This document shows positions 1 through 64,000 of a stretch of 64,000 nucleotides of DNA, piece by piece. The position numbers and the translations under genes are program-made. Source of the DNA: a virus; the IMG/VR virus record IMGVR_UViG_3300021440_000014, positions 96,001 to 160,000 of that record. One strand, written 5' to 3'. The notes beneath the pieces are model-generated. The model had not been told where the DNA came from. It saw nothing but the letters and a program-made list of their open reading frames with translations, and ran no database searches. Every line of letters starts with the position of its first letter. Within the stretch, counting starts at the first letter, position 1.

Positions 1-27
1 ATAGTTTATTTATTTAATGTCAAACTA

Positions 28-270
28 TTATTCCGTGGCATAATGGATAATAGTAACTTCTTGGCAGCGATCATTATCTCGCGGAATCATTGCCGCCAAA
101 CGTCCAGTTCCCAACTCCATTGCGTTTTGGCTATATCCCAATTGAGCGCAATAAACTGGAGTTATTTTGACAAAAAGTTGCTCTACTCCATTATAATGAA
201 AAACAGTTCCAATTTTCAGTCTTTCAAAATCAAATTTCTTTTTGGTTTCAATTCTTTTAAATTCAATCAT
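28..270 (-). CDS. hypothetical protein
   Basis: 80-aa ORF; TTGACA-N16-TACAAT promoter ends 6 nt before the ATG. Confidence 0.7.
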   Translation of the reverse strand: MIEFKRIETKKKFDFERLKIGTVFHYNGVEQLFVKITPVYCAQLGYSQNAMELGTGRLAAMIPRDNDRCQEVTIIHYATE

Positions 271-276
271 AGGAAT

Positions 277-304
277 ATTGTATACTTTTTTTATAAAATG
301 TCAA
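277..304 (-). promoter_or_regulatory. sigma70-type promoter (TTGACA-N16-TACAAT)
   Basis: Consensus hexamers; same layout recurs before many genes. Confidence 0.7.
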
Positions 305-439
305 GCGGGCAACCAACTTCCGATGCTCCATCCGAAAACCCCGGCATGGGTCAAAGGACTTCGGCGCATTTCACAGTTAGCTTATAAGGGATTGCCTTCC
401 TACCTATAGCTCTTTCTTAGCTCCATCAGCCGCCCGCTT
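303..439 (-). ncRNA. putative structured ncRNA (~137 nt)
   Basis: GC-rich intergenic island closed by AAGCGGGC/GCCCGCTT, extendable with G-U pairs on the minus strand. Confidence 0.45.
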
Positions 440-478
440 TAAAATAGATTAAAAACATTTATTTCCGGCCAAAAACGT

Positions 479-781
479 TTATTTTACATTAAAATTAGTT
501 AAATTCTTATATTTATCCTCTAAAATCATGCTGTTTATTTGACGCTGATATTGCCCGCATAAAACCAAAGTTTCTAACCAGCTTTCTTTACAGTCATCAT
601 AAAGAGATATGTAATGTTCATAAAGCTTTTTATTACGCAAATTCTCATTCGTTATTAGCTTTATTTGATTTTCTAATTTATTTTTATTAAAACGGTGGGT
701 AATTGAGGTAGCAATAAGTGTGCAACAAAGCACTATAATAGAAAGCTGATACCATATTGACGAACGATTTTCGCTATTCAT
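479..781 (-). CDS. hypothetical membrane-anchored protein
   Basis: 100 aa, N-terminal hydrophobic helix. Confidence 0.7.
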   Translation of the reverse strand: MNSENRSSIWYQLSIIVLCCTLIATSITHRFNKNKLENQIKLITNENLRNKKLYEHYISLYDDCKESWLETLVLCGQYQRQINSMILEDKYKNLTNFNVK

Positions 782-993
782 TTATTTTTCCCTTTAAAAG
801 TGAAAATTGCAATATCTTTATATAGAGAGTATGTGATTATAAGCAAACTAGGGCCAAACGCAATATAAATTAAAAATTTCTCTATAGTGAATTTAGTTGG
901 CTCACACCTTTGCTTGGATTCAAGATACTCAGCCAAAAGACCTATAATTAGACCTACAAACATCCAGATAAAAACAGTTAAAAATATAATCAT
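778..993 (-). CDS. hypothetical membrane protein
   Basis: 71 aa, two hydrophobic segments, ATGA overlap with next gene. Confidence 0.7.
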   Translation of the reverse strand: MIIFLTVFIWMFVGLIIGLLAEYLESKQRCEPTKFTIEKFLIYIAFGPSLLIITYSLYKDIAIFTFKGKNK

Positions 994-1004
994 ATTATTT
1001 TTTT

Positions 1005-1304
1005 TTAATAGTAACTCTTTTTAGTAAAAGTAAATTCAATGTTTAGGCTATTTTGCCATTCTAAATGATGCATAGAAGTAATTTTATATCCATTATTGTC
1101 AAGAATATACTGTTCCCCAATTGAAGTATTGACCTGTCTTGGAAATATACACATTGGTTTCAGCCCCATTCTTTCGGCTACTTGATAAACAACACACCCA
1201 CAAACATACGAGAAATTAGGAGTGCCTATTTCAGCCATCGCTTTATCAATATCTTCCTGAGTAACTTTAGCGCAAATCACTTCTTTTTGAGTGTCGTTTT
1301 CCAT
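1005..1304 (-). CDS. hypothetical protein
   Basis: 99-aa ORF in operon. Confidence 0.7.
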   Translation of the reverse strand: MENDTQKEVICAKVTQEDIDKAMAEIGTPNFSYVCGCVVYQVAERMGLKPMCIFPRQVNTSIGEQYILDNNGYKITSMHHLEWQNSLNIEFTFTKKSYY

Positions 1305-2238
1305 ATACTTTTAATACTCTATCTTATTTTTCCATTTTTTCAAGCGAAAAACACAAAACATCAAAATCATTGGGTTTTTTGAAGATTTTTTTGTGTCCAG
1401 CTTATGTCAAAAAGCTCATAAACCTAATCAAAAAATCATCTATTTTCAGCTAAAAATTTTAACAAATTCAAGTAACAAATCTTACCGTGAGCGGGCCTAG
1501 ATTTCTTATTTGTGAGATTTTTGATTCAAAATTTGTGAAGTGCGCAATTTTTGCACAGCGAAATACCCTCATTTCATTGGGGTTTTTGCATATTTTGTAG
1601 TAAGTGTGCAAATTTTTCACTAATTTTATTTTTATTTTTATTTCAGGAGATAATTGCCGCTCAGATTAATAAAACAACAACTCAAACCTCTACCTCCAAT
1701 ACTATATCAGTTCTTTCTCTACTGTCTATACTATTATATCTCTCTTATCTATTTGTTCTTTCTATTTTTGAAAATGATTATAAACACAACTACTTGAGCC
1801 ACAAAGGTTAACATTGAAAAAATGATGTCAATTGCGAGCTTCTTTTCCATTGTGTTTTTGTTCTATTTTTGGGTGAAAAAAGTGTTATTTATTTAGATTT
1901 TTGAAACAGGTAAATCCTACCATGTTTTTGGGGCTTTACAAGTGAAAATCGTTTATTTCCATTAAGCGGGCCTCAGTGTCATACTTAAAGATAAAAAATA
2001 ATAGAATATATAGTCAATAGATATTGACATTCCTTTAAAGATATATCTGTAATCCTTTTAAATTATACCTTATTTTAGTAAAATATAATTTAATATCATT
2101 TATTATTATAAATTATAATAGAATATAATAATCTATATTAGATCCAACATACCCATTTCTTTTCAGGATTATATCTCTCTAGCTCTACTCCGTATGAATC
2201 TAATTGAGTCCATTCCTTATTTTTATGCGCCGTCAATA

Positions 2239-2655
2239 CTATTTCTCCGCATAATCTTCCATACCTTGTCCCTCTTCGTATTCTATGGAAACAGGAATTT
2301 GGGCAACGACACCGTTCTGTGAGCAGAATCTTTTATTAGCTTTTTCGTAAATAAAATAACCTGCGCCTGAATTTTTCACTATAATAAATCCTTGTAAAAC
2401 TTTCTTCTCTGGAACGTTTTGAATGTATTTTCCTTTTAGCTCTTCATAAAAATAAGAGATGTCAAAACCAAATGCTTTAACTATCTTTCCTTCCCTTGTA
2501 GTTTCAACAATGCCATGATAGAAAGAGTTAATTCTTAATTCAAACAAAAACGGAGCATCGGCCACTACAGAGCAATTGCTGCTCAATAATTTAATTTCAG
2601 TTTTATGTTTAAAATCACGAATTTGAAATGGTTGAGTGACAATAAGTTCTTTCAT
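2239..2655 (-). CDS. hypothetical protein
   Basis: 138-aa ORF with own TTGACA-N16-TATAAA promoter. Confidence 0.75.
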   Translation of the reverse strand: MKELIVTQPFQIRDFKHKTEIKLLSSNCSVVADAPFLFELRINSFYHGIVETTREGKIVKAFGFDISYFYEELKGKYIQNVPEKKVLQGFIIVKNSGAGYFIYEKANKRFCSQNGVVAQIPVSIEYEEGQGMEDYAEK

Positions 2656-2685
2656 GCTTCTTTTATACCTTATTTTTATAGATTG

Positions 2686-2946
2686 TCAAGAGTTGCTATA
2701 CTTTCTTTCGGGCAAAATTCTAAACAAAGATCCCAACGCGAAAGTAAATTCTGAATTTTTGCCTTTCTTTTTAATGGAAAGGCCGACAATCGTAAACCGA
2801 TAATGACCTGAGACGTAATCGAAATCCCTGACGGCATAAACCTTACCTTTCTCTGGCAATTGACCTTCTATGATCAAGCCAGCGGTATTCATGCTTTTAA
2901 AGTCAAATGTGCAGACTACCTTTTCAAATGGTCTATTATTATTCAT
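2686..2946 (-). CDS. hypothetical protein
   Basis: 86-aa ORF in operon. Confidence 0.7.
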   Translation of the reverse strand: MNNNRPFEKVVCTFDFKSMNTAGLIIEGQLPEKGKVYAVRDFDYVSGHYRFTIVGLSIKKKGKNSEFTFALGSLFRILPERKYSNS

Positions 2947-3283
2947 TGTCTTTAATTAGTTTCTTAGCAATTTTAATAGCGTTTTGACTAAATTTTCCAC
3001 CAAGTTCATATAAACTTGGAGCATATTGTTGACAGATATGCAATAAATCTTTCAAAGATTTGGTTAAATCAGTATTTTCTTGTATCAATTCTGCCATTGA
3101 TTTTCCATTATCTTCTTCTAATTGAACCTCTTTTTCGTCAAAAAGATATCCTTTAAGCCCATGAAGGACATATTGGAAGGTATTTTTATCACTATTCCAG
3201 TAAACAAATTTAACGGTTGTCCAGTAGCTTTTTGAGTCAATCTCTACGTAGACTTTTGTATTTGGCGGAAATTTAGGCTTCAT
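2939..3283 (-). CDS. hypothetical protein
   Basis: 114-aa ORF with upstream promoter. Confidence 0.7.
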   Translation of the reverse strand: MKPKFPPNTKVYVEIDSKSYWTTVKFVYWNSDKNTFQYVLHGLKGYLFDEKEVQLEEDNGKSMAELIQENTDLTKSLKDLLHICQQYAPSLYELGGKFSQNAIKIAKKLIKDNE

Positions 3284-3320
3284 ATAAGTATGATATACTA
3301 TTTTTTACGTCTGTCAAACA

Positions 3321-3587
3321 TTAGTCCTTATCTAAAGCATAAAAATTATGAGGATTACCACAACAAAAACAACCAAGCTGATAAGCATCCTGCCCCGTAA
3401 TTTGCTCGAATTCACTAATTGCCTGATCGATATCCATAAAATCCTTGGTGGCAGAAGTTGCCATCGCTCCAAGCCATCTTTTCTTTTCCCACTTAACCTT
3501 CCAACCTGAATATTCAAGCTTTCTCCAATCCTCATCAGAAAGCCACCATGAACCACCAGAGTTATTGCTTCTATATTGAATTTTCAT
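3321..3587 (-). CDS. hypothetical conserved phage protein
   Basis: 88 aa, SNNSGGSWWL and GCxCCGxPH motifs. Confidence 0.75.
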   Translation of the reverse strand: MKIQYRSNNSGGSWWLSDEDWRKLEYSGWKVKWEKKRWLGAMATSATKDFMDIDQAISEFEQITGQDAYQLGCFCCGNPHNFYALDKD

Positions 3588-3791
3588 TTACTTATGATTA
3601 ATTACAAATTCCATCGCCGTCCTATTTATCTCATGCTCCGCTAAACGCAAGGAATCGACGCCACCACAATTTTTGTATGTTTCCGCTAAAACTCTTACTT
3701 TGCTTTTTGGCGAAAGAATGCCAATTTTTCTCCATTCAAGAATGTCTTCGCATAATTCACAAAGATTTTCCTCAATGTAAGTATTATTCAT
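3588..3791 (-). CDS. hypothetical protein
   Basis: 67-aa ORF abutting neighbours. Confidence 0.65.
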   Translation of the reverse strand: MNNTYIEENLCELCEDILEWRKIGILSPKSKVRVLAETYKNCGGVDSLRLAEHEINRTAMEFVINHK

Positions 3792-4027
3792 AGATTTTTA
3801 ATATGCTGACACCAAAACAGGATTATACCTAATCATAACAGAAGGCATTCCATCCGGCACAAAATAAGTCTTTTTATCCTTCTTTACGAGAACGCCAGTA
3901 TGCCCGAAACCAATTCCATCATACTCTTTTGAGATAAAAACCGCATAAGTAATCTTGTTTTTCATGTTTTTATGATAGCTCTATTTTTTAGGAAATCAAT
4001 CACTAATAACCTGTATTTGGTAGGTAG

Positions 4028-4330
4028 TTAAACTTTAGCTAATCTAACTACTTTCCTGATATCTTCAATTGTTGTAGTAGGACAATCGTTAAACTTAATT
4101 ATGCTGCCCTGTCCATCTATTTTTAGAATTTCTTTTCGAAGTTTTCCTCTTACCTCTTCAACTTTTTTGAGTTTTTCCGGTCCATGTCCATAGATAAGAT
4201 ATGCCGCATGGGATAAACAACAAGCTGTCTCTTCTTCATTTGAAAAAACTCTCTTACACCATCTGCTTTTGTCTCTATAAAGAGATTTTATAGATTTATA
4301 TCTCGATTGCTTAATAGTTTTCATACACAA
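4028..4330 (-). CDS. hypothetical protein (DUF6197-like; resembles 19663..19938)
   Basis: W-x-K...CCL.HA...FND pattern shared with 19663..19938. Confidence 0.65.
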   Translation of the reverse strand: MCMKTIKQSRYKSIKSLYRDKSRWCKRVFSNEEETACCLSHAAYLIYGHGPEKLKKVEEVRGKLRKEILKIDGQGSIIKFNDCPTTTIEDIRKVVRLAKV

Positions 4331-4346
4331 ACATTAGTCTATTTTT

Positions 4347-4766
4347 TTAAGAAATCAACTCTTTTAATGCGGGAAGGTATTTTTTAATTTGCTTATCGGT
4401 GGGTGAATCAGTAAGATTAGCCAGAATATCGGCAATTTTGACCATTTTTGCATAATGGTTATTTTTTACCTTCTGGATATAATCCAAGTAATCCTGCCCC
4501 TTTTGTTTGGTCAAAAGAAAAACAGCATTAGCAATACCGGCTTCTACTCCAAGAGCTACAAGCTCTTCAACTGAATACTCTTTATTGTCTTCGATAACAT
4601 CATGAAGCAACGCCACGGCTTTATAATCGTCTCCAAAGCCTAGAATCTCTTCTACAATCTTTGCAACCTTAATAGGATGCTCAATATAAGGTGTCACTCC
4701 GTCTCGCCTAGTTTGGCCTAAGTGAGCTTTAATGGCGATTTTTTCTGCTAATTTTAAAGTATCCAT
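4347..4766 (-). CDS. HD-domain hydrolase, RelA/SpoT/MESH1-type (small alarmone hydrolase-like)
   Basis: AHxGQxRxDGxTPYIEHP, ALLHDVIED, VKIAD..N motifs. Confidence 0.85.
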   Translation of the reverse strand: MDTLKLAEKIAIKAHLGQTRRDGVTPYIEHPIKVAKIVEEILGFGDDYKAVALLHDVIEDNKEYSVEELVALGVEAGIANAVFLLTKQKGQDYLDYIQKVKNNHYAKMVKIADILANLTDSPTDKQIKKYLPALKELIS

Positions 4767-4774
4767 AATAAAAT

Positions 4775-4981
4775 TTATTTAAATTTAGTATAAAGTTCAC
4801 AAATAGACCCCGGAGAAGTAATATAAACAAATCTATTTTTAGCTGGAGTTACCCCATTAGGGGGAGGCTCTGTAGTTATTGGCGCAAGACATACCGTATT
4901 AATCTCTTTACCTCTTATTCCTTTTAGCTGCCCAAAATGAATACAGGTTCGGCACTCTTGCGTTCTATCGTTCTCTTGCAT
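4775..4981 (-). CDS. hypothetical Cys-rich protein
   Basis: 68 aa, CxxCxH. Confidence 0.6.
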   Translation of the reverse strand: MQENDRTQECRTCIHFGQLKGIRGKEINTVCLAPITTEPPPNGVTPAKNRFVYITSPGSICELYTKFK

Positions 4982-4986
4982 CGGTT

Positions 4987-5292
4987 TTAGCTTCCCATGC
5001 CGTAATCTTCCGTGGCAAGCTTAAATGCCCGCCCAAGCGCAATACGTGTGCCAAGGCGACGATTAAAACAATCATTGACATGACAAGACGCTTCACCAAA
5101 GAAGTTCTTATTCTCTGGAGTCGTGACTTCAACTCGCGTAAGCCCGCCATTCTGAACCAGATTCAGTTTCTTTTCCTTAATGACGGAAGTATGAAACAAT
5201 TCATTCTCGCCTACCACAGGGCGGAAGTGCATAACACGAACCTTGAAACCATTCTTACGAGCATTTTCAACAGTGAACATATTGTTTTTCAT
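4987..5292 (-). CDS. hypothetical phage protein
   Basis: 101 aa, GGLT...C...D.FNRRLG..IALGRA motif. Confidence 0.75.
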   Translation of the reverse strand: MKNNMFTVENARKNGFKVRVMHFRPVVGENELFHTSVIKEKKLNLVQNGGLTRVEVTTPENKNFFGEASCHVNDCFNRRLGTRIALGRAFKLATEDYGMGS

Positions 5293-5340
5293 AGTGTTAG
5301 TATTCTATCTATTTTTTAAAAAATGTCAATCGTAAAGCAA

Positions 5341-5370
5341 ATCGGCGACTATCTTTCGATAATCGCCGAT
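5341..5370 (-). terminator. intrinsic terminator hairpin after rIIB
   Basis: ATCGGCGA/TCGCCGAT inverted repeat. Confidence 0.6.
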
Positions 5371-5375
5371 CACAC

Positions 5376-6200
5376 TTAGCAGAAACGCCCCTTAGCGTCC
5401 CGCTTTGGCCCCTTTTTAGGCTTACTCTCACGAATCTCCTTGTAAGTCTTATTTTCTGGAGCATAATGAGAAGTAAAAGAGACATCCTCCCTATTCACTT
5501 CACGAATAACCTTATAGCGACAAAGGCGAATCTTTCCAAAGCCACCTTCGTCAGGAACCACTACAACGTCTCTAGGGTTAACCTTGACCATAATGTATCT
5601 ATAGTCATTTTTTCCGTAGTCTCTCGCATAACCAACAATATATTTATCAGATCCAACATGCAATCCTGATCCGGCACATTCAAATTTACTCTTGTTTACC
5701 TTGTTCCTATCCATGTAAACAGTCTCTCCAACTCTATTAGAGACTTTACCAGAATAAATATCCATCCAATCACCACGAATAGCCTTACAAGCTACGAAAT
5801 CGCCGTCTTCTGTAATTGGCAGGTAATGTGCTCCAATATAATTGTAAAGCGTATCCCGCGCCTCAATATCTGGATTCTGCATCAGCTTGTCAAGGAATTT
5901 AACAAGAGGCTTGTGAGGAATCCCCTCTGAAATGAAACTAAGAATCTGTTTAGTGACGCCGCTATTGAGAGCAACACCCTTATAGCGAACCTCCTTACCT
6001 TCAACAATTTCCACATTGAAACACTTTTCAATCGTTTGCTTTACCTCAAACAGTCGCTCAATCCCATTCAGACTGTTAGCTTTAATCTTTTCGATAATCT
6101 TCTTGAAATTAGGATGAGTATCGTGCGCAAGGAATCGCTTGCCGTTCTTATAAACCACTACTGACGTATTGGTGATATTGTATAGATAATTTGTATTCAT
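5376..6200 (-). CDS. rIIB: rIIB-like protein
   Basis: LPITEDGDF, CxxGLHVG, VKVNPRDVVxVP...KIRxCRYxV motifs; follows rIIA. Confidence 0.85.
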   Translation of the reverse strand: MNTNYLYNITNTSVVVYKNGKRFLAHDTHPNFKKIIEKIKANSLNGIERLFEVKQTIEKCFNVEIVEGKEVRYKGVALNSGVTKQILSFISEGIPHKPLVKFLDKLMQNPDIEARDTLYNYIGAHYLPITEDGDFVACKAIRGDWMDIYSGKVSNRVGETVYMDRNKVNKSKFECAGSGLHVGSDKYIVGYARDYGKNDYRYIMVKVNPRDVVVVPDEGGFGKIRLCRYKVIREVNREDVSFTSHYAPENKTYKEIRESKPKKGPKRDAKGRFC

Positions 6201-6230
6201 ATTGATATATTATGGCTATTTTTTAGAAAG

Positions 6231-8297
6231 TCAATTAAAAATGACAGAGTAGAGAATCTTCCTCGCCTCCGTTGAATTAAGTTCTTCAGCTTTAACGATT
6301 GACAGAACTGGATATTTTTTCAAAAGCTCAGAAGGATTCTTGACAGGATAAGATGCTTTTATTGCCTCCTTCATTTTGAGTAAATCAACGGAAGTCATAG
6401 ATTCGATAAAACTATTATATTTTTTATAGGCGTCATTCGCATTCTTCCACTCAGAAATAATATCGTAAAAGTATTTAGCATTATTATTATTCTCAATTTC
6501 TTTTAGAATTGATTCATTTGAAAATATACCGAAAATACTCCTAAAGAATGAGTTTTTATAATAAGAGGCATGATCATTGCTATCATAATGGAACACGCTT
6601 TTAGCGACGATTGCCATTTGAATATCTTTTTCGTTTTGTTTAATAAAATCCTGCAAAGACTCAGAGTAAAAATCCTCAAAAGAATCAAGTTCGATACCTT
6701 CTTTTTCGAGTCTTTCCCATTCAGTGGTTGTAAGCCCTACAATAGAGTAATCGTCAACGCCAACGCCATGCAAAGTTTGAATTTGCTTTTTAAGCGTTCC
6801 TTTATCGGAATTCAATGCCGTTCCGGTGCGCAACACATAATAAACATTATAATAATCTGAATAGTCTAGGACTTCCCAAATATCCTGATTGCGCCTAAAG
6901 TTAACAGCTTTTTTAACGGTGTAAAGCTGATTCTTCTGTCTTTTATTGCGCTTTGTAGTAGACTTGTCGTAATCAAGCTCAGACATCTTTTTGCACTTGG
7001 AAAAGTCAACTCCAAATGTCTCTTCAGTCTCTTTAAATGCATTCGGGGCAACCTCTTCGATCAGAATAGTCGTGCCGCATTTTGTGTGGTTTCCGTCTAT
7101 GTATTTGTCAAGTCTTTTCGAGGCATGAGTCTTTTTATCAAAAATGATAAATTCATAATTATTTTTCAAGTCAACGTAGCCGTAAGGCCCATATATCTTA
7201 GGGGAGCCATAACGTTGAGTAATAATGTAAAAAGAAATGCCTTTTGGCTCAAATCTGTCAGGGACAGAAACAGTTTTAAGGAATGAGTTGACTAGGTTTG
7301 AAATTCTCGCGAATCGTCCTTCATAAGAGAAAATAGAGGTTCTAATTTTAATCTTCTCAAAAAGGCTCTTGTTGTCAAATTGCTTTTGAATCTCAAGGCC
7401 AATGTCAATGTAAATGTTAGAAAGAGCCTCCTTAATGTTAGCGATGGTGGTTTCGTCGTAGTCCAAAGCTTCACGGTTGGCGGCAGTATTGATTTTGCCA
7501 ATGGGGAATTGAATTACCAAGCCGCAGGACAAAAGATCATGATACTTCTGTTCCAAGTTAGGAATAGAACTGGCGTTAATAGGATACTCATAGACTGAAC
7601 ACCTAGCCGCAGAAGGACGACCCGCACCGAAAAGACTCCAATCTCTTCCACTGAATACTGCTGTTTCAGAAAGGTGAGCATAACTAGAATTGCCAAAAAC
7701 AAGAGGCTTAACAATATAAGGCTTAAACACTTGTTGCGCCGTTACCATGAAATGATAAACGTAACTTGCATTAACTGGAATTTCCACGCAAAAACCATTC
7801 TTTTCGCTTGTCTTTTCTGAGCCAAGGTAAGCAATAGTAGGAATCCCCTTTGGATTATAGAAGATAGAATAGCTGCTCTTTTCTCCGTTCTGAACGGAAT
7901 AGCAAAAATAAGAGTCGCACAGCGCAAGAGCACTCAGGCGACCAAGACCTTTTTCGCCGTTGAAATCATTGCTAGTATCTTTGGATGAATGGAAAGCAAC
8001 GGTATAGTAATTCATCATGAAATCATAAGAAATGCCCGTGCCAAAATCCCTCACACGAAAGAGAGGATCGAGAACAGAAGGAAGGGTAACTTCAAAAGGA
8101 GAATCGGTATTTTTTGCCGCAACATGAGCATCATACGCATTAGCGCAAATTTCAGTAACCACAGCCCTAACCTTGTCGGTATAAAGGTTAGAAATGAGAG
8201 TTTTAAAGGCTTTCCCACCAGCCTTAATAGTAAACGTTCCGCTTTGCTCCGCAGGAATGTTACCTTCCGCAATTCTGTCTTTAATTTCTGTAATCAT
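6231..8297 (-). CDS. rIIA: rIIA-like protein (N-terminal GHKL ATPase)
   Basis: LYTDK.RAVVxEIxANAYDAH, VRDFGTG, GxxGLG; adjacent to rIIB. Confidence 0.85.
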   Translation of the reverse strand: MITEIKDRIAEGNIPAEQSGTFTIKAGGKAFKTLISNLYTDKVRAVVTEICANAYDAHVAAKNTDSPFEVTLPSVLDPLFRVRDFGTGISYDFMMNYYTVAFHSSKDTSNDFNGEKGLGRLSALALCDSYFCYSVQNGEKSSYSIFYNPKGIPTIAYLGSEKTSEKNGFCVEIPVNASYVYHFMVTAQQVFKPYIVKPLVFGNSSYAHLSETAVFSGRDWSLFGAGRPSAARCSVYEYPINASSIPNLEQKYHDLLSCGLVIQFPIGKINTAANREALDYDETTIANIKEALSNIYIDIGLEIQKQFDNKSLFEKIKIRTSIFSYEGRFARISNLVNSFLKTVSVPDRFEPKGISFYIITQRYGSPKIYGPYGYVDLKNNYEFIIFDKKTHASKRLDKYIDGNHTKCGTTILIEEVAPNAFKETEETFGVDFSKCKKMSELDYDKSTTKRNKRQKNQLYTVKKAVNFRRNQDIWEVLDYSDYYNVYYVLRTGTALNSDKGTLKKQIQTLHGVGVDDYSIVGLTTTEWERLEKEGIELDSFEDFYSESLQDFIKQNEKDIQMAIVAKSVFHYDSNDHASYYKNSFFRSIFGIFSNESILKEIENNNNAKYFYDIISEWKNANDAYKKYNSFIESMTSVDLLKMKEAIKASYPVKNPSELLKKYPVLSIVKAEELNSTEARKILYSVIFN

Positions 8298-8380
8298 AGT
8301 GTTAATAGACTATCTTATTTTTATGGAATGTCAAATTTTAAACTTAATTACTGCATTTTCATATCTAACGAAACTAAAAA

Positions 8381-8408
8381 TGCCCTAACCATTTAATAGC
8401 TAGGGCAC
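8381..8408 (-). terminator. intrinsic terminator
   Basis: TGCCCTA/TAGGGCA hairpin followed by T-run on minus strand. Confidence 0.6.
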
Positions 8409-8424
8409 TGTGTCCAAGAAAGAA

Positions 8425-8637
8425 TTAAATCTTGGAATAAACTGCACTTGGACGACCACGCCCCGCAGCCTTCTCATTGCGAACAAACTTAATCTTCTGA
8501 GAGGCAATCGCGCTCTTCACTTGAGCATGAATGAAAGGTTGCTTCTTATTAAAAAGAAGTTGAAGATCCTTGATCTTAAATTCCCCATCAGGGAACGTGA
8601 ACGTTTCAGTATTTACATTATTTGTATTTGTATTCAT
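8425..8637 (-). CDS. small putative DNA-binding (winged-helix-like) protein
   Basis: 70 aa, basic, C-terminal GRGRPxxxY wing-like motif. Confidence 0.6.
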   Translation of the reverse strand: MNTNTNNVNTETFTFPDGEFKIKDLQLLFNKKQPFIHAQVKSAIASQKIKFVRNEKAAGRGRPSAVYSKI

Positions 8638-8669
8638 ATCTTATTATATTATCAGGTTTTTTTAAAATG

Positions 8670-8885
8670 TCAATCTTCAACTGTCATTTGAATTTCGTCT
8701 TCCTCCTCTTTTCCTTTCGTCTCTGTTCCGATATTAGGTTGAGTCGGAGTAATCACTTGACCAAACAAGGAAGCGTAATCGCTAGAAATTCTGATACTTG
8801 CGGCTGGATTGAAATTCTTAATGATTTCGTCAACCGAAACAATGATAAATTTAGGCTTATTTTTAGATCCAGTTTTTCTTGGCAT
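8670..8885 (-). CDS. hypothetical protein
   Basis: 71 aa, N-terminal RxxGSKNKPK motif. Confidence 0.65.
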   Translation of the reverse strand: MPRKTGSKNKPKFIIVSVDEIIKNFNPAASIRISSDYASLFGQVITPTQPNIGTETKGKEEEDEIQMTVED

Positions 8886-8893
8886 AAGATACC

Positions 8894-9826
8894 TTAGTCT
8901 ATATTTTTAATAACGTCAAGACCTTTTGAGGTAATATGTCTCTTTGCGTTAATTTTAATCAATCCAGCTTCCGTCAAAAATGGCTCCACATTACCCATCA
9001 CAGTAGCTTTAGGTAAACTAAGGGAATTAGCAATCGCAGTCAAAGACATTTCACCATTTTGCTTGAGAAGCTTCAATACATTAACCTCTGAATTACTCAT
9101 TCCCAAAGGCTTGATATTCAAATAATTAACGAATTTATTCCACTTTCTGCGGTCGATAGTATCGCACTTTTCAATTGAACAAAATTGCCTAATATCGTCA
9201 ACCAGACTAATTGCCGTTCTAGGAGTGTTTCGGGCTACACTTGCAACATCATTCTGAATGTCTTCTTCAATTGAGATATTGAATTTAGCGCAGCTATTGA
9301 CGATTATTTCAGCAATTTCCTCGCACTTGTAAGGCTCAAGATCTACTTGCTTGCATCGCGTTTTGAAAGCTGGAGATAGAGCTTGAGGATCTGTCGTGGC
9401 GAAAAGGAATGTCTGCTTACAATGATCGAAATGTAATTCAATCTCATTGTGAATAAAAGAAGTTTTCCTTTCATTTTTAATGTCCAGAACTGAAAGCAGA
9501 AAATTCTTAACAGTTTTATCCATTCCATGACACTCGTCAATAAAATAGGTAACTTGCTCATCCTTATAGGGGATAATAGCCCTGTCAACAAATGCATCGG
9601 CATTTTTCAGGGAGCTACCATTGATTTCAATAAACTTTTTTGGTTTATTAGTTTCCTTATTGATAAGGTTACTTTTAATTCTGCGGGCTATCTCTGTTTT
9701 GCCCGCTCCCCGCTTAGAAGTCAAAAGGACTGGCGGGAAAAAACCGGATGAATTAAAGCCATTAAGCTGGAAACTCAAATAGTTTTTAACATTAGTTTGA
9801 CCAACGATACCTTTGAAGTATTGCAT
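8894..9826 (-). CDS. RuvB-like AAA+ ATPase
   Basis: vGQ..vK, Walker A GAGKT, Walker B FIDECH, FATT, TPR sensor, C-terminal wHTH with VEPFL. Confidence 0.8.
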   Translation of the reverse strand: MQYFKGIVGQTNVKNYLSFQLNGFNSSGFFPPVLLTSKRGAGKTEIARRIKSNLINKETNKPKKFIEINGSSLKNADAFVDRAIIPYKDEQVTYFIDECHGMDKTVKNFLLSVLDIKNERKTSFIHNEIELHFDHCKQTFLFATTDPQALSPAFKTRCKQVDLEPYKCEEIAEIIVNSCAKFNISIEEDIQNDVASVARNTPRTAISLVDDIRQFCSIEKCDTIDRRKWNKFVNYLNIKPLGMSNSEVNVLKLLKQNGEMSLTAIANSLSLPKATVMGNVEPFLTEAGLIKINAKRHITSKGLDVIKNID

Positions 9827-9863
9827 AGCTCAAATCTATCTATTTTTTATAGAAAAGCAAGAA

Positions 9864-10178
9864 CTAATAAACGCTATTACGTGACAAGTTGCTCTCTGGA
9901 GTTGCATGAAAAATAGCTTTTTTACTTTCTTCTACGTCTCCAAGCGAATAGACTATAGCTCTACCACCAAGAAAGCACCAGTCCATATCTATACCTGAAT
10001 CTTTACATGCACTGAAAACGATGGCTTCTATACATATAGACGGACCAGAGAGCATTGCTACATATTTAGCTTTATTAAATCGTGGCGGCATTTTAGACTT
10101 CTGCAATCTAAAATTAATGGCGGAAAATAACTTTTTACTTGTTACTTCCGCCAATTGCTTTTTGGTAAGCTTATTCAT
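9864..10178 (-). CDS. hypothetical protein
   Basis: 104-aa ORF in operon. Confidence 0.7.
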   Translation of the reverse strand: MNKLTKKQLAEVTSKKLFSAINFRLQKSKMPPRFNKAKYVAMLSGPSICIEAIVFSACKDSGIDMDWCFLGGRAIVYSLGDVEESKKAIFHATPESNLSRNSVY

Positions 10179-10437
10179 TGGCTTGCGCAGTTTCAGGAGT
10201 AGCGGAAGTCATTTGCGACTCTTTAGCCAAGCGAGCGTTTGCGTGACGAATACGTTGAGCTTTGGCGATGCTTTCGCGCCCAGCCTTGCTCATTTTACGA
10301 ACCTTCTTTGGTTTAGTAGCCATACTAACCCGATTAACATCCTCACCAGAGAGGATATCATTCATTTGGTTCTGCAAATCCTCGATTTGCTTTTGAATTT
10401 CCATTGCTTTTTGAAGTTTTTCAATTGTCATTTTCAT
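10171..10437 (-). CDS. small basic protein with MSxAGRxxIAxAQRxR motif (putative nucleoid-associated)
   Basis: N-terminal coiled coil, basic C-terminal helix. Confidence 0.65.
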   Translation of the reverse strand: MKMTIEKLQKAMEIQKQIEDLQNQMNDILSGEDVNRVSMATKPKKVRKMSKAGRESIAKAQRIRHANARLAKESQMTSATPETAQANE

Positions 10438-10463
10438 AGTGAGAAGACTTTATCACATTTTTA

Positions 10464-10865
10464 TTAAACGTCAATAGGTTTTTCTTCGATATCAATAACT
10501 GAGGACATAGAATATACAAAAATATCGCTCTTAACATTAGAAGAGAACACTTCCTCCTCTATAGACATATACTCTTTCTCGGCTAAAATCTTTGCCTCCT
10601 CAATAGCACCTTTCTTATTTCCCTTATATTTGTCTGGAAACTCGTTAAGAATTTTAAATAGATTAGAATTAACTAGGGATTTTTTAAGCTTTTCTTCTGT
10701 AGTGCAAAAGTATCCAAATTTGCCGTCTTTCATCCAATAGAATTCTCCGTCCGTGGCCCCATGATTCCAGAAGGAATAAAACTTCTCATTAATTTCTGTT
10801 TCATTATCTCCCTCTATGCCAATGTTTATTGAATTGGCTTTAGTTTCCCTAATTAATTTTAGCAT
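10464..10865 (-). CDS. hypothetical protein
   Basis: 133-aa ORF. Confidence 0.7.
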   Translation of the reverse strand: MLKLIRETKANSINIGIEGDNETEINEKFYSFWNHGATDGEFYWMKDGKFGYFCTTEEKLKKSLVNSNLFKILNEFPDKYKGNKKGAIEEAKILAEKEYMSIEEEVFSSNVKSDIFVYSMSSVIDIEEKPIDV

Positions 10866-10869
10866 ATAT

Positions 10870-11574
10870 TTAAAGATTTTTGTATTCGTAATAGGATGCT
10901 ACATTGTTCTGCACTTTTGCGTAGTGCATTAAATGGGTGTCAATACATAAACTATTACCTTTTAAGGTGGGTATTCTTTGTGGAGTGTGGCCGAAAATCT
11001 GCTTCGCATTATCATTTGGAATGAATTCTCTCAAAAAATCACACCAAATAATGCCCCCAAACGGAATCTGCCCGCCGCGAGAGTAGCCTGCCCTGAAAAA
11101 ATAATGAGATTTGTTTTTCTTGAGCAACCTAAAAGCATAATCGCTTTCTTTATTCAGAAAAACATCAATATCTTCGTTATTCTCAGGAAAATAGCTAGAA
11201 TGAAGTCCAGCATGAGTAAAAAGAAAACCTTGCTCAAAATGAAAGAACTTCAATTTGCTCCACTCTTTTTCTGTTAGCTCTTCCTGAACGGCTTTGTTTT
11301 TACTTTCCGTGAAACCCGTGCATCTTGTATATGGGTTATTTGGAAATGCATAGCAAACATCATGGTTTCCCCACAAATGGATTCTATTCTCCTTATTTAA
11401 GCTTTCTTTAAGCCATTTTGCGGTCTTCCTTGCGTCAATATGAGAGTCGCCGAAATCATCGAAGTAATCTCCAAGGAAAATAACCTTGTCCGCACCAGCA
11501 TTCTTGATAATCGTTTCGGCTCTATCTATCTTATTATGAATGTCTGGTATAATCAGTAAAACTTCAGTTCTCAT
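10870..11574 (-). CDS. calcineurin-like metallophosphoesterase
   Basis: DIH, GDYFD, GNHD, HAG, GHT motifs. Confidence 0.9.
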   Translation of the reverse strand: MRTEVLLIIPDIHNKIDRAETIIKNAGADKVIFLGDYFDDFGDSHIDARKTAKWLKESLNKENRIHLWGNHDVCYAFPNNPYTRCTGFTESKNKAVQEELTEKEWSKLKFFHFEQGFLFTHAGLHSSYFPENNEDIDVFLNKESDYAFRLLKKNKSHYFFRAGYSRGGQIPFGGIIWCDFLREFIPNDNAKQIFGHTPQRIPTLKGNSLCIDTHLMHYAKVQNNVASYYEYKNL

Positions 11575-11838
11575 AGGCTCATAATAGCTTTATTTTCAAA
11601 TACCTCAAGCTAAAACTAGCCCTTTTTAATACAATATTTGACTTTGCTTGTTTTATTCAACTTTTTGATATATTTCTCTGCGTCAATTTTCCCCTCTTTA
11701 GTCATAGGGAATGCGCCGAAATTGCGCTCTCCAGCTTTAATTACGTAAAATTTCTTTCTGTTTTTTGTTTTTGGCATAAAAAATGATTCCTTATTAACAA
11801 TAACTTAGATAAAAATAAAAGTCAAACCAATAATAGTT

Positions 11839-12483
11839 ATGAAAATAATAGCTTGCCTGCCGGGAAAAAGTTACTCAGGCGAATTCATTAAGGCTTGGAC
11901 TCTATTCTTGAGTAAATGTCTGGAAAATGGCATAGAAATAGCTTTATCACAAAATTATTCACCTAACATTTACTATGTCAGAAACTTATGCTTAGGAGGC
12001 GACATAAGAAAAGGAATAGAGCAAAAACCATTCCAAGGTAAAATAGAATATGATTATTTATTATGGGTAGACTCAGATAATATCCCTACTTATTCTGCAT
12101 TAATTTCTCTCCTTAATAGAAATGTTGATATTTGCGCCGGAATCTATAAAATGCAAGATGGAAGGTTCGCCACTGTGAAGGAATGGGATACGTCAAGCCT
12201 TATTGAGAACGGAGAAATGAAATTTTGTCAAGACATAGATCTCAAAGATAAAACAGATTTAATAGAAGTAGCTTATACTGGCATGGGTTTCATGCTTGTC
12301 AAGTTTGGAGTATTTGAAAAAATGCGCTATCCTTGGTTTCAGCCGCTAAACCTTGACGTAGGCCGGATTAAGGATTTTGCTACAGAAGATATTTATTTCT
12401 GCCAGAAAATACAGTCTCTTGGTTTTAAGGTTTTTGTAGATCCCACCGTTAAAATAGGGCATGAAAAATGTTTTGTTATTTAG
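11839..12483 (+). CDS. GT-A fold glycosyltransferase-like protein
   Basis: RN, WVDSD (DxD), GMGFMLV, TEDxxFC, GH motifs. Confidence 0.8.
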   Translation: MKIIACLPGKSYSGEFIKAWTLFLSKCLENGIEIALSQNYSPNIYYVRNLCLGGDIRKGIEQKPFQGKIEYDYLLWVDSDNIPTYSALISLLNRNVDICAGIYKMQDGRFATVKEWDTSSLIENGEMKFCQDIDLKDKTDLIEVAYTGMGFMLVKFGVFEKMRYPWFQPLNLDVGRIKDFATEDIYFCQKIQSLGFKVFVDPTVKIGHEKCFVI

Positions 12484-12734
12484 AATACTCTGAATAATTT
12501 AAGAAGTATAATACAAATAGTAATAACGAAAACTATCTCAGCTATCGCACCAGCTATGTTGTTGGCATTTTTATTATTCATAATTTTTTTTTGTTTCAAT
12601 GTATTAAATCTTCTTTAAAAGAGGGAATAGTTTTAAACAGTTTATTATTTAAATGAAGTCATTATTTTCAAAAATTAAGAATAATTGAATTATAAAATTC
12701 CCATATAATACAATTATCTGTAAATATAAATGCT

Positions 12735-13442
12735 ATGAGCAGACCTTGGACAAATGAGGATTCAGAAAGTCTAAAAAAACTTTACGGAACAATGCCCCTT
12801 AAAGAATTAGCTTCTATTTTAAATAGACATGGAACATATTTATGTATCAAAGCTAAAAAACTTGGCATCCAATCTAGTAAATCAAAACTAACAATGGAAC
12901 AGCTATTTCTTAAGAAAAGCAATCAAAGAAGATGTTATAAATGTAAACAAATAATGCCTTTCATAAATGAATTTTTTTACGCTTCTAAAAGATGCTGTCG
13001 TAAATGTGAAAGAAAAATAGCAATTATTAATTTTTACAACTTAAAAAATAATCCAACTCTTCCTAAAGTAATGATGTCAAGGTTATATGCAAGTAAGTCT
13101 CGGGCAAGATCTAAAAAAATAGATTTTAATCTTGACATAAGCTATCTTCTTGTTTTATGGACAAAGCAAGAAGGAAAATGTTTTTATTCAAAACTTCCAA
13201 TGAAAATAAAAATAGAATCTCGCTATGAAAACACTGAAGTTCTTTCTATTGATAGAATCGATCCTGACAAAGGATACATTAAAGGCAACATTGTTCTTTG
13301 CTGTGATGCAGTTAATACAATGAAGAATAATATGTCTTTGGATAAATTCAAGACTTTTATAAAAATAATTAACGAAAATTTTCAAGAAATGGCAAATAAG
13401 CCTTTAAGCACAACTCATTTGCAAAATTCAGATCAAATCTAG
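12735..13442 (+). CDS. HNH-family homing endonuclease
   Basis: CxxC pairs, QxGKCFYS, SIDRIDPDKGYIKGNIVLCC..VN.MK. Confidence 0.8.
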   Translation: MSRPWTNEDSESLKKLYGTMPLKELASILNRHGTYLCIKAKKLGIQSSKSKLTMEQLFLKKSNQRRCYKCKQIMPFINEFFYASKRCCRKCERKIAIINFYNLKNNPTLPKVMMSRLYASKSRARSKKIDFNLDISYLLVLWTKQEGKCFYSKLPMKIKIESRYENTEVLSIDRIDPDKGYIKGNIVLCCDAVNTMKNNMSLDKFKTFIKIINENFQEMANKPLSTTHLQNSDQI

Positions 13443-14094
13443 TAATAAATGCTTTTTTCTCGTAAGCTTTCTTAAGTTTTATTTCGAATTCGTTTATCAT
13501 TTTTATTAAATCTTCAATCTTAAAATCTTCAGGGGCAAACTTTATTGATCGAAGTAATGAATAAATGCTTCTATCTTTATTTTTAATATTTGTTGGGAAA
13601 ATTCCATATTCAAAATAGAACTGCCCCGCCCAAGAAAGCCTTATTAATTGGGTCACGTTTTTGGGAGAAAATTGATATTTGAGTATTTGTTCATGCCTTT
13701 TACATCCTGTTTTACTTTTTCTTTCTCCAAAGGCCAGTCTTTTTTCTCCCTGCATATAACCAAGAAGACATTTAAATAATCTTTCTGAATCTATAAGTTT
13801 GTGTCTATTTAATTGAGTCTCTTTCCAGATTTCACTTATTTCAATCCAATCCTCATTAAAAAGCAATTCAAAACTTTGAGTATTGCCCTGCCTAAGAAGA
13901 CTTAGGGTATGCCTGAATTCAGTATAGAGTTGATCGTCGTCTTTATCTTGCTTTAAGGCATGTTCGTTCTTTCCTAAGCCGATGATATCGTTGATATTAT
14001 CATTTAGGAATACTCCACGGTAGTCTACGTCGCTTTCTGGGCCATCTAGTCCATACATTTTAGATCCTCCAAGACACTTACAGATAATTTTCAT
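13369..14094 (-). CDS. Pol-beta superfamily nucleotidyltransferase (RlaP/YcgL-like)
   Basis: GSxxYGLxxxxSDxDYRGVF, GNxQxxELL. Confidence 0.85.
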   Translation of the reverse strand: MKIICKCLGGSKMYGLDGPESDVDYRGVFLNDNINDIIGLGKNEHALKQDKDDDQLYTEFRHTLSLLRQGNTQSFELLFNEDWIEISEIWKETQLNRHKLIDSERLFKCLLGYMQGEKRLAFGERKSKTGCKRHEQILKYQFSPKNVTQLIRLSWAGQFYFEYGIFPTNIKNKDRSIYSLLRSIKFAPEDFKIEDLIKMINEFEIKLKKAYEKKAFITRFDLNFANELCLKAYLPFLENFR

Positions 14095-14171
14095 ATTCTA
14101 AGCGATTAAGCTCTTTAATATCTTCTTCAGTAACTTTCATACTTGTATAGTAACAGTTTTTTATTACTTGT

Positions 14172-14549
14172 CTACTCTTTGTTTTCTAACATTCCGCATG
14201 GGGAGCCGTCGATTTGCGTATATAAATCTAAAAATCTTTGACGACTAATCTCTTTAATGAAAGGGCCATCTGCAATAACAAAACTCGTATAGCCTGCGCT
14301 AATCACTTGATACAGAGTGGAGCCATTTTTATCTTTTACATATTTCCCAATTGCCTCTTCCGGTAGCCAAGGGCGCAAACTCGGAGGAAGTTTCAAACGG
14401 TAAACTTGATTAATATAAAAATTCGTTGTTATTTTTTTATACCAAGATTTCCCATTATCATCTGAAGCTTGAATATTTTCGATGCCATTTTCCATTGCAT
14501 AACGATATACCTCAATATTATCTAATTTTTGTTGTTCAGTCAATTTCAT
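14172..14549 (-). CDS. hypothetical protein
   Basis: 125 aa, YRLK..RPW and DGSPCG motifs. Confidence 0.7.
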   Translation of the reverse strand: MKLTEQQKLDNIEVYRYAMENGIENIQASDDNGKSWYKKITTNFYINQVYRLKLPPSLRPWLPEEAIGKYVKDKNGSTLYQVISAGYTSFVIADGPFIKEISRQRFLDLYTQIDGSPCGMLENKE

Positions 14550-14863
14550 ATTTTAATATTCTTTATTTTTGCCAAAGCAATTACCCGCTGTTGCCATGTG
14601 GCGTGAGAAGTAAGCCAGTCGTCATCTGTTCTGTTGTCAAGATAGTTTAAGTAATCGAGACGTTGGCCCATTGTTAACGTCTCCTCAATCAACCAACAAA
14701 CGTGAAGAAGCTCTGTGTCACATACTCTTTTCGGTTGTATGGGATATCCACTTGGCATCCAGTATAAATGATATCCATTAGGAATTACTTTTTCCCTATA
14801 GATAAATTTCGGCAACATTTTCGCCAATGCCCGTTTTAATTGAGTGTCGGTGGGATTAGTCAT
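14546..14863 (-). CDS. hypothetical protein, tandem paralog of 14907..15392
   Basis: Shared MTxPTxTQ, ALAKMLP, CWLIE, AxWQQRxIALAKIKNI. Confidence 0.75.
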   Translation of the reverse strand: MTNPTDTQLKRALAKMLPKFIYREKVIPNGYHLYWMPSGYPIQPKRVCDTELLHVCWLIEETLTMGQRLDYLNYLDNRTDDDWLTSHATWQQRVIALAKIKNIKI

Positions 14864-14906
14864 AATAGATGCTTAATGCATGTTAGAATTGTCCAGATAA
14901 TGTTTA

Positions 14907-15392
14907 CTAAAAGAGTTCCTGCGATAAAACCTTTGTTCCGTTCGTTAATATAATATCTATATTTTTAATTTTTGCAAGTGCAATCGTGCGTTGTTGCCAA
15001 GAGGCGTTAGTTAGCGCGAAATGGGTCATATACTTGCCCCCAAACTGACGAATTACATCCTCGTCAAGGGTTCGCACGTAATCTAATCTCTCTTCATCCC
15101 CTAAAATGCCCTCAATTAACCAACAAATGTAGGGAAGCTCACTATTCGTAACTTCTTTAGTATATGGAAATTTTTCTATTTTCCAAGACAAAAAATCAGA
15201 AACATCTTTATTCCCTCCCCAATAAAGCTTGTCGGGTAACATCTTAGCTAGAGCTTGCTTAAGCTGCCCTTCCATATATGTAATATTTTGGAAATCACAA
15301 TCTCCAGTTTGACAACAGCAATTAGAAAATCCTAGTTTTAGCAAACATCCTCCGATGCGTTGGCAAAATTGAGTTTCGGTTGGGGTGGTCAT
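14907..15392 (-). CDS. hypothetical protein, tandem paralog of 14546..14863 with Cys-rich insert
   Basis: Same motifs as neighbour. Confidence 0.75.
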   Translation of the reverse strand: MTTPTETQFCQRIGGCLLKLGFSNCCCQTGDCDFQNITYMEGQLKQALAKMLPDKLYWGGNKDVSDFLSWKIEKFPYTKEVTNSELPYICWLIEGILGDEERLDYVRTLDEDVIRQFGGKYMTHFALTNASWQQRTIALAKIKNIDIILTNGTKVLSQELF

Positions 15393-15395
15393 AAA

Positions 15396-15656
15396 TTATT
15401 CTTGATCTTGCCACGTTCCGAATGAATAAAGGCTCTGGCAAATCTGATTATGGTTAAAAATTTGTTTCTTGTTTTCGCCGGTTTTAGCAATTATCTTCCC
15501 GCGCTCTTTCGTTTCTTCATTCCATTCCCAAACTATCGTCTCATTGTAAATGACCGGCGGAATAATTGCGGCGGATGATTCTCTTTCTATCGTAGAAACA
15601 AGGAACCATTTATCCTTGTATCGAACATAACTTTTGATTTGAGTTTCGTTATTCAT
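15396..15656 (-). CDS. hypothetical protein
   Basis: 86-aa ORF. Confidence 0.7.
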   Translation of the reverse strand: MNNETQIKSYVRYKDKWFLVSTIERESSAAIIPPVIYNETIVWEWNEETKERGKIIAKTGENKKQIFNHNQICQSLYSFGTWQDQE

Positions 15657-15675
15657 ATCTCCACCCCATGTGTGG

Positions 15676-15909
15676 TCATAGTTCTATCTTGTTTGTTGCG
15701 CGGAGTTTTTCTAGTGCTTTATCTAATTCAGTTTTCTCTTGCTCACTTGGTCTTACCCAAGTTGCCGCCCTCGCAACTTCTATTAATTCAACGAGAGGGA
15801 TTGCTTCCAGAATATAGTGGTTAATTGAAGTTGTCGCACCTTCATCGTGACTCCACTCTATTGCAGCTTTTTCTGCAAGCTCTTCTGCAATTTGTTGGGA
15901 GGATTTCAT
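15676..15909 (-). CDS. hypothetical protein
   Basis: 77 aa, ATGA coupling. Confidence 0.65.
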   Translation of the reverse strand: MKSSQQIAEELAEKAAIEWSHDEGATTSINHYILEAIPLVELIEVARAATWVRPSEQEKTELDKALEKLRATNKIEL

Positions 15910-16148
15910 AGTTTTTTTATTTCGATTTCAGCTTCACTATTAGAAGTTTTATATCCATCTAGCTTATGATTTGATATACTATTTTTCTTGGCTCTATAGT
16001 CGTCAATGCACCATTTATCACTATCCGTTAGCCAATGGTTATCTCGAATTAGAAGAACACCGCATCGACAACACTCAGCTATATCAAAGTGTCCGAGTTT
16101 TTCAATATTAATAGGCTTATGAAGCCCAAGCCAGCATAAAATTTTCAT
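15906..16148 (-). CDS. hypothetical protein (CxxGxH...CxRCG zinc site)
   Basis: 80 aa, ATGA coupling. Confidence 0.65.
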   Translation of the reverse strand: MKILCWLGLHKPINIEKLGHFDIAECCRCGVLLIRDNHWLTDSDKWCIDDYRAKKNSISNHKLDGYKTSNSEAEIEIKKL

Positions 16149-16378
16149 ATTTCTTTAAAATTGTCTCGGGCGGTGAGGATTTTCTTACACATTAACTTGG
16201 CTCCATGTGGATGCTGTAAAGAAAAATCGCTATGGATAGACTGCACATCCACCATTTCCCCCGCTCTTGTCATTCCCGCTTTGAAGGCGTCAAGTTGGAT
16301 TGCTTTGATGTCACTAATAATTCCTTGTTTTGGAAATCCATCAAAGTGTTGATTTGCCCATTCTTCTGCTGTTTTCAT
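16145..16378 (-). CDS. hypothetical protein
   Basis: 77 aa, ATGA coupling. Confidence 0.65.
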   Translation of the reverse strand: MKTAEEWANQHFDGFPKQGIISDIKAIQLDAFKAGMTRAGEMVDVQSIHSDFSLQHPHGAKLMCKKILTARDNFKEI

Positions 16379-16557
16379 GGCTTGATAAAGATAAAATTTT
16401 TTTCACCGTTTGTTGGATTGACTGTCCACTTGGCTACGCCTGCGGAGACACACTCTGCGCGATGGATTTTGATACCGCCCGTGCAGCCTCCAATTATTCC
16501 TATAACTAATCCAATAATAAAAAATTCTACACTATTACTTATAGACAAAAGATTCAC
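16375..16557 (-). CDS. hypothetical membrane protein
   Basis: 60 aa, one TM helix; coupled to neighbours. Confidence 0.55.
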   Translation of the reverse strand: MNLLSISNSVEFFIIGLVIGIIGGCTGGIKIHRAECVSAGVAKWTVNPTNGEKNFIFIKP

Positions 16558-16889
16558 AACCCCTCTCCCTCTATAAATTCAATTTCTATTTCTTTGCGGG
16601 CTAGAATGTCATTTTCCCCCTGAATTTGAGGCGTCATGGTTCCAATTACTGTATTCTCATAGATATTCACCCAATACTTAATTTTTCGCTTAACAGGAAT
16701 ATTTACAAGATCAAACGGATCTTCGCCATGTTTATTTCTAAGTCCAGTTTCGGGCCATACACTAGCTAAACTCCAACCGCCCCAACTATTCTTAAAGGCG
16801 TAGGTAAGAATCCCATTATCTACTCCAAGTATTTTGACATTTTCATTTCCGCTACGGGTTTTAACTGGTTTAGTATAGTCAAATTTCAT
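16554..16889 (-). CDS. hypothetical phage protein
   Basis: 111 aa, KPVKTRSG...DLVN...WVNIY. Confidence 0.7.
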   Translation of the reverse strand: MKFDYTKPVKTRSGNENVKILGVDNGILTYAFKNSWGGWSLASVWPETGLRNKHGEDPFDLVNIPVKRKIKYWVNIYENTVIGTMTPQIQGENDILARKEIEIEFIEGEGL

Positions 16890-16937
16890 ATTAAAATCAT
16901 TTTATGTTATTTTTTCAGAAAATCAAGTCTTAAAGTG

Positions 16938-17399
16938 CTAATTTCTTTTAGCGGGAGGAATTGAGTTATAGAGATCAATAGCTTTACAAGTCCCACAAAG
17001 AGGATCTTTTCCCGGCCCATGACAGCATTCTCCGTGTTTCGCGAGTGTGGCGCAAGCTTTTCTTAGTTTATCATTTTCAATCTCTAGGTCAATTAGTTTA
17101 TTAATATAAATTGTATTGTCGAATTCCGAATCCGGTTTACATACATAAACCAAATAAGGATCTGGTTTGTCTGAGGTTTTCATTGTCCCTACAGTTAAAC
17201 CTTTAGACTCAAGAAATGTTAATTGTTTTTGAGCTTTTTGCAATTTATCTCGATAATGGTCGCGCTCTGCCTGCATTTGAACAACAATCTCTTTTTGATT
17301 GTTTCTCTCTTGCTCTATTTTGTGGGCGAAGTCTCTAGCTTCCTCAAGTGTTTCCCATTGCGCACAGGCTGCGTCTGATTCTGACGTATTTGAGTTCAT
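16938..17399 (-). CDS. hypothetical coiled-coil protein
   Basis: 153-aa ORF. Confidence 0.7.
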   Translation of the reverse strand: MNSNTSESDAACAQWETLEEARDFAHKIEQERNNQKEIVVQMQAERDHYRDKLQKAQKQLTFLESKGLTVGTMKTSDKPDPYLVYVCKPDSEFDNTIYINKLIDLEIENDKLRKACATLAKHGECCHGPGKDPLCGTCKAIDLYNSIPPAKRN

Positions 17400-17411
17400 A
17401 AATTAAAAAGT

Positions 17412-17528
17412 TGAGCACGGCAGGATTTTAACCTGCAAATCCCTTGTACAAGGAATATTTATTGGGTTTCTCAGTTGTATCTAATAGGGCAAATCCCTCC
17501 CTTGCTTTTTACATTCCGCCACGCGCTC
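17412..17528 (-). ncRNA. tRNA-Leu-like 'shell' RNA with insert
   Basis: Acceptor GAGCGCG/CGTGCTC, TGGCGGAA D arm, GCAGG-TTAAAAT-CCTGC T arm, no normal anticodon arm. Confidence 0.6.
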
Positions 17529-17534
17529 ATAAAT

Positions 17535-17683
17535 TGGTGCCCCGCTAGGAATCGAACCTAGTTTCTTCGCAATACTACTTTACCGCATAGGACGTTACTA
17601 AAGCCACGTTCGCTTGTTCTCGTTCCCTGTAGCGTTTCGCCTTGGCTACAGCAAGAATCTCACTTGCAGACCAATCTCGGGGC
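17535..17683 (-). ncRNA. CCA-ended tRNA-like RNA (149 nt)
   Basis: GCCCCG/CGGGGC-ACCA and CTAGG-TTCGATT-CCTAG flanking a ~115-nt structured insert. Confidence 0.65.
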
Positions 17684-17696
17684 TAAATTAAAGTTT

Positions 17697-17838
17697 TGGA
17701 TACGGCAAGATTTGATACTTGTAATTTATCTTGATAGGACTCGAACCTACAGTCCTTTTTCAATAGGAAGTCCTGTTTATACAGGTAGAGCGTCCCTACC
17801 ACTCACAGCAAGATTGCGTCTACTTCCGCCACGTATCC
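17697..17838 (-). ncRNA. tRNA-Leu-like shell RNA with nested second T arm
   Basis: GGATACG/CGTATCC, TGGCGGAAGTAGACGC; inner ATCTTG/CAAGAT helix with GTAGG-TTCGAGT-CCTAT. Confidence 0.65.
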
Positions 17839-17850
17839 ATTAAAAGTGAA

Positions 17851-17933
17851 TTGACTGTAGTTGTCATTGAGTTCTTACATCCAGCATTATACTGGGCCAC
17901 GCTCATATGTTTACATATTGCAACTACAGTCAA
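17851..17933. ncRNA. putative structured RNA closed by 13-bp stem
   Basis: TTGACTGTAGTTG/CAACTACAGTCAA. Confidence 0.45.
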
Positions 17934-17939
17934 ATTGAA

Positions 17940-18063
17940 TTCCCCGCCGTGAGAGTCTGTCTTTCTTCGGTTTTAATGTGACAGTAACCGCTTCTATTGC
18001 TCTCTCACACTTCTCTATCTTTAGACTCGTCTAAGTAGATTCTGCCAGCACAGGCACGGGGAA
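17940..18063 (-). ncRNA. putative structured RNA
   Basis: TTCCCCG/CGGGGAA closing stem, internal hairpins. Confidence 0.4.
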
Positions 18064-18073
18064 ATATCAAAAA

Positions 18074-18472
18074 TCAATCAAATTCATCGTAAGCATTATC
18101 ACGGCTATAAACCGAAAAAGTCACCGTAGGACCAATTCCGAAAGACTCTTCAAGACTACTAAAAACAATCGTATCGTCGGCAACTTGAGTAGCCTGAATT
18201 TGAGAGCGAGCCTGATCGGGATTGACTACGCTGAAGATAATAATACCTCCTTTCGGAATACGCAAGTCTTTAACTTTGCTAACGCCATTAAAAATTAAAA
18301 CCCTACCAACAAGTTTTGGCGCGAAATCAGAAGTAGCCGCCTGAGCCTGCCTGTTTTGGAAATGTGCGATACGTCTATCCGCGCCATTCAATTGATTTAC
18401 TAGGAAAAAGGAGCCAACAATGGCAATAGCCGAAGAAATAAGAGCCAAGTTAAGAGTATTTTTATTGTTCAT
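18074..18472 (-). CDS. hypothetical exported/membrane-anchored protein
   Basis: 132 aa, N-terminal hydrophobic helix. Confidence 0.7.
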   Translation of the reverse strand: MNNKNTLNLALISSAIAIVGSFFLVNQLNGADRRIAHFQNRQAQAATSDFAPKLVGRVLIFNGVSKVKDLRIPKGGIIIFSVVNPDQARSQIQATQVADDTIVFSSLEESFGIGPTVTFSVYSRDNAYDEFD

Positions 18473-18758
18473 TTTTAATTATATTTTCGTTAATTTTTAT
18501 TGATTGAGGCATTTCTTCTGGATTAGTAGGAGTTTTTCCCGTATCCAAGAACTGCTTCAATATCTCATTTATAACAGCTATTTGCTTTTTGTCAAGACAC
18601 ATTCTGAAAGCGGGCTTCCCCTGCATATCAATATTCACGCCAAGCCAGAGAACTTCCGTCTCTTGAACTTTATCGGCCTGAAAAGAGCACTCGGCATTAT
18701 TAATGTCCCAGAAAACTCCTATTTTGGCACCATTATGATCTATAAATTGGATTTTCAT
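18462..18758 (-). CDS. hypothetical phage protein
   Basis: 98 aa, DxNxxxCSxQ...LWLGV...RMxL...FLDTG. Confidence 0.7.
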   Translation of the reverse strand: MKIQFIDHNGAKIGVFWDINNAECSFQADKVQETEVLWLGVNIDMQGKPAFRMCLDKKQIAVINEILKQFLDTGKTPTNPEEMPQSIKINENIIKNEQ

Positions 18759-19000
18759 TTTATTTTAGTTAATGATACTTTAACATTATCTATGGAAGCT
18801 TTTGCTGCGAACCACGGTGGACATCTATTAGAGTTAATAAAATCAAATACAATTGACTGAATAAAATGATTTTTGTATTTATGCAGTTTTAGCTCTGAAA
18901 ATGTAATACATAAATCATAATTCTCTACAGCTTCTACGCTCCATTTTTCTTCGTAAGAAAATTTAGAATCACTTACTTTGAATAAGAACTTCTCTTTCAT
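18755..19000 (-). CDS. hypothetical protein
   Basis: 81-aa ORF. Confidence 0.6.
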   Translation of the reverse strand: MKEKFLFKVSDSKFSYEEKWSVEAVENYDLCITFSELKLHKYKNHFIQSIVFDFINSNRCPPWFAAKASIDNVKVSLTKIK

Positions 19001-19190
19001 ATTAGCAGTCTATCCATCTTTTTTTATCGGAATCCTTCATCTGAACTTTAGCTTTTAAAAAATCTGCCTCAAGCGAAAATTCATCAAAATCGTCAGACAT
19101 TGAATTATATGCTTCCTGCGCTTCCTTTACGGTTTCCGCTTGAATTTCCATTACGGAAGTAAATACTATTCTAAATTTTCTTATACTAAC

Positions 19191-19658
19191 TTAATAAATT
19201 AAATATGACGGATTTTCCTTCCTGCATTTTAAAATTTCTAAAGGAGTTACTTCTCTTTCCGCGTAAAAATAGTTAGCTAAAAAGGTTCCTAAAACCACTT
19301 TCCTACTTTTATGAAAAGTAAAAACGAATCCGCGCTTACGTTTCCAAAAATTATTAACAAATCCAGTTAAATTTTCCAAACCCATTTGACAAACCGCATC
19401 TTGATCCCAAAGCATTAATACCTCTTTTACTGGAGTAAGGCTTCTGCATTTTCCTTTCAAAATTACTTTTTTGGGGTTCTCGTCATAAAATGAAATAGCG
19501 TCTTTTAATTCTCTAAAGACAAATACTTTTGAATTTTCAAATTTGGGATAATTCTTTTTAAACAAAAAATAATTTTGCTTACATTCCTTTGGAATGTCTC
19601 CAGCACTAATAAAATTATTATTATTTTTGGCCACCACTTTATAAACAGTATATCTCAT
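19191..19658 (-). CDS. hypothetical protein
   Basis: 155-aa ORF. Confidence 0.7.
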   Translation of the reverse strand: MRYTVYKVVAKNNNNFISAGDIPKECKQNYFLFKKNYPKFENSKVFVFRELKDAISFYDENPKKVILKGKCRSLTPVKEVLMLWDQDAVCQMGLENLTGFVNNFWKRKRGFVFTFHKSRKVVLGTFLANYFYAEREVTPLEILKCRKENPSYLIY

Positions 19659-19662
19659 ATAT

Positions 19663-19938
19663 TTAAATATCTAATTTTTCGCAAAGAGCTTTTACTTCTT
19701 CAAAAGTTCTGTTTTCATCATCGTTCCACGATGCTATTTTGTCTCCAATGTAACTCTTAACTTTAATAATAACCCTCCTCCTACTGTCCTCATCGCTATA
19801 ACATTTATTTATGGCTCCAAAAAGGCACCAGCAAGAAGCATTATTGTCGTTTATAGATACCCATTTACCGTTCTTATCTCTTGCTGAAGTTTTTTGCGTC
19901 CACTTTTCTTTTGTTGAGAAAAACTCTTTGATTTTCAT
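19663..19938 (-). CDS. DUF6197-like hypothetical protein
   Basis: WTQ...ARD...CWCLxGAI...WNDxxxRTxEEV. Confidence 0.7.
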   Translation of the reverse strand: MKIKEFFSTKEKWTQKTSARDKNGKWVSINDNNASCWCLFGAINKCYSDEDSRRRVIIKVKSYIGDKIASWNDDENRTFEEVKALCEKLDI

Positions 19939-19968
19939 ATTTAGAAGATAAAGTATTTTTACTAAATG

Positions 19969-20205
19969 TCAAGGGTTTAAAAACCACAAAGCTTTTTTAA
20001 GCGGCTCCGTAACGCATTTAATTCCTTCTTTTCTTCCCTGTCCATAAACGTCTACAACGATTCTCGTTAGAATACTACATAGCCAAGGATAATGCTTCTC
20101 TGGGTAATCTTTTACAGTAAAAGAATGTCTTACTCCATCCACTTCCAGAACAATTCTTGGAAAATTTTCATCACTTTTGTCTATTTCTGCACATTTTATA
20201 TTCAT
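19969..20205 (-). CDS. hypothetical protein
   Basis: 78 aa from ATG at 20205; the longer start in the ORF track lies in a terminator. Confidence 0.6.
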   Translation of the reverse strand: MNIKCAEIDKSDENFPRIVLEVDGVRHSFTVKDYPEKHYPWLCSILTRIVVDVYGQGRKEGIKCVTEPLKKALWFLNP

Positions 20206-20214
20206 AAAAAAGAT

Positions 20215-20246
20215 GACCCTAGCCGCTAACACGCGAATCTAGGGTC
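20215..20246 (-). terminator. intrinsic terminator ending the permuted tRNA-like RNA
   Basis: GACCCTAG/CTAGGGTC followed by T-run. Confidence 0.65.
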
Positions 20247-20249
20247 TTG

Positions 20250-20520
20250 TTTAATACAGGCTTTTAGCTTTATCGAACTAAGCCCAATCGTCTCTTAATC
20301 TAATCCCAACGTTTTACCGCTAAACTAGCGGGGCTAAAAATTGATATGGTGCCCCGCGCCGGATTTGAACCAGCGTATTTGGTTTAATTAACGACTCTCT
20401 TATTTCGACTTCTGTATTGGGTTTTTCAGCTTAGGGTAATAACTTGACATTCAATTTTAACTTGACTGCCTTAGAAACAGTTTTTAACCTTAACCTGAGT
20501 GGCGGTTTCCCGCCTACCCT
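20250..20520 (-). ncRNA. ncRNA with circularly permuted tRNA-like domain (20306..20382) retaining ACCA
   Basis: Order on minus strand: T arm, GCGGGGC-ACCA, 12-nt linker, GCCCCGC, D arm; flanks pair into a long interrupted rod. Outer boundaries approximate. Confidence 0.75.
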
Positions 20521-20523
20521 AAA

Positions 20524-21282
20524 TTACTTGCCAAAAACGTAACCAATAAGAGATTCTCCAATCTTGCGATCCTTATCAGTTTCCACTTCATTGGCGCGAC
20601 TACGAGCCTTACGAACTGCTCGGCCCAAAATTTCAATCCGGTTAAGAATATCAGACTTTTGCGCTGGAGTCAACAATCCGCTCCATTCCTGTTCTTCAAT
20701 TTCGCCAATTTCAACGTCCTTATCGACTAATTGAGTTTGCGCAGGATGCTCTACCGTAGGAGGATGAAGAACAATAACGACCTTCTCCTTCTTCGTGCGC
20801 TTCTTCTTAACTGAACGCGCAACGAAATACCCCTTGCCGCGAGCTTCATCAGGTCGGAATCCCTTTGCCGGATCAAGGGTAGGTGCCGCAGCAACGAGCG
20901 TTGCAAGTTCCGTAACGCGCTTTTCAAGTTCGAGAAGAGTTGTAGCGGGAACACCTGTTACCAACGTAACTCCATCTTCCGTAACAATATCGGCCCGCGC
21001 AATTGTATTGGCTTCGGCGATTTGATAGGAGGAGTCAATTGCCTTGATAAGGAAGGGTTTGATTGCCTGAAGTTCCTTCTCTACCGTAGTCTGAATATCT
21101 GATTGACTTTCAGTGACAGAAGATCCTTCTCCTGAAGGAGTAAATGTAACTCGCTTTTCCTCAAAAAGATGTCGCTTGCTCTCGAATGATTTCGTCAGAT
21201 CAGCGCGAACTTTTGAAGCCTGCGTCTCAAGCCCGCCATTAACCGCGAGCAATTCATGTAGTTTTGTCTTGTTATTTGCCAT
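20524..21282 (-). CDS. uncharacterised alpha-helical/coiled-coil protein
   Basis: 252 aa, KLHELLAV, VPATTLLELEK, PTLDP, HPAQ, AVRKARSRAN. Confidence 0.85.
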   Translation of the reverse strand: MANNKTKLHELLAVNGGLETQASKVRADLTKSFESKRHLFEEKRVTFTPSGEGSSVTESQSDIQTTVEKELQAIKPFLIKAIDSSYQIAEANTIARADIVTEDGVTLVTGVPATTLLELEKRVTELATLVAAAPTLDPAKGFRPDEARGKGYFVARSVKKKRTKKEKVVIVLHPPTVEHPAQTQLVDKDVEIGEIEEQEWSGLLTPAQKSDILNRIEILGRAVRKARSRANEVETDKDRKIGESLIGYVFGK

Positions 21283-21332
21283 ATTATTTATATATTACTT
21301 GTTTTTTAAAAATGGTCAATACAAAATAAAAA

Positions 21333-21352
21333 CCCCGGTTTTAAGCCGGGGT
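21333..21352 (-). terminator. intrinsic terminator
   Basis: CCCCGG/CCGGGG hairpin + T-run. Confidence 0.65.
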
Positions 21353-21370
21353 ATGATAAACTATTATTCT

Positions 21371-22297
21371 TTACTTAGCTGGAGTCTCGTTAAGCTCCAA
21401 GTATGGCCACCTGCCCTTTTCCTCTTCGCTAACTTCGCTCCACTTTTTATGATTACCGGGAGTTTCCTTAATCTCGTCAAGCTTTGAGAAAAATTGCTTT
21501 CGGAAAGAGGATAGCTGATCTACAATTTTCTTAGTCTTATAAGTCTTACTAACGAGTAGACATTGCGCGGAAACCGTGCTTACAGAGTTTGGACTCATTT
21601 TATTGTAAGTAATCGAAGTGGGTTTGTAAACCTGCTTCAAACGATCTACTACTCCGCTAGGGAAACTAAGCAGCTTATAGTCGCGACCAAGCTCTTCAAG
21701 ATTAGGCAGTGGCGCGGCACCGACAAATACGGCAGCATCAATAACCCCGCTATTAAGCGCATTCATTACATCTGCACCCTTCTCAAATTGTGTCACGTCA
21801 TAGCCAATTTGAGATTGAAGCCTAATAACCTGTGCTGTTACATAGCTTCCTCCTGCTGCACCGACCTTCATTCCTTGAAGAGAAGAAACGTCATTGATAA
21901 CAATAGGCTTCGCGCCGAAACCACCAAATCCACCAACAGCCCTCTTTGAAGTGCTCAAAGCTAGAAAATGAACATCTTCGCTAAAAAGAGCCAAGAGAGT
22001 CTTAAATCGGCTAAGATCCTCTGTCTGACCTCGAAAGTAGATCACATCAGAATGCATGAAAGCTGCATAAACTCGATTATTTACCAAAAGATCCAAATTT
22101 TCAATAGCTCCGTGACTTGGAACTTCCTTGAATACAATTCCAGAATCCGTAGTGACTGCTGAAATCTGCTTCAAGAACTGCTGATAAGTTCCAGAGGAAG
22201 ACCCTGCCGCTACAAGAAACTCAGTCTGAGCGTGTGTATTTGCGCCGATAAACAGCAATGTGATAAGTGCGATTATGTTTTTCATTTTGTTTTTCAT
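21371..22297 (-). CDS. TAXI-family TRAP solute-binding protein
   Basis: Signal peptide, GxxSGTY, SxGxxENL, AFxxSD, LFxExVH. Confidence 0.85.
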   Translation of the reverse strand: MKNKMKNIIALITLLFIGANTHAQTEFLVAAGSSSGTYQQFLKQISAVTTDSGIVFKEVPSHGAIENLDLLVNNRVYAAFMHSDVIYFRGQTEDLSRFKTLLALFSEDVHFLALSTSKRAVGGFGGFGAKPIVINDVSSLQGMKVGAAGGSYVTAQVIRLQSQIGYDVTQFEKGADVMNALNSGVIDAAVFVGAAPLPNLEELGRDYKLLSFPSGVVDRLKQVYKPTSITYNKMSPNSVSTVSAQCLLVSKTYKTKKIVDQLSSFRKQFFSKLDEIKETPGNHKKWSEVSEEEKGRWPYLELNETPAK

Positions 22298-22513
22298 AGA
22301 TTATTGAATTTTAATGTTAAATTGGCTATTGTCTTGATATTGTTGAGTAGGCTGCTCTTGATCTCTGTTCATTATCAAAAACAAGATACCAAGAATTAGA
22401 ATCAAAATTAATGTAGCGATTACTCTAAATTTCATAGTCTCAGTATCGTGTATTTTTTAAAAAAGTCAAGAGGGCAAAATAAATTACTTGCCCCCTTTTG
22501 TTTTTTTTCAATT

Positions 22514-23059
22514 TTAGAACGAAAGACCAATACCGACGTTATAGGTTAGCGGGCGATGACCTCTATCTCCAGTATAAATACTATAATTCAATCCAGCATA
22601 AATAAATGCATTGTCAGAAGTATAAAACTGCAAGGAAGCCTCTGGTCCCGTTCGGAATAGCGGCGAAGAATGCAAGTCATACGAAATTCCGGCACTCCAA
22701 CCAGTATTCAAATACAACTCCTTAAACAAATGAGTATTCCAGTCAGCGAACAAGTCTGTGGCACCCGAGAAACTCGGCTCCCAATAGACTCCTTGAGAGA
22801 GTCCAACCCAAACTTCCGGCCTAGACTCAAATGGATTACTAGACAAGGAAACATCCAGCCCTACGTTGTTTTTCCCGTTAATGTAACTTCCGCCGCCACC
22901 GAGAGTCAATTCGTATCCCCCAAATTCCTTGGCACCAGAAGAATTCGTAGAAACGCATGTCGCACTAACAGTAGCATTAGTGTTCGTTGACGCAGACGCA
23001 TTCAAATTAGCGAATGCAATCGCAACAGTGATGATTAATGTATTAATTGTATTTTTCAT
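22514..23059 (-). CDS. putative outer-membrane beta-barrel protein
   Basis: Signal peptide, amphipathic strands, C-terminal YNVGIGLSF beta-signal. Confidence 0.65.
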   Translation of the reverse strand: MKNTINTLIITVAIAFANLNASASTNTNATVSATCVSTNSSGAKEFGGYELTLGGGGSYINGKNNVGLDVSLSSNPFESRPEVWVGLSQGVYWEPSFSGATDLFADWNTHLFKELYLNTGWSAGISYDLHSSPLFRTGPEASLQFYTSDNAFIYAGLNYSIYTGDRGHRPLTYNVGIGLSF

Positions 23060-23158
23060 AAGATCTCAATCCTATCATGTTTTTTAGAACAGTCAAACGA
23101 AAATAAAAAAACCGTTTCCCTTTTGGAGGAAACGGCTAGTCTACTATATTTTATATAT

Positions 23159-24220
23159 TTAATCGCTATTCATCGGCACCACACAGCTAAACATAATAAG
23201 CTTAACAATCGCCATTACGTTAGGTTTAGGCAGACTATTACCTACTAGATCCACCTTCACTTTCGACGCAAGAGTCACGCCATTTCTAATAACGTCTTGA
23301 TATACCATCGTTCCGGTAAGTGAAGCTACGCTATTATCAACCTCAAAAAACGATGACTCGTCCGCCCGCTTTCCTCCTTGAAAAACTTCGTTGCCATTCG
23401 CCAATGGTTCGTTATAGCGCAAATCAAACTCGTATCTTCCTTGACCATCAGTAGCTCTCTTTGGGGACTCTATCCAACGAATAACACCTGATACGCGATC
23501 ACTCTTAACTGTTCCTGAAACATCCGTAAACTGAACAGTGACATTATTCCAATACCAAGCACTCTTATCGTAGTCGTAGAACAGATCCCCGTTAACTGTA
23601 ACTGGTTGATAAATTTGAGCAGGACCAGCAGCGATGATATGCTGGCGAAACTCCATCTTATCGTATTTATTAAGAACAGTTATATCAGCTTTTCCGTTAA
23701 TCATTCTCACAATGGGGATAGCCTCCTTCTTTAGTTTGTCAAGCCAGTCAGAGGGACGATTCAATGGCTTGCCATTTGCGTTACCAGAGAACTTGCTTGT
23801 AAAGCCACCACTTCTACCAATAGGTAGGACATCAACGCTAAGGTTATTGAAGTTATAAACCCCCTCTTGAGAGATAGGAACAGTTCCCAGCATCTTGCCA
23901 ACCATTCTTACATCTTGTGCGTTTCTTGGATTCACTACGCCAAGAGCCATATCATATTTGAGCTTACGGTTCTGAGTAACGCTCTTAGAGAATGTTCCCT
24001 CAACGATTTGAGGATAGTCGTAAATGTTACCAATAAATACAACGCTGTTATCAACATTAATGTTAAAATGATAAACGTCATTGGTTCCCTTTTTGTCTGG
24101 AAACTGTTTTGTAAGATAGGAGATATTGATATCTCCATTTACTTTAACCGGCGCATTTGATTGAGAGAATCCAATTTGAATGAACAAATTAAGGATAATA
24201 ATTGCAATTATGTTTTTCAT
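23159..24220 (-). CDS. hypothetical secreted beta-rich protein
   Basis: 353 aa, signal peptide. Confidence 0.8.
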   Translation of the reverse strand: MKNIIAIIILNLFIQIGFSQSNAPVKVNGDINISYLTKQFPDKKGTNDVYHFNINVDNSVVFIGNIYDYPQIVEGTFSKSVTQNRKLKYDMALGVVNPRNAQDVRMVGKMLGTVPISQEGVYNFNNLSVDVLPIGRSGGFTSKFSGNANGKPLNRPSDWLDKLKKEAIPIVRMINGKADITVLNKYDKMEFRQHIIAAGPAQIYQPVTVNGDLFYDYDKSAWYWNNVTVQFTDVSGTVKSDRVSGVIRWIESPKRATDGQGRYEFDLRYNEPLANGNEVFQGGKRADESSFFEVDNSVASLTGTMVYQDVIRNGVTLASKVKVDLVGNSLPKPNVMAIVKLIMFSCVVPMNSD

Positions 24221-24344
24221 ATTTTATTGATTTTCTTCGATTTGATCTACGGAAACTTCTTCGCTTTTATTGCTAGTAAGGATAAACAATCCAAAAAGAA
24301 TCACAACAATAATCACTAAAGATATTACTTTGTATTTCATTTGA

Positions 24345-25082
24345 TTACAGGGACAAGGGTTTAAGAGAGCCGTCTTCGCTTGATTCCTTTTTCGAGATTT
24401 TAACCTCTTCCTTTTCGTCCGCTGGGGCGTTAAGGAGCGATGTTTCAAGCTCAGAGAATGCGCGATTCATCCCGTCCTGAATAGAGAGCAACGCGACATC
24501 GTTCATGATCTTCGTCTGGAATTCCTGACCAAGATCAAATAGCTCCTGAGCCTTGGCGAAAGACTTTGCAATCTCCCATTCCTGTCTTTTTTCTTCAATA
24601 GTCTGCTCAAAAATTTCCAACTCCTTTTTGGCACGTTTATAGGCGGCACTTCGGACATCAATCAATTGCTGAAGCTTGACAAGCTTTGGCTCGAAATGGC
24701 TAGGCTTTCCGGGGAACTTCTCCTTAAAGGTAGTAACCTGACCATGAACGTTCTGCAACACAACATACGTATCGCGAATATTAGTCTCTCTCGCAGCTAA
24801 TTCCTCCTTACGACGCTTCCATTCCGTTTCAAGTGTCTCAATAGGGTTTGCGGCAGCTTCGGCTTTCAGTGCTTTAATTCTCCAATTGCCGATCTTTACG
24901 GCGACCAATGGAGCAAATTGAATTGCTGCAAAAGCAATCACAAATGCTACAATAAGCCCAACCAAGCCTTTAATAGCAATGAAGACGAATGGGGCGACAA
25001 CGAAGCCAATTACTGAAAAAATCAGCAGCTTCACCAATGTTTCTGTTCTTTGTTTCTTTTGTTCAATAGATATAGTTTTCAT
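24345..25082 (-). CDS. membrane-anchored coiled-coil protein (PspA-like architecture)
   Basis: Two TM helices, then NPIETLE and a long coiled coil. Confidence 0.7.
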   Translation of the reverse strand: MKTISIEQKKQRTETLVKLLIFSVIGFVVAPFVFIAIKGLVGLIVAFVIAFAAIQFAPLVAVKIGNWRIKALKAEAAANPIETLETEWKRRKEELAARETNIRDTYVVLQNVHGQVTTFKEKFPGKPSHFEPKLVKLQQLIDVRSAAYKRAKKELEIFEQTIEEKRQEWEIAKSFAKAQELFDLGQEFQTKIMNDVALLSIQDGMNRAFSELETSLLNAPADEKEEVKISKKESSEDGSLKPLSL

Positions 25083-25130
25083 ATTTTTATCAGTTGCTAT
25101 GTTATTTTATTTTTTTGTTTTAGTCAATGT

Positions 25131-26126
25131 TTAATTTTCAATAGCAAAAGGCTCAGACAATATTTTAAAGCTCATTCTGCCACCTAAAACCTCGCTTTGT
25201 TGTTCTTTACAAGGTCTGCATACTATACCCTCTGCGCTGACGCCCTTTAAATATTCTTGCTCGTTAGCCATATTAATAAGCTGCTCTAAGCTGAAATTAA
25301 ATTTTCCTGCCCAAACTACAGGGACAAATGGTAAATTATTTTCAACACAAAATTCCATGAAAACATCAAAATCCGCATATTTACGATGCTTTATGCTAAA
25401 AAAGTTAAACAATGCAAGACTTATTTTTTCGGCTTTCATTGGGTTCTTTTGGATTCCCGGTCCATAGACTTCACCTTGCACAGCATAGTCTCCGGGGAAT
25501 TTAGCTCTAAAAGCTCTCAAAGCTTCTTCTATTTTATATTCTCTAGCAACTTTCCAAAAACCATTCCCCTCTTCTTCTTTTAATTCTAAATTTCTGGAGC
25601 AAACTCCGAATTTTTCGTCTTTAAGATAGAAGGTTCCGCTACTTCCATCCATTTTTAATGTAATACAAGATTCCTTGCCTTGGAGTTCTTTTATTACATC
25701 TGGATAGGTTCTACCATTCAATTCGTCTGTCCTCTTTAAAAAAGATGGGAAACTACCTTCTACTTTTCCGGCTAATTGTGCGGGAACCGGCTTTTCATAT
25801 TTCTGAATACCAGTTTGCTCCGTAACGTCCATTCCTTCGACAATACTATCTTTGTCCAAGAGAATATTGATAGGTAACGCAAGTCCTTCGGAATACTGCC
25901 CCTTAAGGCGAATGGTTTTTAATCTAAAATTCTTATTTCTAAGAAATTCATATTCTGGTTTTTGTGGCAAAATAGTATCGGAATAGTGATAAACACATAA
26001 ATCGTTTTCCTGAAACTCATTTTTCTTGACGACTACCTTATAACCAAGGATATCCGCAACCAAAATGTTATCTGCCCCTTCAATAGGGGAAAGCTTTTTT
26101 ATTCTTTCTATACTAGCTAATTTCAT
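25131..26126 (-). CDS. ATP-dependent RNA ligase, DRB0094 family
   Basis: N-terminal OB fold (PIEGAD, LKGQYSEGL), KMDG, QGE, EGIV, SFK motifs. Confidence 0.9.
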   Translation of the reverse strand: MKLASIERIKKLSPIEGADNILVADILGYKVVVKKNEFQENDLCVYHYSDTILPQKPEYEFLRNKNFRLKTIRLKGQYSEGLALPINILLDKDSIVEGMDVTEQTGIQKYEKPVPAQLAGKVEGSFPSFLKRTDELNGRTYPDVIKELQGKESCITLKMDGSSGTFYLKDEKFGVCSRNLELKEEEGNGFWKVAREYKIEEALRAFRAKFPGDYAVQGEVYGPGIQKNPMKAEKISLALFNFFSIKHRKYADFDVFMEFCVENNLPFVPVVWAGKFNFSLEQLINMANEQEYLKGVSAEGIVCRPCKEQQSEVLGGRMSFKILSEPFAIEN

Positions 26127-26170
26127 ATATTATAATTATCGTTTTGATTAGTGAAATGTCAATTTAAAAT

Positions 26171-26890
26171 CTATTTTAATTGAAAATATGCATACCCTAC
26201 ATTTTCATATTCTTCAAATTTTAATAGCCTATGACTTGTGAACTTATCCCTAATCCAACTTAGATTTACAATAGGTTTATGATATTCTATAACTATATAC
26301 TTACATTTACTTAAAAAATATGCTTCTAGAGGATCTGATAAAAGATCATACTCTGCCCCTTCTATATCTATTTTCAAAAGATCGCATGGTGTTGACATGA
26401 AAGTTGCCCATGCATCGGAGATTCTAATTTTTTCTTCTCCTAATTCCGAGCCGTAAACTATTTTAGACTCTGGAGAATGACTGTTTTCTATAAATTTACC
26501 TCCGCTATATCCAACTAAACCTTTTAAAACATATACATTATCGGTGGCAGAATTAAGCTTTAAATTTGATAGACACTTTTTTATAGCCGTATCGCTTGCG
26601 TCTACAGCCATTCCTGAAATTTTATTCTTAATGTTATTACAAAGCCATAATAAAAATAAACCTTTATTACATCCTACGTCATATACATAATTAAAATCCC
26701 ATTTAAGAATTATATCTGAATAGCCTAATCCATTCTTAATTCCATCTTTATTTGATTTCCAATCTTCTAAATCATAATTAAGATATTTTATTTTACCATA
26801 ACTATTCAATTTAGGATATGTAAAACAATATTTGTTTATTTTCTTTACAATTTTTTTGTACAAGGAAGTTTTTTTGAATTTATTAATCAT
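26171..26890 (-). CDS. FkbM-family SAM methyltransferase
   Basis: DVGCNxG, LKIDIEGAE, IEYH. Confidence 0.8.
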   Translation of the reverse strand: MINKFKKTSLYKKIVKKINKYCFTYPKLNSYGKIKYLNYDLEDWKSNKDGIKNGLGYSDIILKWDFNYVYDVGCNKGLFLLWLCNNIKNKISGMAVDASDTAIKKCLSNLKLNSATDNVYVLKGLVGYSGGKFIENSHSPESKIVYGSELGEEKIRISDAWATFMSTPCDLLKIDIEGAEYDLLSDPLEAYFLSKCKYIVIEYHKPIVNLSWIRDKFTSHRLLKFEEYENVGYAYFQLK

Positions 26891-27699
26891 TTTGCTCCTG
26901 TGCAGTTTTTACATATCGAATAAGGTGTGCCGCCATTCCTAAGCTCTTTTCTAGCCTTTTTCCATTTTTTATTCCCTCTCCAAATATCTAATATAGGCTC
27001 ATGGATAACATTTCCTTCTATGTTTTCATGTTTGTAATCGCAGCAGCAAATAGATATATCTCCGTTAATTCGTATCGGTAAAACTCTTTTTGGGCTATTA
27101 CAGTATCCAAGCTTAGGATTATTAACTGCTACTACTCCAGCAATGTTCATTAATTCCTTCTTATCTATCTTTGAATAAGTGAAAATATATGGATATTTAT
27201 CACAAATAAGCTTTATTCTTTCTTCCCATCCCGGTTTAAGCGGTGGATGCTGAGTAATAGCAACCCTTTCAACTCCAGATTTTACCAATCTGTCAGCCAG
27301 TTCCATCGTCAAAAGATCTCCATTCGTAAAAATAATAGGCATTGACTTCGGAAGTTCTCTTTTTGTTTTTTCAATAAAAAAACATATCTCTGGATTAAGA
27401 AGAGGCTCGTTTAAATAGTGATATCCAACTGGACCAGCCCAATTGATTTGTTTTAGTCTACTGATTATTATATTAAAAATACCAATACTTATAAATTCTG
27501 GTTTTATCGGCGCAACGCTATTTGGGCAGTAATAGCAAGCCCTATTACATTGCGTGGAAGTCTCTATCCAGATAGCTTGAGGAAAGCGAAAATCTCGATA
27601 TTTTATAAAATTATATACTGAAATATATAGTAATTTTAATTTAAAAATTAGACTAAAGTGATTGAATCTCCTTAAGAAAGAGAGAGCTATATTTCTCAT
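26887..27699 (-). CDS. radical SAM/SPASM protein
   Basis: CNRACYYC, NEPLL, TNG, C-terminal CC...CxxC. Confidence 0.9.
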   Translation of the reverse strand: MRNIALSFLRRFNHFSLIFKLKLLYISVYNFIKYRDFRFPQAIWIETSTQCNRACYYCPNSVAPIKPEFISIGIFNIIISRLKQINWAGPVGYHYLNEPLLNPEICFFIEKTKRELPKSMPIIFTNGDLLTMELADRLVKSGVERVAITQHPPLKPGWEERIKLICDKYPYIFTYSKIDKKELMNIAGVVAVNNPKLGYCNSPKRVLPIRINGDISICCCDYKHENIEGNVIHEPILDIWRGNKKWKKARKELRNGGTPYSICKNCTGAK

Positions 27700-27703
27700 T
27701 TTA

Positions 27704-27889
27704 TTAAACAGATGATTTGTCCTCTAAATCTGCCTTCAAAAACGCAACAGCGTAAATTAAAGGTATAAATATATAAAATTTATCTGTTTTGGCCATTAAA
27801 TAAAAAGAAAATGAACAAAATAAAATATCATATAAATTAATAGTTTTTCTGGCTAAAAAATTGTTTACTTTTGTCAAAACTGTTTTCAT
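27704..27889 (-). CDS. small membrane protein
   Basis: 61 aa, hydrophobic. Confidence 0.5.
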   Translation of the reverse strand: MKTVLTKVNNFLARKTINLYDILFCSFSFYLMAKTDKFYIFIPLIYAVAFLKADLEDKSSV

Positions 27890-27976
27890 ATATTCATATT
27901 ATATCCTTTTTATAAAAAGACAATAAAAAAACCCAGAAATCTTTCGACTTCTGGGCTTGGCTATAGACTCCGCAAA

Positions 27977-28201
27977 TTACTTAGGTTGTTCTTCTTTTTC
28001 GCCGAACCTCTGGACAGTTTTACCGGCAACAGCCACGCCAAACATGGTTATAACACTTTCTGGCACGGGCTGCAAAGCTAGAGACTTAACTGATAGATAA
28101 ATCCAAGGAACAAGAATACCAAAAGCCCAAGCTATTAAAATTAACCTAGAACTACTTAGTCCACCGCTATTATCTTGAAAGAATTCTAATAATTTATTCA
28201 T
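27977..28201 (-). CDS. holin-like small membrane protein
   Basis: 74 aa, DxxGxLSSxR, two TM helices, charged C-terminus; GTGTAA motif upstream. Confidence 0.55.
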   Translation of the reverse strand: MNKLLEFFQDNSGGLSSSRLILIAWAFGILVPWIYLSVKSLALQPVPESVITMFGVAVAGKTVQRFGEKEEQPK

Positions 28202-28268
28202 ATTATGATTTACACATAATATGGGCATTTTTTACCACTTTCTATCTTTTGAAGATAGATGTCAGCCA

Positions 28269-29108
28269 TTAGCCTAGTTTATTAATGATATCCATATAAT
28301 CGCAGTCAAATAGTATTAAAAACCCGCTTTGATGAATGAATTTTACTCCGTCTAAATTTTTACATACATTAAAATCAATTAATGGGTTTTTTCTGGTAAG
28401 TCTATATTTACCATCTATTCTAGTATTTAAAGCTAAAGTAATATCAACTCCGTTTTTCTTTTCAAACTCAGAAGCGGGAATTGAATGTGTAGCCTCTACT
28501 TTTAAAGAAGTATAATCTGCAATAGTTAATCCATTCGTCAATTTAATAATTTTAGCCTTTTCATCTACTTCTTCTTTGTAAATTAAATATTCTTGATAGG
28601 AGTCTACTATAAAATCACCAATTGATGTCATTATACTCCCCAAATTGCTGGTTCTTTCTACTTCTGTGTATCCAGAGAATATATCTATCATTGCTTTTTC
28701 CACGGGAGAAAATACAAAAGGAATAGATTCGTTTGGGCATTTTAAAAAATTAGCTAATTTTTCAGGACCGCAATGATCGTAAATTTCAGTAGCCTTAATC
28801 CAAGGAGTAGCATTATAATTTCTCATTCCTAGATAATCCAATAAAAGAGTAAAGGCACATTGTTCCCCTCCTTTAATTTGATGGTGATCAAAATTAAGAA
28901 GATCCTCAGAATGTATTTTGCCAAAATCGCAAATTATACAATTTGGATCATTAAGCTCTTCGTCTGTCGGCCAAGTCTTTCTTTGAATCTTATCAACATT
29001 TGACAATGATAAAATCAAACAAGCACAAAGGAAATCATCTAAATGAGCATACCCGTCATGAACTATAGCCTTGGTTACTCGATCTAAATTTGGAATTAAT
29101 TTTTTCAT
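28269..29108 (-). CDS. MYG1-like DHH-fold nuclease
   Basis: HDGxxHxDD, FDHHQ, FIHxSGF. Confidence 0.75.
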   Translation of the reverse strand: MKKLIPNLDRVTKAIVHDGYAHLDDFLCACLILSLSNVDKIQRKTWPTDEELNDPNCIICDFGKIHSEDLLNFDHHQIKGGEQCAFTLLLDYLGMRNYNATPWIKATEIYDHCGPEKLANFLKCPNESIPFVFSPVEKAMIDIFSGYTEVERTSNLGSIMTSIGDFIVDSYQEYLIYKEEVDEKAKIIKLTNGLTIADYTSLKVEATHSIPASEFEKKNGVDITLALNTRIDGKYRLTRKNPLIDFNVCKNLDGVKFIHQSGFLILFDCDYMDIINKLG

Positions 29109-29260
29109 ATTTTTAATTGCAATTTATATTATTACAAATACCCCTACCCCTAGAAGTATAATTAAGGCGACCGTTGCATTTATAACAAAATCCAAAGAAA
29201 GCCCAAATTTTTCTCTTGTAGTAAATTCTTTTATATTCTAATTTTTGCCAGTTCACAAGC

Positions 29261-29899
29261 TTAATCTATATATTTGTTAGAGTTTTCGGACACTTTTTCT
29301 GGATCTATTCCTAGCAAAAATTGAGTTAAACAACCATTGCAAGCGTAGTAACCTTGATTCGCGTATTTAAACATTCTTCTAAGGCTTGCGACCGGATAAG
29401 TAATTTTATTGACAACTATTCTTTTGTTAGCAATATCCCATAGCGCGAAATCTGAACAGTAAAATTCCTCGCCATCTGTTGCTAGTTGACAAAGTGTAAA
29501 ATCGAAAGAATCCAGCAGCGATTCAACTTTATCGTAATATTGAATACTTATTAATTGATAAATAATACCTTCATAAAGGATACTTCCATCTTCCGCTAAA
29601 ATATCAACAACGAGTTTAAGATTGAACTCATTTTTAGTTTCTGACTTTATCTTAATATTCTTATCAGATTTAATTCCTACATAAAATTCATCGAACTTCT
29701 CTTTAGATCTGAAGAAAAAATCAAAATCTGAATCCATTTTAGCACCAGTAATCATACGTCTGAGTGCTCCTCCCGCTAACCAACCATATTCTTTAATTTC
29801 TGGAGTATAAGCCGTCATTACATCATTAAACAGATTAAATCCTTTTGTAGCTGTATTTACCCTTGTTTGTATAAAATTGCCTAATTTAAATGTTTGCAT
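29261..29899 (-). CDS. nucleotidyltransferase, CCA-adding/polyA polymerase head-like
   Basis: AGGALR, DFDFF, FDFT, RxxKYxxxGY. Confidence 0.75.
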   Translation of the reverse strand: MQTFKLGNFIQTRVNTATKGFNLFNDVMTAYTPEIKEYGWLAGGALRRMITGAKMDSDFDFFFRSKEKFDEFYVGIKSDKNIKIKSETKNEFNLKLVVDILAEDGSILYEGIIYQLISIQYYDKVESLLDSFDFTLCQLATDGEEFYCSDFALWDIANKRIVVNKITYPVASLRRMFKYANQGYYACNGCLTQFLLGIDPEKVSENSNKYID

Positions 29900-30076
29900 A
29901 ATTTTATCTTTTGATTTCGAAATCTTTGTTACAAATAGAGCATTTTATCACGTATTTTCCTCCGTATTCAACCTGAATGGGAGTATGGTGTCTGCAATGC
30001 CTCGACTTACAGTAAGCCTCGCTTACACCTGTAACATCGCATAAAAATTTTAAAAAATTCCAAATAATATTCATGA

Positions 30077-30568
30077 TTAGCTTAAGTCCTGTTCTCTGGC
30101 GCAGATTAAAACTCGAATTCCTGAATTTTCAAAAACCTCTTGAATCATCGTATTAACGATATTCCAGTTTCCTCCCGCCAAACCACATTGAAATTTATAA
30201 GGAATACCTAGCGTTTTACATCCATTAAATTTTACGCCAAAACTATTCCGAACGGCCTCAAGGACTCTGTATGTCGCTTCATAATTACAGGCGCGAATGT
30301 CAGTTCGCGGCTCAAACTGACAGTAACCATTTACCACATATTTGATTTTACATGGAGAATAGTTTGGCTTGGTTATTCTGGCAAAAGAATAAGTTCCTAA
30401 TTTCTTTCTGTCGCCTGATTTAGTCGCTTCATCGGCAATAATCGCTTCTGGCAAAAGCTTCCTTATCTGCCCCGCAATGCCAGAATACATTGCATTGCAG
30501 CAATTAGCTCCATGAAGCAAGACATCTATATTCTGCTCAAAAATATCACCCGTAATAAGTTTTATCAT
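30077..30568 (-). CDS. macrodomain ADP-ribose-binding/hydrolase protein
   Basis: GDIF, HGANC..xMxSGIA, GLAGGNW. Confidence 0.85.
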   Translation of the reverse strand: MIKLITGDIFEQNIDVLLHGANCCNAMYSGIAGQIRKLLPEAIIADEATKSGDRKKLGTYSFARITKPNYSPCKIKYVVNGYCQFEPRTDIRACNYEATYRVLEAVRNSFGVKFNGCKTLGIPYKFQCGLAGGNWNIVNTMIQEVFENSGIRVLICAREQDLS

Positions 30569-30625
30569 AAAAAAATCGTAGTATTTTTATCTACTACGAT
30601 TATGTTACTCTTTCTTTTTCCAAAA

Positions 30626-31252
30626 TCAAGCCTTTTTAGTATAAATAAACGGAGTCCAATCTTTGTGCCTTATTTCTTCTGGAATAAAGCACAAAACAGG
30701 AGACGGCTCTTTTGGTTGCTTAATCAAATTAAGGCCGACTTCATGATTAAACTTGTCGCCTTTTTTTGAATTAATGTTTTTGTCAGCGAGAACAACGTTA
30801 GTCCAAGTATCTTTTCCCCCCTTCGATTTAGGGACCACATGATCCAAGTTGCCCGTTGACTTTGTTAGTTTTTTACCAGTATATTGGCAGACTCCTCCGT
30901 CTCTCTCCCAAATTGCCTGAGCGGTAAATCTCTTCACCTTCTTAGGCACTTTGCTAAAGTTAACGGCAATTAAAACCGTAGGAACTCTAATAGTTCTTTT
31001 TGAGGTATTAATAGACAAGTCCCCTTCGCGCACTGGAAGGTCTATCCACTTATCAAAAGTCAAAGGCTCGGCAAAAACAAGCTCATTTGGATCTTCTTTA
31101 GAAAACTCAATATTCAATGCGAGCATTGGCGGTGAGCCTTCCTCTCCGCTACCACCACACATTGCTATCAATGCGTCTTTGACAGACTTTTGGCCGATTG
31201 CCTCCCAATGAGAGTTAAGCACCAAAACTATTTTGGCGTCAATTATGTTCAT
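30626..31252 (-). CDS. HNH endonuclease (McrA-like)
   Basis: VLVLN, RDxxxCQYTG, DHVVPKSKGG..W.NVV...N..K. Confidence 0.85.
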   Translation of the reverse strand: MNIIDAKIVLVLNSHWEAIGQKSVKDALIAMCGGSGEEGSPPMLALNIEFSKEDPNELVFAEPLTFDKWIDLPVREGDLSINTSKRTIRVPTVLIAVNFSKVPKKVKRFTAQAIWERDGGVCQYTGKKLTKSTGNLDHVVPKSKGGKDTWTNVVLADKNINSKKGDKFNHEVGLNLIKQPKEPSPVLCFIPEEIRHKDWTPFIYTKKA

Positions 31253-31259
31253 TCTTCTT

Positions 31260-31637
31260 TTATACTACATTTTTAAAAGAAGTCAATAATTTCTCAATAT
31301 TATACTTGCCTATTACGTTCATGCTATGAACATGGCATTCTGGAAGTTTAAATTTATTTTCCTTGCAAAATTCAATTAAAAATTCTGCGCAATGATATCC
31401 GGTTTCTTTATCTATCTTAGAGTAGTCAAAACCTTTAAAGGAACTATTAGCATATATCTCATAGTGAGACGGAGTTAAATCATGATCAAATGAAACTATG
31501 CTCGGCAGTCCCGCCTTCTTTATTGTTTTTTTGAAGTCTTCATAATTTCTAACAATTACCCAATCAACTGGAGGAAGATCTAGCCATTTAACGTCGCTCG
31601 GTTTTCTTACGTCGTCTAAAAATAGATTGTATTTCAT
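31260..31637 (-). CDS. cyclic-phosphate-processing receiver-domain protein
   Basis: LFLDDxR, SFDHDL, TGY, HSxNxxG. Confidence 0.8.
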   Translation of the reverse strand: MKYNLFLDDVRKPSDVKWLDLPPVDWVIVRNYEDFKKTIKKAGLPSIVSFDHDLTPSHYEIYANSSFKGFDYSKIDKETGYHCAEFLIEFCKENKFKLPECHVHSMNVIGKYNIEKLLTSFKNVV

Positions 31638-31809
31638 TTTTTCTTTAGCGTCTTTTTGCCCTTACAGGCTGGGCATTCAGTTTTTTCGGCTACGATGAAT
31701 CCGGTTCCGTTGCAATAAGAACATTTTTCGCTCCAATTTATTTCAGAGTAGTTATCTCTAAAATTCTTTGAGAAATTATTTCTGGGCCTAGAACCTTTTC
31801 CATTCATAA

Positions 31810-32634
31810 TTAAACAACAGATCTACCGGATTCTTTCCAAGAAGAGTCTGAATCTACCTCATTGTTTCTATCTATTGCAGATTTTATTATGTATGATTTC
31901 ATGGAAACTTGCTCCATTTGATTCAACATAGAACTCATATCCTTTGGGAAGCATGTTCCGCCAAAACCAAATTTTCCTTTATTACCCGGAACTTTCGTAT
32001 GGCTCGCCCCTATTCGGCTATCTTTGACTACAGCTTCAATTACTGAGTTATAATTAAGATACGTCTTTTGACAGAATTCATAAATTTCATTAAAAAATGA
32101 AACTTTTGTGGCTAAAAAGCAGTTTCTTGTTAGTTTTACAAGTTCGGCCTCAGAAGAAGTAAGAAAAGAGATTAGATTACTATCTATCTTGGACGCATCA
32201 AAAGCTAAATTAATAAGTTGTTTTATCTCCTTTTCGTCTTTCTCATTTTTAGCCCCAATAATCCAATTTTGAGTATTTTTGAAGTCATTTTTCCAATTAG
32301 CTTCCGTAAGGAACTCAGGGAAAAAAGATACGTTTTTGCTGCTACAGAAACCTACAGGAACAGTAGATCTTACAAAGACAGAGCCTTTATAATTTAGCGA
32401 CTTTAATGCCTCTATCGCATTAGAAACAATATCAACATGGCATTTTCCATCGCTTGACATTGGAGTCGGCAAACAAATGAAAACCACTTCGCATTCAAGT
32501 AGATCCAAAAGTGATGAAACCCCTTTTGAGCACTTTTCTTTATTTCTATCATAAATTAATACCTCTACGCTAGGACATTCAAATAATGCTGTCGCTCCAC
32601 CCACAAAGCCATTTCCCACGATTCCTATTTTCAT
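31810..32634 (-). CDS. UDP-glucose/GDP-mannose 6-dehydrogenase family
   Basis: GxGFVG, CLPTP, RSTVP, PEFL, FGGTCFPKD. Confidence 0.9.
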   Translation of the reverse strand: MKIGIVGNGFVGGATALFECPSVEVLIYDRNKEKCSKGVSSLLDLLECEVVFICLPTPMSSDGKCHVDIVSNAIEALKSLNYKGSVFVRSTVPVGFCSSKNVSFFPEFLTEANWKNDFKNTQNWIIGAKNEKDEKEIKQLINLAFDASKIDSNLISFLTSSEAELVKLTRNCFLATKVSFFNEIYEFCQKTYLNYNSVIEAVVKDSRIGASHTKVPGNKGKFGFGGTCFPKDMSSMLNQMEQVSMKSYIIKSAIDRNNEVDSDSSWKESGRSVV

Positions 32635-32676
32635 TATATATTATTATATTGAATCCTTATGGAAAATCAAGTTTTT

Positions 32677-33942
32677 TCAAGGACTATTTACTAAAATAGT
32701 ATTGCTACTGTCTGACTCAAGAGAATTTAATGCTTTTATTTTAATGTAATAAAAAGTCTCTTCTGGATTAAAAACGCTAAAAGCTGCATTTTGCCACGGA
32801 TACTTTAAAAAAGATACAGAAGTAAACTTTGCGTAAGTTTTATTACTTGCATAGAGTGTCGCACCATCTATTTCGCTAATAGGTATGACATTATTCGATA
32901 TTGAGTTTAATACGAATGATATGGAAATAGGCTGTGGCGGGAGCGGAATTGGCATAGTTAATGTAGCGGCTACTATGTCAGCGTAATCGCTAAAATTACC
33001 ATTTACATCTTTAGCTCTTACTTTGTAATAGTAAAAAGTATTAGCAAGAAGAGAGGGATCGGTATAGTCTGAGTTAGCCGTAAAAGCTAATACAGAATAA
33101 GATAGTCCATTATTCACGCTTCTGCTTATCTCGTAGCCAGCAACACCTTCATTATCTGTGCTATTATCCCATTTTAAACTTACTGAGTTAGTCGTTGATG
33201 AAATAACAAAGTTAACAGGCAAAGTAGGTGGGACCGTCTCTGGAGCCACTAATGGAGTAGAATAGTCTGACGTTATCTTGGCTGAAGTTATAACTTCATC
33301 ATAGACTCTCATTTCATCTATAAAACCTTTAAAAAACCCATAGGGACCGGCACCATCATCACCAATTAAAAATGGATTAGGCTTACTTACAAAAGATGTC
33401 GCCACGGCTACTGTTTTAGCAAGAGTAGAATTAACATAGAACCTTACATTGGAGCCATCATGAGTAACAGTTAAATGTGTCCAAGCTGCTGTCGTTATTT
33501 TTGGCCCATTACAGATGAAAGCAGAGGAAGAATTGGCTATGTAAAATACTATCCCTCCTGAATAATGAATCACAGCGTATTGATACCAAGGATACGCACC
33601 CGTTGTATTAAAAGCCTTAGAGATTATAGTTCTTCCATTACTCGAAGAATCGTCTGGTTTAAGCCACGCAGAAAATGTAAATTTTTCTGTGCTTGAGATA
33701 TCCAATGAGGAACTATTTGGAATGCTTAAAGAAGAGGTTCCATTAAAATAAATGGCATTGCCGAACTTTCCGCTACTCCATACTGTTGAACCAGTTTTTA
33801 GAGTAGCATCATTTTTGAATGGTGAAACATCTTTGGCTATAAGCCCAGAATTTTCATTAAAACTTAATCCTAAAACAAGCCCAGCTTTTGAGCTAAAAAC
33901 GCAAAATACACATACAAATAAAATTAATAACATCTTTTTCAT
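32677..33942 (-). CDS. LamG-like + fibronectin type III exported/virion protein
   Basis: GKFGNA, FSAW, WTH, IDEMRVY; FN3 WDxSTDNxGV...YYYKVRAKD; ATG at 33942 after GTGTAA motif. Confidence 0.8.
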   Translation of the reverse strand: MKKMLLILFVCVFCVFSSKAGLVLGLSFNENSGLIAKDVSPFKNDATLKTGSTVWSSGKFGNAIYFNGTSSLSIPNSSSLDISSTEKFTFSAWLKPDDSSSNGRTIISKAFNTTGAYPWYQYAVIHYSGGIVFYIANSSSAFICNGPKITTAAWTHLTVTHDGSNVRFYVNSTLAKTVAVATSFVSKPNPFLIGDDGAGPYGFFKGFIDEMRVYDEVITSAKITSDYSTPLVAPETVPPTLPVNFVISSTTNSVSLKWDNSTDNEGVAGYEISRSVNNGLSYSVLAFTANSDYTDPSLLANTFYYYKVRAKDVNGNFSDYADIVAATLTMPIPLPPQPISISFVLNSISNNVIPISEIDGATLYASNKTYAKFTSVSFLKYPWQNAAFSVFNPEETFYYIKIKALNSLESDSSNTILVNSP

Positions 33943-33982
33943 ATCAGTATTTACACGGAAGAATAATTTGGGAGACACGAAA

Positions 33983-34015
33983 AGACCCAAGTTTTTTAAG
34001 GGACTCTTGGGTCTT
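33983..34015 (-). terminator. intrinsic terminator
   Basis: AGACCCAAG/CTTGGGTCT + T-run. Confidence 0.65.
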
Positions 34016-34141
34016 TCTGAGGAATTTCGCTTCCTCCGCTAGTCAGTAACACATCAGTTAATTCAATAACCTACTCGGTTGTCTAACAAAGAGTTTTTGT
34101 TGAACTCTATTTAATAGATAATGTCCCTAAAATAATATACA

Positions 34142-34645
34142 CTATATCTTTCTAACTTTCAAGAACTTTTCAATAGGTATCAAATCTTTGATCTCTACAT
34201 TAAAACAATCTGCCTTAAATCTCCAGCCTAATCTTGACTTTGAATCAACTTCACCCTCTTTGCAAAACCTAGCTTTTTGAAAGAATAATTTCCTAGAAAT
34301 TGCGCCTAAAATCCAAGCCTTCTTCATTTCGTCATGGACTCTTACAAAGACGTAATAATCACAGTCCTGCTTTGCGTTTGCGGCTGAAACAGAACATTCA
34401 TATTCTTTCTTTGGGGGACTTGAGCAACTTTTCGTTTTTATCTCTAATTTTGTATCATTCTTTACTAGATCAAAGTCAAAGCTGTGGATTTTTTTAGCTT
34501 TTAAATAGTCTGAAACAATAATTTCACCAATCATTCCATAGACGTTGCCTTTCCCTCTCAAAATAGAGTTGCGCAATGGACGAATTTTCTTGGCTTGTAA
34601 CTGCGCTTTTCTTTTTACAGAATAAGGAACGTCTACTTCTATCAT
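34142..34645 (-). CDS. PD-(D/E)xK-like nuclease
   Basis: G.IGE, D..EIKT, DYYVF. Confidence 0.6.
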   Translation of the reverse strand: MIEVDVPYSVKRKAQLQAKKIRPLRNSILRGKGNVYGMIGEIIVSDYLKAKKIHSFDFDLVKNDTKLEIKTKSCSSPPKKEYECSVSAANAKQDCDYYVFVRVHDEMKKAWILGAISRKLFFQKARFCKEGEVDSKSRLGWRFKADCFNVEIKDLIPIEKFLKVRKI

Positions 34646-34648
34646 ATA

Positions 34649-35677
34649 TTATGAACGTATGCCATTATACAGTAGATCTTTCCAAATAGTCAAACTTTTT
34701 TCGTTGTATTTCTTTAAATTTATTTCATTTAAATACTGAAGATTAATATTATCACCGTAATAAGCAGTCTCTAGTTTAGCTATTATATCCTTGGATGAGG
34801 TAGGATGAGCTTGAAACCAAGAATGTATCCATTCGATTTCCTTTGAGCCGACAAGGGGAATGCCATGATTAACGAAATCAGCGGCAACAATATTAAACGT
34901 CTCAGTAAAAGAGCACTGCATTCCTATATCCATCCCTGCCACTACGTTAAGAAATTCAGGATGATTCATCCATTCGTGTTCTACTAGCTTATGATCCGTA
35001 TCTTTAAATAAATTCCTTAAGTTTTTCAAAATCGATTCTCCTTGATTTTCGAATCTTGAAGAATTTATATGAAATTTTAACTTCTTATGAATTTTTTCTG
35101 CAAATAAGATAGCTGAAACAGCCTGCTCAAGCTGATTTTTCAAAGGTCTTAATGCGCCAAAACACGCTATATTTACAAAGCCCTTTTCTTTGAAACTTAT
35201 AGGTTTTTCTGCTTTTTTAGCATTATAAACGTTTGGAGTATAATATACTTCAGATTTTATAAGATTATTTAGCTCCCAATTCAAAAGCTTACTATTGCAG
35301 GATATATGAAAATTCTTATTCTCTTTGGATATTTTATCGTATTCTTTTATCCATTCAAGCGCAACTCCTTCGTGCGCCAAAAATGGAGTATTACTATGTA
35401 TCCTTACAAACCATTGGACTTTTTCATATCTAGATATGTCAAGTAACTCTCTAATCTTATCTGGAGTTACCCAAATAGCTTCTAGGAATACATGGGTAGG
35501 CTTGTAGTCATAGACTTCCTTATCTATAGAGTTTCCATCAACTACCTCTACTATCTTAGACTCTACTCTAATCTTATTGAATGCCCTTACTAAAAAATCG
35601 CATGAATTGACTAATCCATAACTTATTCCGTAATTTACTCTTTTCCTGATTAAAAACAATACTTTTGGTTTATCCAT
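34649..35677 (-). CDS. GT-B (family 4-like) glycosyltransferase
   Basis: GALRPLKN, SFTETFNIVAAD, GIPLV. Confidence 0.8.
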   Translation of the reverse strand: MDKPKVLFLIRKRVNYGISYGLVNSCDFLVRAFNKIRVESKIVEVVDGNSIDKEVYDYKPTHVFLEAIWVTPDKIRELLDISRYEKVQWFVRIHSNTPFLAHEGVALEWIKEYDKISKENKNFHISCNSKLLNWELNNLIKSEVYYTPNVYNAKKAEKPISFKEKGFVNIACFGALRPLKNQLEQAVSAILFAEKIHKKLKFHINSSRFENQGESILKNLRNLFKDTDHKLVEHEWMNHPEFLNVVAGMDIGMQCSFTETFNIVAADFVNHGIPLVGSKEIEWIHSWFQAHPTSSKDIIAKLETAYYGDNINLQYLNEINLKKYNEKSLTIWKDLLYNGIRS

Positions 35678-35682
35678 AAACT

Positions 35683-35910
35683 TTAAAAATAATTAGTGCC
35701 AGTAAACATCTGCGCGGGCAGATATCCAGATCTTATAATAGACGTAGCTTTTTTAGCTAGAAGTCTTTGGTTTGCGAACTTAGAGCCGGAAATTTTCCAC
35801 TGCCCCGTGTAAGTATATCCCTCTAATTCAAACTTATCCAAATCCAAACCTGAAGTAGGAAGTTGGTTGAGTCTTACTGCGTAATCTGAAACATTACCTG
35901 AGATATACAT
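35683..35910 (-). CDS. hypothetical protein
   Basis: 75 aa, GTGTAA motif upstream. Confidence 0.65.
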   Translation of the reverse strand: MYISGNVSDYAVRLNQLPTSGLDLDKFELEGYTYTGQWKISGSKFANQRLLAKKATSIIRSGYLPAQMFTGTNYF

Positions 35911-35975
35911 AATCTAACTTATTTTACACGGATAAACAAAAAAACCCCAAGGTTTTTAGCCTTGAGGTTATTATT

Positions 35976-36560
35976 TTAAACTGTGCAAATTATTTTATCA
36001 TGCTGCAAAAATGAAAGTGTTAATTCTCTCATTGGTTTAAAAAACTCCATCATTTGATCCCGAGAAAAACCATTTTTAGCGTAATTGACAGAAAGGCAAA
36101 CGAATTCTACGTTACCTTCTATATATCCTTTATTAGCATCTATTCTGTCTAAACTCGCTTTGATAGGATTACCTTTTATATGATGCCCTTGGGTGTTTTT
36201 AGGTATCTCCATCTTCTTATAGGTATAAGGACATATACCTTTTTGAGCTTCCCAAACTTTTTTTAAATAATCTACAGTTAGATTTGTCGGTCCATAGTTT
36301 CTAATTCTTTCTTTTGAGTTTGCTTTATTGACATAATACCGAAAAGAACTAAATTCGTCCTGCCTATTATTTGCTTTTAAATATTTAACATTTCCAGAGT
36401 TAGGATGTTCTTTATTCCTTTTAGTTGCGACACAACTCCTAGAACACGCAATGCTGTATTTATTTTTTTGGCCACGCTTATACTCTTTTAAAAGTCTATT
36501 AAAAATTTTCCCGCAAGTTTCGCATTTAAGCTCCACAAATTGTTTAGCGTTTTTTCTCAT
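35976..36560 (-). CDS. HNH-family homing endonuclease
   Basis: CxxC...CSxxC, QKGICPYT, SLDRIDxxKGYIEGNV; ATG at 36560 (longer start overlaps the tmRNA). Confidence 0.8.
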   Translation of the reverse strand: MRKNAKQFVELKCETCGKIFNRLLKEYKRGQKNKYSIACSRSCVATKRNKEHPNSGNVKYLKANNRQDEFSSFRYYVNKANSKERIRNYGPTNLTVDYLKKVWEAQKGICPYTYKKMEIPKNTQGHHIKGNPIKASLDRIDANKGYIEGNVEFVCLSVNYAKNGFSRDQMMEFFKPMRELTLSFLQHDKIICTV

Positions 36561-36599
36561 ACTTGAGATTACACTAAAACGGTGGAAGTGAGAAGAAAT

Positions 36600-37038
36600 T
36601 GGTGGAAGTGAGGGAAGTCGAATCCCTGTCTCTAACAATCAACTACTTACGTTTACATGCTTATATCAGTTTAATTTTCTGTAACAAAAACTGATCAAAT
36701 TTTATTACAGAGTTTACTATTTAGCCTTTAGTTAAGAAACAAGTAACTTACTTGCTAAAAGTCCTGAAAATTCGCAACTTGACCTATCAGGAGTCAATCG
36801 AGTTGCGGGTAACAGCGATTAGGCTGCTACGGCTTGGTTAAAATCAACTGCTTCAACATTTCCCAAATATGAATCTGGGTTATTGAAGATCTCTTCGGCT
36901 TGCGCCAAGAGAGCATTGATTTCTGCATCATTTTCGTCAGCATTTATTTTTTGATTACATATTTATAGACGCCAAGCAATCTTCGTCTGCATGTAGTATT
37001 AATAGACCAATTTTTAGATCGATACCATTTACACTCCC
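36600..37038 (-). ncRNA. ssrA: tmRNA with 40-codon tag ADENDAEINALLAQAEEIFNNPDSYLGNVEAVDFNQAVAA
   Basis: Acceptor GGGAGTG/CACTTCC-ACCA with G3-U70, T loop TTCGACT, ATAAAT-GCT resume context at 36941, tag ends AA-TAA at 36819. Confidence 0.9.
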
Positions 37039-37048
37039 AAAATTTAAA

Positions 37049-37272
37049 TAGCGCGGCAGGATTTAATACCTGCAAGAGACTGTAAGATAATGGGGTATAA
37101 CCGCCAACCCATCTACCATGAGAGAACCGTTACTACGCTGTATATTTATATACTGACCGGCTTGGAGTCGCGTAACTGGCCTATCATTCCACTCCTTATG
37201 GGAGTAGCCAGTTTTGTTCTTCGTCTCAATGTCTCATACGTATCGCATTGCGTCTTATTCCGCCACGCGCTA
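37049..37272 (-). ncRNA. tRNA-Leu-like shell RNA with large insert (224 nt)
   Basis: TAGCGCG/CGCGCTA, TGGCGGAATAAGACGC, GCAGG-TATTAAAT-CCTGC. Confidence 0.65.
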
Positions 37273-37285
37273 TAGGGCAACGGTT

Positions 37286-37504
37286 TTAATCGCCGCCTCC
37301 ACCACTGGCATTAGCCAGAAACTCTTTTCTTACAAACAATTCAAAACATTTTTCATTACAGAAATTTTTATAAATTTTTATATATTGAGATTCTCGACAG
37401 CATTCACAGAATTTACCTTTTGTATATACTAAAGATACTGAAGTCTCTTCAAGGTTTGTGGTGCAATCGTTTTTGCATCCATCACATTTAACTATTTTAA
37501 ACAT
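37286..37504 (-). CDS. hypothetical Cys-rich protein
   Basis: CxxC, CxCC, FCxxxC. Confidence 0.6.
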   Translation of the reverse strand: MFKIVKCDGCKNDCTTNLEETSVSLVYTKGKFCECCRESQYIKIYKNFCNEKCFELFVRKEFLANASGGGGD

Positions 37505-37535
37505 ATTTAAAATATCCCGAATTCTAACGCCCGCC

Positions 37536-37829
37536 TCAATCAATCAACCTATTCCTTAATCGAAGGATAGGATGATAAAACCTTACCATAATTACATAAA
37601 TAAAACAAGTAAGAAAACATGCTATTAAATACTTTAAATCTTCTAAAACTTTCTTCAAACTGTCTCTATTAACCTGCTCTCTCTCAAAACAGCAAAAATT
37701 CTTGATTTGAATATTATACCATACGTTATTTTTCCTAACGTGTATCGTTTCGTGATCCTTTCTTAGGAAAGGGAAATCATAAACTTCATACCATTCATTC
37801 CAGTATTTATTATATCCTTTTAATTTCAT
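37536..37829 (-). CDS. hypothetical protein
   Basis: 97-aa ORF. Confidence 0.6.
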   Translation of the reverse strand: MKLKGYNKYWNEWYEVYDFPFLRKDHETIHVRKNNVWYNIQIKNFCCFEREQVNRDSLKKVLEDLKYLIACFLTCFIYVIMVRFYHPILRLRNRLID

Positions 37830-38058
37830 TATTAGTTAAATTTTTAAAAACCCCGAGATTAACTACAGGGTCAACTACATCCTCCATTGGAGGATAAGAT
37901 AAATTATTTCTTATAAACTTTTAAATAAAATTCATTTGGATGTTTTTCTTTATAACAATTAAAGCATAAAGGGTAAAAATATTCATCATTTTTACATAAA
38001 TTAGAATCACACTCAAAACATCTATCGCTAATCAATCTAATTAATTTTAGAAAAAACA

Positions 38059-38421
38059 TCATAATTTTTTTACTGAATAATAATCCCAAGCACTTAATCC
38101 AGAATCGCTAATATATACCTTTTCAAAATCATTATATTTATAATAAGAATAAGTATTTTTCTTTAGATAGTTCATTTTTTCCGGCATAACCCTAACATAT
38201 CTTTTCCTATTAGAAAGAGATACTTTTAAACCCATTAAAATTAAATTTTTCCAACTATCAGTACTTAATATGTTATTTAAATGATGCTCGGATTTGACTT
38301 CTTCTAGATCCTCTATTCCTAACATTAACCTTTTAGGTTGGCGACTTAGAGGATTTCTCCTATGGAATTCGTCTATTTTAGATGTTATTTTATCTAATAT
38401 TTTCATGCTATTAAGAGGCAA
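38059..38421 (-). CDS. hypothetical protein, paralog of 38411..38689
   Basis: Shared RLxxGxED, LGL/MGL, RKRYxR. Confidence 0.65.
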   Translation of the reverse strand: MPLNSMKILDKITSKIDEFHRRNPLSRQPKRLMLGIEDLEEVKSEHHLNNILSTDSWKNLILMGLKVSLSNRKRYVRVMPEKMNYLKKNTYSYYKYNDFEKVYISDSGLSAWDYYSVKKL

Positions 38422-38689
38422 TATATTTTTTACTAAATTTATGATATTTAGTATTTTTTGATATAATCCTAATATACCTTTTTCTTCTACTGACTGTAAT
38501 TTCTAATCCAAGAAAAATTATTTTACCATTAAAATGCTCCCTCAAAGAGGAGCCTCCATTATCTAATTCTAGTTTTAGATCTGAAAAATCTTCGCATCCT
38601 ATAATTAATCTTTCTGCTTTTATGCAACGCCAAGGCTTAGTCGAATTAAATTTATGAATTCTTTTTGTAATTTCAGATCTTATATTCAT
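38411..38689 (-). CDS. hypothetical protein, paralog of 38059..38421
   Basis: Same motifs as neighbour. Confidence 0.65.
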   Translation of the reverse strand: MNIRSEITKRIHKFNSTKPWRCIKAERLIIGCEDFSDLKLELDNGGSSLREHFNGKIIFLGLEITVSRRKRYIRIISKNTKYHKFSKKYIAS

Positions 38690-38818
38690 TTTTATATTAA
38701 ATCCCGAATTCTAACGCATCGGGCGGCGTTATTAGAGTCACCCCATCCTCTAACAGGCTACTTACAGGTTTACTTTCCTCTGCACATAGCTTAACGCTAC
38801 TAAGCGTTGAGGTAAAAT

Positions 38819-39055
38819 TTATAATATTGAAAAACTTTTACCTATTAGGTAATCGACTGTTCTAAACCAAGCTTTTTTAGACAGTAAAGATTTTTTACCT
38901 TCGCAATACTCTAGCAAATGTAAAGGCACTAACTTCGGTTTACTACCATTTATTTCGTCTTTAAAAATTACAACAGTTTGAACTCTTTCAAATCCTAAAG
39001 ACGGAACATCAAGTATGTCTCCTTCTTTTAGTTTTTCTATGTAATAATTTTCCAT
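38819..39055 (-). CDS. hypothetical protein
   Basis: 78 aa from ATG at 39055. Confidence 0.6.
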   Translation of the reverse strand: MENYYIEKLKEGDILDVPSLGFERVQTVVIFKDEINGSKPKLVPLHLLEYCEGKKSLLSKKAWFRTVDYLIGKSFSIL

Positions 39056-39090
39056 AAAATATAATAGCCAAGTCACCCCACCTTGGCTTG

Positions 39091-39150
39091 GATACTTTTG
39101 CGCTAGGTTTTATAATGAACTCCATTTAAGGAATTCGGCTGGACGTATCT
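39091..39150 (-). ncRNA. Y-RNA-like module 1
   Basis: AGATAC-GTC-CAGC ... GTATC. Confidence 0.55.
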
Positions 39151-39173
39151 TTACCTAAAACCGAAAGGGGAAA

Positions 39174-39365
39174 TTAAAACGCTTTACTGTATTTTCCTAA
39201 TACATCTTTATCTTCTGCATTTGGCGCAGCTAAAAAATCCGCCAAATCTCTCAAAAATTCTATCAACTCTTGATTATTTTCTGGAACCTTTTCTACTGAG
39301 AGGCCCATCATCATTTTACCATCTACAGTAAGTTCTATTCTTTTCGCATTTAATATTTTGTCCAT
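39174..39365 (-). CDS. hypothetical protein
   Basis: 63-aa ORF. Confidence 0.6.
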   Translation of the reverse strand: MDKILNAKRIELTVDGKMMMGLSVEKVPENNQELIEFLRDLADFLAAPNAEDKDVLGKYSKAF

Positions 39366-39367
39366 AA

Positions 39368-39655
39368 TTAATTTTCATCCAACCACGCTTTAACTACTTC
39401 TAAATGACAAGGCAAAGGAGAGCAGAAACAACCTAGTTTCTTACCTTTATAAGTTTTAAGCAGGCTGATAAAATCTGCGTCTCTCAAGAGAAAATAAAAC
39501 CATTCTCTATATCTCTCGATAACTTCTTCTCTTGTTCCGTCTCTGCCTATTACGTAGGGATTTCCTAGTATAGAGCCGCGCCCGCCATACTTATCGCAAG
39601 ACTCATTCCTAACATTAACTACTTTAGTTATTTCCTCTGTGTCCATAATTTTCAA
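39368..39655 (-). CDS. DUF4326 family protein
   Basis: GRGSxxGNP, G.REEVIxxY, LGCFCxPxxCH. Confidence 0.85.
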   Translation of the reverse strand: MKIMDTEEITKVVNVRNESCDKYGGRGSILGNPYVIGRDGTREEVIERYREWFYFLLRDADFISLLKTYKGKKLGCFCSPLPCHLEVVKAWLDEN

Positions 39656-40049
39656 GATAATATCTCACAGAAGGCATAAGTTTTAGTTTTAATGCTTCTT
39701 CTTTAGTAAAGAGTTTCCAGTCTGATTGTTTATCTGGCTCCCTATTTTCGACATTAGAATAATGATATTTATTATACTTCATTTCAAATATAAAACTTTT
39801 AATTTTTTTATCTTCGAATATGAAACAGTCAATAAAATTAAACTTTGCTCCCCACGGCTCCATTCCGCTTTCTTCCATTACCTCTCTAAAAGCCGCCTCA
39901 GATGGAATTTCTCCTTTTTCCATTTTCCCACCGGGATCTTGCCAATATCCTTTAAACGGGTCGCCTTCCTCAATTCTCTCAGAGAGAAGGACTAGATCAT
40001 CAAACCACATTATACAATGGACGACCTTTTTGTAATCGTTAGGATTCAT
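39624..40049 (-). CDS. Nudix hydrolase
   Basis: GGKMEKGEIPSEAAFREVMEESG Nudix box. Confidence 0.9.
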   Translation of the reverse strand: MNPNDYKKVVHCIMWFDDLVLLSERIEEGDPFKGYWQDPGGKMEKGEIPSEAAFREVMEESGMEPWGAKFNFIDCFIFEDKKIKSFIFEMKYNKYHYSNVENREPDKQSDWKLFTKEEALKLKLMPSVRYYLENYGHRGNN

Positions 40050-40543
40050 TTTTGTTTAAAATTTTGCTTAATAAAATTGTCAAGAATCTTGTCTGAAATT
40101 TTCTGATATGTATTCTTCACCAAATCAAATACTAATTCTACAAAATCATGAGAGAAATTCCACAGCAAACTATATGGCCAAAAAATTATCCATCCTGTTA
40201 TCTCAGATTTAATCCTTCCGGGTTCGAATAAGTATCTTACTTCATTTAACTCGTCTAGATTTTTAATTCTATGCTTGGTTATTTCTTGTTTTACCCACGC
40301 TCTCCAACGCCAAATTGACCAAACGACACCAATGATAAAGTAAAGAAATCCAAATATCAGATAATTCTTAATGTAAGTGGGCTTAAAATATTCCAAATTC
40401 GAAAGTAATAAGACAAACCCCACTACTGACGGGAAAAGGAAATATTGTTTTTCTGCGGCGAAAAATGCTAAAATGCTAAAAAGCAAAAATAACAACCAAA
40501 AACTAAACGACCATAATTCAAATAATCCAAAAATGTAACTCAT
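40046..40543 (-). CDS. hypothetical membrane protein
   Basis: Several TM helices, WIIFWPYS. Confidence 0.75.
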   Translation of the reverse strand: MSYIFGLFELWSFSFWLLFLLFSILAFFAAEKQYFLFPSVVGFVLLLSNLEYFKPTYIKNYLIFGFLYFIIGVVWSIWRWRAWVKQEITKHRIKNLDELNEVRYLFEPGRIKSEITGWIIFWPYSLLWNFSHDFVELVFDLVKNTYQKISDKILDNFIKQNFKQK

Positions 40544-40545
40544 AT

Positions 40546-41187
40546 TTAAGATGATACTCTCTTTTTAAGATTTGTCAAACTCTCTCTCTTTCCTGTATTT
40601 TTTAGGACGGTCAAATATCCGACTTGCTGCAAGGAATTTAAGTATCCCACATATTCTAAATAACCATACATACTCCAAAACAATGCCGAAGCTTTCTTTG
40701 CGTAAGATACTTGATCTTTAGGTTCTCCAAGTCTATAAAAACACAAATACTTCTGACTTTCTGGCAGAAGAAAATTTAATACAAATGATGCGTCTTTCTC
40801 GCACATTTTTTTATAAAATTCTGTCATTTCGTCGTAAAATTTTCTATCTACTTCAGAGCATCCTTTAAGACGCTCTTCTTTTATTTCGTCGGGCTGTATT
40901 TTTTGCGCGGCTGAATCTAAATCTTCTTGCTGCTTTTCTGTTAGTTTTTCTTTCATGGTTGTTCTTGTTACGTTTATTTGTAAATCAGCTAATTTAATTT
41001 GACTATTTCCTTCAGAGTTAAATAAGTAAGCATAACTGCAAATCTCTGAAAGGGCGTCTATAGTACAATGAGCACAAACAAAGTCATGCTCCTTAAAACC
41101 CATCTTACTCCATAACTCATCAGATGTCCATAAGAATATATTGGCTCCGCGCTCTTCCCCACATTTTTTACAATGAAAATTATCCAT
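40546..41187 (-). CDS. hypothetical protein with N-terminal CxxC...CxxC
   Basis: 213 aa from ATG at 41187 (upstream start overlaps a tRNA). Confidence 0.7.
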   Translation of the reverse strand: MDNFHCKKCGEERGANIFLWTSDELWSKMGFKEHDFVCAHCTIDALSEICSYAYLFNSEGNSQIKLADLQINVTRTTMKEKLTEKQQEDLDSAAQKIQPDEIKEERLKGCSEVDRKFYDEMTEFYKKMCEKDASFVLNFLLPESQKYLCFYRLGEPKDQVSYAKKASALFWSMYGYLEYVGYLNSLQQVGYLTVLKNTGKRESLTNLKKRVSS

Positions 41188-41196
41188 AAAAATTAG

Positions 41197-41268
41197 TGCC
41201 TCCAATCAGACTCGCACTGATATATTACGACTTATGAGATCGTCCCATTAACATTATGGTATAGAGGC
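41197..41268 (-). tRNA. tRNA CAT (Ile2 or Met)
   Basis: Cloverleaf, loop CT-CAT-AA. Confidence 0.75.
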
Positions 41269-41276
41269 TTCTATAA

Positions 41277-41855
41277 TCAATTTGGGTTAGTATGATGATC
41301 GTTTAATTCCGGTATAGAGCAATTAATAGGTTTAGCATCCATAATTGTCTTTATTTCCTCAAAAGAGTAAGGCTCGAAACTGTTTCCATCGACACCAACA
41401 TCTAAAATTTTACCTAAAACCTTACCTTCCTTGCGGACTCCCGCCATTCCATAGTGGCTGTGTCCGCACAAGCACCATGCGGAATGATGTTTTTTGTTCC
41501 ATGTAACTTGAGCATAATGGTTTAAAGTTATGTCTTGATCGTTAATTTTAATCTCATGATATCCTTTATGGGCTGAATAAAACTTATGACGATTCCTCCA
41601 AGTCAATTTATCATGATTGCCTGAGACTAAAACAATCAAACCGTTCAGTCTTTGAAAGAACATGTCAAACTCCATATCGTTTCTTCCAAAGACAAAATCC
41701 CCCAAAAAATATGCTAAATCTTGTTTACCTACTTTTTTATTCCATCTTTCTATAATTGCTTCATTCATTTCTACAACATTCTTGAAGGGACGGTTAGAAT
41801 AGCGCAAAATGTTACTATGATTAAAATGGAAATCCGAACTGAAAAACACTTTCAT
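41277..41855 (-). CDS. calcineurin-like phosphoesterase
   Basis: SDxHFxH, GDF, GNHD, HY, GHSH. Confidence 0.9.
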   Translation of the reverse strand: MKVFFSSDFHFNHSNILRYSNRPFKNVVEMNEAIIERWNKKVGKQDLAYFLGDFVFGRNDMEFDMFFQRLNGLIVLVSGNHDKLTWRNRHKFYSAHKGYHEIKINDQDITLNHYAQVTWNKKHHSAWCLCGHSHYGMAGVRKEGKVLGKILDVGVDGNSFEPYSFEEIKTIMDAKPINCSIPELNDHHTNPN

Positions 41856-41903
41856 ATATATAATTCCATCTTAACATATTTTTATTTTCTGTCAAAGAAA
41901 ATC

Positions 41904-42073
41904 AAGATACTTTCAATTTATACGGTATTTTATTCCTCCGCTCTATTTTTATGTCTTCACGACTCGCTATGACAGACGTTTTTATAGCGGGCATCGCCGC
42001 TCCCTTTTATCAGGTTTTGTTCGCCTTATTTGGCTTCATGTGTTAATTATGTTATTGCTGCTGTAAGTATCTT
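41904..42073 (-). ncRNA. Y-RNA-like module 2 (170 nt)
   Basis: AAGATACTT-A-CAGC ... AAGTATCTT; GTGTAA motif 8 nt upstream. Confidence 0.65.
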
Positions 42074-42093
42074 ACTCTTAATTACACTAAAAC

Positions 42094-42192
42094 TAGAAGC
42101 TGATTTACAGTTTACTCTGGGCACTTTTTGTGTGATTACCGTCACGATGAAGCCGGATTACCGGCGTTTATTTTTTTTGCTGTAAGCTTCTA
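42094..42192 (-). ncRNA. Y-RNA-like module 3
   Basis: TAGAAGC-TTA-CAGCAA ... GCTTCTA; two GGTAATC-containing hairpins. Confidence 0.7.
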
Positions 42193-42198
42193 AAAATC

Positions 42199-42273
42199 TG
42201 GAAGCACGTATCAGAATTGCACTGATCTATTCGATTTTGCAGATCGACGCCTAATCTACTCGGCCAACGCGCT
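42199..42273 (-). tRNA. tRNA-Cys(GCA)
   Basis: Cloverleaf, CT-GCA-AA, TCCA end. Confidence 0.85.
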
Positions 42274-42378
42274 ATTAAATTGGTGACTAATAAATCATTA
42301 TAGCTGCTACCACACCCCAATATTAAAGTGTTTTTGCCTTATTTAAAGTGTCCTACACTCACTATAACTTACTTAAGT

Positions 42379-42452
42379 TGGTATCCCTTGACGGTTTTGC
42401 GCCGTCGTCTCGGACTTGAGAGGCCCGCGATTTACTATTAATCTAAAGGGAC
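42379..42452 (-). tRNA. tRNA-Glu(CTC)
   Basis: Cloverleaf, CT-CTC-AA, ACCA. Confidence 0.85.
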
Positions 42453-42461
42453 ATTAAAATG

Positions 42462-42815
42462 TCAATTTTCCCAAAATTTGTTTTCGTAATTTTCCATCTC
42501 TTTTCTCCAATTCTGTTCGATTATAGCCATTTTATCGTCTAACTCTTTATTTCTTTTAACTATAATTTCAGGAGTTAGAGTTTTTGCGAATTTTACTGTT
42601 TCATTAAAATCTAAACTTAGATAAGGATGCATTGCATCACTAAGTCTAGGATCTCCTGTAAAGAAAATTCCACTTCTAAAGAGTGCCCATTTGTCTTTCT
42701 CTTTGAATTTATACTCTATACAGTAATATTTTGCATTGTAATGACTTACTCTTACTCTAAATTTATCTTGTATATTCTCTGGCTTTGCTTTGAATTTTTT
42801 AAAAAATTTGAACAT
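42462..42815 (-). CDS. hypothetical protein
   Basis: 117-aa ORF between tRNAs. Confidence 0.7.
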   Translation of the reverse strand: MFKFFKKFKAKPENIQDKFRVRVSHYNAKYYCIEYKFKEKDKWALFRSGIFFTGDPRLSDAMHPYLSLDFNETVKFAKTLTPEIIVKRNKELDDKMAIIEQNWRKEMENYENKFWEN

Positions 42816-42818
42816 AAA

Positions 42819-42893
42819 TGGTCAGGTGGGTCGGTTACGCTCCGACTCAATTTCATTCACAGTGAAAGAGGCTACTATTACATCACGCACTTG
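42819..42893 (-). tRNA. tRNA-His(GTG), irregular acceptor stem
   Basis: TTTCA-CTGTGAA-TGAAA arm, T arm, ACCA. Confidence 0.7.
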
Positions 42894-42896
42894 TTT

Positions 42897-43271
42897 TTAA
42901 TTATAAAACTCTACTTCAACCCCAAGCTTCTTAAAATTGTTCTTAATGGCTTTTTCTTTTTGTTCATCTGAGGTATTCTCGTTATCATTAATTTCCATTA
43001 AACGATTTGCAATTTTCGAATTTCCATTTAGACTGCACAGTTCAGGAAGCATATAAGCTTCGTTCTCTTTAACTAGGTCCGAAGGCTCGTATTTATTTTC
43101 AATATATTTTTTATTAATTCCTCGCGCCAATGAGTAAAACCCAAGGCAGCATTTCATACCTTTGCAGTCCAACAGTTCCGCTTCATAGCTAAAATCAGTA
43201 TGCTTACCTTTTTGGAAGCGCATCCACTCTTTACGGTTAATTCTAAATTTCTTAATTGGAGATTTTTTCAT
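42897..43271 (-). CDS. hypothetical protein
   Basis: 124 aa from ATG at 43271; CCLG, LMxIND. Confidence 0.65.
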   Translation of the reverse strand: MKKSPIKKFRINRKEWMRFQKGKHTDFSYEAELLDCKGMKCCLGFYSLARGINKKYIENKYEPSDLVKENEAYMLPELCSLNGNSKIANRLMEINDNENTSDEQKEKAIKNNFKKLGVEVEFYN

Positions 43272-43302
43272 ATAGTAGAGATTAACACATTTTTGAAGAA
43301 TG

Positions 43303-43560
43303 TCAATTCGATTCTCTATAGGGCGCAAACTGTAATTTGTTAGATTCAAATTTTAAATAATTAGAGTATTTTGAAATACCCAAATCAACAGTAACAGAAT
43401 TAAAAGTATTGGCAGTTTCTTTACTTTCTAAAACTTCCATTCTTTTTTCCATTTCCCTAATTAAAGCCTTATTTATCCAATTCATTTCTATTAAAATGTA
43501 GGTAGAAGAAGCAAAAACTAATAAAGCCATTAAACTTAATGAAGTTTCGTATTTTATCAT
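43303..43560 (-). CDS. hypothetical membrane-anchored protein
   Basis: 85 aa, upstream promoter. Confidence 0.6.
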   Translation of the reverse strand: MIKYETSLSLMALLVFASSTYILIEMNWINKALIREMEKRMEVLESKETANTFNSVTVDLGISKYSNYLKFESNKLQFAPYRESN

Positions 43561-43600
43561 ATTGACATTATCTATATTTTATCCATAAAGTCAATAAAAA

Positions 43601-43620
43601 ACGGCAGATTTCTCTGCCGT
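43601..43620 (-). terminator. intrinsic terminator
   Basis: ACGGCAGA/TCTGCCGT + T-run. Confidence 0.65.
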
Positions 43621-43644
43621 TCGCTAATATAATTGAATTTGCTA

Positions 43645-44313
43645 TTATCTAAATTTATAATCTACATTAATCGCAATATAATTATTTTTGCCTGTTACGT
43701 TTTGCGGCGTATTGTAATTAATAAATGGAGAATCACTATATCCAGTATAAGAAATAAATCTCATTCTTGGCGAAGCGGCAGTGTTTAAATGAGAGCCGGA
43801 ATGTAGAATTTTAGTTCCTATCTCGAAAAAGAGAGAATCTCCATCATTCGCCATTCCTGTTCCTACAATCCCATTAAAGTATTGTAGTCTATAGCCCTGA
43901 GAATCATATTTTGAAAAATGAGAGGTATCACTCTGATCGCCAGAATACAAAACTTTTCTTAAATTTCCGCTCTGGTCGCAAACTTTAATAACTAAAGAAT
44001 TACAGTGCCCGCTATTTATACCTGTTGGGCCTTTTGGAATGAAATATCCAGTAAAAATACCAGAATTCAAAAATTGAGAGCCGCTAAATACTTTATTGTA
44101 TTTAAATACTGATGCAATTATCCTTTTATTAATGTCCTGCCCTGTATTTACAGGATGAAAAATTAACCTCTCAACTCCCGTTGTCGTCGATGGACTTGAA
44201 TAGCAATCGTATTTTAAGTTTGCTCCACCTGTGTAATACCAAAAGCTGTTTGGCGCAGAATAATTTTCATTTCCGCTTATTAGATTTTCGGAAAAATATA
44301 TTTTAGTGCTCAT
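43645..44313 (-). CDS. hypothetical (possibly virion) protein
   Basis: 222 aa, Gly/Ser/Thr-rich, GTGTAT motif upstream. Confidence 0.7.
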   Translation of the reverse strand: MSTKIYFSENLISGNENYSAPNSFWYYTGGANLKYDCYSSPSTTTGVERLIFHPVNTGQDINKRIIASVFKYNKVFSGSQFLNSGIFTGYFIPKGPTGINSGHCNSLVIKVCDQSGNLRKVLYSGDQSDTSHFSKYDSQGYRLQYFNGIVGTGMANDGDSLFFEIGTKILHSGSHLNTAASPRMRFISYTGYSDSPFINYNTPQNVTGKNNYIAINVDYKFR

Positions 44314-44359
44314 ATCACTAATTAATACACTAACTCTTGAGTTTTATTCGTTTTTTTAA

Positions 44360-44434
44360 TGGCAGGCATGAAAGGACTTGCACCTTTTTATAATCGCTTC
44401 AGAGGCGATCCGATAACTATTCTCGCACATGCCA
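44360..44434 (-). tRNA. tRNA-Gln(CTG)
   Basis: ATCGC-CTCTGAA-GCGAT, GCCA. Confidence 0.8.
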
Positions 44435-44435
44435 A

Positions 44436-44687
44436 TCAAAAATTCTTCAAATAAGGTTTAATATGTTTTGGTGTTTTCTGGTTTATTAATTTAGGATTCG
44501 TTTCCAAAATTAACTTTTGCCCACTTTTAGTTTTCTTGAGCTTTTTAAGAATTACTTCTGCTGTTAAATCGCACCCATCAATATGGATTTTACTTCCCTT
44601 TCTGTCGCTCGGATCTAATAACTGCATTGTTCGGGCGGCTCTATACAATTGATTCATCGCCCAATTTAGTAATTCTTCGTCATTCAT
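44436..44687 (-). CDS. hypothetical protein
   Basis: 83-aa ORF. Confidence 0.6.
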   Translation of the reverse strand: MNDEELLNWAMNQLYRAARTMQLLDPSDRKGSKIHIDGCDLTAEVILKKLKKTKSGQKLILETNPKLINQKTPKHIKPYLKNF

Positions 44688-44704
44688 AATTCACCTCAAT
44701 ATAT

Positions 44705-44905
44705 TTAACACCAATCCGTTTTCCCTGTCAGCATATCCTTTAGTCTTTTCGCTGACTCTGCCGCGTCTTCTCTGGTTGGAATCCTTAGTCCAGCAAAGAT
44801 ACTTCCCTCTGGAAATGGCGTTAATCCTTCGTAAGGATTTTCTTCTGGAATATGAATCGGCTCCTTAGTAACCGAATCAATAAGTATTGTCTTATGTGTT
44901 TTCAT
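44705..44905 (-). CDS. hypothetical protein
   Basis: 66-aa ORF. Confidence 0.6.
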   Translation of the reverse strand: MKTHKTILIDSVTKEPIHIPEENPYEGLTPFPEGSIFAGLRIPTREDAAESAKRLKDMLTGKTDWC

Positions 44906-45134
44906 TTTTACTCTCTATTTTAACGCATTCGTATTTGTCTGTTAGTAAGCTAGTTATATTTGAAATTAACTCTGAGCGAACAACCCATTCATCAATTTCA
45001 ATTCCGCTAGGTGGGTTTTTTATAAAGTCTGCCTCAACAATCTGCGCAGCCTCAATAACAGAATCCGCCAAGATTCTATAATTCATTCTCTCTATCTTGC
45101 TTATATCTTTAGAACATATTTTATCTGTTTCCAC
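44892..45134 (-). CDS. hypothetical protein
   Basis: 80-aa ORF, start uncertain. Confidence 0.55.
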   Translation of the reverse strand: METDKICSKDISKIERMNYRILADSVIEAAQIVEADFIKNPPSGIEIDEWVVRSELISNITSLLTDKYECVKIESKNENT

Positions 45135-45179
45135 GATATATAACCCAAAACTTTTGCTATATTTATATTCTTTCGTAAA

Positions 45180-45668
45180 TCAAATACTATAATCTTCTCC
45201 TTTAAATTGGTAATCTTTAATAAACTCAACCACTGAAGGTTCCAGTTCTACTCTATGACATATAGGATAAGAATACTCTATATTATGAGATTTTACCCCA
45301 TTGAATACTAATTTTTTTCCCTTGTCATTAGTTTTCATGTATCTATAGATTTCGTTTATCCATCTTTTACATCTTTCGACTTTATCAGAAGAATTCGCAA
45401 ACTGAATCCAATTTTCCCCATGATTTACTCCATAACCCTCGGAAAGGCATTCAAACACTCCTTGTAAATACGCGATTTTCTTTTCAATCGTATCGAAAAA
45501 CTCTTCTTTGAGTTTACCAGTTATACGTCCTGCCGTAAATCCTTCTCGGCCCGGTGGACTCCAATTAAATATATCGTAGTAATCTGGCTTTTCTTTACTG
45601 TTATCATGGAAAGGAGTATCGTAAAAATCTCCCGCCTGAGCCGCTGATTTGATTGCTTTGACATTCAT
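45180..45668 (-). CDS. hypothetical protein
   Basis: 162-aa ORF. Confidence 0.7.
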   Translation of the reverse strand: MNVKAIKSAAQAGDFYDTPFHDNSKEKPDYYDIFNWSPPGREGFTAGRITGKLKEEFFDTIEKKIAYLQGVFECLSEGYGVNHGENWIQFANSSDKVERCKRWINEIYRYMKTNDKGKKLVFNGVKSHNIEYSYPICHRVELEPSVVEFIKDYQFKGEDYSI

Positions 45669-45687
45669 AAATTAGAAACACCCAACC

Positions 45688-45867
45688 TTAATCACGTTTA
45701 ATAAGGTAGTCAGTCATTTCTGCTTCGGTGGTGCGGCTGTTAGAGTCCCGTCCGGGGTAGTTGTTAAACTTAGTCTTCATTCTAAATATATCATATTGAA
45801 GAAAGCCAATTATTAGCCACATTATGATTAATAAAATTACTAATACTTTAAATTTTAGATCTTTCAT
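45688..45867 (-). CDS. small membrane protein (59 aa, not in ORF track)
   Basis: MKDLKFKVLVILLIIMWLIIGFLQY... read by hand. Confidence 0.5.
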   Translation of the reverse strand: MKDLKFKVLVILLIIMWLIIGFLQYDIFRMKTKFNNYPGRDSNSRTTEAEMTDYLIKRD

Positions 45868-45913
45868 GTTAAATTAATTACCAAACATTCGTCGCCGCAT
45901 ATTTTCTATATTG

Positions 45914-46129
45914 TTATTCAAGCGGTTGCGGTTTCTCGCATTCTTGTCCACCCTCAACAGGGGATTGTTTGGTAAAATTACTTTTTATTGCCTCCTCCCA
46001 AAAACAACAATAAAATTTATTTAAATCCTTTTTAAAAGGATCTCTATGGTTAATTATTCCCATGTCACATGCGTTTGTTCCGTTTTTGAAATAAACCCTA
46101 AACTTGCAATTAGTGCAATTCTTGTCCAT
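45914..46129 (-). CDS. hypothetical Cys-rich protein
   Basis: 71 aa, CxxC. Confidence 0.55.
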   Translation of the reverse strand: MDKNCTNCKFRVYFKNGTNACDMGIINHRDPFKKDLNKFYCCFWEEAIKSNFTKQSPVEGGQECEKPQPLE

Positions 46130-46170
46130 TAATTTAATATAGATTATATTTTATATATGTCAAGTTAAAT

Positions 46171-46251
46171 TGGCCCCGGCGATAGGATTTTCACCTACAT
46201 TTTCAGATAATTACGATTAAAACCTTCAAAGGGTTCCTCGTCTACACCGGA
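46171..46251 (-). tRNA. non-canonical D-armless tRNA-Gln(TTG)
   Basis: TCCGGTG/CGCCGGG-GCCA, loop CT-TTG-AA, no D arm. Confidence 0.65.
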
Positions 46252-46320
46252 TTTGATCATTCGCCCTGCTCACACACGTAAACTTACAAACTGGCAATAC
46301 AGCTTAGGGCTACTAAAATG

Positions 46321-46392
46321 TGGGTTAGTTCGGTACTGCCCCGAACTCTCTCAGCTTAAGAGGCTGGACTTCGCTTTCAAAGTTTCTAACCC
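46321..46392 (-). tRNA. tRNA-Lys(CTT)
   Basis: GGGTTAG/CTAACCC, CT-CTT-AA. Confidence 0.8.
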
Positions 46393-46424
46393 ATGAAAAA
46401 ATTAGTGAGAGGAATTGAAAAATC

Positions 46425-46475
46425 AAGATGCTATTCCGCCCCCTCTCAGGGATTTTTATTAACTGTAGGCGTCTT
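46425..46475 (-). ncRNA. Y-RNA-like module 4
   Basis: AAGACGC-CTA-CAGT ... GCATCTT (one mismatch). Confidence 0.5.
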
Positions 46476-46480
46476 TAAAG

Positions 46481-46561
46481 TGGTGGGCAAGGAGGGATTT
46501 GAACCCTCATTTTATTCCAATTATGCACCCATCGCTTAGAAGGCGCGGCCATTACAAGCCC
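46481..46561 (-). tRNA. non-canonical D-armless tRNA-Arg(TCT)
   Basis: CT-TCT-AA loop, canonical T arm, ACCA, no D arm. Confidence 0.65.
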
Positions 46562-46616
46562 AAAATTATGTAACTCATTTACTATGTCTTCTTTTTCTAA
46601 AATGTCAAATTCTAAA

Positions 46617-46838
46617 AACTAGAACCAATTCTAGGTCAGCCCTGCGCTATGGGTGCCTTGTATTGCAATACCGCTTAGTTCCCCATAGACTACTTATTAA
46701 AAAATAAGTAATACGGGCATTCCGCCCGCCATCGGATTCTCGCACCGACCCAATCGATTTTCAACCATAATTTTCAGTCTTTCGGCTTTCGCTTCCTGAT
46801 CCGTTGTGGTCTGGTCTACTCCTTTTTTGATTCTAGTT
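46617..46838 (-). ncRNA. putative structured ncRNA (~220 nt)
   Basis: AACTAGAA/TTCTAGTT closing stem, GNRA-type hairpins, no ORF. Confidence 0.5.
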
Positions 46839-46843
46839 AAAAT

Positions 46844-46919
46844 TGGTGCTGCCGAAAGGAATCTCACCTTCAGTCTTCTCCTTCGTAGGGAGTGGCTTTA
46901 ATAATTTAGCTACGACAGC
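46844..46919 (-). tRNA. tRNA-Arg(ACG)
   Basis: Cloverleaf, CT-ACG-AA, ACCA. Confidence 0.85.
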
Positions 46920-46934
46920 ATTAAATAGTTTTCT

Positions 46935-47027
46935 GAGGATTTCACAAGGCGATATCCAACGGGGTTCTACCGTCTTTTAAGCTCGCTCAGTTCCCCTTTT
47001 TCCTGCGGTAATTAAGGAGTCTATCTC
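46935..47027 (-). ncRNA. AUAGAC...GUGAAAUC motif RNA, copy 1
   Basis: GAG-ATAGACT...GGAAC...GTGAAATC-CTC. Confidence 0.55.
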
Positions 47028-47053
47028 ATTCCACTAGGTTAACCGAAATTTTA

Positions 47054-47257
47054 TTATTGACTTATCATCCAATCTGGTATTGAATCTTCATTTGTCATTA
47101 GCCAAGCAAAATCCTCTTCAAAAGAGTATAGGTAATTTTGATTTAATGTCCTGTGCTTGGCTCTAAAAACTGTTCTTCCTTTATGTAAAAACGGCTTACC
47201 TCTAAACTCAAGACAGAGGAACCTTTGTTTTATTTCCTCTGAGATGTTATTGTTCAT
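47054..47257 (-). CDS. hypothetical protein
   Basis: 67 aa from ATG at 47257. Confidence 0.6.
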   Translation of the reverse strand: MNNNISEEIKQRFLCLEFRGKPFLHKGRTVFRAKHRTLNQNYLYSFEEDFAWLMTNEDSIPDWMISQ

Positions 47258-47267
47258 AAATTTAAAT

Positions 47268-47347
47268 TGGTGCATCTGATAGGATTTGAACCTACATTAT
47301 TCCAATTATACGCTAAACTCTTTAGGAAAGAGTGCTATTACAGATGC
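47268..47347 (-). tRNA. non-canonical D-armless tRNA-Arg(CCT)
   Basis: GCATCTG/CAGATGC-ACCA, ACTCT-TTCCTAA-AGAGT, no D arm. Confidence 0.7.
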
Positions 47348-47351
47348 ATTT

Positions 47352-47428
47352 TGGTTCGGGATACACAGCCTTTCACTGTTGCACAACGTAGTCATGAGCT
47401 ACGGCGTCTATACTTGCGCCAATCCCAA
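47352..47428 (-). tRNA. tRNA CAT (Met-type), irregular T arm
   Basis: CGTAG-CTCATGA-CTACG, ACCA. Confidence 0.7.
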
Positions 47429-47429
47429 A

Positions 47430-47741
47430 TTATTTTAAACTATTATGCAAAGATTTTTCTACCCATTTAGGAGAAGCATCTAATACGTCTTGTATTTCGC
47501 TTTTCACTAAGAGTTCATCTTTTATATCCTCGCTCCACATTTTGATAGTTAGATTAACTAAACTTTTGCCCCATATAGCCCTTTGAACTGTTATAGGATC
47601 TTTGCAGGTAACTTCTTTTACTACAGACCTACCGTAAGTATCATAAAGATAATAACATTCTTTTGGATCAAGTCCATTAGAATCTAACTTAAAGTAACAC
47701 ATGCATAGATAATGTCTTACTTCTTTCTCTGTATATTTCAT
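47430..47741 (-). CDS. hypothetical protein
   Basis: 103-aa ORF. Confidence 0.7.
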   Translation of the reverse strand: MKYTEKEVRHYLCMCYFKLDSNGLDPKECYYLYDTYGRSVVKEVTCKDPITVQRAIWGKSLVNLTIKMWSEDIKDELLVKSEIQDVLDASPKWVEKSLHNSLK

Positions 47742-47852
47742 TAAATAGTTCCACTCTTCTTCAAATTTTTGAGAGAACTCTTTTGGTATTTTTATATTGC
47801 GTTTAGCTGTGTCATATTTTCTTACTCCTGTTTTTTTTTGTTTTTACTAAAT

Positions 47853-47940
47853 TGGTGGTGCCGGTTGGATCTGCCCCAACTATTCCATAAGAATTACGAG
47901 ATTTACAGTCTCGCGCCTGATCTAATTTGGCTTCGTCACC
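47853..47940 (-). tRNA. tRNA-Tyr(GTA)
   Basis: CT-GTA-AA, long variable arm, ACCA. Confidence 0.85.
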
Positions 47941-48275
47941 TTAAAATAAATTCGAACAAGAAACCCCTCTGATGTCCATAGGCGTAATGTCACATACTCA
48001 TTTCTTGTTCTCAACACTTAACTTCTCCATTCTTACTCCCGCCACTTCAGTTTGGCCCTATTTAAGTGTTTTAAATTACTTGGAAATCTAAATGCATTTT
48101 AAAGGATACTTTTAGTTCCGTAGGTATCCAACCATCTAATACTTTAATTTGAGATAAAGAATACGTTGTATAAAAAACTTCTCCATAAGTTAGAAAAGAT
48201 TTGTCTTCCACTATTTTTCCTGTTAAAGTTTTGAATTTATTGTCTTTTTTTAGAGTATACCACATATTTTTAAAA

Positions 48276-48343
48276 TGGAGCCACACACGATATCGCAATC
48301 GTCACGCCTTATTACGAGTAAGGACTAGGTGCTTACGTGCGGC
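48276..48343 (-). tRNA. tRNA-Thr(CGT), 68 nt with reduced D arm
   Basis: GCCGCAC/GTGTGGC-TCCA, CCTTA-CTCGTAA-TAAGG. Confidence 0.7.
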
Positions 48344-48409
48344 AGAAGAGGATCTGAAAATTAATTCAGTTTACAATGATTGGACCCATGTTTTCTTGAC
48401 CTCTTTAAA

Positions 48410-48485
48410 TGGCGAGCTATGAGGGAGTCCCACCCTCTTAATTTCCGCAGACAACGGAATGATTCCAGTCTTCATCTTATAGCCC
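48410..48485 (-). tRNA. tRNA-Asp(GTC)
   Basis: TTCCG-TTGTCTG-CGGAA, GCCA. Confidence 0.8.
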
Positions 48486-48503
48486 ATAAATTTTATTACT
48501 TAA

Positions 48504-48710
48504 CTAACTAATCTCAAGTGTTTTAAAGTCATAAAAACAAAATGTAACGTCTTTAACCTCATCAATAGACGTTAGATGATGATAAAACCTTTTATCTGAT
48601 TCTTTTGATTTTTCTCTTACATAATTTAGATGAAAGACCTTTCCGCATACGGTATATATTTCCGTAACTAAATCTTCTCTCCATATTATGTTTTTAACTT
48701 CATACTTCAT
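48504..48710 (-). CDS. hypothetical protein
   Basis: 68-aa ORF. Confidence 0.55.
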   Translation of the reverse strand: MKYEVKNIIWREDLVTEIYTVCGKVFHLNYVREKSKESDKRFYHHLTSIDEVKDVTFCFYDFKTLEIS

Positions 48711-48791
48711 ACATATTAGATTATCTAATCGCTTTTTGCCTCACGTTATTGTTAACGTCTATATCCATTCGCGTTTTGGATTCGATGTAAA

Positions 48792-49097
48792 TTATTCTTT
48801 ATCTAAAATAAAACTCTCTTCTTCGTTTTTACCAACAAACTCAATACAATCATTCAGTAATTCAATTAGTTGCTCTTTCTTAAGCTTTAATGTAACCCAT
48901 CCATTCAAATGTTTTGTATCTATGGCTAATACTGTTATTTTACAGCCGTCTTGCTCTTCGAAATCTAATAAAGCCGCCGTTACGAATCCAGATAAACCAA
49001 AGCTTTTAGAATTTTTATTAAATAATAAACCCATTCCTCTCAATTGCTCGAAGCTCTCAAAAGAGTTGATTATATCTGATATTTTCTTTTTTTTCAT
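48792..49097 (-). CDS. hypothetical protein
   Basis: 101-aa ORF. Confidence 0.65.
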   Translation of the reverse strand: MKKKKISDIINSFESFEQLRGMGLLFNKNSKSFGLSGFVTAALLDFEEQDGCKITVLAIDTKHLNGWVTLKLKKEQLIELLNDCIEFVGKNEEESFILDKE

Positions 49098-49131
49098 GTA
49101 AAAGATTACTACATTTTTTTAAAAAAATCAA

Positions 49132-49233
49132 GAGGATTTCACACGTAGTTCCTAATTCAGCGTCCGGTTACGCTCCGAATCTTCTGAGCCGCGCCAGCTT
49201 GCTTCTATCACAACCCGCTAGTTAGTCTATCTC
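49132..49233 (-). ncRNA. AUAGAC...GUGAAAUC motif RNA, copy 2
   Basis: GAG-ATAGACT...GGAAC...GTGAAATC-CTC; internal T-arm variant TCGG-AGCGTAA-CCGG. Confidence 0.55.
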
Positions 49234-49374
49234 TCATTTCTAGAAATATTCCTGCGCTGTTTTTACGCCGACAGGTAGCGGCTTGGGATCACTTCTACCA
49301 AGCTCATGGACTTCATGAATATTACATTGTCCACTTTTTCAACCGATTTCACGGTTAAGATTTTTAAATTCTAT

Positions 49375-49433
49375 TAGACAGATGGACCTCGAACCCATTT
49401 CGACACATATCGAACAGCCAGCCTTGCTGTCTA
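49375..49433 (-). ncRNA. mini tRNA-like RNA (59 nt)
   Basis: TAGACAG/CTGTCTA, ATGGG-TTCGAGG-TCCAT T arm, 6-nt-loop hairpin. Confidence 0.5.
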
Positions 49434-49500
49434 AAATTAATTTGCTCCTCAGTGCTTGCTTTTGCACGTTGCCGCTTTTGACTTGGAGCATTTAGCTAAA

Positions 49501-49587
49501 TGGCGGATAAGTTAGGTGCTGCCCCCAATTCCCGTAGGAACGATGAGTTTTCAAGACTCTCACGAAAGCTGTTTCGTTTACTTATCC
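49501..49587 (-). tRNA. tRNA-Ser(TGA)
   Basis: CT-TGA-AA, variable arm, GCCA. Confidence 0.8.
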
Positions 49588-50342
49588 TTTAAAATTTTAT
49601 ATCTTTTTTGCCAAAAGCCGGGATAAAACCATTTTATACCAAGACTTTTTAAATGCTTTCTTAATCCTGTATGGCTACAACCTAATTCATCCTTTATTTT
49701 TTCCAAGGATTTTTCTTGAACCATTTTTTCTAAAATTTCCTTATCTGGCCAATTAATAATCTTTTGAATTTTACGAGTCTCTATCCCTTCGGCTATTAAT
49801 CTTTTCATAACTCCAGAAGGAGAACATCCAACAATTTTCGCAATTTGTATGGTAGATTTCTTTTGTATTAAATATAAATCTTTAAGATCAAATTTAGACC
49901 AATCGTATTTGCCTTTCAAACTCAAAGCGCAAAACGTAGAACAAGTTTTATTCCAAAAAGGTTTTTCTTTATTACAAATAGGACAATTATTTATCATTGA
50001 CTTAGATTTATCAATTAATTCTATCCTTTTGTAGTCTACAAAAGATTCATTAAATCTACTTATGGAATCTGGAATAATTCTTAAATTATCGTGGACTTCT
50101 CTATGACAATTAGAACATAATAATACGCATTTTCTTAATTCTATTACTAAATCTTGCCAATTTTTAGGGTTTGCTCTTATAGAACCAAAGCTAAACTCTT
50201 TTTCGCTGGGATCTAAATGATGTAGTTCTAATGCGTTATTACATTTATTATAATCACAAGTTCCGCATTTACCGCCAAATGCATCTATTATTCTTTGTTT
50301 GCTTCTTTTACGCCAATTTTTAACATCTTCCGCTCTGCTCAT
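49578..50342 (-). CDS. HNH endonuclease with C-terminal HTH repeats
   Basis: GGKCxxC, LELHHLDP, CVLLCSNCHREVH; inside the tRNA cluster. Confidence 0.85.
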   Translation of the reverse strand: MSRAEDVKNWRKRSKQRIIDAFGGKCGTCDYNKCNNALELHHLDPSEKEFSFGSIRANPKNWQDLVIELRKCVLLCSNCHREVHDNLRIIPDSISRFNESFVDYKRIELIDKSKSMINNCPICNKEKPFWNKTCSTFCALSLKGKYDWSKFDLKDLYLIQKKSTIQIAKIVGCSPSGVMKRLIAEGIETRKIQKIINWPDKEILEKMVQEKSLEKIKDELGCSHTGLRKHLKSLGIKWFYPGFWQKRYKILKDK

Positions 50343-50378
50343 ACTTTATGTTACACTTATCATGTAACATATAGAAAT

Positions 50379-50454
50379 TGGCTGCTAGAACTGGATTCAA
50401 ACCAGTATCGACGATCTTAACAGGATCGGGAATTATCAATTATTCGATCTAGCA
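50379..50454 (-). tRNA. tRNA-Asn(GTT)
   Basis: CGATC-CTGTTAA-GATCG, GCCA. Confidence 0.85.
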
Positions 50455-50461
50455 TTTAAAT

Positions 50462-50541
50462 TGGTGCAAGTGGTGGGTAACGCTCCCACACGAATAGTCT
50501 GGTTAAAAGCCAGTTGGACGTACTTTGGTACCTTCACTTGC
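50462..50541 (-). tRNA. tRNA-Lys(TTT)
   Basis: CT-TTT-AA, ACCA. Confidence 0.75.
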
Positions 50542-50610
50542 ATAAATAACATGAATGTTTTGAAGTCCGTCTAAACTTCGTCGGACGGGACACATTATCA
50601 TTCACTAAAA

Positions 50611-50684
50611 TGGTAGCCTATGCCGGTAACGCTCCGACGAAGCAATCTTATCAGGATTGTATTATACTTTTTAATTAATAGGCT
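50611..50684 (-). tRNA. tRNA-Ile(GAT)
   Basis: CAATC-CTGATAA-GATTG, ACCA. Confidence 0.85.
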
Positions 50685-50798
50685 ATAAAAATTAATTGAG
50701 CACTAAAGCGAATACCCAAAAGGTCTAACTTTAGAATATTCAATTGGAGAGACTCGTCCTTCATTAGCCGCCGCCTTCGATGGGCACGTTGCTCAAAT

Positions 50799-50884
50799 TG
50801 GTAGCCGTAAAAGGACTTGCACCTTCAAGTATTAGAAGATTTTAAGTCTCCCGGTTCTTCGTTTCCCTTTCAATACATACGGCC
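50799..50884 (-). tRNA. non-canonical tRNA-Leu(TAA)
   Basis: CT-TAA-AA, ACCA; enlarged D region, short variable region. Confidence 0.7.
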
Positions 50885-50885
50885 A

Positions 50886-51092
50886 TTAAAGATCTAAAAG
50901 TTTCAAAGCTTTAAGAAGTAACTTACTTCCCTTTTTCTTTTTCTCTCTATCAGTCAGACTTTCTTTTAGTTTCGACTTAGGAAGATATTCGTCTCCAGCC
51001 CAATTATAAATTTTTGCCTTTTCCCAATTTGTAGCTTCTTCTTTTAATATTTCTATAACAATCTTTTTTATTTTAACTTCTAGTTGGTTCAT
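50886..51092 (-). CDS. hypothetical protein
   Basis: 68-aa ORF filling the gap between tRNAs. Confidence 0.55.
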   Translation of the reverse strand: MNQLEVKIKKIVIEILKEEATNWEKAKIYNWAGDEYLPKSKLKESLTDREKKKKGSKLLLKALKLLDL

Positions 51093-51096
51093 AAAA

Positions 51097-51180
51097 TGGT
51101 CGCCATGACAGGAATCGCACCTGCAAAACTTCAGTTTTTGAAACTGGATGCTGTCCTATTCGCAATTAAGTCACATGGCG
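51097..51180 (-). tRNA. non-canonical tRNA-Leu(CAA)
   Basis: TT-CAA-AA, ACCA; same architecture as Leu(TAA). Confidence 0.7.
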
Positions 51181-51187
51181 TTTTAAA

Positions 51188-51262
51188 TGGTAGGGTTAGC
51201 CGGATCTGCCCCGCGCCTCTATAGGATGAAAGCCTATTATGCTTCTACTGCACCATAACCCC
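51188..51262 (-). tRNA. tRNA-Glu(TTC)
   Basis: ATAGG-CTTTCAT-CCTAT, ACCA. Confidence 0.8.
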
Positions 51263-51270
51263 TGAAAAAC

Positions 51271-51390
51271 TAGATACATTTTTTTGCTTGTCGGACGTTT
51301 TGCCACTAAACTACCCACGTCAATGACGTGGACACGAATCGAACGTGCGCTTTCCGATTGGATTTGCTTTTTGTCTGCTGGATGTATCTA
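51271..51390 (-). ncRNA. YrlA-like Y RNA (module 5) with circularly permuted tRNA-like domain
   Basis: TAGATACAT/ATGTATCTA stem + CAGC; TCGGA/TCCGA; T arm TTCGATT; closed acceptor hairpin; D arm GTTT-AGTGGCA-AAAC. Confidence 0.8.
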
Positions 51391-51394
51391 AAAA

Positions 51395-51469
51395 TGGTAG
51401 CCCGTGAAGGAATCGCACCCTCTCTTCTTCCTTGTAAGGGAAGCTCGCTCCTGTTACAATCAACGGGCT
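51395..51469 (-). tRNA. tRNA-Val(TAC)
   Basis: CTTCC-CTTACAA-GGAAG, ACCA. Confidence 0.85.
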
Positions 51470-51474
51470 ATAAA

Positions 51475-51549
51475 TGGTCAGCACGAAAGGTAACGCTCCT
51501 TCTTGAACTTGATCCCAAATCAAGTGCCTCACTTTTAGGCTACGTGCTG
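51475..51549 (-). tRNA. tRNA-Pro(TGG)
   Basis: CTTGA-TTTGGGA-TCAAG, ACCA. Confidence 0.85.
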
Positions 51550-51694
51550 TATAAAGTTTCAGGTCTTTCCTTGTGTCAATCATCATCGGGTTGGTTTCCA
51601 ACTTACGGAGCGATTTGCCGCTAGATGTTCTAAATTATTAGAGTATGCAGCGATTATGCTATCATACCCTTCTAAGAGTTTTTATTACTCAAGA

Positions 51695-51766
51695 TGGTGG
51701 ACCTGTCGGATACTGCCTCCGAACGAAAATCTTGCAAGGATTCCCTTATGCCTTCATAACAAGCCC
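51695..51766 (-). tRNA. tRNA-Ala(TGC)
   Basis: G3-U70, CT-TGC-AA, ACCA. Confidence 0.8.
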
Positions 51767-51771
51767 ATAAA

Positions 51772-51984
51772 TTACTTATAACTATTTCCCAACTTCTCCC
51801 TCCAATTTTCATTATAATTTTGATGCGCTTCACATTGAGCTTTTGCTTGCTCTAAAGTGATAGCTGGCTGTTTTTTGACAGCCTCCATTGTATCAATTAA
51901 CCATTTAGGAGGAGGAGGAATCCTATTCATTAACTCTTTAAATCTTCTAAGATGTTTTCTTTTTCTTTTTTCGAAATTGATCAT
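51772..51984 (-). CDS. hypothetical protein
   Basis: 70-aa ORF. Confidence 0.55.
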   Translation of the reverse strand: MINFEKRKRKHLRRFKELMNRIPPPPKWLIDTMEAVKKQPAITLEQAKAQCEAHQNYNENWREKLGNSYK

Positions 51985-52074
51985 AAATTGTGGACTGGAA
52001 GGATACCCTAAATCCTTATTCTAGGCTTCGTAGGATTACTACGTCCTCGCTTTGGTGCAGCCCCATAAAAATTC

Positions 52075-52160
52075 GTTGGATTTCACTTTCGATGGCTCAA
52101 TTGATTTCGCGTTACTCCCGCGCACCATCTGCGTTCCCTGTAGCTCTCAGGTCTATCAAC
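52075..52160 (-). ncRNA. AUAGAC...GUGAAAUC motif RNA, copy 3
   Basis: GTTG-ATAGACC...GGGAAC...GTGAAATC-CAAC (covaried closing stem). Confidence 0.55.
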
Positions 52161-52180
52161 AAGAACAAAACCTACTTCGT

Positions 52181-52249
52181 CAACAAATTGGATTTGCGCC
52201 AACTTCCTCGGCGTTTGCCGATGCTTTACTACATAAGCTATTTATGTTG
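52181..52249 (-). ncRNA. tRNA-like RNA lacking an anticodon (4-nt loop)
   Basis: D arm GCTT/AAGC, TCGGC-AAAC-GCCGA, T arm GTTGG-CGCAAAT-CCAAT. Confidence 0.55.
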
Positions 52250-52341
52250 CCTTCTGTTTTTATTCTCTAAAATTGGTGGACCTTATCGCCGCCCTTGCGT
52301 CCGAATTTCACGGAGTCTCCCCGAAGGAAGTCCTTATTAAA

Positions 52342-52432
52342 TGGCGGAAGCATAGAGAATTGCACTCCAACCGGCTTTTGACCGGACAATTTTAGCAAAA
52401 TTGCGTAACAATCTAATATTTACCTTACTTCC
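52342..52432 (-). tRNA. tRNA-Ser(GCT)
   Basis: TT-GCT-AA, long variable arm, GCCA. Confidence 0.85.
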
Positions 52433-52442
52433 AATTAAATAA

Positions 52443-52529
52443 TGGAGCCAACGACAGGTATCGCGCCTGCATACACCTTTCGGTTCTCGCTTTACAAAAG
52501 CGGTGAATTACTTGTCTATCCACGTTGGC
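52443..52529 (-). tRNA. tRNA-Thr(TGT) with long variable arm
   Basis: GCCAACG/CGTTGGC-TCCA, TT-TGT-AA, ACC-GAAA-GGT extra arm. Confidence 0.75.
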
Positions 52530-52536
52530 ATCAAAT

Positions 52537-52618
52537 TGGTGCTCCAACCCCGACTTGCACAGGGACGCTTTCGCACGAAGTTCTAAGCTTCGCATGTCTT
52601 CTATTTCATCATTGGAGC
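52537..52618 (-). tRNA. tRNA-Leu(TAG)
   Basis: CGAAG-CTTAGAA-CTTCG, ACCA. Confidence 0.85.
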
Positions 52619-52625
52619 TAAAAAT

Positions 52626-52698
52626 TGGTTGCGGTCGCGAGAATTAAACTCGTCCTTAAGCTTATGAAACTTACGTGCAATCATTACACTTCCCCGCA
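52626..52698 (-). tRNA. tRNA CAT (fMet-like acceptor)
   Basis: TGCGG/CCGCA-ACCA, TT-CAT-AA. Confidence 0.7.
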
Positions 52699-52713
52699 TT
52701 TTAAAATTAAAGC

Positions 52714-52775
52714 TAGATAGTTGGGATTTTCAATTCCCTATTTTGTGAAAATAAATTTTATACTGCACCTATCTA
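52714..52775 (-). ncRNA. Y-RNA-like module 6
   Basis: TAGATAG-GTG-CAGT ... CTATCTA. Confidence 0.65.
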
Positions 52776-52788
52776 AACTATGAAAACC

Positions 52789-52846
52789 TAGATCCATTTT
52801 TTGTCATTTGAATAATGAGTTTTTTAATTTTTGCTGTTCGGATCTA
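52789..52846 (-). ncRNA. Y-RNA-like module 7
   Basis: TAGATCC-GAA-CAGCAA ... GGATCTA. Confidence 0.7.
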
Positions 52847-52851
52847 TAAAA

Positions 52852-52926
52852 TGGCCCGACAAGTTGGTAACGCTCCAACCTCCACTGTTCTTCAGACAGT
52901 TGCTAATCTATCTCAGCTATTGGCGG
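52852..52926 (-). tRNA. tRNA-Phe(GAA)
   Basis: ACTGT-CTGAAGA-ACAGT, GCCA. Confidence 0.8.
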
Positions 52927-52930
52927 AAAA

Positions 52931-53005
52931 TGGAGCACACGGAGGATTTTGAAACCTCGACGTTCACGTTGGAAGCGTGACATTCTGCCTCTGAATTACG
53001 TGTGC
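52931..53005 (-). tRNA. tRNA-Gly(TCC)
   Basis: Cloverleaf, CT-TCC-AA, TCCA. Confidence 0.9.
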
Positions 53006-53015
53006 TTAAATTGAC

Positions 53016-53065
53016 TAGATACGCTTTTTTCCATAAACAAGGATTTTGACTGCTGCACGTATCTA
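53016..53065 (-). ncRNA. Y-RNA-like module 8
   Basis: TAGATAC-GTG-CAGC ... GTATCTA. Confidence 0.7.
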
Positions 53066-53075
53066 AAAACTTTTC

Positions 53076-53444
53076 TTAAATATTTTTTGGCGTTCTGTGT
53101 GATAGTGTAAAAAAAGCTTTTCTCACCAAGCCTTCCCTTACTTCTACTTCACAAGTTCCAATAAACTCATAAGATTTATAACCTGATTGCGAAGATCCGT
53201 CAATATCTAAAAACGTCCCTTTCGCATAAATTTTTGTTAAACCTGTTTTTTTAGGATTTACAGTTACATTATAATTTGAACCATCAAAATTTGACGATAG
53301 TATTTCTATTACTTCTTCGTCTTCTACTGTCCAAATGGCATTCTCATTTTCATTAATGAAAACTATATCGTTTTCGGCTGTCATGAATTTTACTTGCAAA
53401 ACTGCCGTTTCATCCTTGGCGATTGTAAACTTTTGAATATCCAT
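53076..53444 (-). CDS. Ig-like domain protein (possible virion decoration)
   Basis: WTVEDxxV...V.PKKTG.T.I.A...C.V.V; GTGTAA motif upstream. Confidence 0.6.
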   Translation of the reverse strand: MDIQKFTIAKDETAVLQVKFMTAENDIVFINENENAIWTVEDEEVIEILSSNFDGSNYNVTVNPKKTGLTKIYAKGTFLDIDGSSQSGYKSYEFIGTCEVEVREGLVRKAFFTLSHRTPKNI

Positions 53445-53468
53445 GTAATATATTACACTTTAAATAAC

Positions 53469-53526
53469 TAGATACTTATTTTTCCTTTAACAGAGGAGTT
53501 TTTTTATTTTTTGCTGTTCGTATCTA
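53469..53526 (-). ncRNA. Y-RNA-like module 9 carrying an Asn anticodon stem-loop
   Basis: TAGATAC-GAA-CAGCAA ... TCCT-CTGTTAA-AGGA ... GTATCTA. Confidence 0.7.
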
Positions 53527-53529
53527 AAA

Positions 53530-53606
53530 TGGCACGGCGAACGAGAGTCGAACTCGTCTATTGCTGGTTTGGAATCAGTTGCTTCACTCTACTTAGCTAT
53601 CGCCGT
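53530..53606 (-). tRNA. tRNA-Trp(CCA)
   Basis: TT-CCA-AA, T loop TTCGACT, GCCA. Confidence 0.85.
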
Positions 53607-53613
53607 ATAAAAT

Positions 53614-53688
53614 TGGAGCGGGTAGCGGAATTTGCGTCCGCTTTGAAAAATTGGCAATTTCTCGTAATACTACATATACCATACCCGC
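53614..53688 (-). tRNA. tRNA-Gly(GCC)
   Basis: GCGGGTA/TACCCGC-TCCA, TT-GCC-AA. Confidence 0.85.
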
Positions 53689-53884
53689 ATAAAATCAAAT
53701 AAATTAAATGGAGATAAAAACCTCAACATCTATCCTTATGGATTAGGGTTTTTTAACCTTCGTTGGTAGCATTCTTATTCCTAAGATTACCGGCGTCTCC
53801 GCTTCCCTACGGCTCGCCTCTACGGTTTTGATAACGCTCAAAATTTCTAAAAGCAAAATTTAAACTCGTTCTTACTACTCTTCC

Positions 53885-53912
53885 ATCTTACCAAGTTTTT
53901 CGTTTTTGTCAA
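53885..53912 (-). promoter_or_regulatory. sigma70-type promoter heading the tRNA/ncRNA cluster
   Basis: TTGACA-N16-TAAGAT. Confidence 0.65.
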
Positions 53913-53933
53913 CTCTCTATTTTTCCAACAAAA

Positions 53934-53962
53934 AACCGCCCTTCTTTTCAGAAAAGGCGGTT
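53934..53962 (-). terminator. intrinsic terminator
   Basis: AACCGCC/GGCGGTT + T-run. Confidence 0.65.
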
Positions 53963-54203
53963 AATTCCCCACGAATTTCCCACCCTCCCTAGCAAAAATC
54001 TCCATTTGTCGCTTGGAGGCGACTTGCTTTAACGGACGGTTCTGAAACCCAATATCTCATATCTCTAATAGAATATACACTCTATTTTAAAAAATGTCAA
54101 ATATTTTTAAAACTTTCTTCTAAATTCGCTCTACCTTTATCAAGATATAGCAAAAAGGGGCAGTTTTTAGCTGCCTCCCGTTAATTATTTATTGTTTTCT
54201 AGA

Positions 54204-55205
54204 TTATTTCATTAAAATAAACTTTGTTCCAGCGATAAGCTTTCTATTCGTTGACGTAGACTGTAGAAAGATATCATATTTATTGTTTGTGGCGGGATCT
54301 ACTTGAACTTCATGATCTGGTAATCCAAGCAATTGTCTTGCTTCCGCGCCCGCATAAACCTTGCCATTAAGTTTGTCCTGTAAGCAAACCTGCTTATATC
54401 CTTGAACCTTTTCTTTCTTTGTCAATTGATAGAATCCGCTTCCAATTCTATAGGTTTCTTTTGGATTCCAGCTTTCAACGAAATCCTTGATAGGCTTGTC
54501 CTTATGAACAGAGTAAACACTATAATCGCTAGGATTAAGCTCTACAAGAGTAGATTTAACCGTGCTACTATTTAACGCCGCTGTATCAAGTTGGAAAAGA
54601 TTTTTCGTAGATCTTAATCCTTTTGATCTAGAAGTCATAAAAGTGGACGTAACCGTATTTATTTTTTTGCTTGCCTCTTCCAGACCTCTAGAAGAAGTCT
54701 CCCAAATTTGAATGTTTCCAACTGGAAAACCAAATTTTTTACATTCGTGAACTCCATTTTGGTTTGGAACTAAAACAGCCACAGTGTAGTTCTCTGGAAG
54801 TGAATTAATCGTCTCTTTCAGCTTTTTAGCTAAATGGCTATTGATGTTATTCTCTCCATCGGTTTGAACTATAATTAAATTGCTATGATCTCCATATAAT
54901 TCGGGATTCTTTTTAAGATCCTCTATAGACTTATAGACTGCATCAATTAATGCAGTCATCCCCCTTGGCTCATAGTGATCTTTTATACTAGGCAGTCTGC
55001 ATACATCTTGATCGTATAACAAACACTTTACTGAATCAGAGAAAACGTAAATAGAAACTCTTGTTTCTTGATCTAATTCTATAGATCTTTGCTTAAGGTG
55101 TTCTATTTGTCTGTCAAATGCTAAAATAGTTTCTTTTTTAAAAATCGACATAGAAGAACTTGCATCTAACACGAAAGAGATATGGTTTATATATTTTTGT
55201 ATCAT
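54204..55205 (-). CDS. von Willebrand A (vWA) domain protein
   Basis: VLDASSSM (MIDAS DxSxS), GMTALIDA, TDGENN. Confidence 0.85.
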   Translation of the reverse strand: MIQKYINHISFVLDASSSMSIFKKETILAFDRQIEHLKQRSIELDQETRVSIYVFSDSVKCLLYDQDVCRLPSIKDHYEPRGMTALIDAVYKSIEDLKKNPELYGDHSNLIIVQTDGENNINSHLAKKLKETINSLPENYTVAVLVPNQNGVHECKKFGFPVGNIQIWETSSRGLEEASKKINTVTSTFMTSRSKGLRSTKNLFQLDTAALNSSTVKSTLVELNPSDYSVYSVHKDKPIKDFVESWNPKETYRIGSGFYQLTKKEKVQGYKQVCLQDKLNGKVYAGAEARQLLGLPDHEVQVDPATNNKYDIFLQSTSTNRKLIAGTKFILMK

Positions 55206-55287
55206 ATATATATAATATAATCTGTTCTTTTTGAAAAATCAAGCAAATATCGTCAATCCTTCTAATTATGTGTAATATAATATTGAA

Positions 55288-56247
55288 ATGAAAAAAGAAA
55301 AAATATGTAAAAAATGCAATAATAATTTTATTATTAATTTCAAAATAAATGACAAAAATATATGTCTCTCTAACCGAAGTTTTTGCTTATTATGTAAACC
55401 TAAAAGACAAAAAATATCGAAAGATGCTATAGAAAATATAATAAAAGAATATAATTTAATTGGAGCAGAAGAATGCCAAAAGAAATTTAAAATATCAAAA
55501 AATCAAATTACATATATTGCTTCTAAATATAAATTAAAATTAAATCCAAAAACTCATAGTAAAATAAAATCTAAAAGTAAAATAGAGATAGATCCTTTTA
55601 AATACAAAGTTAATCATCTTTCATTCAGTAATATAAATAATTCAATATGCGCTTATATATTAGGGCTAATTTGGACAGATGGACATATTAATTCAAGAAA
55701 TAACTCGATTATATTTTCAACCACATATCCTGATTCCGAATATTTTTCTAAAGAATTCTTAAAAACAGGTTCATGGAACATTTATAGATATAAGTCTAAT
55801 AAAAATCACAAAGATAAAATATCAATAATAACTACTAATAAATTCCTAAAAGAAACATTAGTATCTTTGGGTTTTTTAGAAAAAATAAAAGGGTTAGAAA
55901 AAGTTTATGAACATATACCAGAAAATCTAAAACATTATTTTATTCGGGGGCTAATAGATGGAGACGGATGCTTTTATGTTAATAAAAAGAAATCGATTTA
56001 TCGTTTTTCTCTATGCTCCTGTTTAAATCAAAACTGGAACTGCATACAAAAACTACTAGATTCACTTAGCATAAAGTATAAAATAGAAAACTCTACTACA
56101 AAAAATGGATCTTATAGCAAAATACATATTAGTGGCATACCTAATGTAAAAAAATTTGGCGACTTCGTTTATAGAAATCGCCAAGATGACTTTATTGGAT
56201 TAGATCGTAAATATAAAAAATATTTAGAAGTTCAATTTAAAACCTAA
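55288..56247 (+). CDS. LAGLIDADG homing endonuclease (two motifs)
   Basis: YILGLIWTDG and FIRGLIDGDG, C-terminal LDRK. Confidence 0.85.
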   Translation: MKKEKICKKCNNNFIINFKINDKNICLSNRSFCLLCKPKRQKISKDAIENIIKEYNLIGAEECQKKFKISKNQITYIASKYKLKLNPKTHSKIKSKSKIEIDPFKYKVNHLSFSNINNSICAYILGLIWTDGHINSRNNSIIFSTTYPDSEYFSKEFLKTGSWNIYRYKSNKNHKDKISIITTNKFLKETLVSLGFLEKIKGLEKVYEHIPENLKHYFIRGLIDGDGCFYVNKKKSIYRFSLCSCLNQNWNCIQKLLDSLSIKYKIENSTTKNGSYSKIHISGIPNVKKFGDFVYRNRQDDFIGLDRKYKKYLEVQFKT

Positions 56248-57817
56248 CATTCGCATATCTCTCCGAAGAAAGGATCTTAACCATTTCGTCGTAAGGATTC
56301 GTGATTTTTCCGCCAAGAATGAACTTTATAGTGCTTGGCGAACTTCCGCTGACAAGCATCACTCCGTCCTCATTCATCTTAGCAGGACTATTATCTTCTC
56401 TCGCGTTAAGATTCCAGAAGATTATTTCTGGCATTTTATACTTCGCGGCCTTATATTTAGACTTAATAACCTCAAGGTTAGTAAGCTTATTAGACTTGCA
56501 AGCTGTATTGAATTCCATGTCAGAAAAGACAATAAGCTTCTTAGGCATATCGGACTGCTTCACTTTTCTTGCTTTGGCGGACTCAAGAATTAACTCAAAT
56601 GCCGCTTGCAAATTAGTGCTTCCACCCCAAGATGCTTTTCTGATATTATTAATCTTTTCGTATACTGTGCTTCCGTTAACAGTCTGCAATTTAGGACTCT
56701 CTTCAAAGGTTATAAACCAATTTTTGAATGGACCGTTATTTCTTTCTGAAACGTAAAGACCCAATCCAATTGAAGAATACATAGGAGGAACACTTGCTCC
56801 ACCGCTTAACATCGAGCTTGACACGTCAATCAATGGAATCATTGAACACTCACTTCCCTCAAAGAAATCAGGCAAATTATTCCACATAACATCAACTGAT
56901 GAAGTTGCATCTCCACTTAGAACGCTTCTAACTATGTCGTAAGGATAAAGTCCAGAAGTATTGATTTTAACTTCTCCCTTAGCCGCCTTATCTAAGAAGG
57001 CTGCATATCTCTCGTTGTCATTACGAGCAAAAGCCTTTCTATAAAGAAAACCGGCTCTGGAAGGAATCTTATCGTAACTAATAGAACTCCAGTCCTTTTT
57101 GCACATGGCCTGCTCTACAAGAGAAATTTTCTTTCTGAGAAAAGACAAAATCCTACGATAGTTTCTCTCTGAAAGACTCATGAAAGAGGCAAACTTTAGC
57201 CCCATCTTTCGGCTCTCAAGCGAAGAGGCATTGGTCGAAGGCATCCATTTGGCAATAAGCGATGGATTCTCACTGCTGAGATCCGCGTGAAGCTTGTTGT
57301 TGATAAATGTCATCATCTGCTTCTCACACTGCGTTCCAACTAACTCAAAGAGATCGTCAGTTCTTCCATAAAAAAGAATATTCTCAAAGTTGGCTGTAAC
57401 CACATTAGGATAGTTGGAGGCAAGCCATCTTAGGCAAGTTCTAAATGTCTTTCTTTCGCCTTGCCCGCCACGTATATCTCTAATATAAAAAAGAGCCTTC
57501 ATAGCAAGGTCGCTATTTTCGAACAATGCCTTTTTAAAGGCGTCCACAACTACGGCTTCAGTTTGAGATCTAAACGCTCCAGCCTTGGAAAAGAAATCCA
57601 AGACCTTATCTCCAGTAGACTTGTTAGTAAGTGCTCCATTAGCAGTAAAAACCTTAGCCTTGGAAGTATCCTCTAAAACCATCGCTTTGAGCAATGGATT
57701 AATATTACTAGAAGGTAGTGCGTTGGCTTTGAAAGAAGCTTGGCTTACGCTCTTTGAGTCTGAAACCTTCTTCTTCGCCTTTGGTAGCTTATTTAACTGT
57801 TCGTTAATGTTTTTCAT
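56237..57817 (-). CDS. DUF2828-family protein (Ro60/TROVE-like helical domain + vWA)
   Basis: TxNGA..STG..LDFF, RDIRGGQGER, AKWMP, IDVSSSM, WGGSTNL, FSDMEF, IFWNL, VSG.S. Confidence 0.85.
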   Translation of the reverse strand: MKNINEQLNKLPKAKKKVSDSKSVSQASFKANALPSSNINPLLKAMVLEDTSKAKVFTANGALTNKSTGDKVLDFFSKAGAFRSQTEAVVVDAFKKALFENSDLAMKALFYIRDIRGGQGERKTFRTCLRWLASNYPNVVTANFENILFYGRTDDLFELVGTQCEKQMMTFINNKLHADLSSENPSLIAKWMPSTNASSLESRKMGLKFASFMSLSERNYRRILSFLRKKISLVEQAMCKKDWSSISYDKIPSRAGFLYRKAFARNDNERYAAFLDKAAKGEVKINTSGLYPYDIVRSVLSGDATSSVDVMWNNLPDFFEGSECSMIPLIDVSSSMLSGGASVPPMYSSIGLGLYVSERNNGPFKNWFITFEESPKLQTVNGSTVYEKINNIRKASWGGSTNLQAAFELILESAKARKVKQSDMPKKLIVFSDMEFNTACKSNKLTNLEVIKSKYKAAKYKMPEIIFWNLNAREDNSPAKMNEDGVMLVSGSSPSTIKFILGGKITNPYDEMVKILSSERYANVRF

Positions 57818-57851
57818 AGTATTAATATGTTAGTATATTTTTTATGATTTG

Positions 57852-58160
57852 TCAAATTTTTTCTAGAATTTTCATTTCTTTAGCCAAATACCACATACCC
57901 CCCTGATACTTTGGTTTCTGCAAACTTTCAAAATTCCTTATCTTAACCTTATACCAATGTCTGTCTCTTTCTGACAAATGCGGGGCTACAGGACTTTTTA
58001 CTGTATGCCACCCATTTCTTACCTTGAACCCTTCGGTTGGATGTTTCTTGGATTTTATCCATTTATTTTTAGTTAATTTAGCTTTTCTATTAATAAAAAT
58101 AGAACCTAAAGTTCCATCTTTTCTTTCTCTAAAAAGTTTATAAACTATTTTAGTTTTCAT
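57852..58160 (-). CDS. hypothetical conserved phage protein
   Basis: YKLFR..KDG, RxGWH, APHL, QGG.W.LA. Confidence 0.75.
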   Translation of the reverse strand: MKTKIVYKLFRERKDGTLGSIFINRKAKLTKNKWIKSKKHPTEGFKVRNGWHTVKSPVAPHLSERDRHWYKVKIRNFESLQKPKYQGGMWYLAKEMKILEKI

Positions 58161-58211
58161 CTTCTATAAATAAATCTGGAATTTTATTTTTACTTAAAAT
58201 AGATCTAGTAA

Positions 58212-58598
58212 TTATTCTATTTCTAGTTTTCCATTTTCAATTTTAATTCTGATACTCTCAGAATACCCGCCAAATATATTTTCATAAAAATCTAAAACGT
58301 CAAAATCTTCGAATAATTTAACTAATCCTTCTCTGGCTTCTTTTATCTCTTTAGATACATTTTTCTCGTATCCAGAAAATTCACCTTCATCACCATATTC
58401 GACTACTAGATCATCGTAATACAAACCGAAATACGTTGCGTCTCCATCATTGAACTCATGATTATTTATATTAATTCTTACTGAATTTATAATAGAGTTA
58501 GACTTTAGATACTCTTTTAAAGTTTCTCTAAACTTAGACTCCATCTCCTTGAGAAGGGAGTTGATTTCTTTCTGCAATTGTAGTATTTTTTCTTTCAT
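58212..58598 (-). CDS. hypothetical protein
   Basis: 128 aa, FNDGD motif. Confidence 0.7.
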   Translation of the reverse strand: MKEKILQLQKEINSLLKEMESKFRETLKEYLKSNSIINSVRININNHEFNDGDATYFGLYYDDLVVEYGDEGEFSGYEKNVSKEIKEAREGLVKLFEDFDVLDFYENIFGGYSESIRIKIENGKLEIE

Positions 58599-58601
58599 AA
58601 A

Positions 58602-59081
58602 TTAATCTAGTTTTACGTCTCTAACAAATCTAAGTTCGTCTAAATTAGGTTTTCCGATGAATCCGACAGAAGATCCATCAACTGTGACATTTTCTGTGTT
58701 AAACTTAGACTTTCTTTTTTCTTCTATTTTCTTATAAGAATTTGGAATTCCGGTCCTTCCATTACTCATCCACTCTTGATATTCCATTCCTTCTAAATAG
58801 TCTTGAGGAGTGGGTATAAATTTATTGCCGAAATCTTCTAATACGTGCTGCTCGCCAATATCGCGAACTGAGACTTTTATGCCATCGCTATTAGTAATAG
58901 TATCGCCAAAAACTTGGGCACACAAAAAAATCCCAAAAGAAGAATGCAAAATTGCGCGATGCCTATTATCTGGAACAAATGCTTTCGTTTGATCGAACCA
59001 TTGGTGGATTTTAAGATAGTCTTCTGGCTTTCCCTTGAATCTTTTGGCTGAACTTACTGCATGAATATGAGGTTTTGACAT
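58602..59081 (-). CDS. DUF6915-like protein
   Basis: HAxSSA, EDYxxIHxWFD, HRAxxH, VRxIGEQHVxED. Confidence 0.75.
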   Translation of the reverse strand: MSKPHIHAVSSAKRFKGKPEDYLKIHQWFDQTKAFVPDNRHRAILHSSFGIFLCAQVFGDTITNSDGIKVSVRDIGEQHVLEDFGNKFIPTPQDYLEGMEYQEWMSNGRTGIPNSYKKIEEKRKSKFNTENVTVDGSSVGFIGKPNLDELRFVRDVKLD

Positions 59082-59088
59082 AAATTAA

Positions 59089-59697
59089 TTAAAAAGGAAG
59101 TTCTTCTCCACTAGAAAACTCGTCGATTTTTATAACATTTTCAGAATTTATTTTAACAAAACTGTAAACGTCTTTAAATCTTATAGTGAGAATTATTTTT
59201 GTTTTTTCGTTTAGTAGAACTGGAGGCTCCGCGTCTTCTCCTGAATAATAATAACCGTTATCTCTTTTGCCTATTTTATGATATTTTTTATCTGACACTG
59301 TTCCTTCGATATTCAGTAAATTTGGAGAATCTTCTTCGAAGATTTGGCGAATATTTCCTCCCCACTTTTTCTTTTTCAATATATGAAAAGCAAGGGCGTC
59401 TTTTATTTCTTCTTTAGTTTCTTCTATCCTTCCAGTATCTCTAAAATCAAAATGAAGCAATTTTCCTTCTTCTGGGGTTTCCCGCGTCGCCCCCAAAATA
59501 AAGCTATAAATTTCTGCATCTATTCCATTAAGAAACTCATCTTTAACTATTTGCTTATTAAGCGGGTAGCCACACCTGACGAATATCTTAGGTATAACAA
59601 TTTTTACTTTGTCACCAACCCTAATGACATCTTTTTTATTTTTTCTTGTTCTCATAGTTTTCAATTTCCATACTGAACCACAACGGTAAAAGCCCAA
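59089..59697 (-). CDS. hypothetical protein
   Basis: ~190-200 aa; start probably MRTRKN. Confidence 0.7.
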   Translation of the reverse strand: MGFYRCGSVWKLKTMRTRKNKKDVIRVGDKVKIVIPKIFVRCGYPLNKQIVKDEFLNGIDAEIYSFILGATRETPEEGKLLHFDFRDTGRIEETKEEIKDALAFHILKKKKWGGNIRQIFEEDSPNLLNIEGTVSDKKYHKIGKRDNGYYYSGEDAEPPVLLNEKTKIILTIRFKDVYSFVKINSENVIKIDEFSSGEELPF

Positions 59698-59819
59698 GAC
59701 CGAATATATACCAATAAAAAGCTTCCAGATATGAAATATGATAATTAACTATATCACTTTTTGAATTTAAGTAAATCCAAATAAATCTATATAATGAAAA
59801 AAGCACTAAAAATCTTATT

Positions 59820-60128
59820 CTATACATGATTTTCAGTAATTCCGTATTTATGCTCTATATTTTTTAAAGCGTCTTTCAGACGTTCCCAATTAGTTGTTCT
59901 AGTAAGAAAAGTAGCCCGCTGTTCTATATCTGTTTTCAGAAGGCTCACTGAATTTAATAATCGTATTAAATCAGAATTATTTTTAATATTTTCCAAAACT
60001 ATATCATTTATTATTTCTTCAGTGAATTTAATTAATTTTAAATTAAGAGTATTTTCGCAAGAAAGATTGTAGCTATAACATATATCCATTGTTTGTTTTT
60101 TAACTAAATTTTCTAGTCGTTTTGTCAT
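59820..60128 (-). CDS. hypothetical protein
   Basis: 102-aa ORF. Confidence 0.6.
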   Translation of the reverse strand: MTKRLENLVKKQTMDICYSYNLSCENTLNLKLIKFTEEIINDIVLENIKNNSDLIRLLNSVSLLKTDIEQRATFLTRTTNWERLKDALKNIEHKYGITENHV

Positions 60129-60250
60129 ATTTTGTGTAAATTATTTTAGCGTATAGTAGAGATATTAACATTTTTTTCGCCTTTGTCAAGGTAGAACCTT
60201 GTATTTGGAATCCCTCCGACTATACGCGCAAGGGCGATTTTTTATTTATT

Positions 60251-60880
60251 ATGAAACAAAATTGGACCAAAGAGCATTTGGAATTTTTAATAAAAAATTT
60301 CCCGGCAAACGGAACTAAATATTGCTCTAAATTTTTGCCATTCACTAACAGAGAGATCAGCATTAAAGCGGATCAGATGAAGATAAAAAGAATAAAAATT
60401 TGTAGAAATGATCCTCATGGATATAAAACCTGTGAAAAATGCTATAAAACACTAGCGTATAATTTTTATAAAAAAGCAAAATACGGGATATATGGTTTAT
60501 GTAATATTTGCAAACCTTGCTTTAATAAACACGAACAAAACAGAAAAAGAACTGATTTAAACTATTCTATCTTAAGTAGATTGCGAAGGAGACAAGGCAA
60601 GTTCTTAAGGAGACTTAAATTAATTAGAAAATCATCTTCTTTAAAATATTTGGGATGCTCAAAAGAGCGTTTTATGGAATATTTTCAATCTAAATTCAGA
60701 GAAAAAATGAGTTGGGAAGAGTATTTTAAAGGAAATATACATTTAGATCATATTAGACCATTAATTTCCTTCGATTTAACCAAAGAAAAAGACAGGAAAG
60801 AAGCTTTTCATTATACTAATCTTCAACCTTTATGGGCTAAAGAAAACCTAGCTAAAAGCGATAAATATTATAACCAATAA
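60251..60880 (+). CDS. HNH-family homing endonuclease
   Basis: CxxC x2, LGCS, HLDHIRP, FHYTNLQPLWAxENLxK. Confidence 0.85.
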   Translation: MKQNWTKEHLEFLIKNFPANGTKYCSKFLPFTNREISIKADQMKIKRIKICRNDPHGYKTCEKCYKTLAYNFYKKAKYGIYGLCNICKPCFNKHEQNRKRTDLNYSILSRLRRRQGKFLRRLKLIRKSSSLKYLGCSKERFMEYFQSKFREKMSWEEYFKGNIHLDHIRPLISFDLTKEKDRKEAFHYTNLQPLWAKENLAKSDKYYNQ

Positions 60881-61458
60881 ATTCCCGTATGCTCACTACC
60901 CCAATACATCCAACAATATTCAGTAGAATCACTACTTCCAGAAGTAATTTTGCCATTACAATTCGGGCAACATTTAGGTTTAGGTAATTCAATTGGTATT
61001 AATTGCTTAAATCCGCAGTGTTTTTTATTCTGGCATTTAATAGATCTAACAAAATTAGGTCTTTCGCTTAATATAAATAAAGCATTAGGCGGATTTTTGC
61101 GCCACCATTCTCGACGCTCTTGAGAGCCTAAGAAATTTAAACGCACAAGCATATAGACTTCCTCCGATAAATCCAAAGCATGAGTTATAAAAGCTTTAGC
61201 AATAGAAAATGGAGGATTTGTCAAAATCACATCTCTTTTAGTTTTATCTTTTAAAAAATCGTAGCCATAGCTTAAATCGTTTCCATTTGACTTTAACCCA
61301 TATTCATTCATTCTTTTAACTAATCTTAGATCCCCGCACGCAGGTTCCCATATTTCTTTTCCTTTTGGAAGATACGGAAGTAATGGATTAAAAGACTTTA
61401 ACGGCGTAAAGTACGCATCTTGACTTATTTTAGTTGTTCCTCGTCCTGTTGATGACAT
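60868..61458 (-). CDS. DNA amino-methyltransferase (probably N6-adenine)
   Basis: DxYxTP, WEPACG, TNPPF. Confidence 0.8.
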   Translation of the reverse strand: MSSTGRGTTKISQDAYFTPLKSFNPLLPYLPKGKEIWEPACGDLRLVKRMNEYGLKSNGNDLSYGYDFLKDKTKRDVILTNPPFSIAKAFITHALDLSEEVYMLVRLNFLGSQERREWWRKNPPNALFILSERPNFVRSIKCQNKKHCGFKQLIPIELPKPKCCPNCNGKITSGSSDSTEYCWMYWGSEHTGIYWL

Positions 61459-61823
61459 ATATTATAGATATTACCAACTATTTTTAAAGAGTCAATTCTA
61501 AAATTTAAATCATTCGCAGCAAACGATCTTCCTCTATCAAAATAAAAAATTCCCTCCGCAAAGAAAACCTCTCCCCTATCCGTTTCTATTCCATTTTCGC
61601 CTGAATCGAATTGATATTCTACAATATCTCCCTCATATATTTCATTACCGTTCTTATCATTTATACTTGTATACTGTTGTAAAACATAATTATCTCTTAA
61701 TTTTACTCCCGTTTCATAGTATAGATTTCCAAAATTATCAGTTTGAAGCCAATACATATTGGCGCATGGTTTATAATGGGTCTTAAACTGTTTGTCCCAA
61801 ATCCTAAATTTAATTTTTCTCAT
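61425..61823 (-). CDS. YopX family protein
   Basis: IKFRxWD, QYT..DKNGxEIYEGDIV, GNIY. Confidence 0.9.
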   Translation of the reverse strand: MRKIKFRIWDKQFKTHYKPCANMYWLQTDNFGNLYYETGVKLRDNYVLQQYTSINDKNGNEIYEGDIVEYQFDSGENGIETDRGEVFFAEGIFYFDRGRSFAANDLNFRIDSLKIVGNIYNICHQQDEEQLK

Positions 61824-62157
61824 TGTTTTCTTGCCTAATCGCTTCAGCTAATAAAACCAATGCATTTCTTACTTTTAGACTCTTGCCGCCTCCAAAATAA
61901 CTTCTAAACCGAAGAGGCTTGGATTCGTCTATGGATATATAAACATCTCCCATTACATCTATAGAAATGTATAAATTACCGTCATCTTCTCCATCAGTAT
62001 CGTCATGTTGAATAGACAAGCATTGATTTGCATTTAAATTTTCGGGCCAAAATGCGCTATTTAATACTTTGTCAATATCTTTTTGTTTTATCATCTTACT
62101 GTTTTCTCCTAATTCTTTCCAGAAATCTAGAATACCATTTTCCATCTCTAGTTCCAC
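61810..62157 (-). CDS. hypothetical protein
   Basis: HDDTDG, FR..GGG.S..RNAL..LAxA. Confidence 0.7.
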   Translation of the reverse strand: MELEMENGILDFWKELGENSKMIKQKDIDKVLNSAFWPENLNANQCLSIQHDDTDGEDDGNLYISIDVMGDVYISIDESKPLRFRSYFGGGKSLKVRNALVLLAEAIRQENNEKN

Positions 62158-62279
62158 CGGGGTATAGGATATTATTTCTACAAGTGCGACACATTAGAAC
62201 ACCAGAATGTCTAGGATCAGAGCTAGTCATTAATCTTATCATGAATTTTTCCGAGAAAATCCTACCGCATTTGGTGCAT

Positions 62280-62540
62280 TCAGTCTTTTTTGCGAATATC
62301 ATATTTAATTTTCTTTTCAAAAATTAATTCATCGAAAGTATTGTCTTCTTTGCTTTTAAATACTGAAATAGTTAACGCTTTTGCGCCAAGCCTAAGCGAA
62401 ACAGCTACCTCGTTCCCTTCGTCTATTAAATCTAATATGTTTTTATCCTCACTCTGCTCAAAATCATTGTCAAGACTCCATCCCGGCAATTTTTCGATTT
62501 TTAACTTATCGTAGCCCCTAATTTTAATTACTTTTTTCAT
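62280..62540 (-). CDS. hypothetical protein
   Basis: 86-aa ORF coupled to the helicase gene. Confidence 0.6.
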   Translation of the reverse strand: MKKVIKIRGYDKLKIEKLPGWSLDNDFEQSEDKNILDLIDEGNEVAVSLRLGAKALTISVFKSKEDNTFDELIFEKKIKYDIRKKD

Positions 62541-63822
62541 AAAAATTCAAACATTCTTTATTAACAATAATTTTATCTTTAGAGAATGGTTTAACGGAAA
62601 GACTCTCTAAATTTCTTACTCTAGACAACGCTACGTATACCTGACCAGTAGCGAAAGCTTCATTCAAATCAAGCTCGACTCTGTCTAACGTAGATCCCTG
62701 ACATTTATGAACAGTAGAGGCCCATGCTAATTTCAAAGGAATTTGTTCTCTAGTAGCTATTTTTTTATAGAATGTTTTCTTGTCAAAACCTATCGCTTGC
62801 TCCTTTATGCTCCACTCATCTATTTCTACAATAGCTTTTCCAGCCGAAAATTTTACTTCAACTCCTGCCGTGCAAAAAGATTCTACTTTACCTATCGAAC
62901 CATTAACTAACCCCCTATCTAAGTCTATATTCTTTAAAAGCATTACTTGGGCACCCTTTTTCAGTTCTAAAATCTTTGGCGCGGGACAATTCCTATCAAA
63001 AAACTTTATATGATGTTCACTGCCATTGTCAATCGAGTGAAAATGCCTTGACTCTTCTTTAATTTTCAAAAGCTCTTGCTTGTTAAATGTATCAACGTCA
63101 ACATTTTTGCAATAAATTTTTATAGGTTGAATTCCGTCGTTTGGGAATTTCGCGTCTACCCTAGACTGTAATACAGATAGAGAATCTGTCTTTCCGAGTC
63201 TTATATCGTTTAGCATTCTCGCGAAATCGGAACTGTTATCTTGCCTCATTACGGTTTTAAGAACAACGTTCTTAATTTTGGCATTCTTCCATGAAGAGGA
63301 CTCAAAACAAAAACCTTTCTGATTGACAGTTTTGAAAACTGGAGGAAGCTGCAAGAAATCTCCAACAAAAATCATTTGCATCCCGCCGAATGGAGACATG
63401 TCGAATCGAAAATACTGCAACACTTCATTTAGTTTGTCTAAGAAATCGGCGGATAGCATAGATATTTCATCTATAATAAGGATTTTTGAATCTCTTATCC
63501 TTGCCCGAGCCTTCTTATTTCTATTAACGGAATTATTGATTATTGAATCTACGCTTTCATCTGCAAGACCCATTCCAGCCCAAGAATGGATAGTTAAACC
63601 GTCTACGTTAAGCGCGGCTACTCCCGTAGAAGCGGCGATTCCATAAGGAATTCCTTCTTGGTTTAAAAAGTCCTTCAATATTTTAGTGCAAAAACTTTTA
63701 CCGCTCCCTGCCTCTCCAGTAAGAAATATATTATTACCAGCAGCTACTTCTTTAAAGAAAGCCATTTGCTCTTTATTTAAAGAGCTTGAAAGGCTGCTCT
63801 TTTCAAAATTTTTATAATTCAT
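62524..63822 (-). CDS. Pif1-family SF1B DNA helicase
   Basis: GEAGSGKS, IIDEISML, GDFLQLPPV, QVMLLKN, QIPLKLAWAxTVHKxQG, GQVYVALSR. Confidence 0.92.
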   Translation of the reverse strand: MNYKNFEKSSLSSSLNKEQMAFFKEVAAGNNIFLTGEAGSGKSFCTKILKDFLNQEGIPYGIAASTGVAALNVDGLTIHSWAGMGLADESVDSIINNSVNRNKKARARIRDSKILIIDEISMLSADFLDKLNEVLQYFRFDMSPFGGMQMIFVGDFLQLPPVFKTVNQKGFCFESSSWKNAKIKNVVLKTVMRQDNSSDFARMLNDIRLGKTDSLSVLQSRVDAKFPNDGIQPIKIYCKNVDVDTFNKQELLKIKEESRHFHSIDNGSEHHIKFFDRNCPAPKILELKKGAQVMLLKNIDLDRGLVNGSIGKVESFCTAGVEVKFSAGKAIVEIDEWSIKEQAIGFDKKTFYKKIATREQIPLKLAWASTVHKCQGSTLDRVELDLNEAFATGQVYVALSRVRNLESLSVKPFSKDKIIVNKECLNFYEKSN

Positions 63823-64000
63823 TTATATTGACCTAATGATATTTTTCTTTTAATTGTAGAATCCCAAAGTTCGGTGCAAAAATCTTTAGTTCTTGTAGAG
63901 AACGTTTCAATATCGCAACACTTCAAGTAAAAATACTTGATCCTTTGATTTCCGTCAATCATTCTTCTAAAGAATTTAGGTTTTTTACCACAAATGCATT

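Follow-up and report, generated by a model that had tools for sequence, protein, structure and literature searches.

A DUF2828 protein and small RNAs with a constant handle probably form a divergent Ro60/Y-RNA-type ribonucleoprotein in a phage

Analysis of a 64,000-nucleotide stretch of viral DNA (the window; positions 96,001 to 160,000 of IMG/VR record IMGVR_UViG_3300021440_000014) indicated that it probably encodes a divergent ribonucleoprotein of the Ro60/Y-RNA type, in which a DUF2828 protein would supply the ring and vWA domain and a set of small elements on the same strand would be the cognate RNAs. The original prediction was of a new ribonucleoprotein system. Its RNA family is apparently undescribed, but the whole is better placed within the known Ro60/Y-RNA system, as a divergent branch that seems not to have been reported, than called a wholly new one.

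The nine minus-strand elements of the original prediction all had the sequences described, sharing (N)AGAnnn-nnn-CAG with CAG at a fixed offset and terminal stems such as AGATAC/GTATCT, AGAAGC/GCTTCT, AGATAG/CTATCT and AGATCC/GGATCT, although two copies (46425-46475 and 39091-39150) were weak. Seven of the nine belong to one RNA family, 46425-46475 is a probable diverged member, and the membership of 39091-39150 is doubtful. Four features define the family: a covarying 7-bp terminal stem, in which base identities are mostly free except for a G-C third pair; a conserved single-stranded CAGCAA on the 5' side, 2 or 3 bases past the stem; an invariant unpaired G immediately 3' of the stem; and an interior that varies. 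The unpaired G, which had not been noted previously, directly followed the 3' stem strand in eight of the nine window elements. A strict scan of the whole 172-kb genome (NAGANNN-NNN-CAG[CT] plus its exact 7-nt reverse complement 30-230 nt downstream) gave 7 matches, all on the minus strand and all within the nine elements, whereas 50 first-order shuffles gave 1.0 on average and never more than 3. Because strict pattern searches select for closure, a count of pairing among their matches is circular as evidence. Model R1, a covariance model whose 31 seed elements came from other viral contigs and none from the window, recovered six of the nine window elements at E≤0.001 with filters off, all on the minus strand, and no further handle copies were found outside the window in the same 172-kb genome.

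The stem covariation proposed from the window copies extended to other viral contigs. Among 71 model matches, 99.3% of stem cells were paired, versus 27-42% with the partner column slid, and double changes occurred at all 7 stem pairs. The 40 matches that were not seeds had 274 of 277 stem cells paired, with 23 distinct stems. In a closure test that assumed no stem, the exact reverse complement was found downstream of 49 of 124 5' handles, compared to 3, 3 and 0 for three control words, and 48 of the 49 closed handles were then followed by G.

The window elements, all on the minus strand, lie 2.7-18 kb from the DUF2828 gene, with a spacing to adjacent tRNA genes of 3-20 nt, equal to that between tRNA genes. 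Handle RNAs of the short class include 53469-53526 (R1 53 bits, E 1.4e-8; exact 7-bp closure and 3' G), which lies 3 nt past tRNA-Trp and has an interior hairpin, UCCU-CUGUUAA-AGGA, similar to the anticodon stem-loop for Asn (GUU); 53016-53065 (43.9 bits, E 1e-6), 10 nt ahead of tRNA-Gly, with a small hairpin and an 8-nt loop; 52789-52846 (48.1 bits, E 1.4e-7), in which A-rich linkers flank a 5-bp hairpin; and 52714-52775 (30.2 bits, E 7e-4; exact closure and 3' G), which has CAGU instead of CAGC. The long-class RNA at 51271-51390 (29.6 bits, E 9e-4), flanked by two tRNA genes, contains the anticipated permuted tRNA domain, a YrlA-like arrangement of T arm, closed acceptor stem-loop and D arm; it aligned over the whole Rfam YrlA model (positions 1-114), with a score of 22.9 bits, below the gathering score of 69. 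The handle RNA at 42094-42192 (33.1 bits, E 1.8e-4) lies 6 nt past tRNA-Cys and has two or three small hairpins inside, and that at 41904-42073 (170 nt) has an exact handle, a 7-bp closure, a 3' G and a multi-hairpin interior of about 150 nt, this long insert making its R1 match partial (E 7). The diverged copy at 46425-46475 (15 bits, E 0.94, match 46421-46479), 8 nt past a tRNA-like match, has one A.C stem mismatch, CAGU and the 3' G. The doubtful element at 39091-39150 has the 5' handle, CAGCC and a closure of only 5 bp, lacks the 3' G, is followed by a hairpin with a G+C-rich stem and had no R1 match at E≤10.

Ahead of the cluster, promoter-like sites on the minus strand (53885-54100) consist of TTGACA-17-TATATT at 54100-54072 and TTGACA-16-TAAGAT at 53912-53885, and terminator-like hairpins, one of them at 53962-53934, follow the vWA gene; all of these sites are consensus matches only. 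Judged by sequence, transcription of the tRNA/handle-RNA cluster probably begins from a separate start in this phage, and the DUF2828 gene and the handle RNAs probably lie in separate transcripts.

The interiors are mainly of two kinds, YrlA-like tRNA "elbow" domains and look-alikes of an anticodon stem-loop, the latter having a 5-bp stem and a CU-NNN-AA loop, mostly with GUU or UUU. Loops of 7 nt were found in 53 of 160 hairpins, compared to 48 of 637 after shuffling, and the 53 included C32 in 36, U33 in 39, A37 in 42 and A38 in 40. A 5-bp stem capped by a YU-NNN-RA loop was observed in 49 hairpins, versus 1.65 expected from shuffles and 1 for the reversed signature. Among 46 distinct hairpins, GUU occurred nine times and UUU seven times, each on a distinct stem, an enrichment over phage tRNA anticodon use (binomial p 3e-7); the genome collection repeated the pattern, with 7-nt loops in 15 of 45. 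The proposal that the elements carry tRNA-mimic cargo was thus upheld across the family by elbow domains and anticodon look-alikes, but in the window it applies to only two interiors (51271-51390 and 53469-53526), and many interiors across the family lack recognizable tRNA mimicry.

Co-occurrence with DUF2828, a check proposed with the original prediction, held in both directions. At E≤0.01, R1 gave 71 matches in 41 of 80 IMG/VR DUF2828 loci, every one on the gene strand and none on the opposite strand; 41 of 41 matches in 80 DUF2828 loci of the genome collection and 12 of 12 in Tsamsa, A511, Miley16 and PC5 were likewise on the gene strand. These counts overstate the number of evolutionary events, since elements of related contigs are not independent. 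A looser pattern found at least one element on the gene strand in 56 of 80 DUF2828 loci, versus 8 of 80 on the opposite strand, and 12 of 80 loci had no element by R1 or the looser pattern. Conversely, of 80 loci picked out by the RNA pattern alone, 51 had DUF2828 within 10 kb, all co-oriented (43 of 71 non-redundant groups), whereas in the whole collection 16 loci matched a scrambled pattern, with DUF2828 in 0 of 16. Seven of ten RNA-pattern contigs that lacked a nearby DUF2828 gene, including all six that were at least 90% complete, carried one elsewhere. Handle variants shifted by 1 nt were found in VpaE1 (four), Bas63 (four) and KVP40 (two). In sum, the protein-RNA pairing recurs in Felix O1-like phages, KVP40, A511, Tsamsa and mycobacteriophages, and the handle RNAs of these well-known phages seem never to have been described before.

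The DUF2828/DUF7788 protein (56237-57817, minus strand, 526 aa), encoded upstream of the cluster on the same strand, matched Pfam DUF7788 (4.2e-52), DUF2828 (9.8e-35) and PHROG 850, 'RNA-binding protein' (1.5e-138). Comparison of its AF2 model (pLDDT 85.8, pTM 0.83) with known structures agreed with the predicted likeness to Ro60/Rsr: the best 12 Foldseek matches listed were all Ro60/Rsr/TROVE structures (E 3.3e-9, TM 0.58), VIA-align with Ro60 gave Z 23.7 (414 residues aligned, rmsd 3.9), and phiLo Ro60 (9l5y) was among the structural matches (Z 13.9). Residues D331, S333, S335, T401 and D433 were invariant across 36 homologues, a complete vWA MIDAS-type set. Sequence searches found no link between the protein and TROVE, and hhalign with two phage TROVE proteins aligned the vWA/MIDAS region only (73% and 40% probability). 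By its modelled fold, then, the DUF2828 protein combines a helical ring like that of Ro60 with a vWA domain, a likeness already present in phage annotation ('Ro-like RNA binding protein') and, for Bas63 gp130, in a preprint (PMC11482910). The second upstream gene, encoding a vWA protein (54204-55205, minus strand), was located where predicted but is not a conserved partner, being present in only 3 of 167 related loci.

We propose that the DUF2828 protein is the RNA-binding partner of the handle elements. Each RNA would join a constant handle (the 7-bp helix of its 5' and 3' ends, CAGCAA and the 3' G) to a variable module. In this phage the RNAs would be transcribed inside the tRNA polycistron, and the enzymes that mature the neighbouring tRNAs would probably also cut them free. 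The protein would bind the handle, by analogy to Ro60 and the terminal stem of Y RNAs, although the Ro60 binding mode is not simply transferable: the canonical Ro-binding motif GNCGAAN0-1G occurred in none of the 9 window copies, 31 seeds or 71 matches. The module, displaying a YrlA-like tRNA elbow, a mimic of an anticodon stem-loop (in most cases that of Asn GUU or Lys UUU) or a small hairpin of some other kind, could tether, trap or divert host proteins that recognize tRNA, in counter-defence or RNA metabolism.

Other readings of the elements appear much less probable. It is unlikely that they are cis-acting processing or stability signals of tRNA operons and the DUF2828 mRNA (places where, for example, RNase E, RNase P, RNase Z or exonucleases enter or halt), linked to DUF2828 only through shared transcription units. 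Their tRNA-like spacing fits such signals, as does the position of DUF2828 genes beside tRNA clusters in six of seven cultured phages inspected, but in Miley16 the elements lie near DUF2828 with no annotated tRNA gene within 9.4 kb, the T4 tRNA cluster has no handle, RNA-pattern genomes carry DUF2828 even far off on the contig, and conservation of both the single-stranded CAGCAA and the 3' G suggests recognition by a sequence-specific factor. Slightly less probable is that the handle is mainly an autoregulatory operator controlling translation from the DUF2828 leader, with the other copies as by-products or titrators. Many elements do lie immediately ahead of the gene (at a distance of 18-89 nt in A511, Tsamsa and PC5), and in KVP40 its start codon and ribosome-binding site fall inside a handle-like hairpin; however, the elements of the window, of Felix O1-like phages and of Miley16 are downstream of or distant from the gene, and an operator would have no need of variable tRNA-like modules. 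Since an operator too would require binding of the protein to the handle, this reading supplements the ribonucleoprotein proposal and does not replace it.

We consider it very unlikely that the short elements represent minimal 'armless' tRNAs or what is left of former tRNAs, with a role in translation or as decaying genes. The 7-bp terminal stem followed by one conserved, discriminator-like unpaired base and the 5-bp/7-nt hairpins with a CU-NNN-AA loop are tRNA-like, but CCA is not encoded, neither ARAGORN nor the Rfam tRNA model made a call, CAGCAA has no tRNA counterpart, most members lack the anticodon-like loop, and the linkage to DUF2828 would be left unexplained. Most strongly disfavoured are DNA-level repeats (recombination, homing or promoter sites) or chance: homing endonuclease genes of the LAGLIDADG (55288-56247, plus strand) and HNH (49578-50342, minus strand) types are in the region, but compensatory changes preserve pairing despite sequence variation, the strand bias is strict (71:0, 41:0 and 12:0), and the controls with shuffled sequence and with the scrambled pattern speak against a chance origin.

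The proposed ribonucleoprotein resembles bacterial Ro60/Rsr with YrlA and YrlB, as described in PMC4201824 (see also RF02553), in that a ring-plus-vWA gene adjoins same-strand small RNAs with paired ends, one class having a permuted tRNA-like domain and a shorter class lacking it, with several RNA genes per locus. In contrast to bacterial Ro60/Rsr, DUF2828 has no sequence-detectable TROVE domain; the handle RNAs have CAGCAA and a 3' G in place of the Y RNA motif; the YrlA likeness, below the Rfam threshold, is confined to one window copy; and, unlike YrlB in that description, many short handle RNAs bear anticodon-loop look-alikes. Phages are known to encode TROVE-type Ro60 with Y-like RNAs, as in Thermus phage phiLo with Yrl1/Yrl2 (PMC12135203). 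Table S2 of Chen et al. 2014 (PMC4201824) includes cluster C1 mycobacteriophages, CcrColossus and phage G; the 22 of 22 phages in that table have TROVE-type proteins of 469-552 aa, and Felix O1-like phages, KVP40, A511, Tsamsa and Miley16 are not among its entries. These systems, for which a counter-defence role has been proposed, likewise combine a phage-encoded Ro60 fold with adjacent Y-like RNAs (three in CcrColossus), but their proteins are annotated TROVE, their RNAs have a CGAA-type motif, and the ET08 and CcrColossus Ro loci contain no R1 match at E≤10.

T4 rnaC/rnaD (species 1 and 2) are, by annotation, likewise small stable RNAs of unknown function in a phage tRNA cluster, although R1 found nothing better than E 2.1 in that region. 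The source phage of the window is a freshwater phage. Finally, Bas63 gp130 is an orthologue of the window DUF2828 protein (38.5% identity, E 6e-90). The PhageMaP preprint (PMC11482910) describes gp130 as Ro60-like by structure and encoded upstream of tRNA genes, and reports that it counters the ppl defence, to which its deletion sensitises Bas63. The preprint's account of gp130 defines no RNA partner, its authors guessing that some Bas63 'tRNA genes' might be Y RNAs; we located four handle RNAs there, which are not among the annotated tRNAs and lie in the gaps between annotated tRNA genes.

Analysis of the nine minus-strand elements in the window (39091-39150, 41904-42073, 42094-42192, 46425-46475, 51271-51390, 52714-52775, 52789-52846, 53016-53065 and 53469-53526) confirmed the sequence features described in the original prediction. 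The elements are characterized by a handle, composed of a terminal 7-bp stem, a single-stranded CAGCAA two or three bases past the stem and an unpaired G on its 3' side, and by a variable interior, or module. A strict pattern, NAGANNN-NNN-CAG[CT] followed after 30-230 nt by an exact reverse complement of 7 nt, occurred at seven sites in the whole genome; each is on the minus strand and is one of the nine elements. Fifty shuffles averaged 1.0 sites and never exceeded three. The simpler 5' pattern occurred 18 times in the window (7.1 expected, at most 14 in 100 shuffles), with eight of the 18 corresponding to predicted elements; a relaxed stem search (six of seven pairs) across the genome was too noisy for use. 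The proposal of a nine-member family held for most copies but less well for two weaker ones, 46425-46475, with one stem mismatch and CAGT, and 39091-39150, with a 5-bp closure, CAGCC and no 3' G. A covariance model, initially envisaged from the copies themselves, was instead built from other viral contigs (R1); at E≤0.001 it recovered six of the nine elements, each on the minus strand, and it found no further copy over the rest of the genome. None of the nine was called as a tRNA by ARAGORN or the Rfam tRNA model, and the spacing between elements and flanking tRNAs (3-20 nt) equals that between tRNAs. No Rfam 15 family matched the handle elements in 38500-54200 or in eight related loci, and at relaxed threshold the same part of the window gave nothing on the elements beyond a weak YrlA match.

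The source record (172,010 bp, CheckV completeness 100%, G+C 35%) has its best DNA match among public sequencing runs in a freshwater metagenome, with no RNA run among those listed, and megablast of 50000-58000 against phage records gave no match. The tRNA cluster, on the minus strand at ~41.2-53.7 kb, contains ten tRNAs according to ARAGORN and 12 according to Rfam at gathering score, with more tRNA-like matches below threshold, as well as an HNH endonuclease gene (49578-50342, minus strand). Just past the cluster is a full-length tmRNA (36600-37038, minus strand; Rfam 99.5 bits), and tmRNA genes were also present near DUF2828 in two related loci (L004 and L010). Upstream of the cluster, on the same strand, are the genes for a 526-aa DUF2828+DUF7788 protein (56237-57817) and a 333-aa vWA protein (54204-55205; PHROG 26613, function unknown), separated by a plus-strand LAGLIDADG homing endonuclease gene (55288-56247) that shares 11 nt with the 3' end of the DUF2828 gene. 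Promoter-like and terminator-like sites identified by consensus matches suggest that the tRNA/element cluster may begin its own transcript near 53.9-54.1 kb. Nearby ORFs included no RNA-repair genes, only a phosphoesterase, a NUDIX hydrolase, a DUF4326 protein and the HNH endonuclease. The second vWA protein, originally proposed as a component of the system, was rejected as a partner; relatives were found at just three of the 167 related loci examined, which suggests a neighbour gene particular to this lineage.

We fetched 80 IMG/VR loci encoding relatives of the DUF2828 protein. The strict pattern was found 52 times on the gene strand of these loci versus five on the opposite strand, the 5' handle alone 165 versus 15 times, and most copies were within a few hundred bases of the DUF2828 gene. 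R1 and its alignment were made from 31 short copies in these loci, none from the window, with the 7-bp stem that RNAalifold also predicted unaided. Of the 80 loci, 41 contained R1 matches, 71 in total, every one on the gene strand and 40 of them non-seed. In 80 loci from a prokaryote genome collection (mostly MAG contigs plus a few isolates, e.g. Enterococcus, Thermoactinomyces and Mycolicibacterium), the model matched 41 times, likewise without exception on the gene strand.

The covariation of the stem reported in the original prediction is well supported by these matches. A first count on the seed alignment was circular because the seeds had been chosen for exact closure. Across the 71 R1 matches, 99.3% of stem cells were paired, compared to 27-42% with slid partners, and double changes occurred at all seven pairs. 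The 40 non-seed matches had 274 of 277 stem cells paired in 23 distinct stems, exchanged the AGA/UCU core with compensation (CGA/UCG, GGA/UCC, AGG/CCU, UGA/UCA) and in every case kept the unpaired G past the stem. When no stem was presupposed, 49 of 124 gene-strand 5' handles had an exact reverse complement downstream (control words gave 3, 3 and 0), with G the next base after closure in 48 of the 49; closure was found in none of 11 opposite-strand handles.

The predicted co-occurrence with DUF2828 across phage genomes was also evident when the search began from the RNA. Using one stem variant only (AGACAC...CAGCAA...GTGTCT), a reverse search of IMG/VR gave at least 121 stretches, and 51 of the 80 fetched with flanks (43 of 71 non-redundant groups) encoded a relative of DUF2828 no more than 10 kb away, in each case co-oriented with the RNA. 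Of ten contigs without a nearby DUF2828 gene, seven carry it elsewhere and the remaining three are 35-70% complete. Across all of IMG/VR, a scrambled control pattern had just 16 matches, and DUF2828 accompanied none of them.

Relatives of the window protein were present in 704 of 50,697 phage records, with 691 covering at least 80% of the protein, and are annotated there just as 'hypothetical' or 'RNA-binding'. These records include Felix O1-like phages, KVP40, A511, Tsamsa-like phages, Campylobacter phages and mycobacteriophages Miley16 and LeBron. A co-oriented tRNA cluster adjoins DUF2828 in six of seven loci inspected (KVP40, VpaE1, A511, Tsamsa, PC5 and Bas63), the exception being Miley16. 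R1 identified five copies in Tsamsa, three in A511, two in Miley16 and two weak ones in PC5, but missed those of KVP40 and VpaE1 at E≤1. By eye and with a looser pattern, handles shifted by one base, in which an additional pair extends the helix ahead of CAGCAA, were found in VpaE1 (four), Bas63 (four) and KVP40 (two). The Bas63 copies (locus L213, 5212-5278, 5379-5436, 5834-5901 and 5921-6046) occupy gaps between annotated tRNAs. R1 gave nothing better than E 2.1 in the T4 region containing the tRNAs and the stable RNAs rnaC and rnaD, and nothing at E≤10 in the loci of ET08 and CcrColossus, phages with TROVE-type Ro proteins. In KVP40 (locus L086, ~5920-5965), the DUF2828 ribosome binding site and start codon lie inside a handle-like hairpin (6-bp stem, UUA-CAGCAA, then A-G), an arrangement which suggests that the DUF2828 protein could repress its own translation.

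Comparison of the DUF2828 protein with Ro60/Rsr, as had been proposed, gave a positive result by structure and a negative one by sequence. A Pfam scan at E≤0.01 found DUF7788, DUF2828 and VWA_2 alone and no TROVE, phmmer and a 36-sequence profile found no Ro60 among PDB sequences, and hhalign to the phage TROVE proteins ET08 gp220 and CcrColossus gp139 aligned the vWA/MIDAS region only. In contrast, an AlphaFold model from 36 sequences (pLDDT 85.8, pTM 0.83) matched Ro60 structures first and across its full length. The best 12 Foldseek matches listed were all Ro60/Rsr/TROVE (E 3.3e-9, TM 0.58), Thermus phage phiLo Ro60 among them, and VIA-align to 2i91_A gave Z 23.7 over 414 residues (rmsd 3.9), compared to Z 11.3 for the best vWA-only chain. 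The predicted model contains a helical-repeat ring followed by a vWA domain, the arrangement of the Ro60/Rsr fold, supporting the assignment of DUF2828 as a Ro-like protein by predicted fold. MIDAS-type vWA domains have the residues DxSxS...T...D, and these (D331, S333, S335, T401 and D433) are invariant in the 36 homologues.

Some of the modules resemble parts of tRNAs, in agreement with the predicted tRNA-mimic cargo. Most of the 305 distinct elements from all loci are 50-70 nt long, and a second group is 80-140 nt long; a T-arm-like hairpin was found in 35 of 86 members of the latter. In the window, 51271-51390 alone aligned over the whole YrlA model (RF02553), with a T arm, a closed acceptor stem-loop and a D arm, at a score (22.9 bits at 51263-51370, minus strand) below the gathering score of 69; YrlA did not match the other eight elements at E≤5, nor eight related loci at gathering score. 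For 185 short elements (≤80 nt), interior loops peaked at 7 nt (53 of 160, versus 48 of 637 in shuffled sequences), and the 53 seven-nt loops bore an anticodon-loop signature (C32 in 36, U33 in 39, A37 in 42 and A38 in 40). Genome-collection loci repeated the pattern, with 15 of 45 loops of 7 nt. Among 269 distinct elements (≤140 nt) a YU-NNN-RA loop on a 5-bp stem occurred 49 times, compared to 1.65 in shuffles and one for the reversed signature; such hairpins numbered 3.4 per kb in elements versus 0.38 per kb in the tRNA-rich loci around them. The 'anticodons' of 46 distinct hairpins included GUU (nine, on nine stems), UUU (seven, on seven stems), UGU (three) and GUA (three); taken together, GUU and UUU were more frequent than among the anticodons of 1,458 tRNAs in these loci (p 3e-7). 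The interior of window element 53469-53526 contains UCCU-CUGUUAA-AGGA. Between the close relatives Bas63 (L213, 5212-5278) and VpaE1 (locus L087, 7713-7779), the first handle RNA keeps its interior 5-bp stem (UCUGA/UCGGA) and differs in the 7-nt loop, CACGAAA versus AGGUAAA; the displayed loop may be under diversifying selection.

Known Y RNAs differ from this family in the motif contacted by Ro. In the available text of the published accounts, the Ro-binding motif of bacterial Y RNAs is GNCGAAN0-1G near the 5' end (PMC4201824), and canonical bacterial and phage Y RNAs have this motif or CGAA (PMC4201824, PMC12135203). The GNCGAAN0-1G motif was found in none of the nine window elements, 31 seeds or 71 model matches. 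Likewise, TROVE is detectable by sequence in Ro60/Rsr, and the 22 phages in Table S2 of Chen et al. (PMC4201824) all have TROVE-type proteins, whereas the window protein shares the predicted fold without sequence-level TROVE. In common with Y RNAs, the handle family has paired 5' and 3' ends and is co-oriented near a Ro-type gene, and 51271-51390 shares with YrlA a permuted tRNA-like domain. The available text on Bas63 describes gp130, an orthologue of the window protein, as Ro60-like, encoded upstream of tRNAs and countering the ppl defence system, and includes the conjecture that some of the tRNAs could be Y RNAs (PMC11482910); the handle RNAs are located between the annotated tRNAs, not among them. 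Two abundant long non-coding RNAs of Staphylococcus phage K are reported to adjoin tRNA genes in the text available (PMC9241854). Searches of PubMed Central CC papers and bioRxiv found no description of this handle and, among the matches listed, no phage paper on DUF2828; two later essentiality preprints did not mention Ro60. In sum, the window probably encodes a divergent system of the Ro60/Y-RNA type, which has its own handle, modules resembling the tRNA elbow or the anticodon loop, and predicted binding of the RNAs by the protein; the original observation and main inference hold in this form, without the second vWA protein. Ro/Y-type RNPs thereby gain a second, sequence-divergent lineage, and the DUF2828 protein gains a concrete, searchable candidate RNA partner that bears a defined handle for putative recognition and is linked to it by genome position.

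The anticodon-loop look-alikes suggest a direct link to tRNA-targeting immunity. We tentatively propose, as a possibility about which we are doubtful, that DUF2828 proteins and the handle RNAs make up an RNP common among phages, in which tRNA-end-copying modules serve as programmable decoys or traps for tRNA-reading enzymes of the host. The interchangeable modules would copy either end of a tRNA, the elbow or the anticodon stem-loop (for the most part Asn-GUU and Lys-UUU), the most likely targets would be anticodon nucleases of anti-phage defence systems, and the Ro-like ring would either stabilize the decoy or link the captured enzyme to RNA degradation. If true, this would account both for the action of Bas63 gp130 against a defence system and for the association of the DUF2828 gene with phage tRNA clusters. 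The proposal is open to test in E. coli K-12 with Bas63, whose gp130 knockout has been reported to be ppl-sensitive and in which four of the previously unannotated candidate RNA genes now located in model and therapeutic phages are found.

Two further observations concern the related loci. Just after DUF2828 in L010, three Rfam tRNA matches (10274-10386, 10535-10648 and 10651-10768) are 113-118 nt long, ~40 nt over normal, and could be intron-containing tRNAs or tRNA/handle composites. DUF2828 was also present on contigs binned with Promethearchaeota, Pacearchaeota, Heimdallarchaeota and Methanobrevibacter (L231, L232, L305, L306 and L285), which may represent archaeal viruses or binning errors, and handle RNAs lie beside the gene on some of these (L231 and L305).

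What the first reader, a model, noticed from the sequence alone, without database searches (positions are those of the whole stretch)
53469..53526. Minimal Y-like RNA presenting an isolated tRNA-Asn anticodon stem-loop
Seen: between A-rich linkers lies TCCT-CTGTTAA-AGGA. The 7-nt loop is identical to the anticodon loop of this phage's tRNA-Asn (50379-50454). Module 52714-52775 has a weaker TATT-TTCACAA-AATA (Val-like) loop, and module 52789-52846 has a hairpin at the equivalent position. Inference: anticodon decoys for anticodon nucleases or modifying toxins, held on a Ro-like scaffold. One 7-nt match could be chance.
Basis: partly seen in the sequence, partly recalled or inferred. Interest (0 to 1): 0.7.

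Follow-up and report, generated by a model that had tools for sequence, protein, structure and literature searches.

The report
Phage Y-like RNA showing tRNA-Asn anticodon arm
A 59-base phage RNA gene pairs a conserved "handle", probably held by the phage's Ro60-shaped protein, with a hairpin copying the tRNA-Asn anticodon loop; the same design recurs in many unrelated phages, so the copy is selected, perhaps as bait for host enzymes that cut tRNAs.

Summary
On the minus strand, 53526->53468 folds into a 7-bp closing stem, an unpaired GAA-CAGCA, A-rich linkers and the hairpin TCCT-CTGTTAA-AGGA. Its loop equals that of the phage's tRNA-Asn.

- Among 255 non-identical short modules from other phages, 59 carry a YU-NNN-RA 7-nt loop on a stem of at least 4 bp. 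Shuffles gave 7.5 +/- 2.5.
- 47 carry CU-NNN-AA (shuffles 1.1), and 26 carry the Asn or Lys loop itself (shuffles 0.1).
- Stems covary and are mostly exactly 5 bp. The bias was seen again in a second, separately retrieved set.
- A model trained without this window scores this module 55.7 bits (E 1.8e-9).

The handle travels, always on the same strand, with a DUF2828/vWA protein (56237-57817). Its predicted fold matches Ro60. A 38%-identical E. coli phage homologue (Bas63 gp130) is reported to counter a defence system.

So the mimicry and the Ro-like scaffold are supported. The decoy function is inference.

The Val-like loop claimed for 52714-52775 is not supported. The 52789-52846 hairpin is not anticodon-like.

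This scan has noted the same RNA family in at least 9 other genomes. I found it neither in Rfam 15 nor in the papers searched.

The parts
53468..53526 (-). Module M1: the whole short Y-like RNA gene (59 nt)
   Evidence: Fold. Top hit in the window of model R1, trained without this window: 55.7 bits, E 1.8e-9.
53520..53526 (-). 5' arm of the closing stem (TAGATAC)
   Evidence: Pairs with 53469-53475. The stem covaries among the window's copies (AC/GT, CC/GG, AG/CT) and across phages (100% paired, 4 of 7 pairs changed on both sides).
53512..53519 (-). Unpaired GAA-CAGCA, the invariant 'handle' motif (CAGCAA invariant in 43 of 43 aligned relatives)
   Evidence: The CGAA overlap recalls the Ro-binding motif of Y RNAs (PMC4201824, PMC12135203).
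53498..53511 (-). A-rich 5' linker
   Evidence: Linkers in relatives are about 51% A.
53483..53497 (-). Cargo hairpin TCCT-CTGTTAA-AGGA, an anticodon-arm look-alike of tRNA-Asn(GUU); loop at 53487-53493
   Evidence: The same loop sits on 9 different stems in other phages.
53476..53482 (-). A-rich 3' linker
53468..53475 (-). 3' arm of the closing stem (GTATCTA) plus the conserved G
53530..53606 (-). tRNA-Trp, ending 3 nt before M1; M1 is probably cut from the same transcript
   Evidence: Co-transcription is inferred.
56237..57817 (-). Gene for the 526-aa DUF2828 + DUF7788 (vWA-like) protein with a predicted Ro60 fold, the presumed protein partner
   Evidence: Pfam. AF2 model pLDDT 86, pTM 0.83. 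The top 13 Foldseek PDB hits are all Ro60. PHROG 850 'RNA-binding protein'.
53013..53065 (-). Module M2, same handle; cargo TCC-UUGUUUAU-GGA (8-nt loop)
   Evidence: R1 23.6 bits.
52788..52846 (-). Module M3, same handle; cargo UCAUU-AUUCA-AAUGA
   Evidence: R1 43.7 bits.
52713..52775 (-). Module M4, same handle (CAGUA); cargo GGGA-AUUGAAAA-UCCC
   Evidence: R1 18.2 bits.
51271..51390 (-). Module M5: same handle carrying a rotated tRNA-like body (T arm, sealed acceptor-like hairpin, D arm)
   Evidence: Rfam YrlA 22.9 bits, below the gathering score of 69.
42093..42192 (-). Further module with the same handle (TAGAAGCT...AGCTTCTAG) and two cargo hairpins
   Evidence: R1 28.2 bits.
41904..42073 (-). 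Further long module with the same handle (AAGATACTT...AAGTATCTTG)
   Evidence: Read; not analysed further.
50379..50454 (-). The phage's own tRNA-Asn(GTT), the original of the copied loop

Best explanation
53526->53468 (minus strand) is a small non-coding RNA gene of a widespread phage family. It is probably cut out of the tRNA-array transcript.

Its two ends pair into a stem. Together with the unpaired CAGCA(A) motif, this stem forms a constant 'handle'. The phage's Ro60-shaped DUF2828/vWA protein, encoded 2.7 kb upstream on the same strand, most likely binds it, as Ro60 binds Y RNAs.

Between two floppy A-rich linkers the RNA displays a short hairpin that imitates the anticodon arm of tRNA-Asn (C32 U33 GUU A37 A38).

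I propose that the particle offers this look-alike to a host factor that reads anticodon loops. The most likely such factor is a tRNA-cutting defence nuclease that targets tRNA-Asn and tRNA-Lys. The RNA would then act as a competing decoy or bait while the phage's own tRNAs keep translation going. The protein would stabilise the RNA and may couple it to RNA turnover or repair.

Shown here: the family, the handle-gene linkage, the Ro60 fold, and selection on the anticodon-like loop with a bias to Asn and Lys.
Inferred: expression and processing, protein binding, and the decoy action.

My sub-confidences: handle RNA partnered with the Ro-like protein 0.9; selected anticodon-arm mimicry 0.85; decoy or bait for a tRNA-directed nuclease 0.35-0.4.
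For: Family membership
- Model R1, built from 43 modules of other phages, scores M1 at 55.7 bits, E 1.8e-9, the best hit in the window.
- The genome has five such modules by the strict scan, all in the tRNA region.

Linkage to the protein
- In 80 loci chosen by the protein, the handle occurs 111 times on the gene's strand, 4 times on the other strand and 16 times in reversed sequence. Most copies lie just upstream of the gene.
- In loci chosen by the handle alone, 45 of 116 held pieces contain the gene, and all 43 with scored modules have it on the same strand.
- Of 48 further whole records, 28 hold the gene, including 13 of the 14 that are at least 90% complete.

Ro60 fold
- The top 13 PDB matches are Ro60, Rsr or phage phiLo Ro60, with TM up to 0.59.

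Mimicry
- CTGTTAA and CTTTTAA are the two commonest cargo loops.
- 12 of 13 CTGTTAA occurrences sit on a stem of at least 4 bp, with 9 different stems.
- Stems are exactly 5 bp in 27 of 36 cases.
- The 31-39 pair is A-U 34 times and U-A 11 times, as in tRNAs.
- Enrichment over shuffles: 59 against 7.5 for YU-NNN-RA, 47 against 1.1 for CU-NNN-AA, 26 against 0.1 for the Asn/Lys loops. Antisense and reversed controls are near background.
- The bias was seen again in a second retrieved set: 14 of 83, antisense 0.
- Displayed stems never equal the same phage's tRNA stem in 13 cases, and their GC is 0.22 against 0.6. Only the loop and the pairing are kept.

Link to defence
- Asn plus Lys make up 14 of 28 independent mimics, against 13.7% among these phages' tRNAs with CU..AA loops (P 5e-6).
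- The PARIS effector AriB cuts tRNA-Lys(UUU), Thr(UGU) and Asn(GUU) (PMC12409363).
- PrrC cuts tRNAs in the anticodon loop (PMC12409363). That its target is tRNA-Lys is my own knowledge.
- Bas63 gp130, 38.5% identical, is reported as a Ro60-like counter of the Ppl defence (preprint 10.1101/2024.10.10.617714).
- The phage also encodes an RNA ligase.
Against: - No expression, binding or activity data exist for this phage.
- M1's stem is only 4 bp, and displayed stems are AU-rich and weak.
- Only about 19% of short modules carry a canonical anticodon-like loop. The other three short modules of this window do not.
- AriB needs contacts outside the anticodon arm and cuts in the stem at 40|41 (PMC12409363), so a bare hairpin may not engage it.
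- The one reported phenotype of a homologue is against Ppl, described as a DNA exonuclease (PMC12904381), not a tRNA nuclease.
- Lys and Asn codons are simply the commonest in AT-rich phages, so the bias could have another cause.
- The phage lacks RtcB.
- The host is unknown.
Confidence: 0.4

Rival explanations
1. Adaptor rather than decoy. The anticodon-arm look-alike, like the tRNA-like bodies of longer family members, tethers the Ro-like particle to a tRNA-binding host protein. Candidates are a modification enzyme such as the t6A37 or queuosine machinery, a class IIb aminoacyl-tRNA synthetase, PNPase or the ribosome. The particle would recruit, redirect or soak up that protein, as Y RNA tethers Rsr to PNPase.
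For: - Y RNAs are known tethers, and YrlA is recognised by tRNA enzymes (PMC4201824).
- Phage phiLo Ro60 with its Yrl RNAs binds host PNPase (PMC12135203).
- 34 of 48 displayed anticodons end in U and 13 in A, followed by A37 A38. From my own knowledge, not checked here, these are the loop classes that receive t6A37 or i6A37.
- Cargo ranges continuously from whole tRNA-like bodies to the anticodon arm alone: of 146 long modules, 92 have a T arm and 30 also an anticodon-like arm.
Against: - There is no direct evidence for any partner.
- The NNU/NNA bias may be AT-richness of the cargo (43% A, 33% T).
- Asp (GUC), the third class IIb substrate, was not seen among the displayed loops.
Confidence: 0.25
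2. Sensor. The displayed anticodon arm is a tripwire. When a host anticodon nuclease cuts it, the Ro-like ring captures the new RNA end and the particle changes state. It might then release the protein or trigger RNA repair or degradation of damaged tRNA. This reports the attack rather than absorbing it.
For: - Ro60 rings bind single-stranded RNA ends in their central hole (PMC4201824 introduction).
- The bacterial rsr-Y RNA genes sit in an RNA repair operon switched on by damaged tRNA fragments (PMC7790460 abstract).
- An RNA ligase is encoded in this phage and lies within 10 kb of the gene in 8 of 80 related loci.
Against: - Entirely inferential.
- No conserved protein neighbour besides the RNAs was found.
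- There is no RtcB.
Confidence: 0.12
3. Relic or coincidence. The hairpin is a decaying leftover of a former tRNA-like cargo, or a chance hairpin in A/T-rich spacer, with no function of its own. Only the handle matters.
For: - Most short modules carry hairpins with no recognisable tRNA feature.
- M1's stem is short and weak.
- Three of four short modules here are not anticodon-like.
Against: - Neutral decay would erase loop and pairing alike. Instead the loop is fixed while stems change by paired substitutions: 94.7% of cells paired against 45.6% in shuffles.
- There is 40-fold or greater enrichment over shuffles, and it was seen again in a second set.
- The chance of the match in this window alone is about 0.1%.
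Confidence: 0.06
4. Not an RNA at all. The inverted repeat TAGATAC...GTATCTAG is a DNA-level site, such as a protein-binding palindrome, a miniature mobile element or a homing-endonuclease target, scattered through the tRNA region.
For: - Homing endonuclease genes lie nearby: LAGLIDADG at 55288-56247 and HNH at 49578-50342.
- The element is bounded by inverted repeats.
Against: - There is strict strand asymmetry relative to the protein gene (111 against 4).
- There is a strand-specific loop signature (59 sense against 9 antisense).
- Long members carry tRNA-like bodies readable only on this strand.
Confidence: 0.03

Closest known systems
Bacterial and phage Y RNAs bound by Ro60/Rsr: YrlA and YrlB (Rfam RF02553; Chen et al. 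2014, PMC4201824) and Thermus phage phiLo Yrl1/Yrl2 with phiRo60 (PMC12135203)
   Same: - A small RNA whose 5' and 3' ends pair.
- An unpaired motif next to the stem; M1 and M3 even have CGAA.
- Encoded on the same strand within 4 kb of a Ro60-fold ring protein with a vWA domain.
- Several different RNAs per genome.
- A tRNA theme in the variable part.
- The mycobacteriophage homologues of this very protein are annotated 'Ro-like RNA binding protein'.
   Different: - M1 gets no Rfam hit, and the long copy M5 scores 22.9 against a gathering score of 69.
- The invariant motif is CAGCAA, not GNCGAAN0-1G.
- The protein is not recognised by Pfam TROVE.
- YrlA mimics the D arm, T arm and acceptor stem and lacks an anticodon arm. 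M1 displays only an anticodon arm.
tRNA anticodon stem-loop, here tRNA-Asn(GUU)
   Same: A 7-nt loop with C32, U33, GUU, A37, A38, identical to the loop of this phage's tRNA-Asn and of 69 of 85 phage tRNA-Asn genes examined. Relatives have 5-bp stems and the A31-U39 preference.
   Different: There is no tRNA body. M1's stem is 4 bp. Displayed stems are AU-rich (GC 0.22 against about 0.6) and unrelated in sequence to any tRNA of the same phage.
Known phage answers to tRNA-cutting defences: cleavage-resistant phage tRNAs (T5 against PARIS; PMC11464382, PMC12409363), tRNA overproduction or amplification against Septu/retron Eco7, and Pnk/Rnl1 repair against PrrC (summarised in PMC13728456)
   Same: - Sits in a large phage tRNA array.
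- Concerns the tRNA species, Lys and Asn, that such nucleases cut.
- The phage also has an RNA ligase.
   Different: Those answers replace, outnumber or mend tRNAs. A non-translating anticodon-arm look-alike on a Ro-like particle was not mentioned in any paper I found.
Bas63 gp130 (Escherichia phage JohannRWettstein), a Ro60-like counter of the Ppl defence (preprint 10.1101/2024.10.10.617714)
   Same: A homologous protein (38.5% identity over 88% of the query). The gene lies beside a tRNA array that holds four unannotated modules with the same kind of handle.
   Different: Its handle variant is AGACC...GGTCT. None of its three short modules has a canonical anticodon loop. The defence it counters is described as a DNA exonuclease (PMC12904381).

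Membership tests
YrlA / bacterial Y RNA (Rfam RF02553) | Reaches the Rfam gathering score (69 bits) | tested here: not met
   M1 has no match even at E up to 10. The long copy M5 scores 22.9 bits.
YrlA / bacterial Y RNA (Rfam RF02553) | tRNA-like domain with T arm, D arm and acceptor-like stem | tested here: not met
   M1's cargo is a single 15-nt hairpin. The domain is present in M5.
YrlA / bacterial Y RNA (Rfam RF02553) | GNCGAAN0-1G motif near the 5' end (PMC4201824) | tested here: inconclusive
   M1 reads GAUACGAACAG. It has CGAA, but the flanking Gs are out of register. Across 43 relatives the invariant motif is CAGCAA, not CGAA.
YrlA / bacterial Y RNA (Rfam RF02553) | Encoded within 4 kb of, and on the same strand as, a Ro60 orthologue (criterion of PMC4201824) | tested here: met
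   M1 lies 2.7 kb from the Ro60-fold gene at 56237-57817, on the same strand. The protein is, however, not a Pfam TROVE match.
YrlA / bacterial Y RNA (Rfam RF02553) | Physically bound and stabilised by Ro60 | not testable with these tools
   Needs immunoprecipitation or a gel-shift assay.
Phage 'stem + CAGCAA handle' RNAs linked to DUF2828 (undescribed family) | Closing stem WAGA.../...TCTWG with covariation, and CAGCA at a fixed offset | tested here: met
   100% of cells paired, with 4 of 7 pairs changed on both sides.
Phage 'stem + CAGCAA handle' RNAs linked to DUF2828 (undescribed family) | Scores with a covariance model trained on other phages | tested here: met
   R1: 55.7 bits, E 1.8e-9.
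Phage 'stem + CAGCAA handle' RNAs linked to DUF2828 (undescribed family) | Same strand and same genome as a DUF2828 gene | tested here: met
   Window. Family-wide.
tRNA anticodon stem-loop (as a mimic) | 7-nt loop with U33 and a purine at 37, here C32 U33 GUU A37 A38 | tested here: met
tRNA anticodon stem-loop (as a mimic) | 5-bp stem | tested here: not met
   M1 has 4 bp and then C.A. The feature is met in 27 of 36 relatives.
Ro60 / TROVE proteins (for the partner protein) | Pfam TROVE domain match | tested here: not met
   A six-frame search of the whole 172-kb genome found none. A profile search of PDB sequences found no Ro60.
Ro60 / TROVE proteins (for the partner protein) | Helical-repeat ring plus C-terminal vWA domain (fold) | tested here: met
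   AF2 pLDDT 86 and pTM 0.83. Foldseek's top 13 hits are all Ro60, E 2e-8 to 7e-5, over about 500-570 alignment columns. Pfam finds DUF7788 and a weak VWA_2 match.
Decoy or inhibitor of anticodon nucleases | Binds, is cut by, or inhibits a tRNA-directed nuclease and protects the phage | not testable with these tools
   There are only indirect pointers: the Asn/Lys bias and the literature (PMC12409363; preprint 10.1101/2024.10.10.617714).

The most novel reading that the evidence does not exclude
Phages carry a mix-and-match panel of RNA baits. One Ro60-like ring protein holds many small RNAs by a common handle. Each RNA shows a different piece of tRNA, most often the anticodon arm of tRNA-Asn or tRNA-Lys. 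Together they neutralise, or detect, host immune nucleases that kill infection by cutting those tRNAs. This would be an RNA-based counter-defence of a kind not yet described, and the first clear job for a Y-RNA-type particle in a virus.
Probability: 0.35. Interest if true: 0.9.

Novelty: new variant of a known kind. Interest (0 to 1): 0.72.

Why it matters
What Y RNAs do has been an open question since their discovery. In bacteria the only known role is tethering Ro60 to PNPase, and the purpose of their tRNA mimicry is unknown (PMC4201824).

Here the variable part of a Y-like RNA has a readable, testable meaning. It is an isolated anticodon arm, kept by selection in many unrelated phages. It is strongly biased to tRNA-Asn and tRNA-Lys, two tRNAs that published phage-defence nucleases cut.

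The partner protein family is present in 704 cultured phage records: Felixounaviruses of E. coli and Salmonella, mycobacteriophages, Listeria A511-like phages, Bacillus, Vibrio, Staphylococcus and Campylobacter phages. One member already has a reported counter-defence phenotype.

At least one cultured phage, Bacillus phage FADO on B. subtilis, carries a Lys-type module. The idea can therefore go straight to the bench.

If the decoy reading holds, it adds a fourth strategy to the phage answers to tRNA-targeting immunity. It would also explain many 'empty' gaps and 'pseudo-tRNAs' in phage tRNA arrays.

Tried and rejected
- Rfam 15, at gathering and at permissive thresholds, gave nothing for M1 and only a sub-threshold YrlA hit for the long copy.
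- Megablast of 50000-56000 against cultured phages found no near relative.
- The Pfam TROVE search of the whole genome was negative. Sequence searches of the PDB with the protein and with its profile found no Ro60. Only the fold comparison showed it.
- A single-protein locus search gave one locus. An alignment was needed.
- RtcB and T4 Rnl1 families are absent from the genome, although the Rnl1 control rang nowhere, so that answer is void.
- Apart from the RNAs, no protein neighbour is conserved next to the DUF2828 gene. The vWA gene at 54204-55205 is found in 4 of 80 loci, DUF6915 in 3 and RNA ligase in 8. The 11-of-80 'neighbour' is an HNH homing endonuclease.
- The host-like-stem test failed for lack of a host. 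Displayed stems match no tRNA of the same phage.
- Bas63, Tsamsa, A511 and KVP40 were looked at for a tractable Asn/Lys module. Bas63 and Tsamsa have the handle family but no canonical loop. My scans found nothing in the A511 and KVP40 regions, whose handles may differ.
- I considered the Val-like loop in M4 and a Leu(GAG) reading of 46424-46475. I rejected both because more stable alternative hairpins exist, an 8-nt loop and a GAGA tetraloop (direct reading).
- My first clustering at 70% identity over-merged A-rich sequences. I kept it only as a conservative bound.
Full report
**What is there**

The window is 96001-160000 of a 172,010-bp virus record rated complete. All tRNAs, a tmRNA and the neighbouring genes run on the minus strand.

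Read on that strand, 53526->53468 is made of these parts:
- TAGATAC, then GAA-CAGCA;
- a 14-nt A-rich linker;
- TCCT-CTGTTAA-AGGA;
- a 7-nt A-rich linker;
- GTATCTA, then G.

It starts 3 nt after tRNA-Trp. It ends 23 nt before the start codon of a 122-codon reading frame.

An unconstrained RNA fold gives the 7-bp closing stem plus the 4-bp hairpin with the 7-nt loop (-6.3 kcal/mol, z -2.27).

The phage's tRNA-Asn arm is CGATC-CTGTTAA-GATCG. The loop is identical and the stem unrelated.

In 20,000 shuffles of the four short cargos, only 23 produced a 7-nt loop on a stem of at least 4 bp matching one of the ten ARAGORN-called tRNA loops.

**The module family in this genome**

The motif TAGAT-N5-CAG-N-A occurs 7 times in the window against 0.56 expected.

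A scan of the whole genome for this motif with a complementary 3' arm finds five modules, all in the tRNA region:
- M1, 53468-53526;
- M2, 53013-53065;
- M3, 52788-52846;
- M4, 52713-52775;
- M5, 51271-51390.

Their closing stems differ by paired changes (AC/GT, CC/GG, AG/CT).

M5 carries a rotated tRNA-like body (T arm, closed hairpin, D arm). It is the only part that Rfam's YrlA model touches, at 22.9 bits against a gathering score of 69.

Looser copies lie at 42093-42192, 41904-42073 and 46424-46475.

**The partner protein**

The frame at 56237-57817 (minus) encodes a 526-aa DUF2828 + DUF7788 protein with a weak vWA match. PHROGs calls its family 'RNA-binding protein'.

Pfam TROVE finds nothing in the genome. 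Sequence searches of the PDB find no Ro60.

An AlphaFold model built on 34 homologues (pLDDT 86, pTM 0.83) matches Ro60 over its whole length. The top 13 Foldseek hits are frog and human Ro60, Deinococcus Rsr and Thermus phage phiLo Ro60 (E 2e-8 to 7e-5, TM up to 0.59).

Homologues occur in 704 cultured phage records. The mycobacteriophage ones are annotated 'Ro-like RNA binding protein'.

**Handle and protein travel together**

- In 80 IMG/VR loci fetched by the protein, my handle scan hits 111 times on the gene's strand, 4 times on the opposite strand and 16 times in reversed sequence. Most hits lie within 600 bases upstream of the gene.
- Conversely, loci were fetched by a handle pattern alone, with nothing specified in the cargo. 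Of these, 45 of 116 held pieces contain the gene. In all 43 with scored modules the strand is the same.
- Of 48 further whole records, 28 have the gene, including 13 of the 14 that are at least 90% complete.
- No other protein neighbour is conserved.

This is the arrangement of Y RNAs and Ro60 (PMC4201824; PMC12135203). The protein-RNA contact itself is inferred.

I collected 255 non-identical short modules (85 nt or less) from other phages.

| Loop pattern, 7 nt on a stem of at least 4 bp | Modules | 200 dinucleotide shuffles | Antisense | Reversed |
|---|---|---|---|---|
| YU-NNN-RA | 59 | 7.5 +/- 2.5 (max 14) | 9 | 5 |
| CU-NNN-AA | 47 | 1.1 +/- 1.1 | 3 | 1 |
| CU[G/U]UUAA | 26 | 0.1 | 0 | 0 |

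(All figures.)

Further results:
- Folding the cargos alone, with no pattern imposed, 7 nt is the commonest loop size. CUUUUAA and CUGUUAA (11 each) are far ahead of any other loop.
- Of 13 CTGTTAA occurrences in the first set, 12 sit on a stem of at least 4 bp, with 9 different inner stems. CTTTTAA has 7 different stems.
- The stem is exactly 5 bp in 27 of 36 cases.
- On an alignment of 30 such hairpins, 94.7% of cells pair, against 45.6% in shuffles and 37-43% with slid partners. The two outer pairs were not required by my selection, and they pair in 28 and 24 of 30 sequences.
- The pair next to the loop is A-U 34 times and U-A 11 times, the tRNA orientation.

The pattern was found on the first set. 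It was then checked on a second set fetched with the other handle subtype. There, 14 of 83 new modules carry CU-NNN-AA, against 0 antisense and 2 reversed. UUU and GUU again lead.

A covariance model built from 43 such modules, none from this window, makes M1 its best hit in the window (55.7 bits, E 1.8e-9).

**Which anticodons, and how tRNA-like**

The held loci contain 1,966 ARAGORN tRNAs. Their tRNA-Asn loop is CTGTTAA in 69 of 85 genes. Their tRNA-Lys loop is CTTTTAA in 66 of 87.

Displayed arms never share the stem of the same phage's tRNA (13 cases). They are AU-rich, with GC 0.22 against about 0.6. So they are not fresh copies of tRNA genes. The loop and the pairing are what is conserved.

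Among 28 mimics less than 75% identical to one another, 14 are Asn or Lys. The expected share, from tRNAs with the same loop frame, is 13.7% (binomial P 5e-6).

The rest are scattered singles: Thr UGU and CGU, Ile GAU, Tyr GUA, Ser, Cys, Arg UCU, Met CAU and an amber-type CUA.

Among 146 longer modules, 92 have a T arm and 30 also an anticodon-like arm. Cargo therefore runs from near-whole tRNA shapes down to the anticodon arm alone.

**What this supports and what it does not**

Supported:
- M1 is a real member of a large family of handle RNAs tied to a Ro60-fold protein.
- Its hairpin belongs to the commonest defined cargo class, a selected look-alike of the tRNA-Asn anticodon arm.

Not supported:
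- The Val-like hairpin in M4. The fold prefers GGGA-AUUGAAAA-UCCC.
- An anticodon reading of M3. Its AUUCA(A) loop belongs to a small recurring AUUCAA class.
- An anticodon reading of M2, which has an 8-nt loop.

**Mechanism**

The decoy idea rests on indirect links:
- Published defence nucleases cut exactly these tRNAs. PARIS AriB cuts Lys(UUU), Thr(UGU) and Asn(GUU) and recognises U36-A-A-U39 (PMC12409363). Among displayed Asn and Lys arms, position 39 is U in 18 of 27.
- Phages are known to answer such attacks with resistant tRNAs, more tRNA, or repair (PMC13728456). This phage has a large tRNA set and an RNA ligase.
- A 38.5%-identical homologue, Bas63 gp130, was reported as Ro60-like and as a counter of the Ppl defence (preprint 10.1101/2024.10.10.617714). 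I find four unannotated handle modules in that phage's tRNA array.

Against the decoy idea:
- AriB needs contacts beyond the arm.
- Ppl is described as a DNA exonuclease (PMC12904381).
- The displayed stems are weak.
- Four in five short modules show no tRNA feature.
- Lys and Asn codons are simply the commonest in AT-rich phages.

I put the decoy or bait reading at 0.35-0.4. The rivals are a tether to a tRNA-binding protein at 0.25, a cleavage sensor at 0.12, a relic or chance at 0.06, and a DNA-level site at 0.03.

**Comparison and novelty**

It works like a Y RNA, but it is not a member of YrlA. It fails the Rfam threshold, lacks the tRNA-like domain, and has CAGCAA instead of the GNCGAAN0-1G motif. 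The protein is Ro60 by predicted fold, not by Pfam.

Phage Ro60-like proteins and phage Y-like RNAs are known (PMC4201824, PMC12135203, PMC7824862). I did not find an isolated anticodon arm as Y-RNA cargo, or its Asn/Lys bias, in Rfam 15 or in the papers searched.

Other agents of this scan have noted the same family in at least 9 other genomes. Their notes gave me the DUF2828 lead, which I re-tested here.

**Limits**

- Relatedness among metagenomic phages is only crudely controlled.
- The cut-off of 85 nt for 'short' is arbitrary.
- tRNA loops come from ARAGORN calls.
- The host is unknown.

Noticed in passing
L320:17151-17216 (+), i.e. NC_073050.1 about 81775-81840, Bacillus phage FADO: A cultured B. 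subtilis phage carries a short module (handle AAGGCAC...GTGCCTTG) whose cargo is ACAAT-CTTTTAA-ATTGT, a 5-bp, 7-nt look-alike of the tRNA-Lys(UUU) arm. It lies 2.8 kb upstream of the phage's Ro-like gene gp144. R1 scores it 49.3 bits. This is a ready laboratory system.
   Followed up: partly
L319:7712-7778, 7879-7936, 8334-8401, 8421-8546 (+), Escherichia phage JohannRWettstein (Bas63), MZ501086.1: Four unannotated handle modules (AGACC...GGTCT) lie between the tRNA genes just downstream of gp130, the reported Ro60-like counter of Ppl. The last one (8421-8546) overlaps the annotated minus-strand 'hypothetical protein' bas63_0137, and 8334-8401 touches its end. That small frame may be spurious.
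   Followed up: partly
L322 (Vibrio phage KVP40, AY283928.2), features tRNA-Pseudo-1 to -5: The Ro-like gene KVP40.0300 follows a tRNA array containing five 75-124-nt 'pseudo-tRNA' features. They may be long handle modules with tRNA-like cargo. My scans, tuned to other handle subtypes, found nothing there.
   Followed up: no
alignment A3 (43 anticodon-type modules from other phages): In a subset the anticodon-like arm is preceded by GC(A) and followed by A-UAC...GC(UAA). This suggests a 2-bp clamp across an internal loop and a semi-conserved AUAC after the arm. M1 lacks this.
   Followed up: no
window 52788-52846 (-) and about 14 modules in other loci: A second recurring cargo: hairpins whose loop is AUUCAA or contains it (M3, L016, L020, L024, L288, L294 and others). 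No explanation; not anticodon-like.
   Followed up: partly
L195:159-226 (-): A module displays CTCTAAA, an amber-suppressor-type loop (anticodon CUA), in a locus that also has a tRNA with anticodon CTA and the same loop. This hints at a phage that reads TAG as sense.
   Followed up: no
window 25131-26126 (-), with 26171-26890 and 26887-27699: An RNA ligase with an N-terminal OB-fold domain (PF21189 + PF09414) lies next to an FkbM-type methyltransferase and a radical-SAM/SPASM protein. This could be an RNA repair or modification cluster.
   Followed up: partly
window 55288-56247 (+) and 49578-50342 (-): A LAGLIDADG homing endonuclease gene sits between the Ro-like gene and a vWA gene (54204-55205). 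An HNH homing endonuclease gene sits next to tRNA-Asn. Ppl, the defence countered by the Bas63 homologue, is said to sense DNA ends made by phage homing endonucleases (PMC12904381).
   Followed up: no
window 36600-37038 (-): The phage encodes a full-length tmRNA (Rfam 99.5 bits) upstream of the tRNA array.
   Followed up: no
L098, L151, L212, L229, L239, L252 (IMG/VR contigs named GVMAG): Handle modules also turn up on contigs binned as giant-virus MAGs. Either these are misbinned phages or the family reaches beyond phages. Pfam describes DUF2828 as eukaryotic and viral; that is from memory and was not checked.
   Followed up: no
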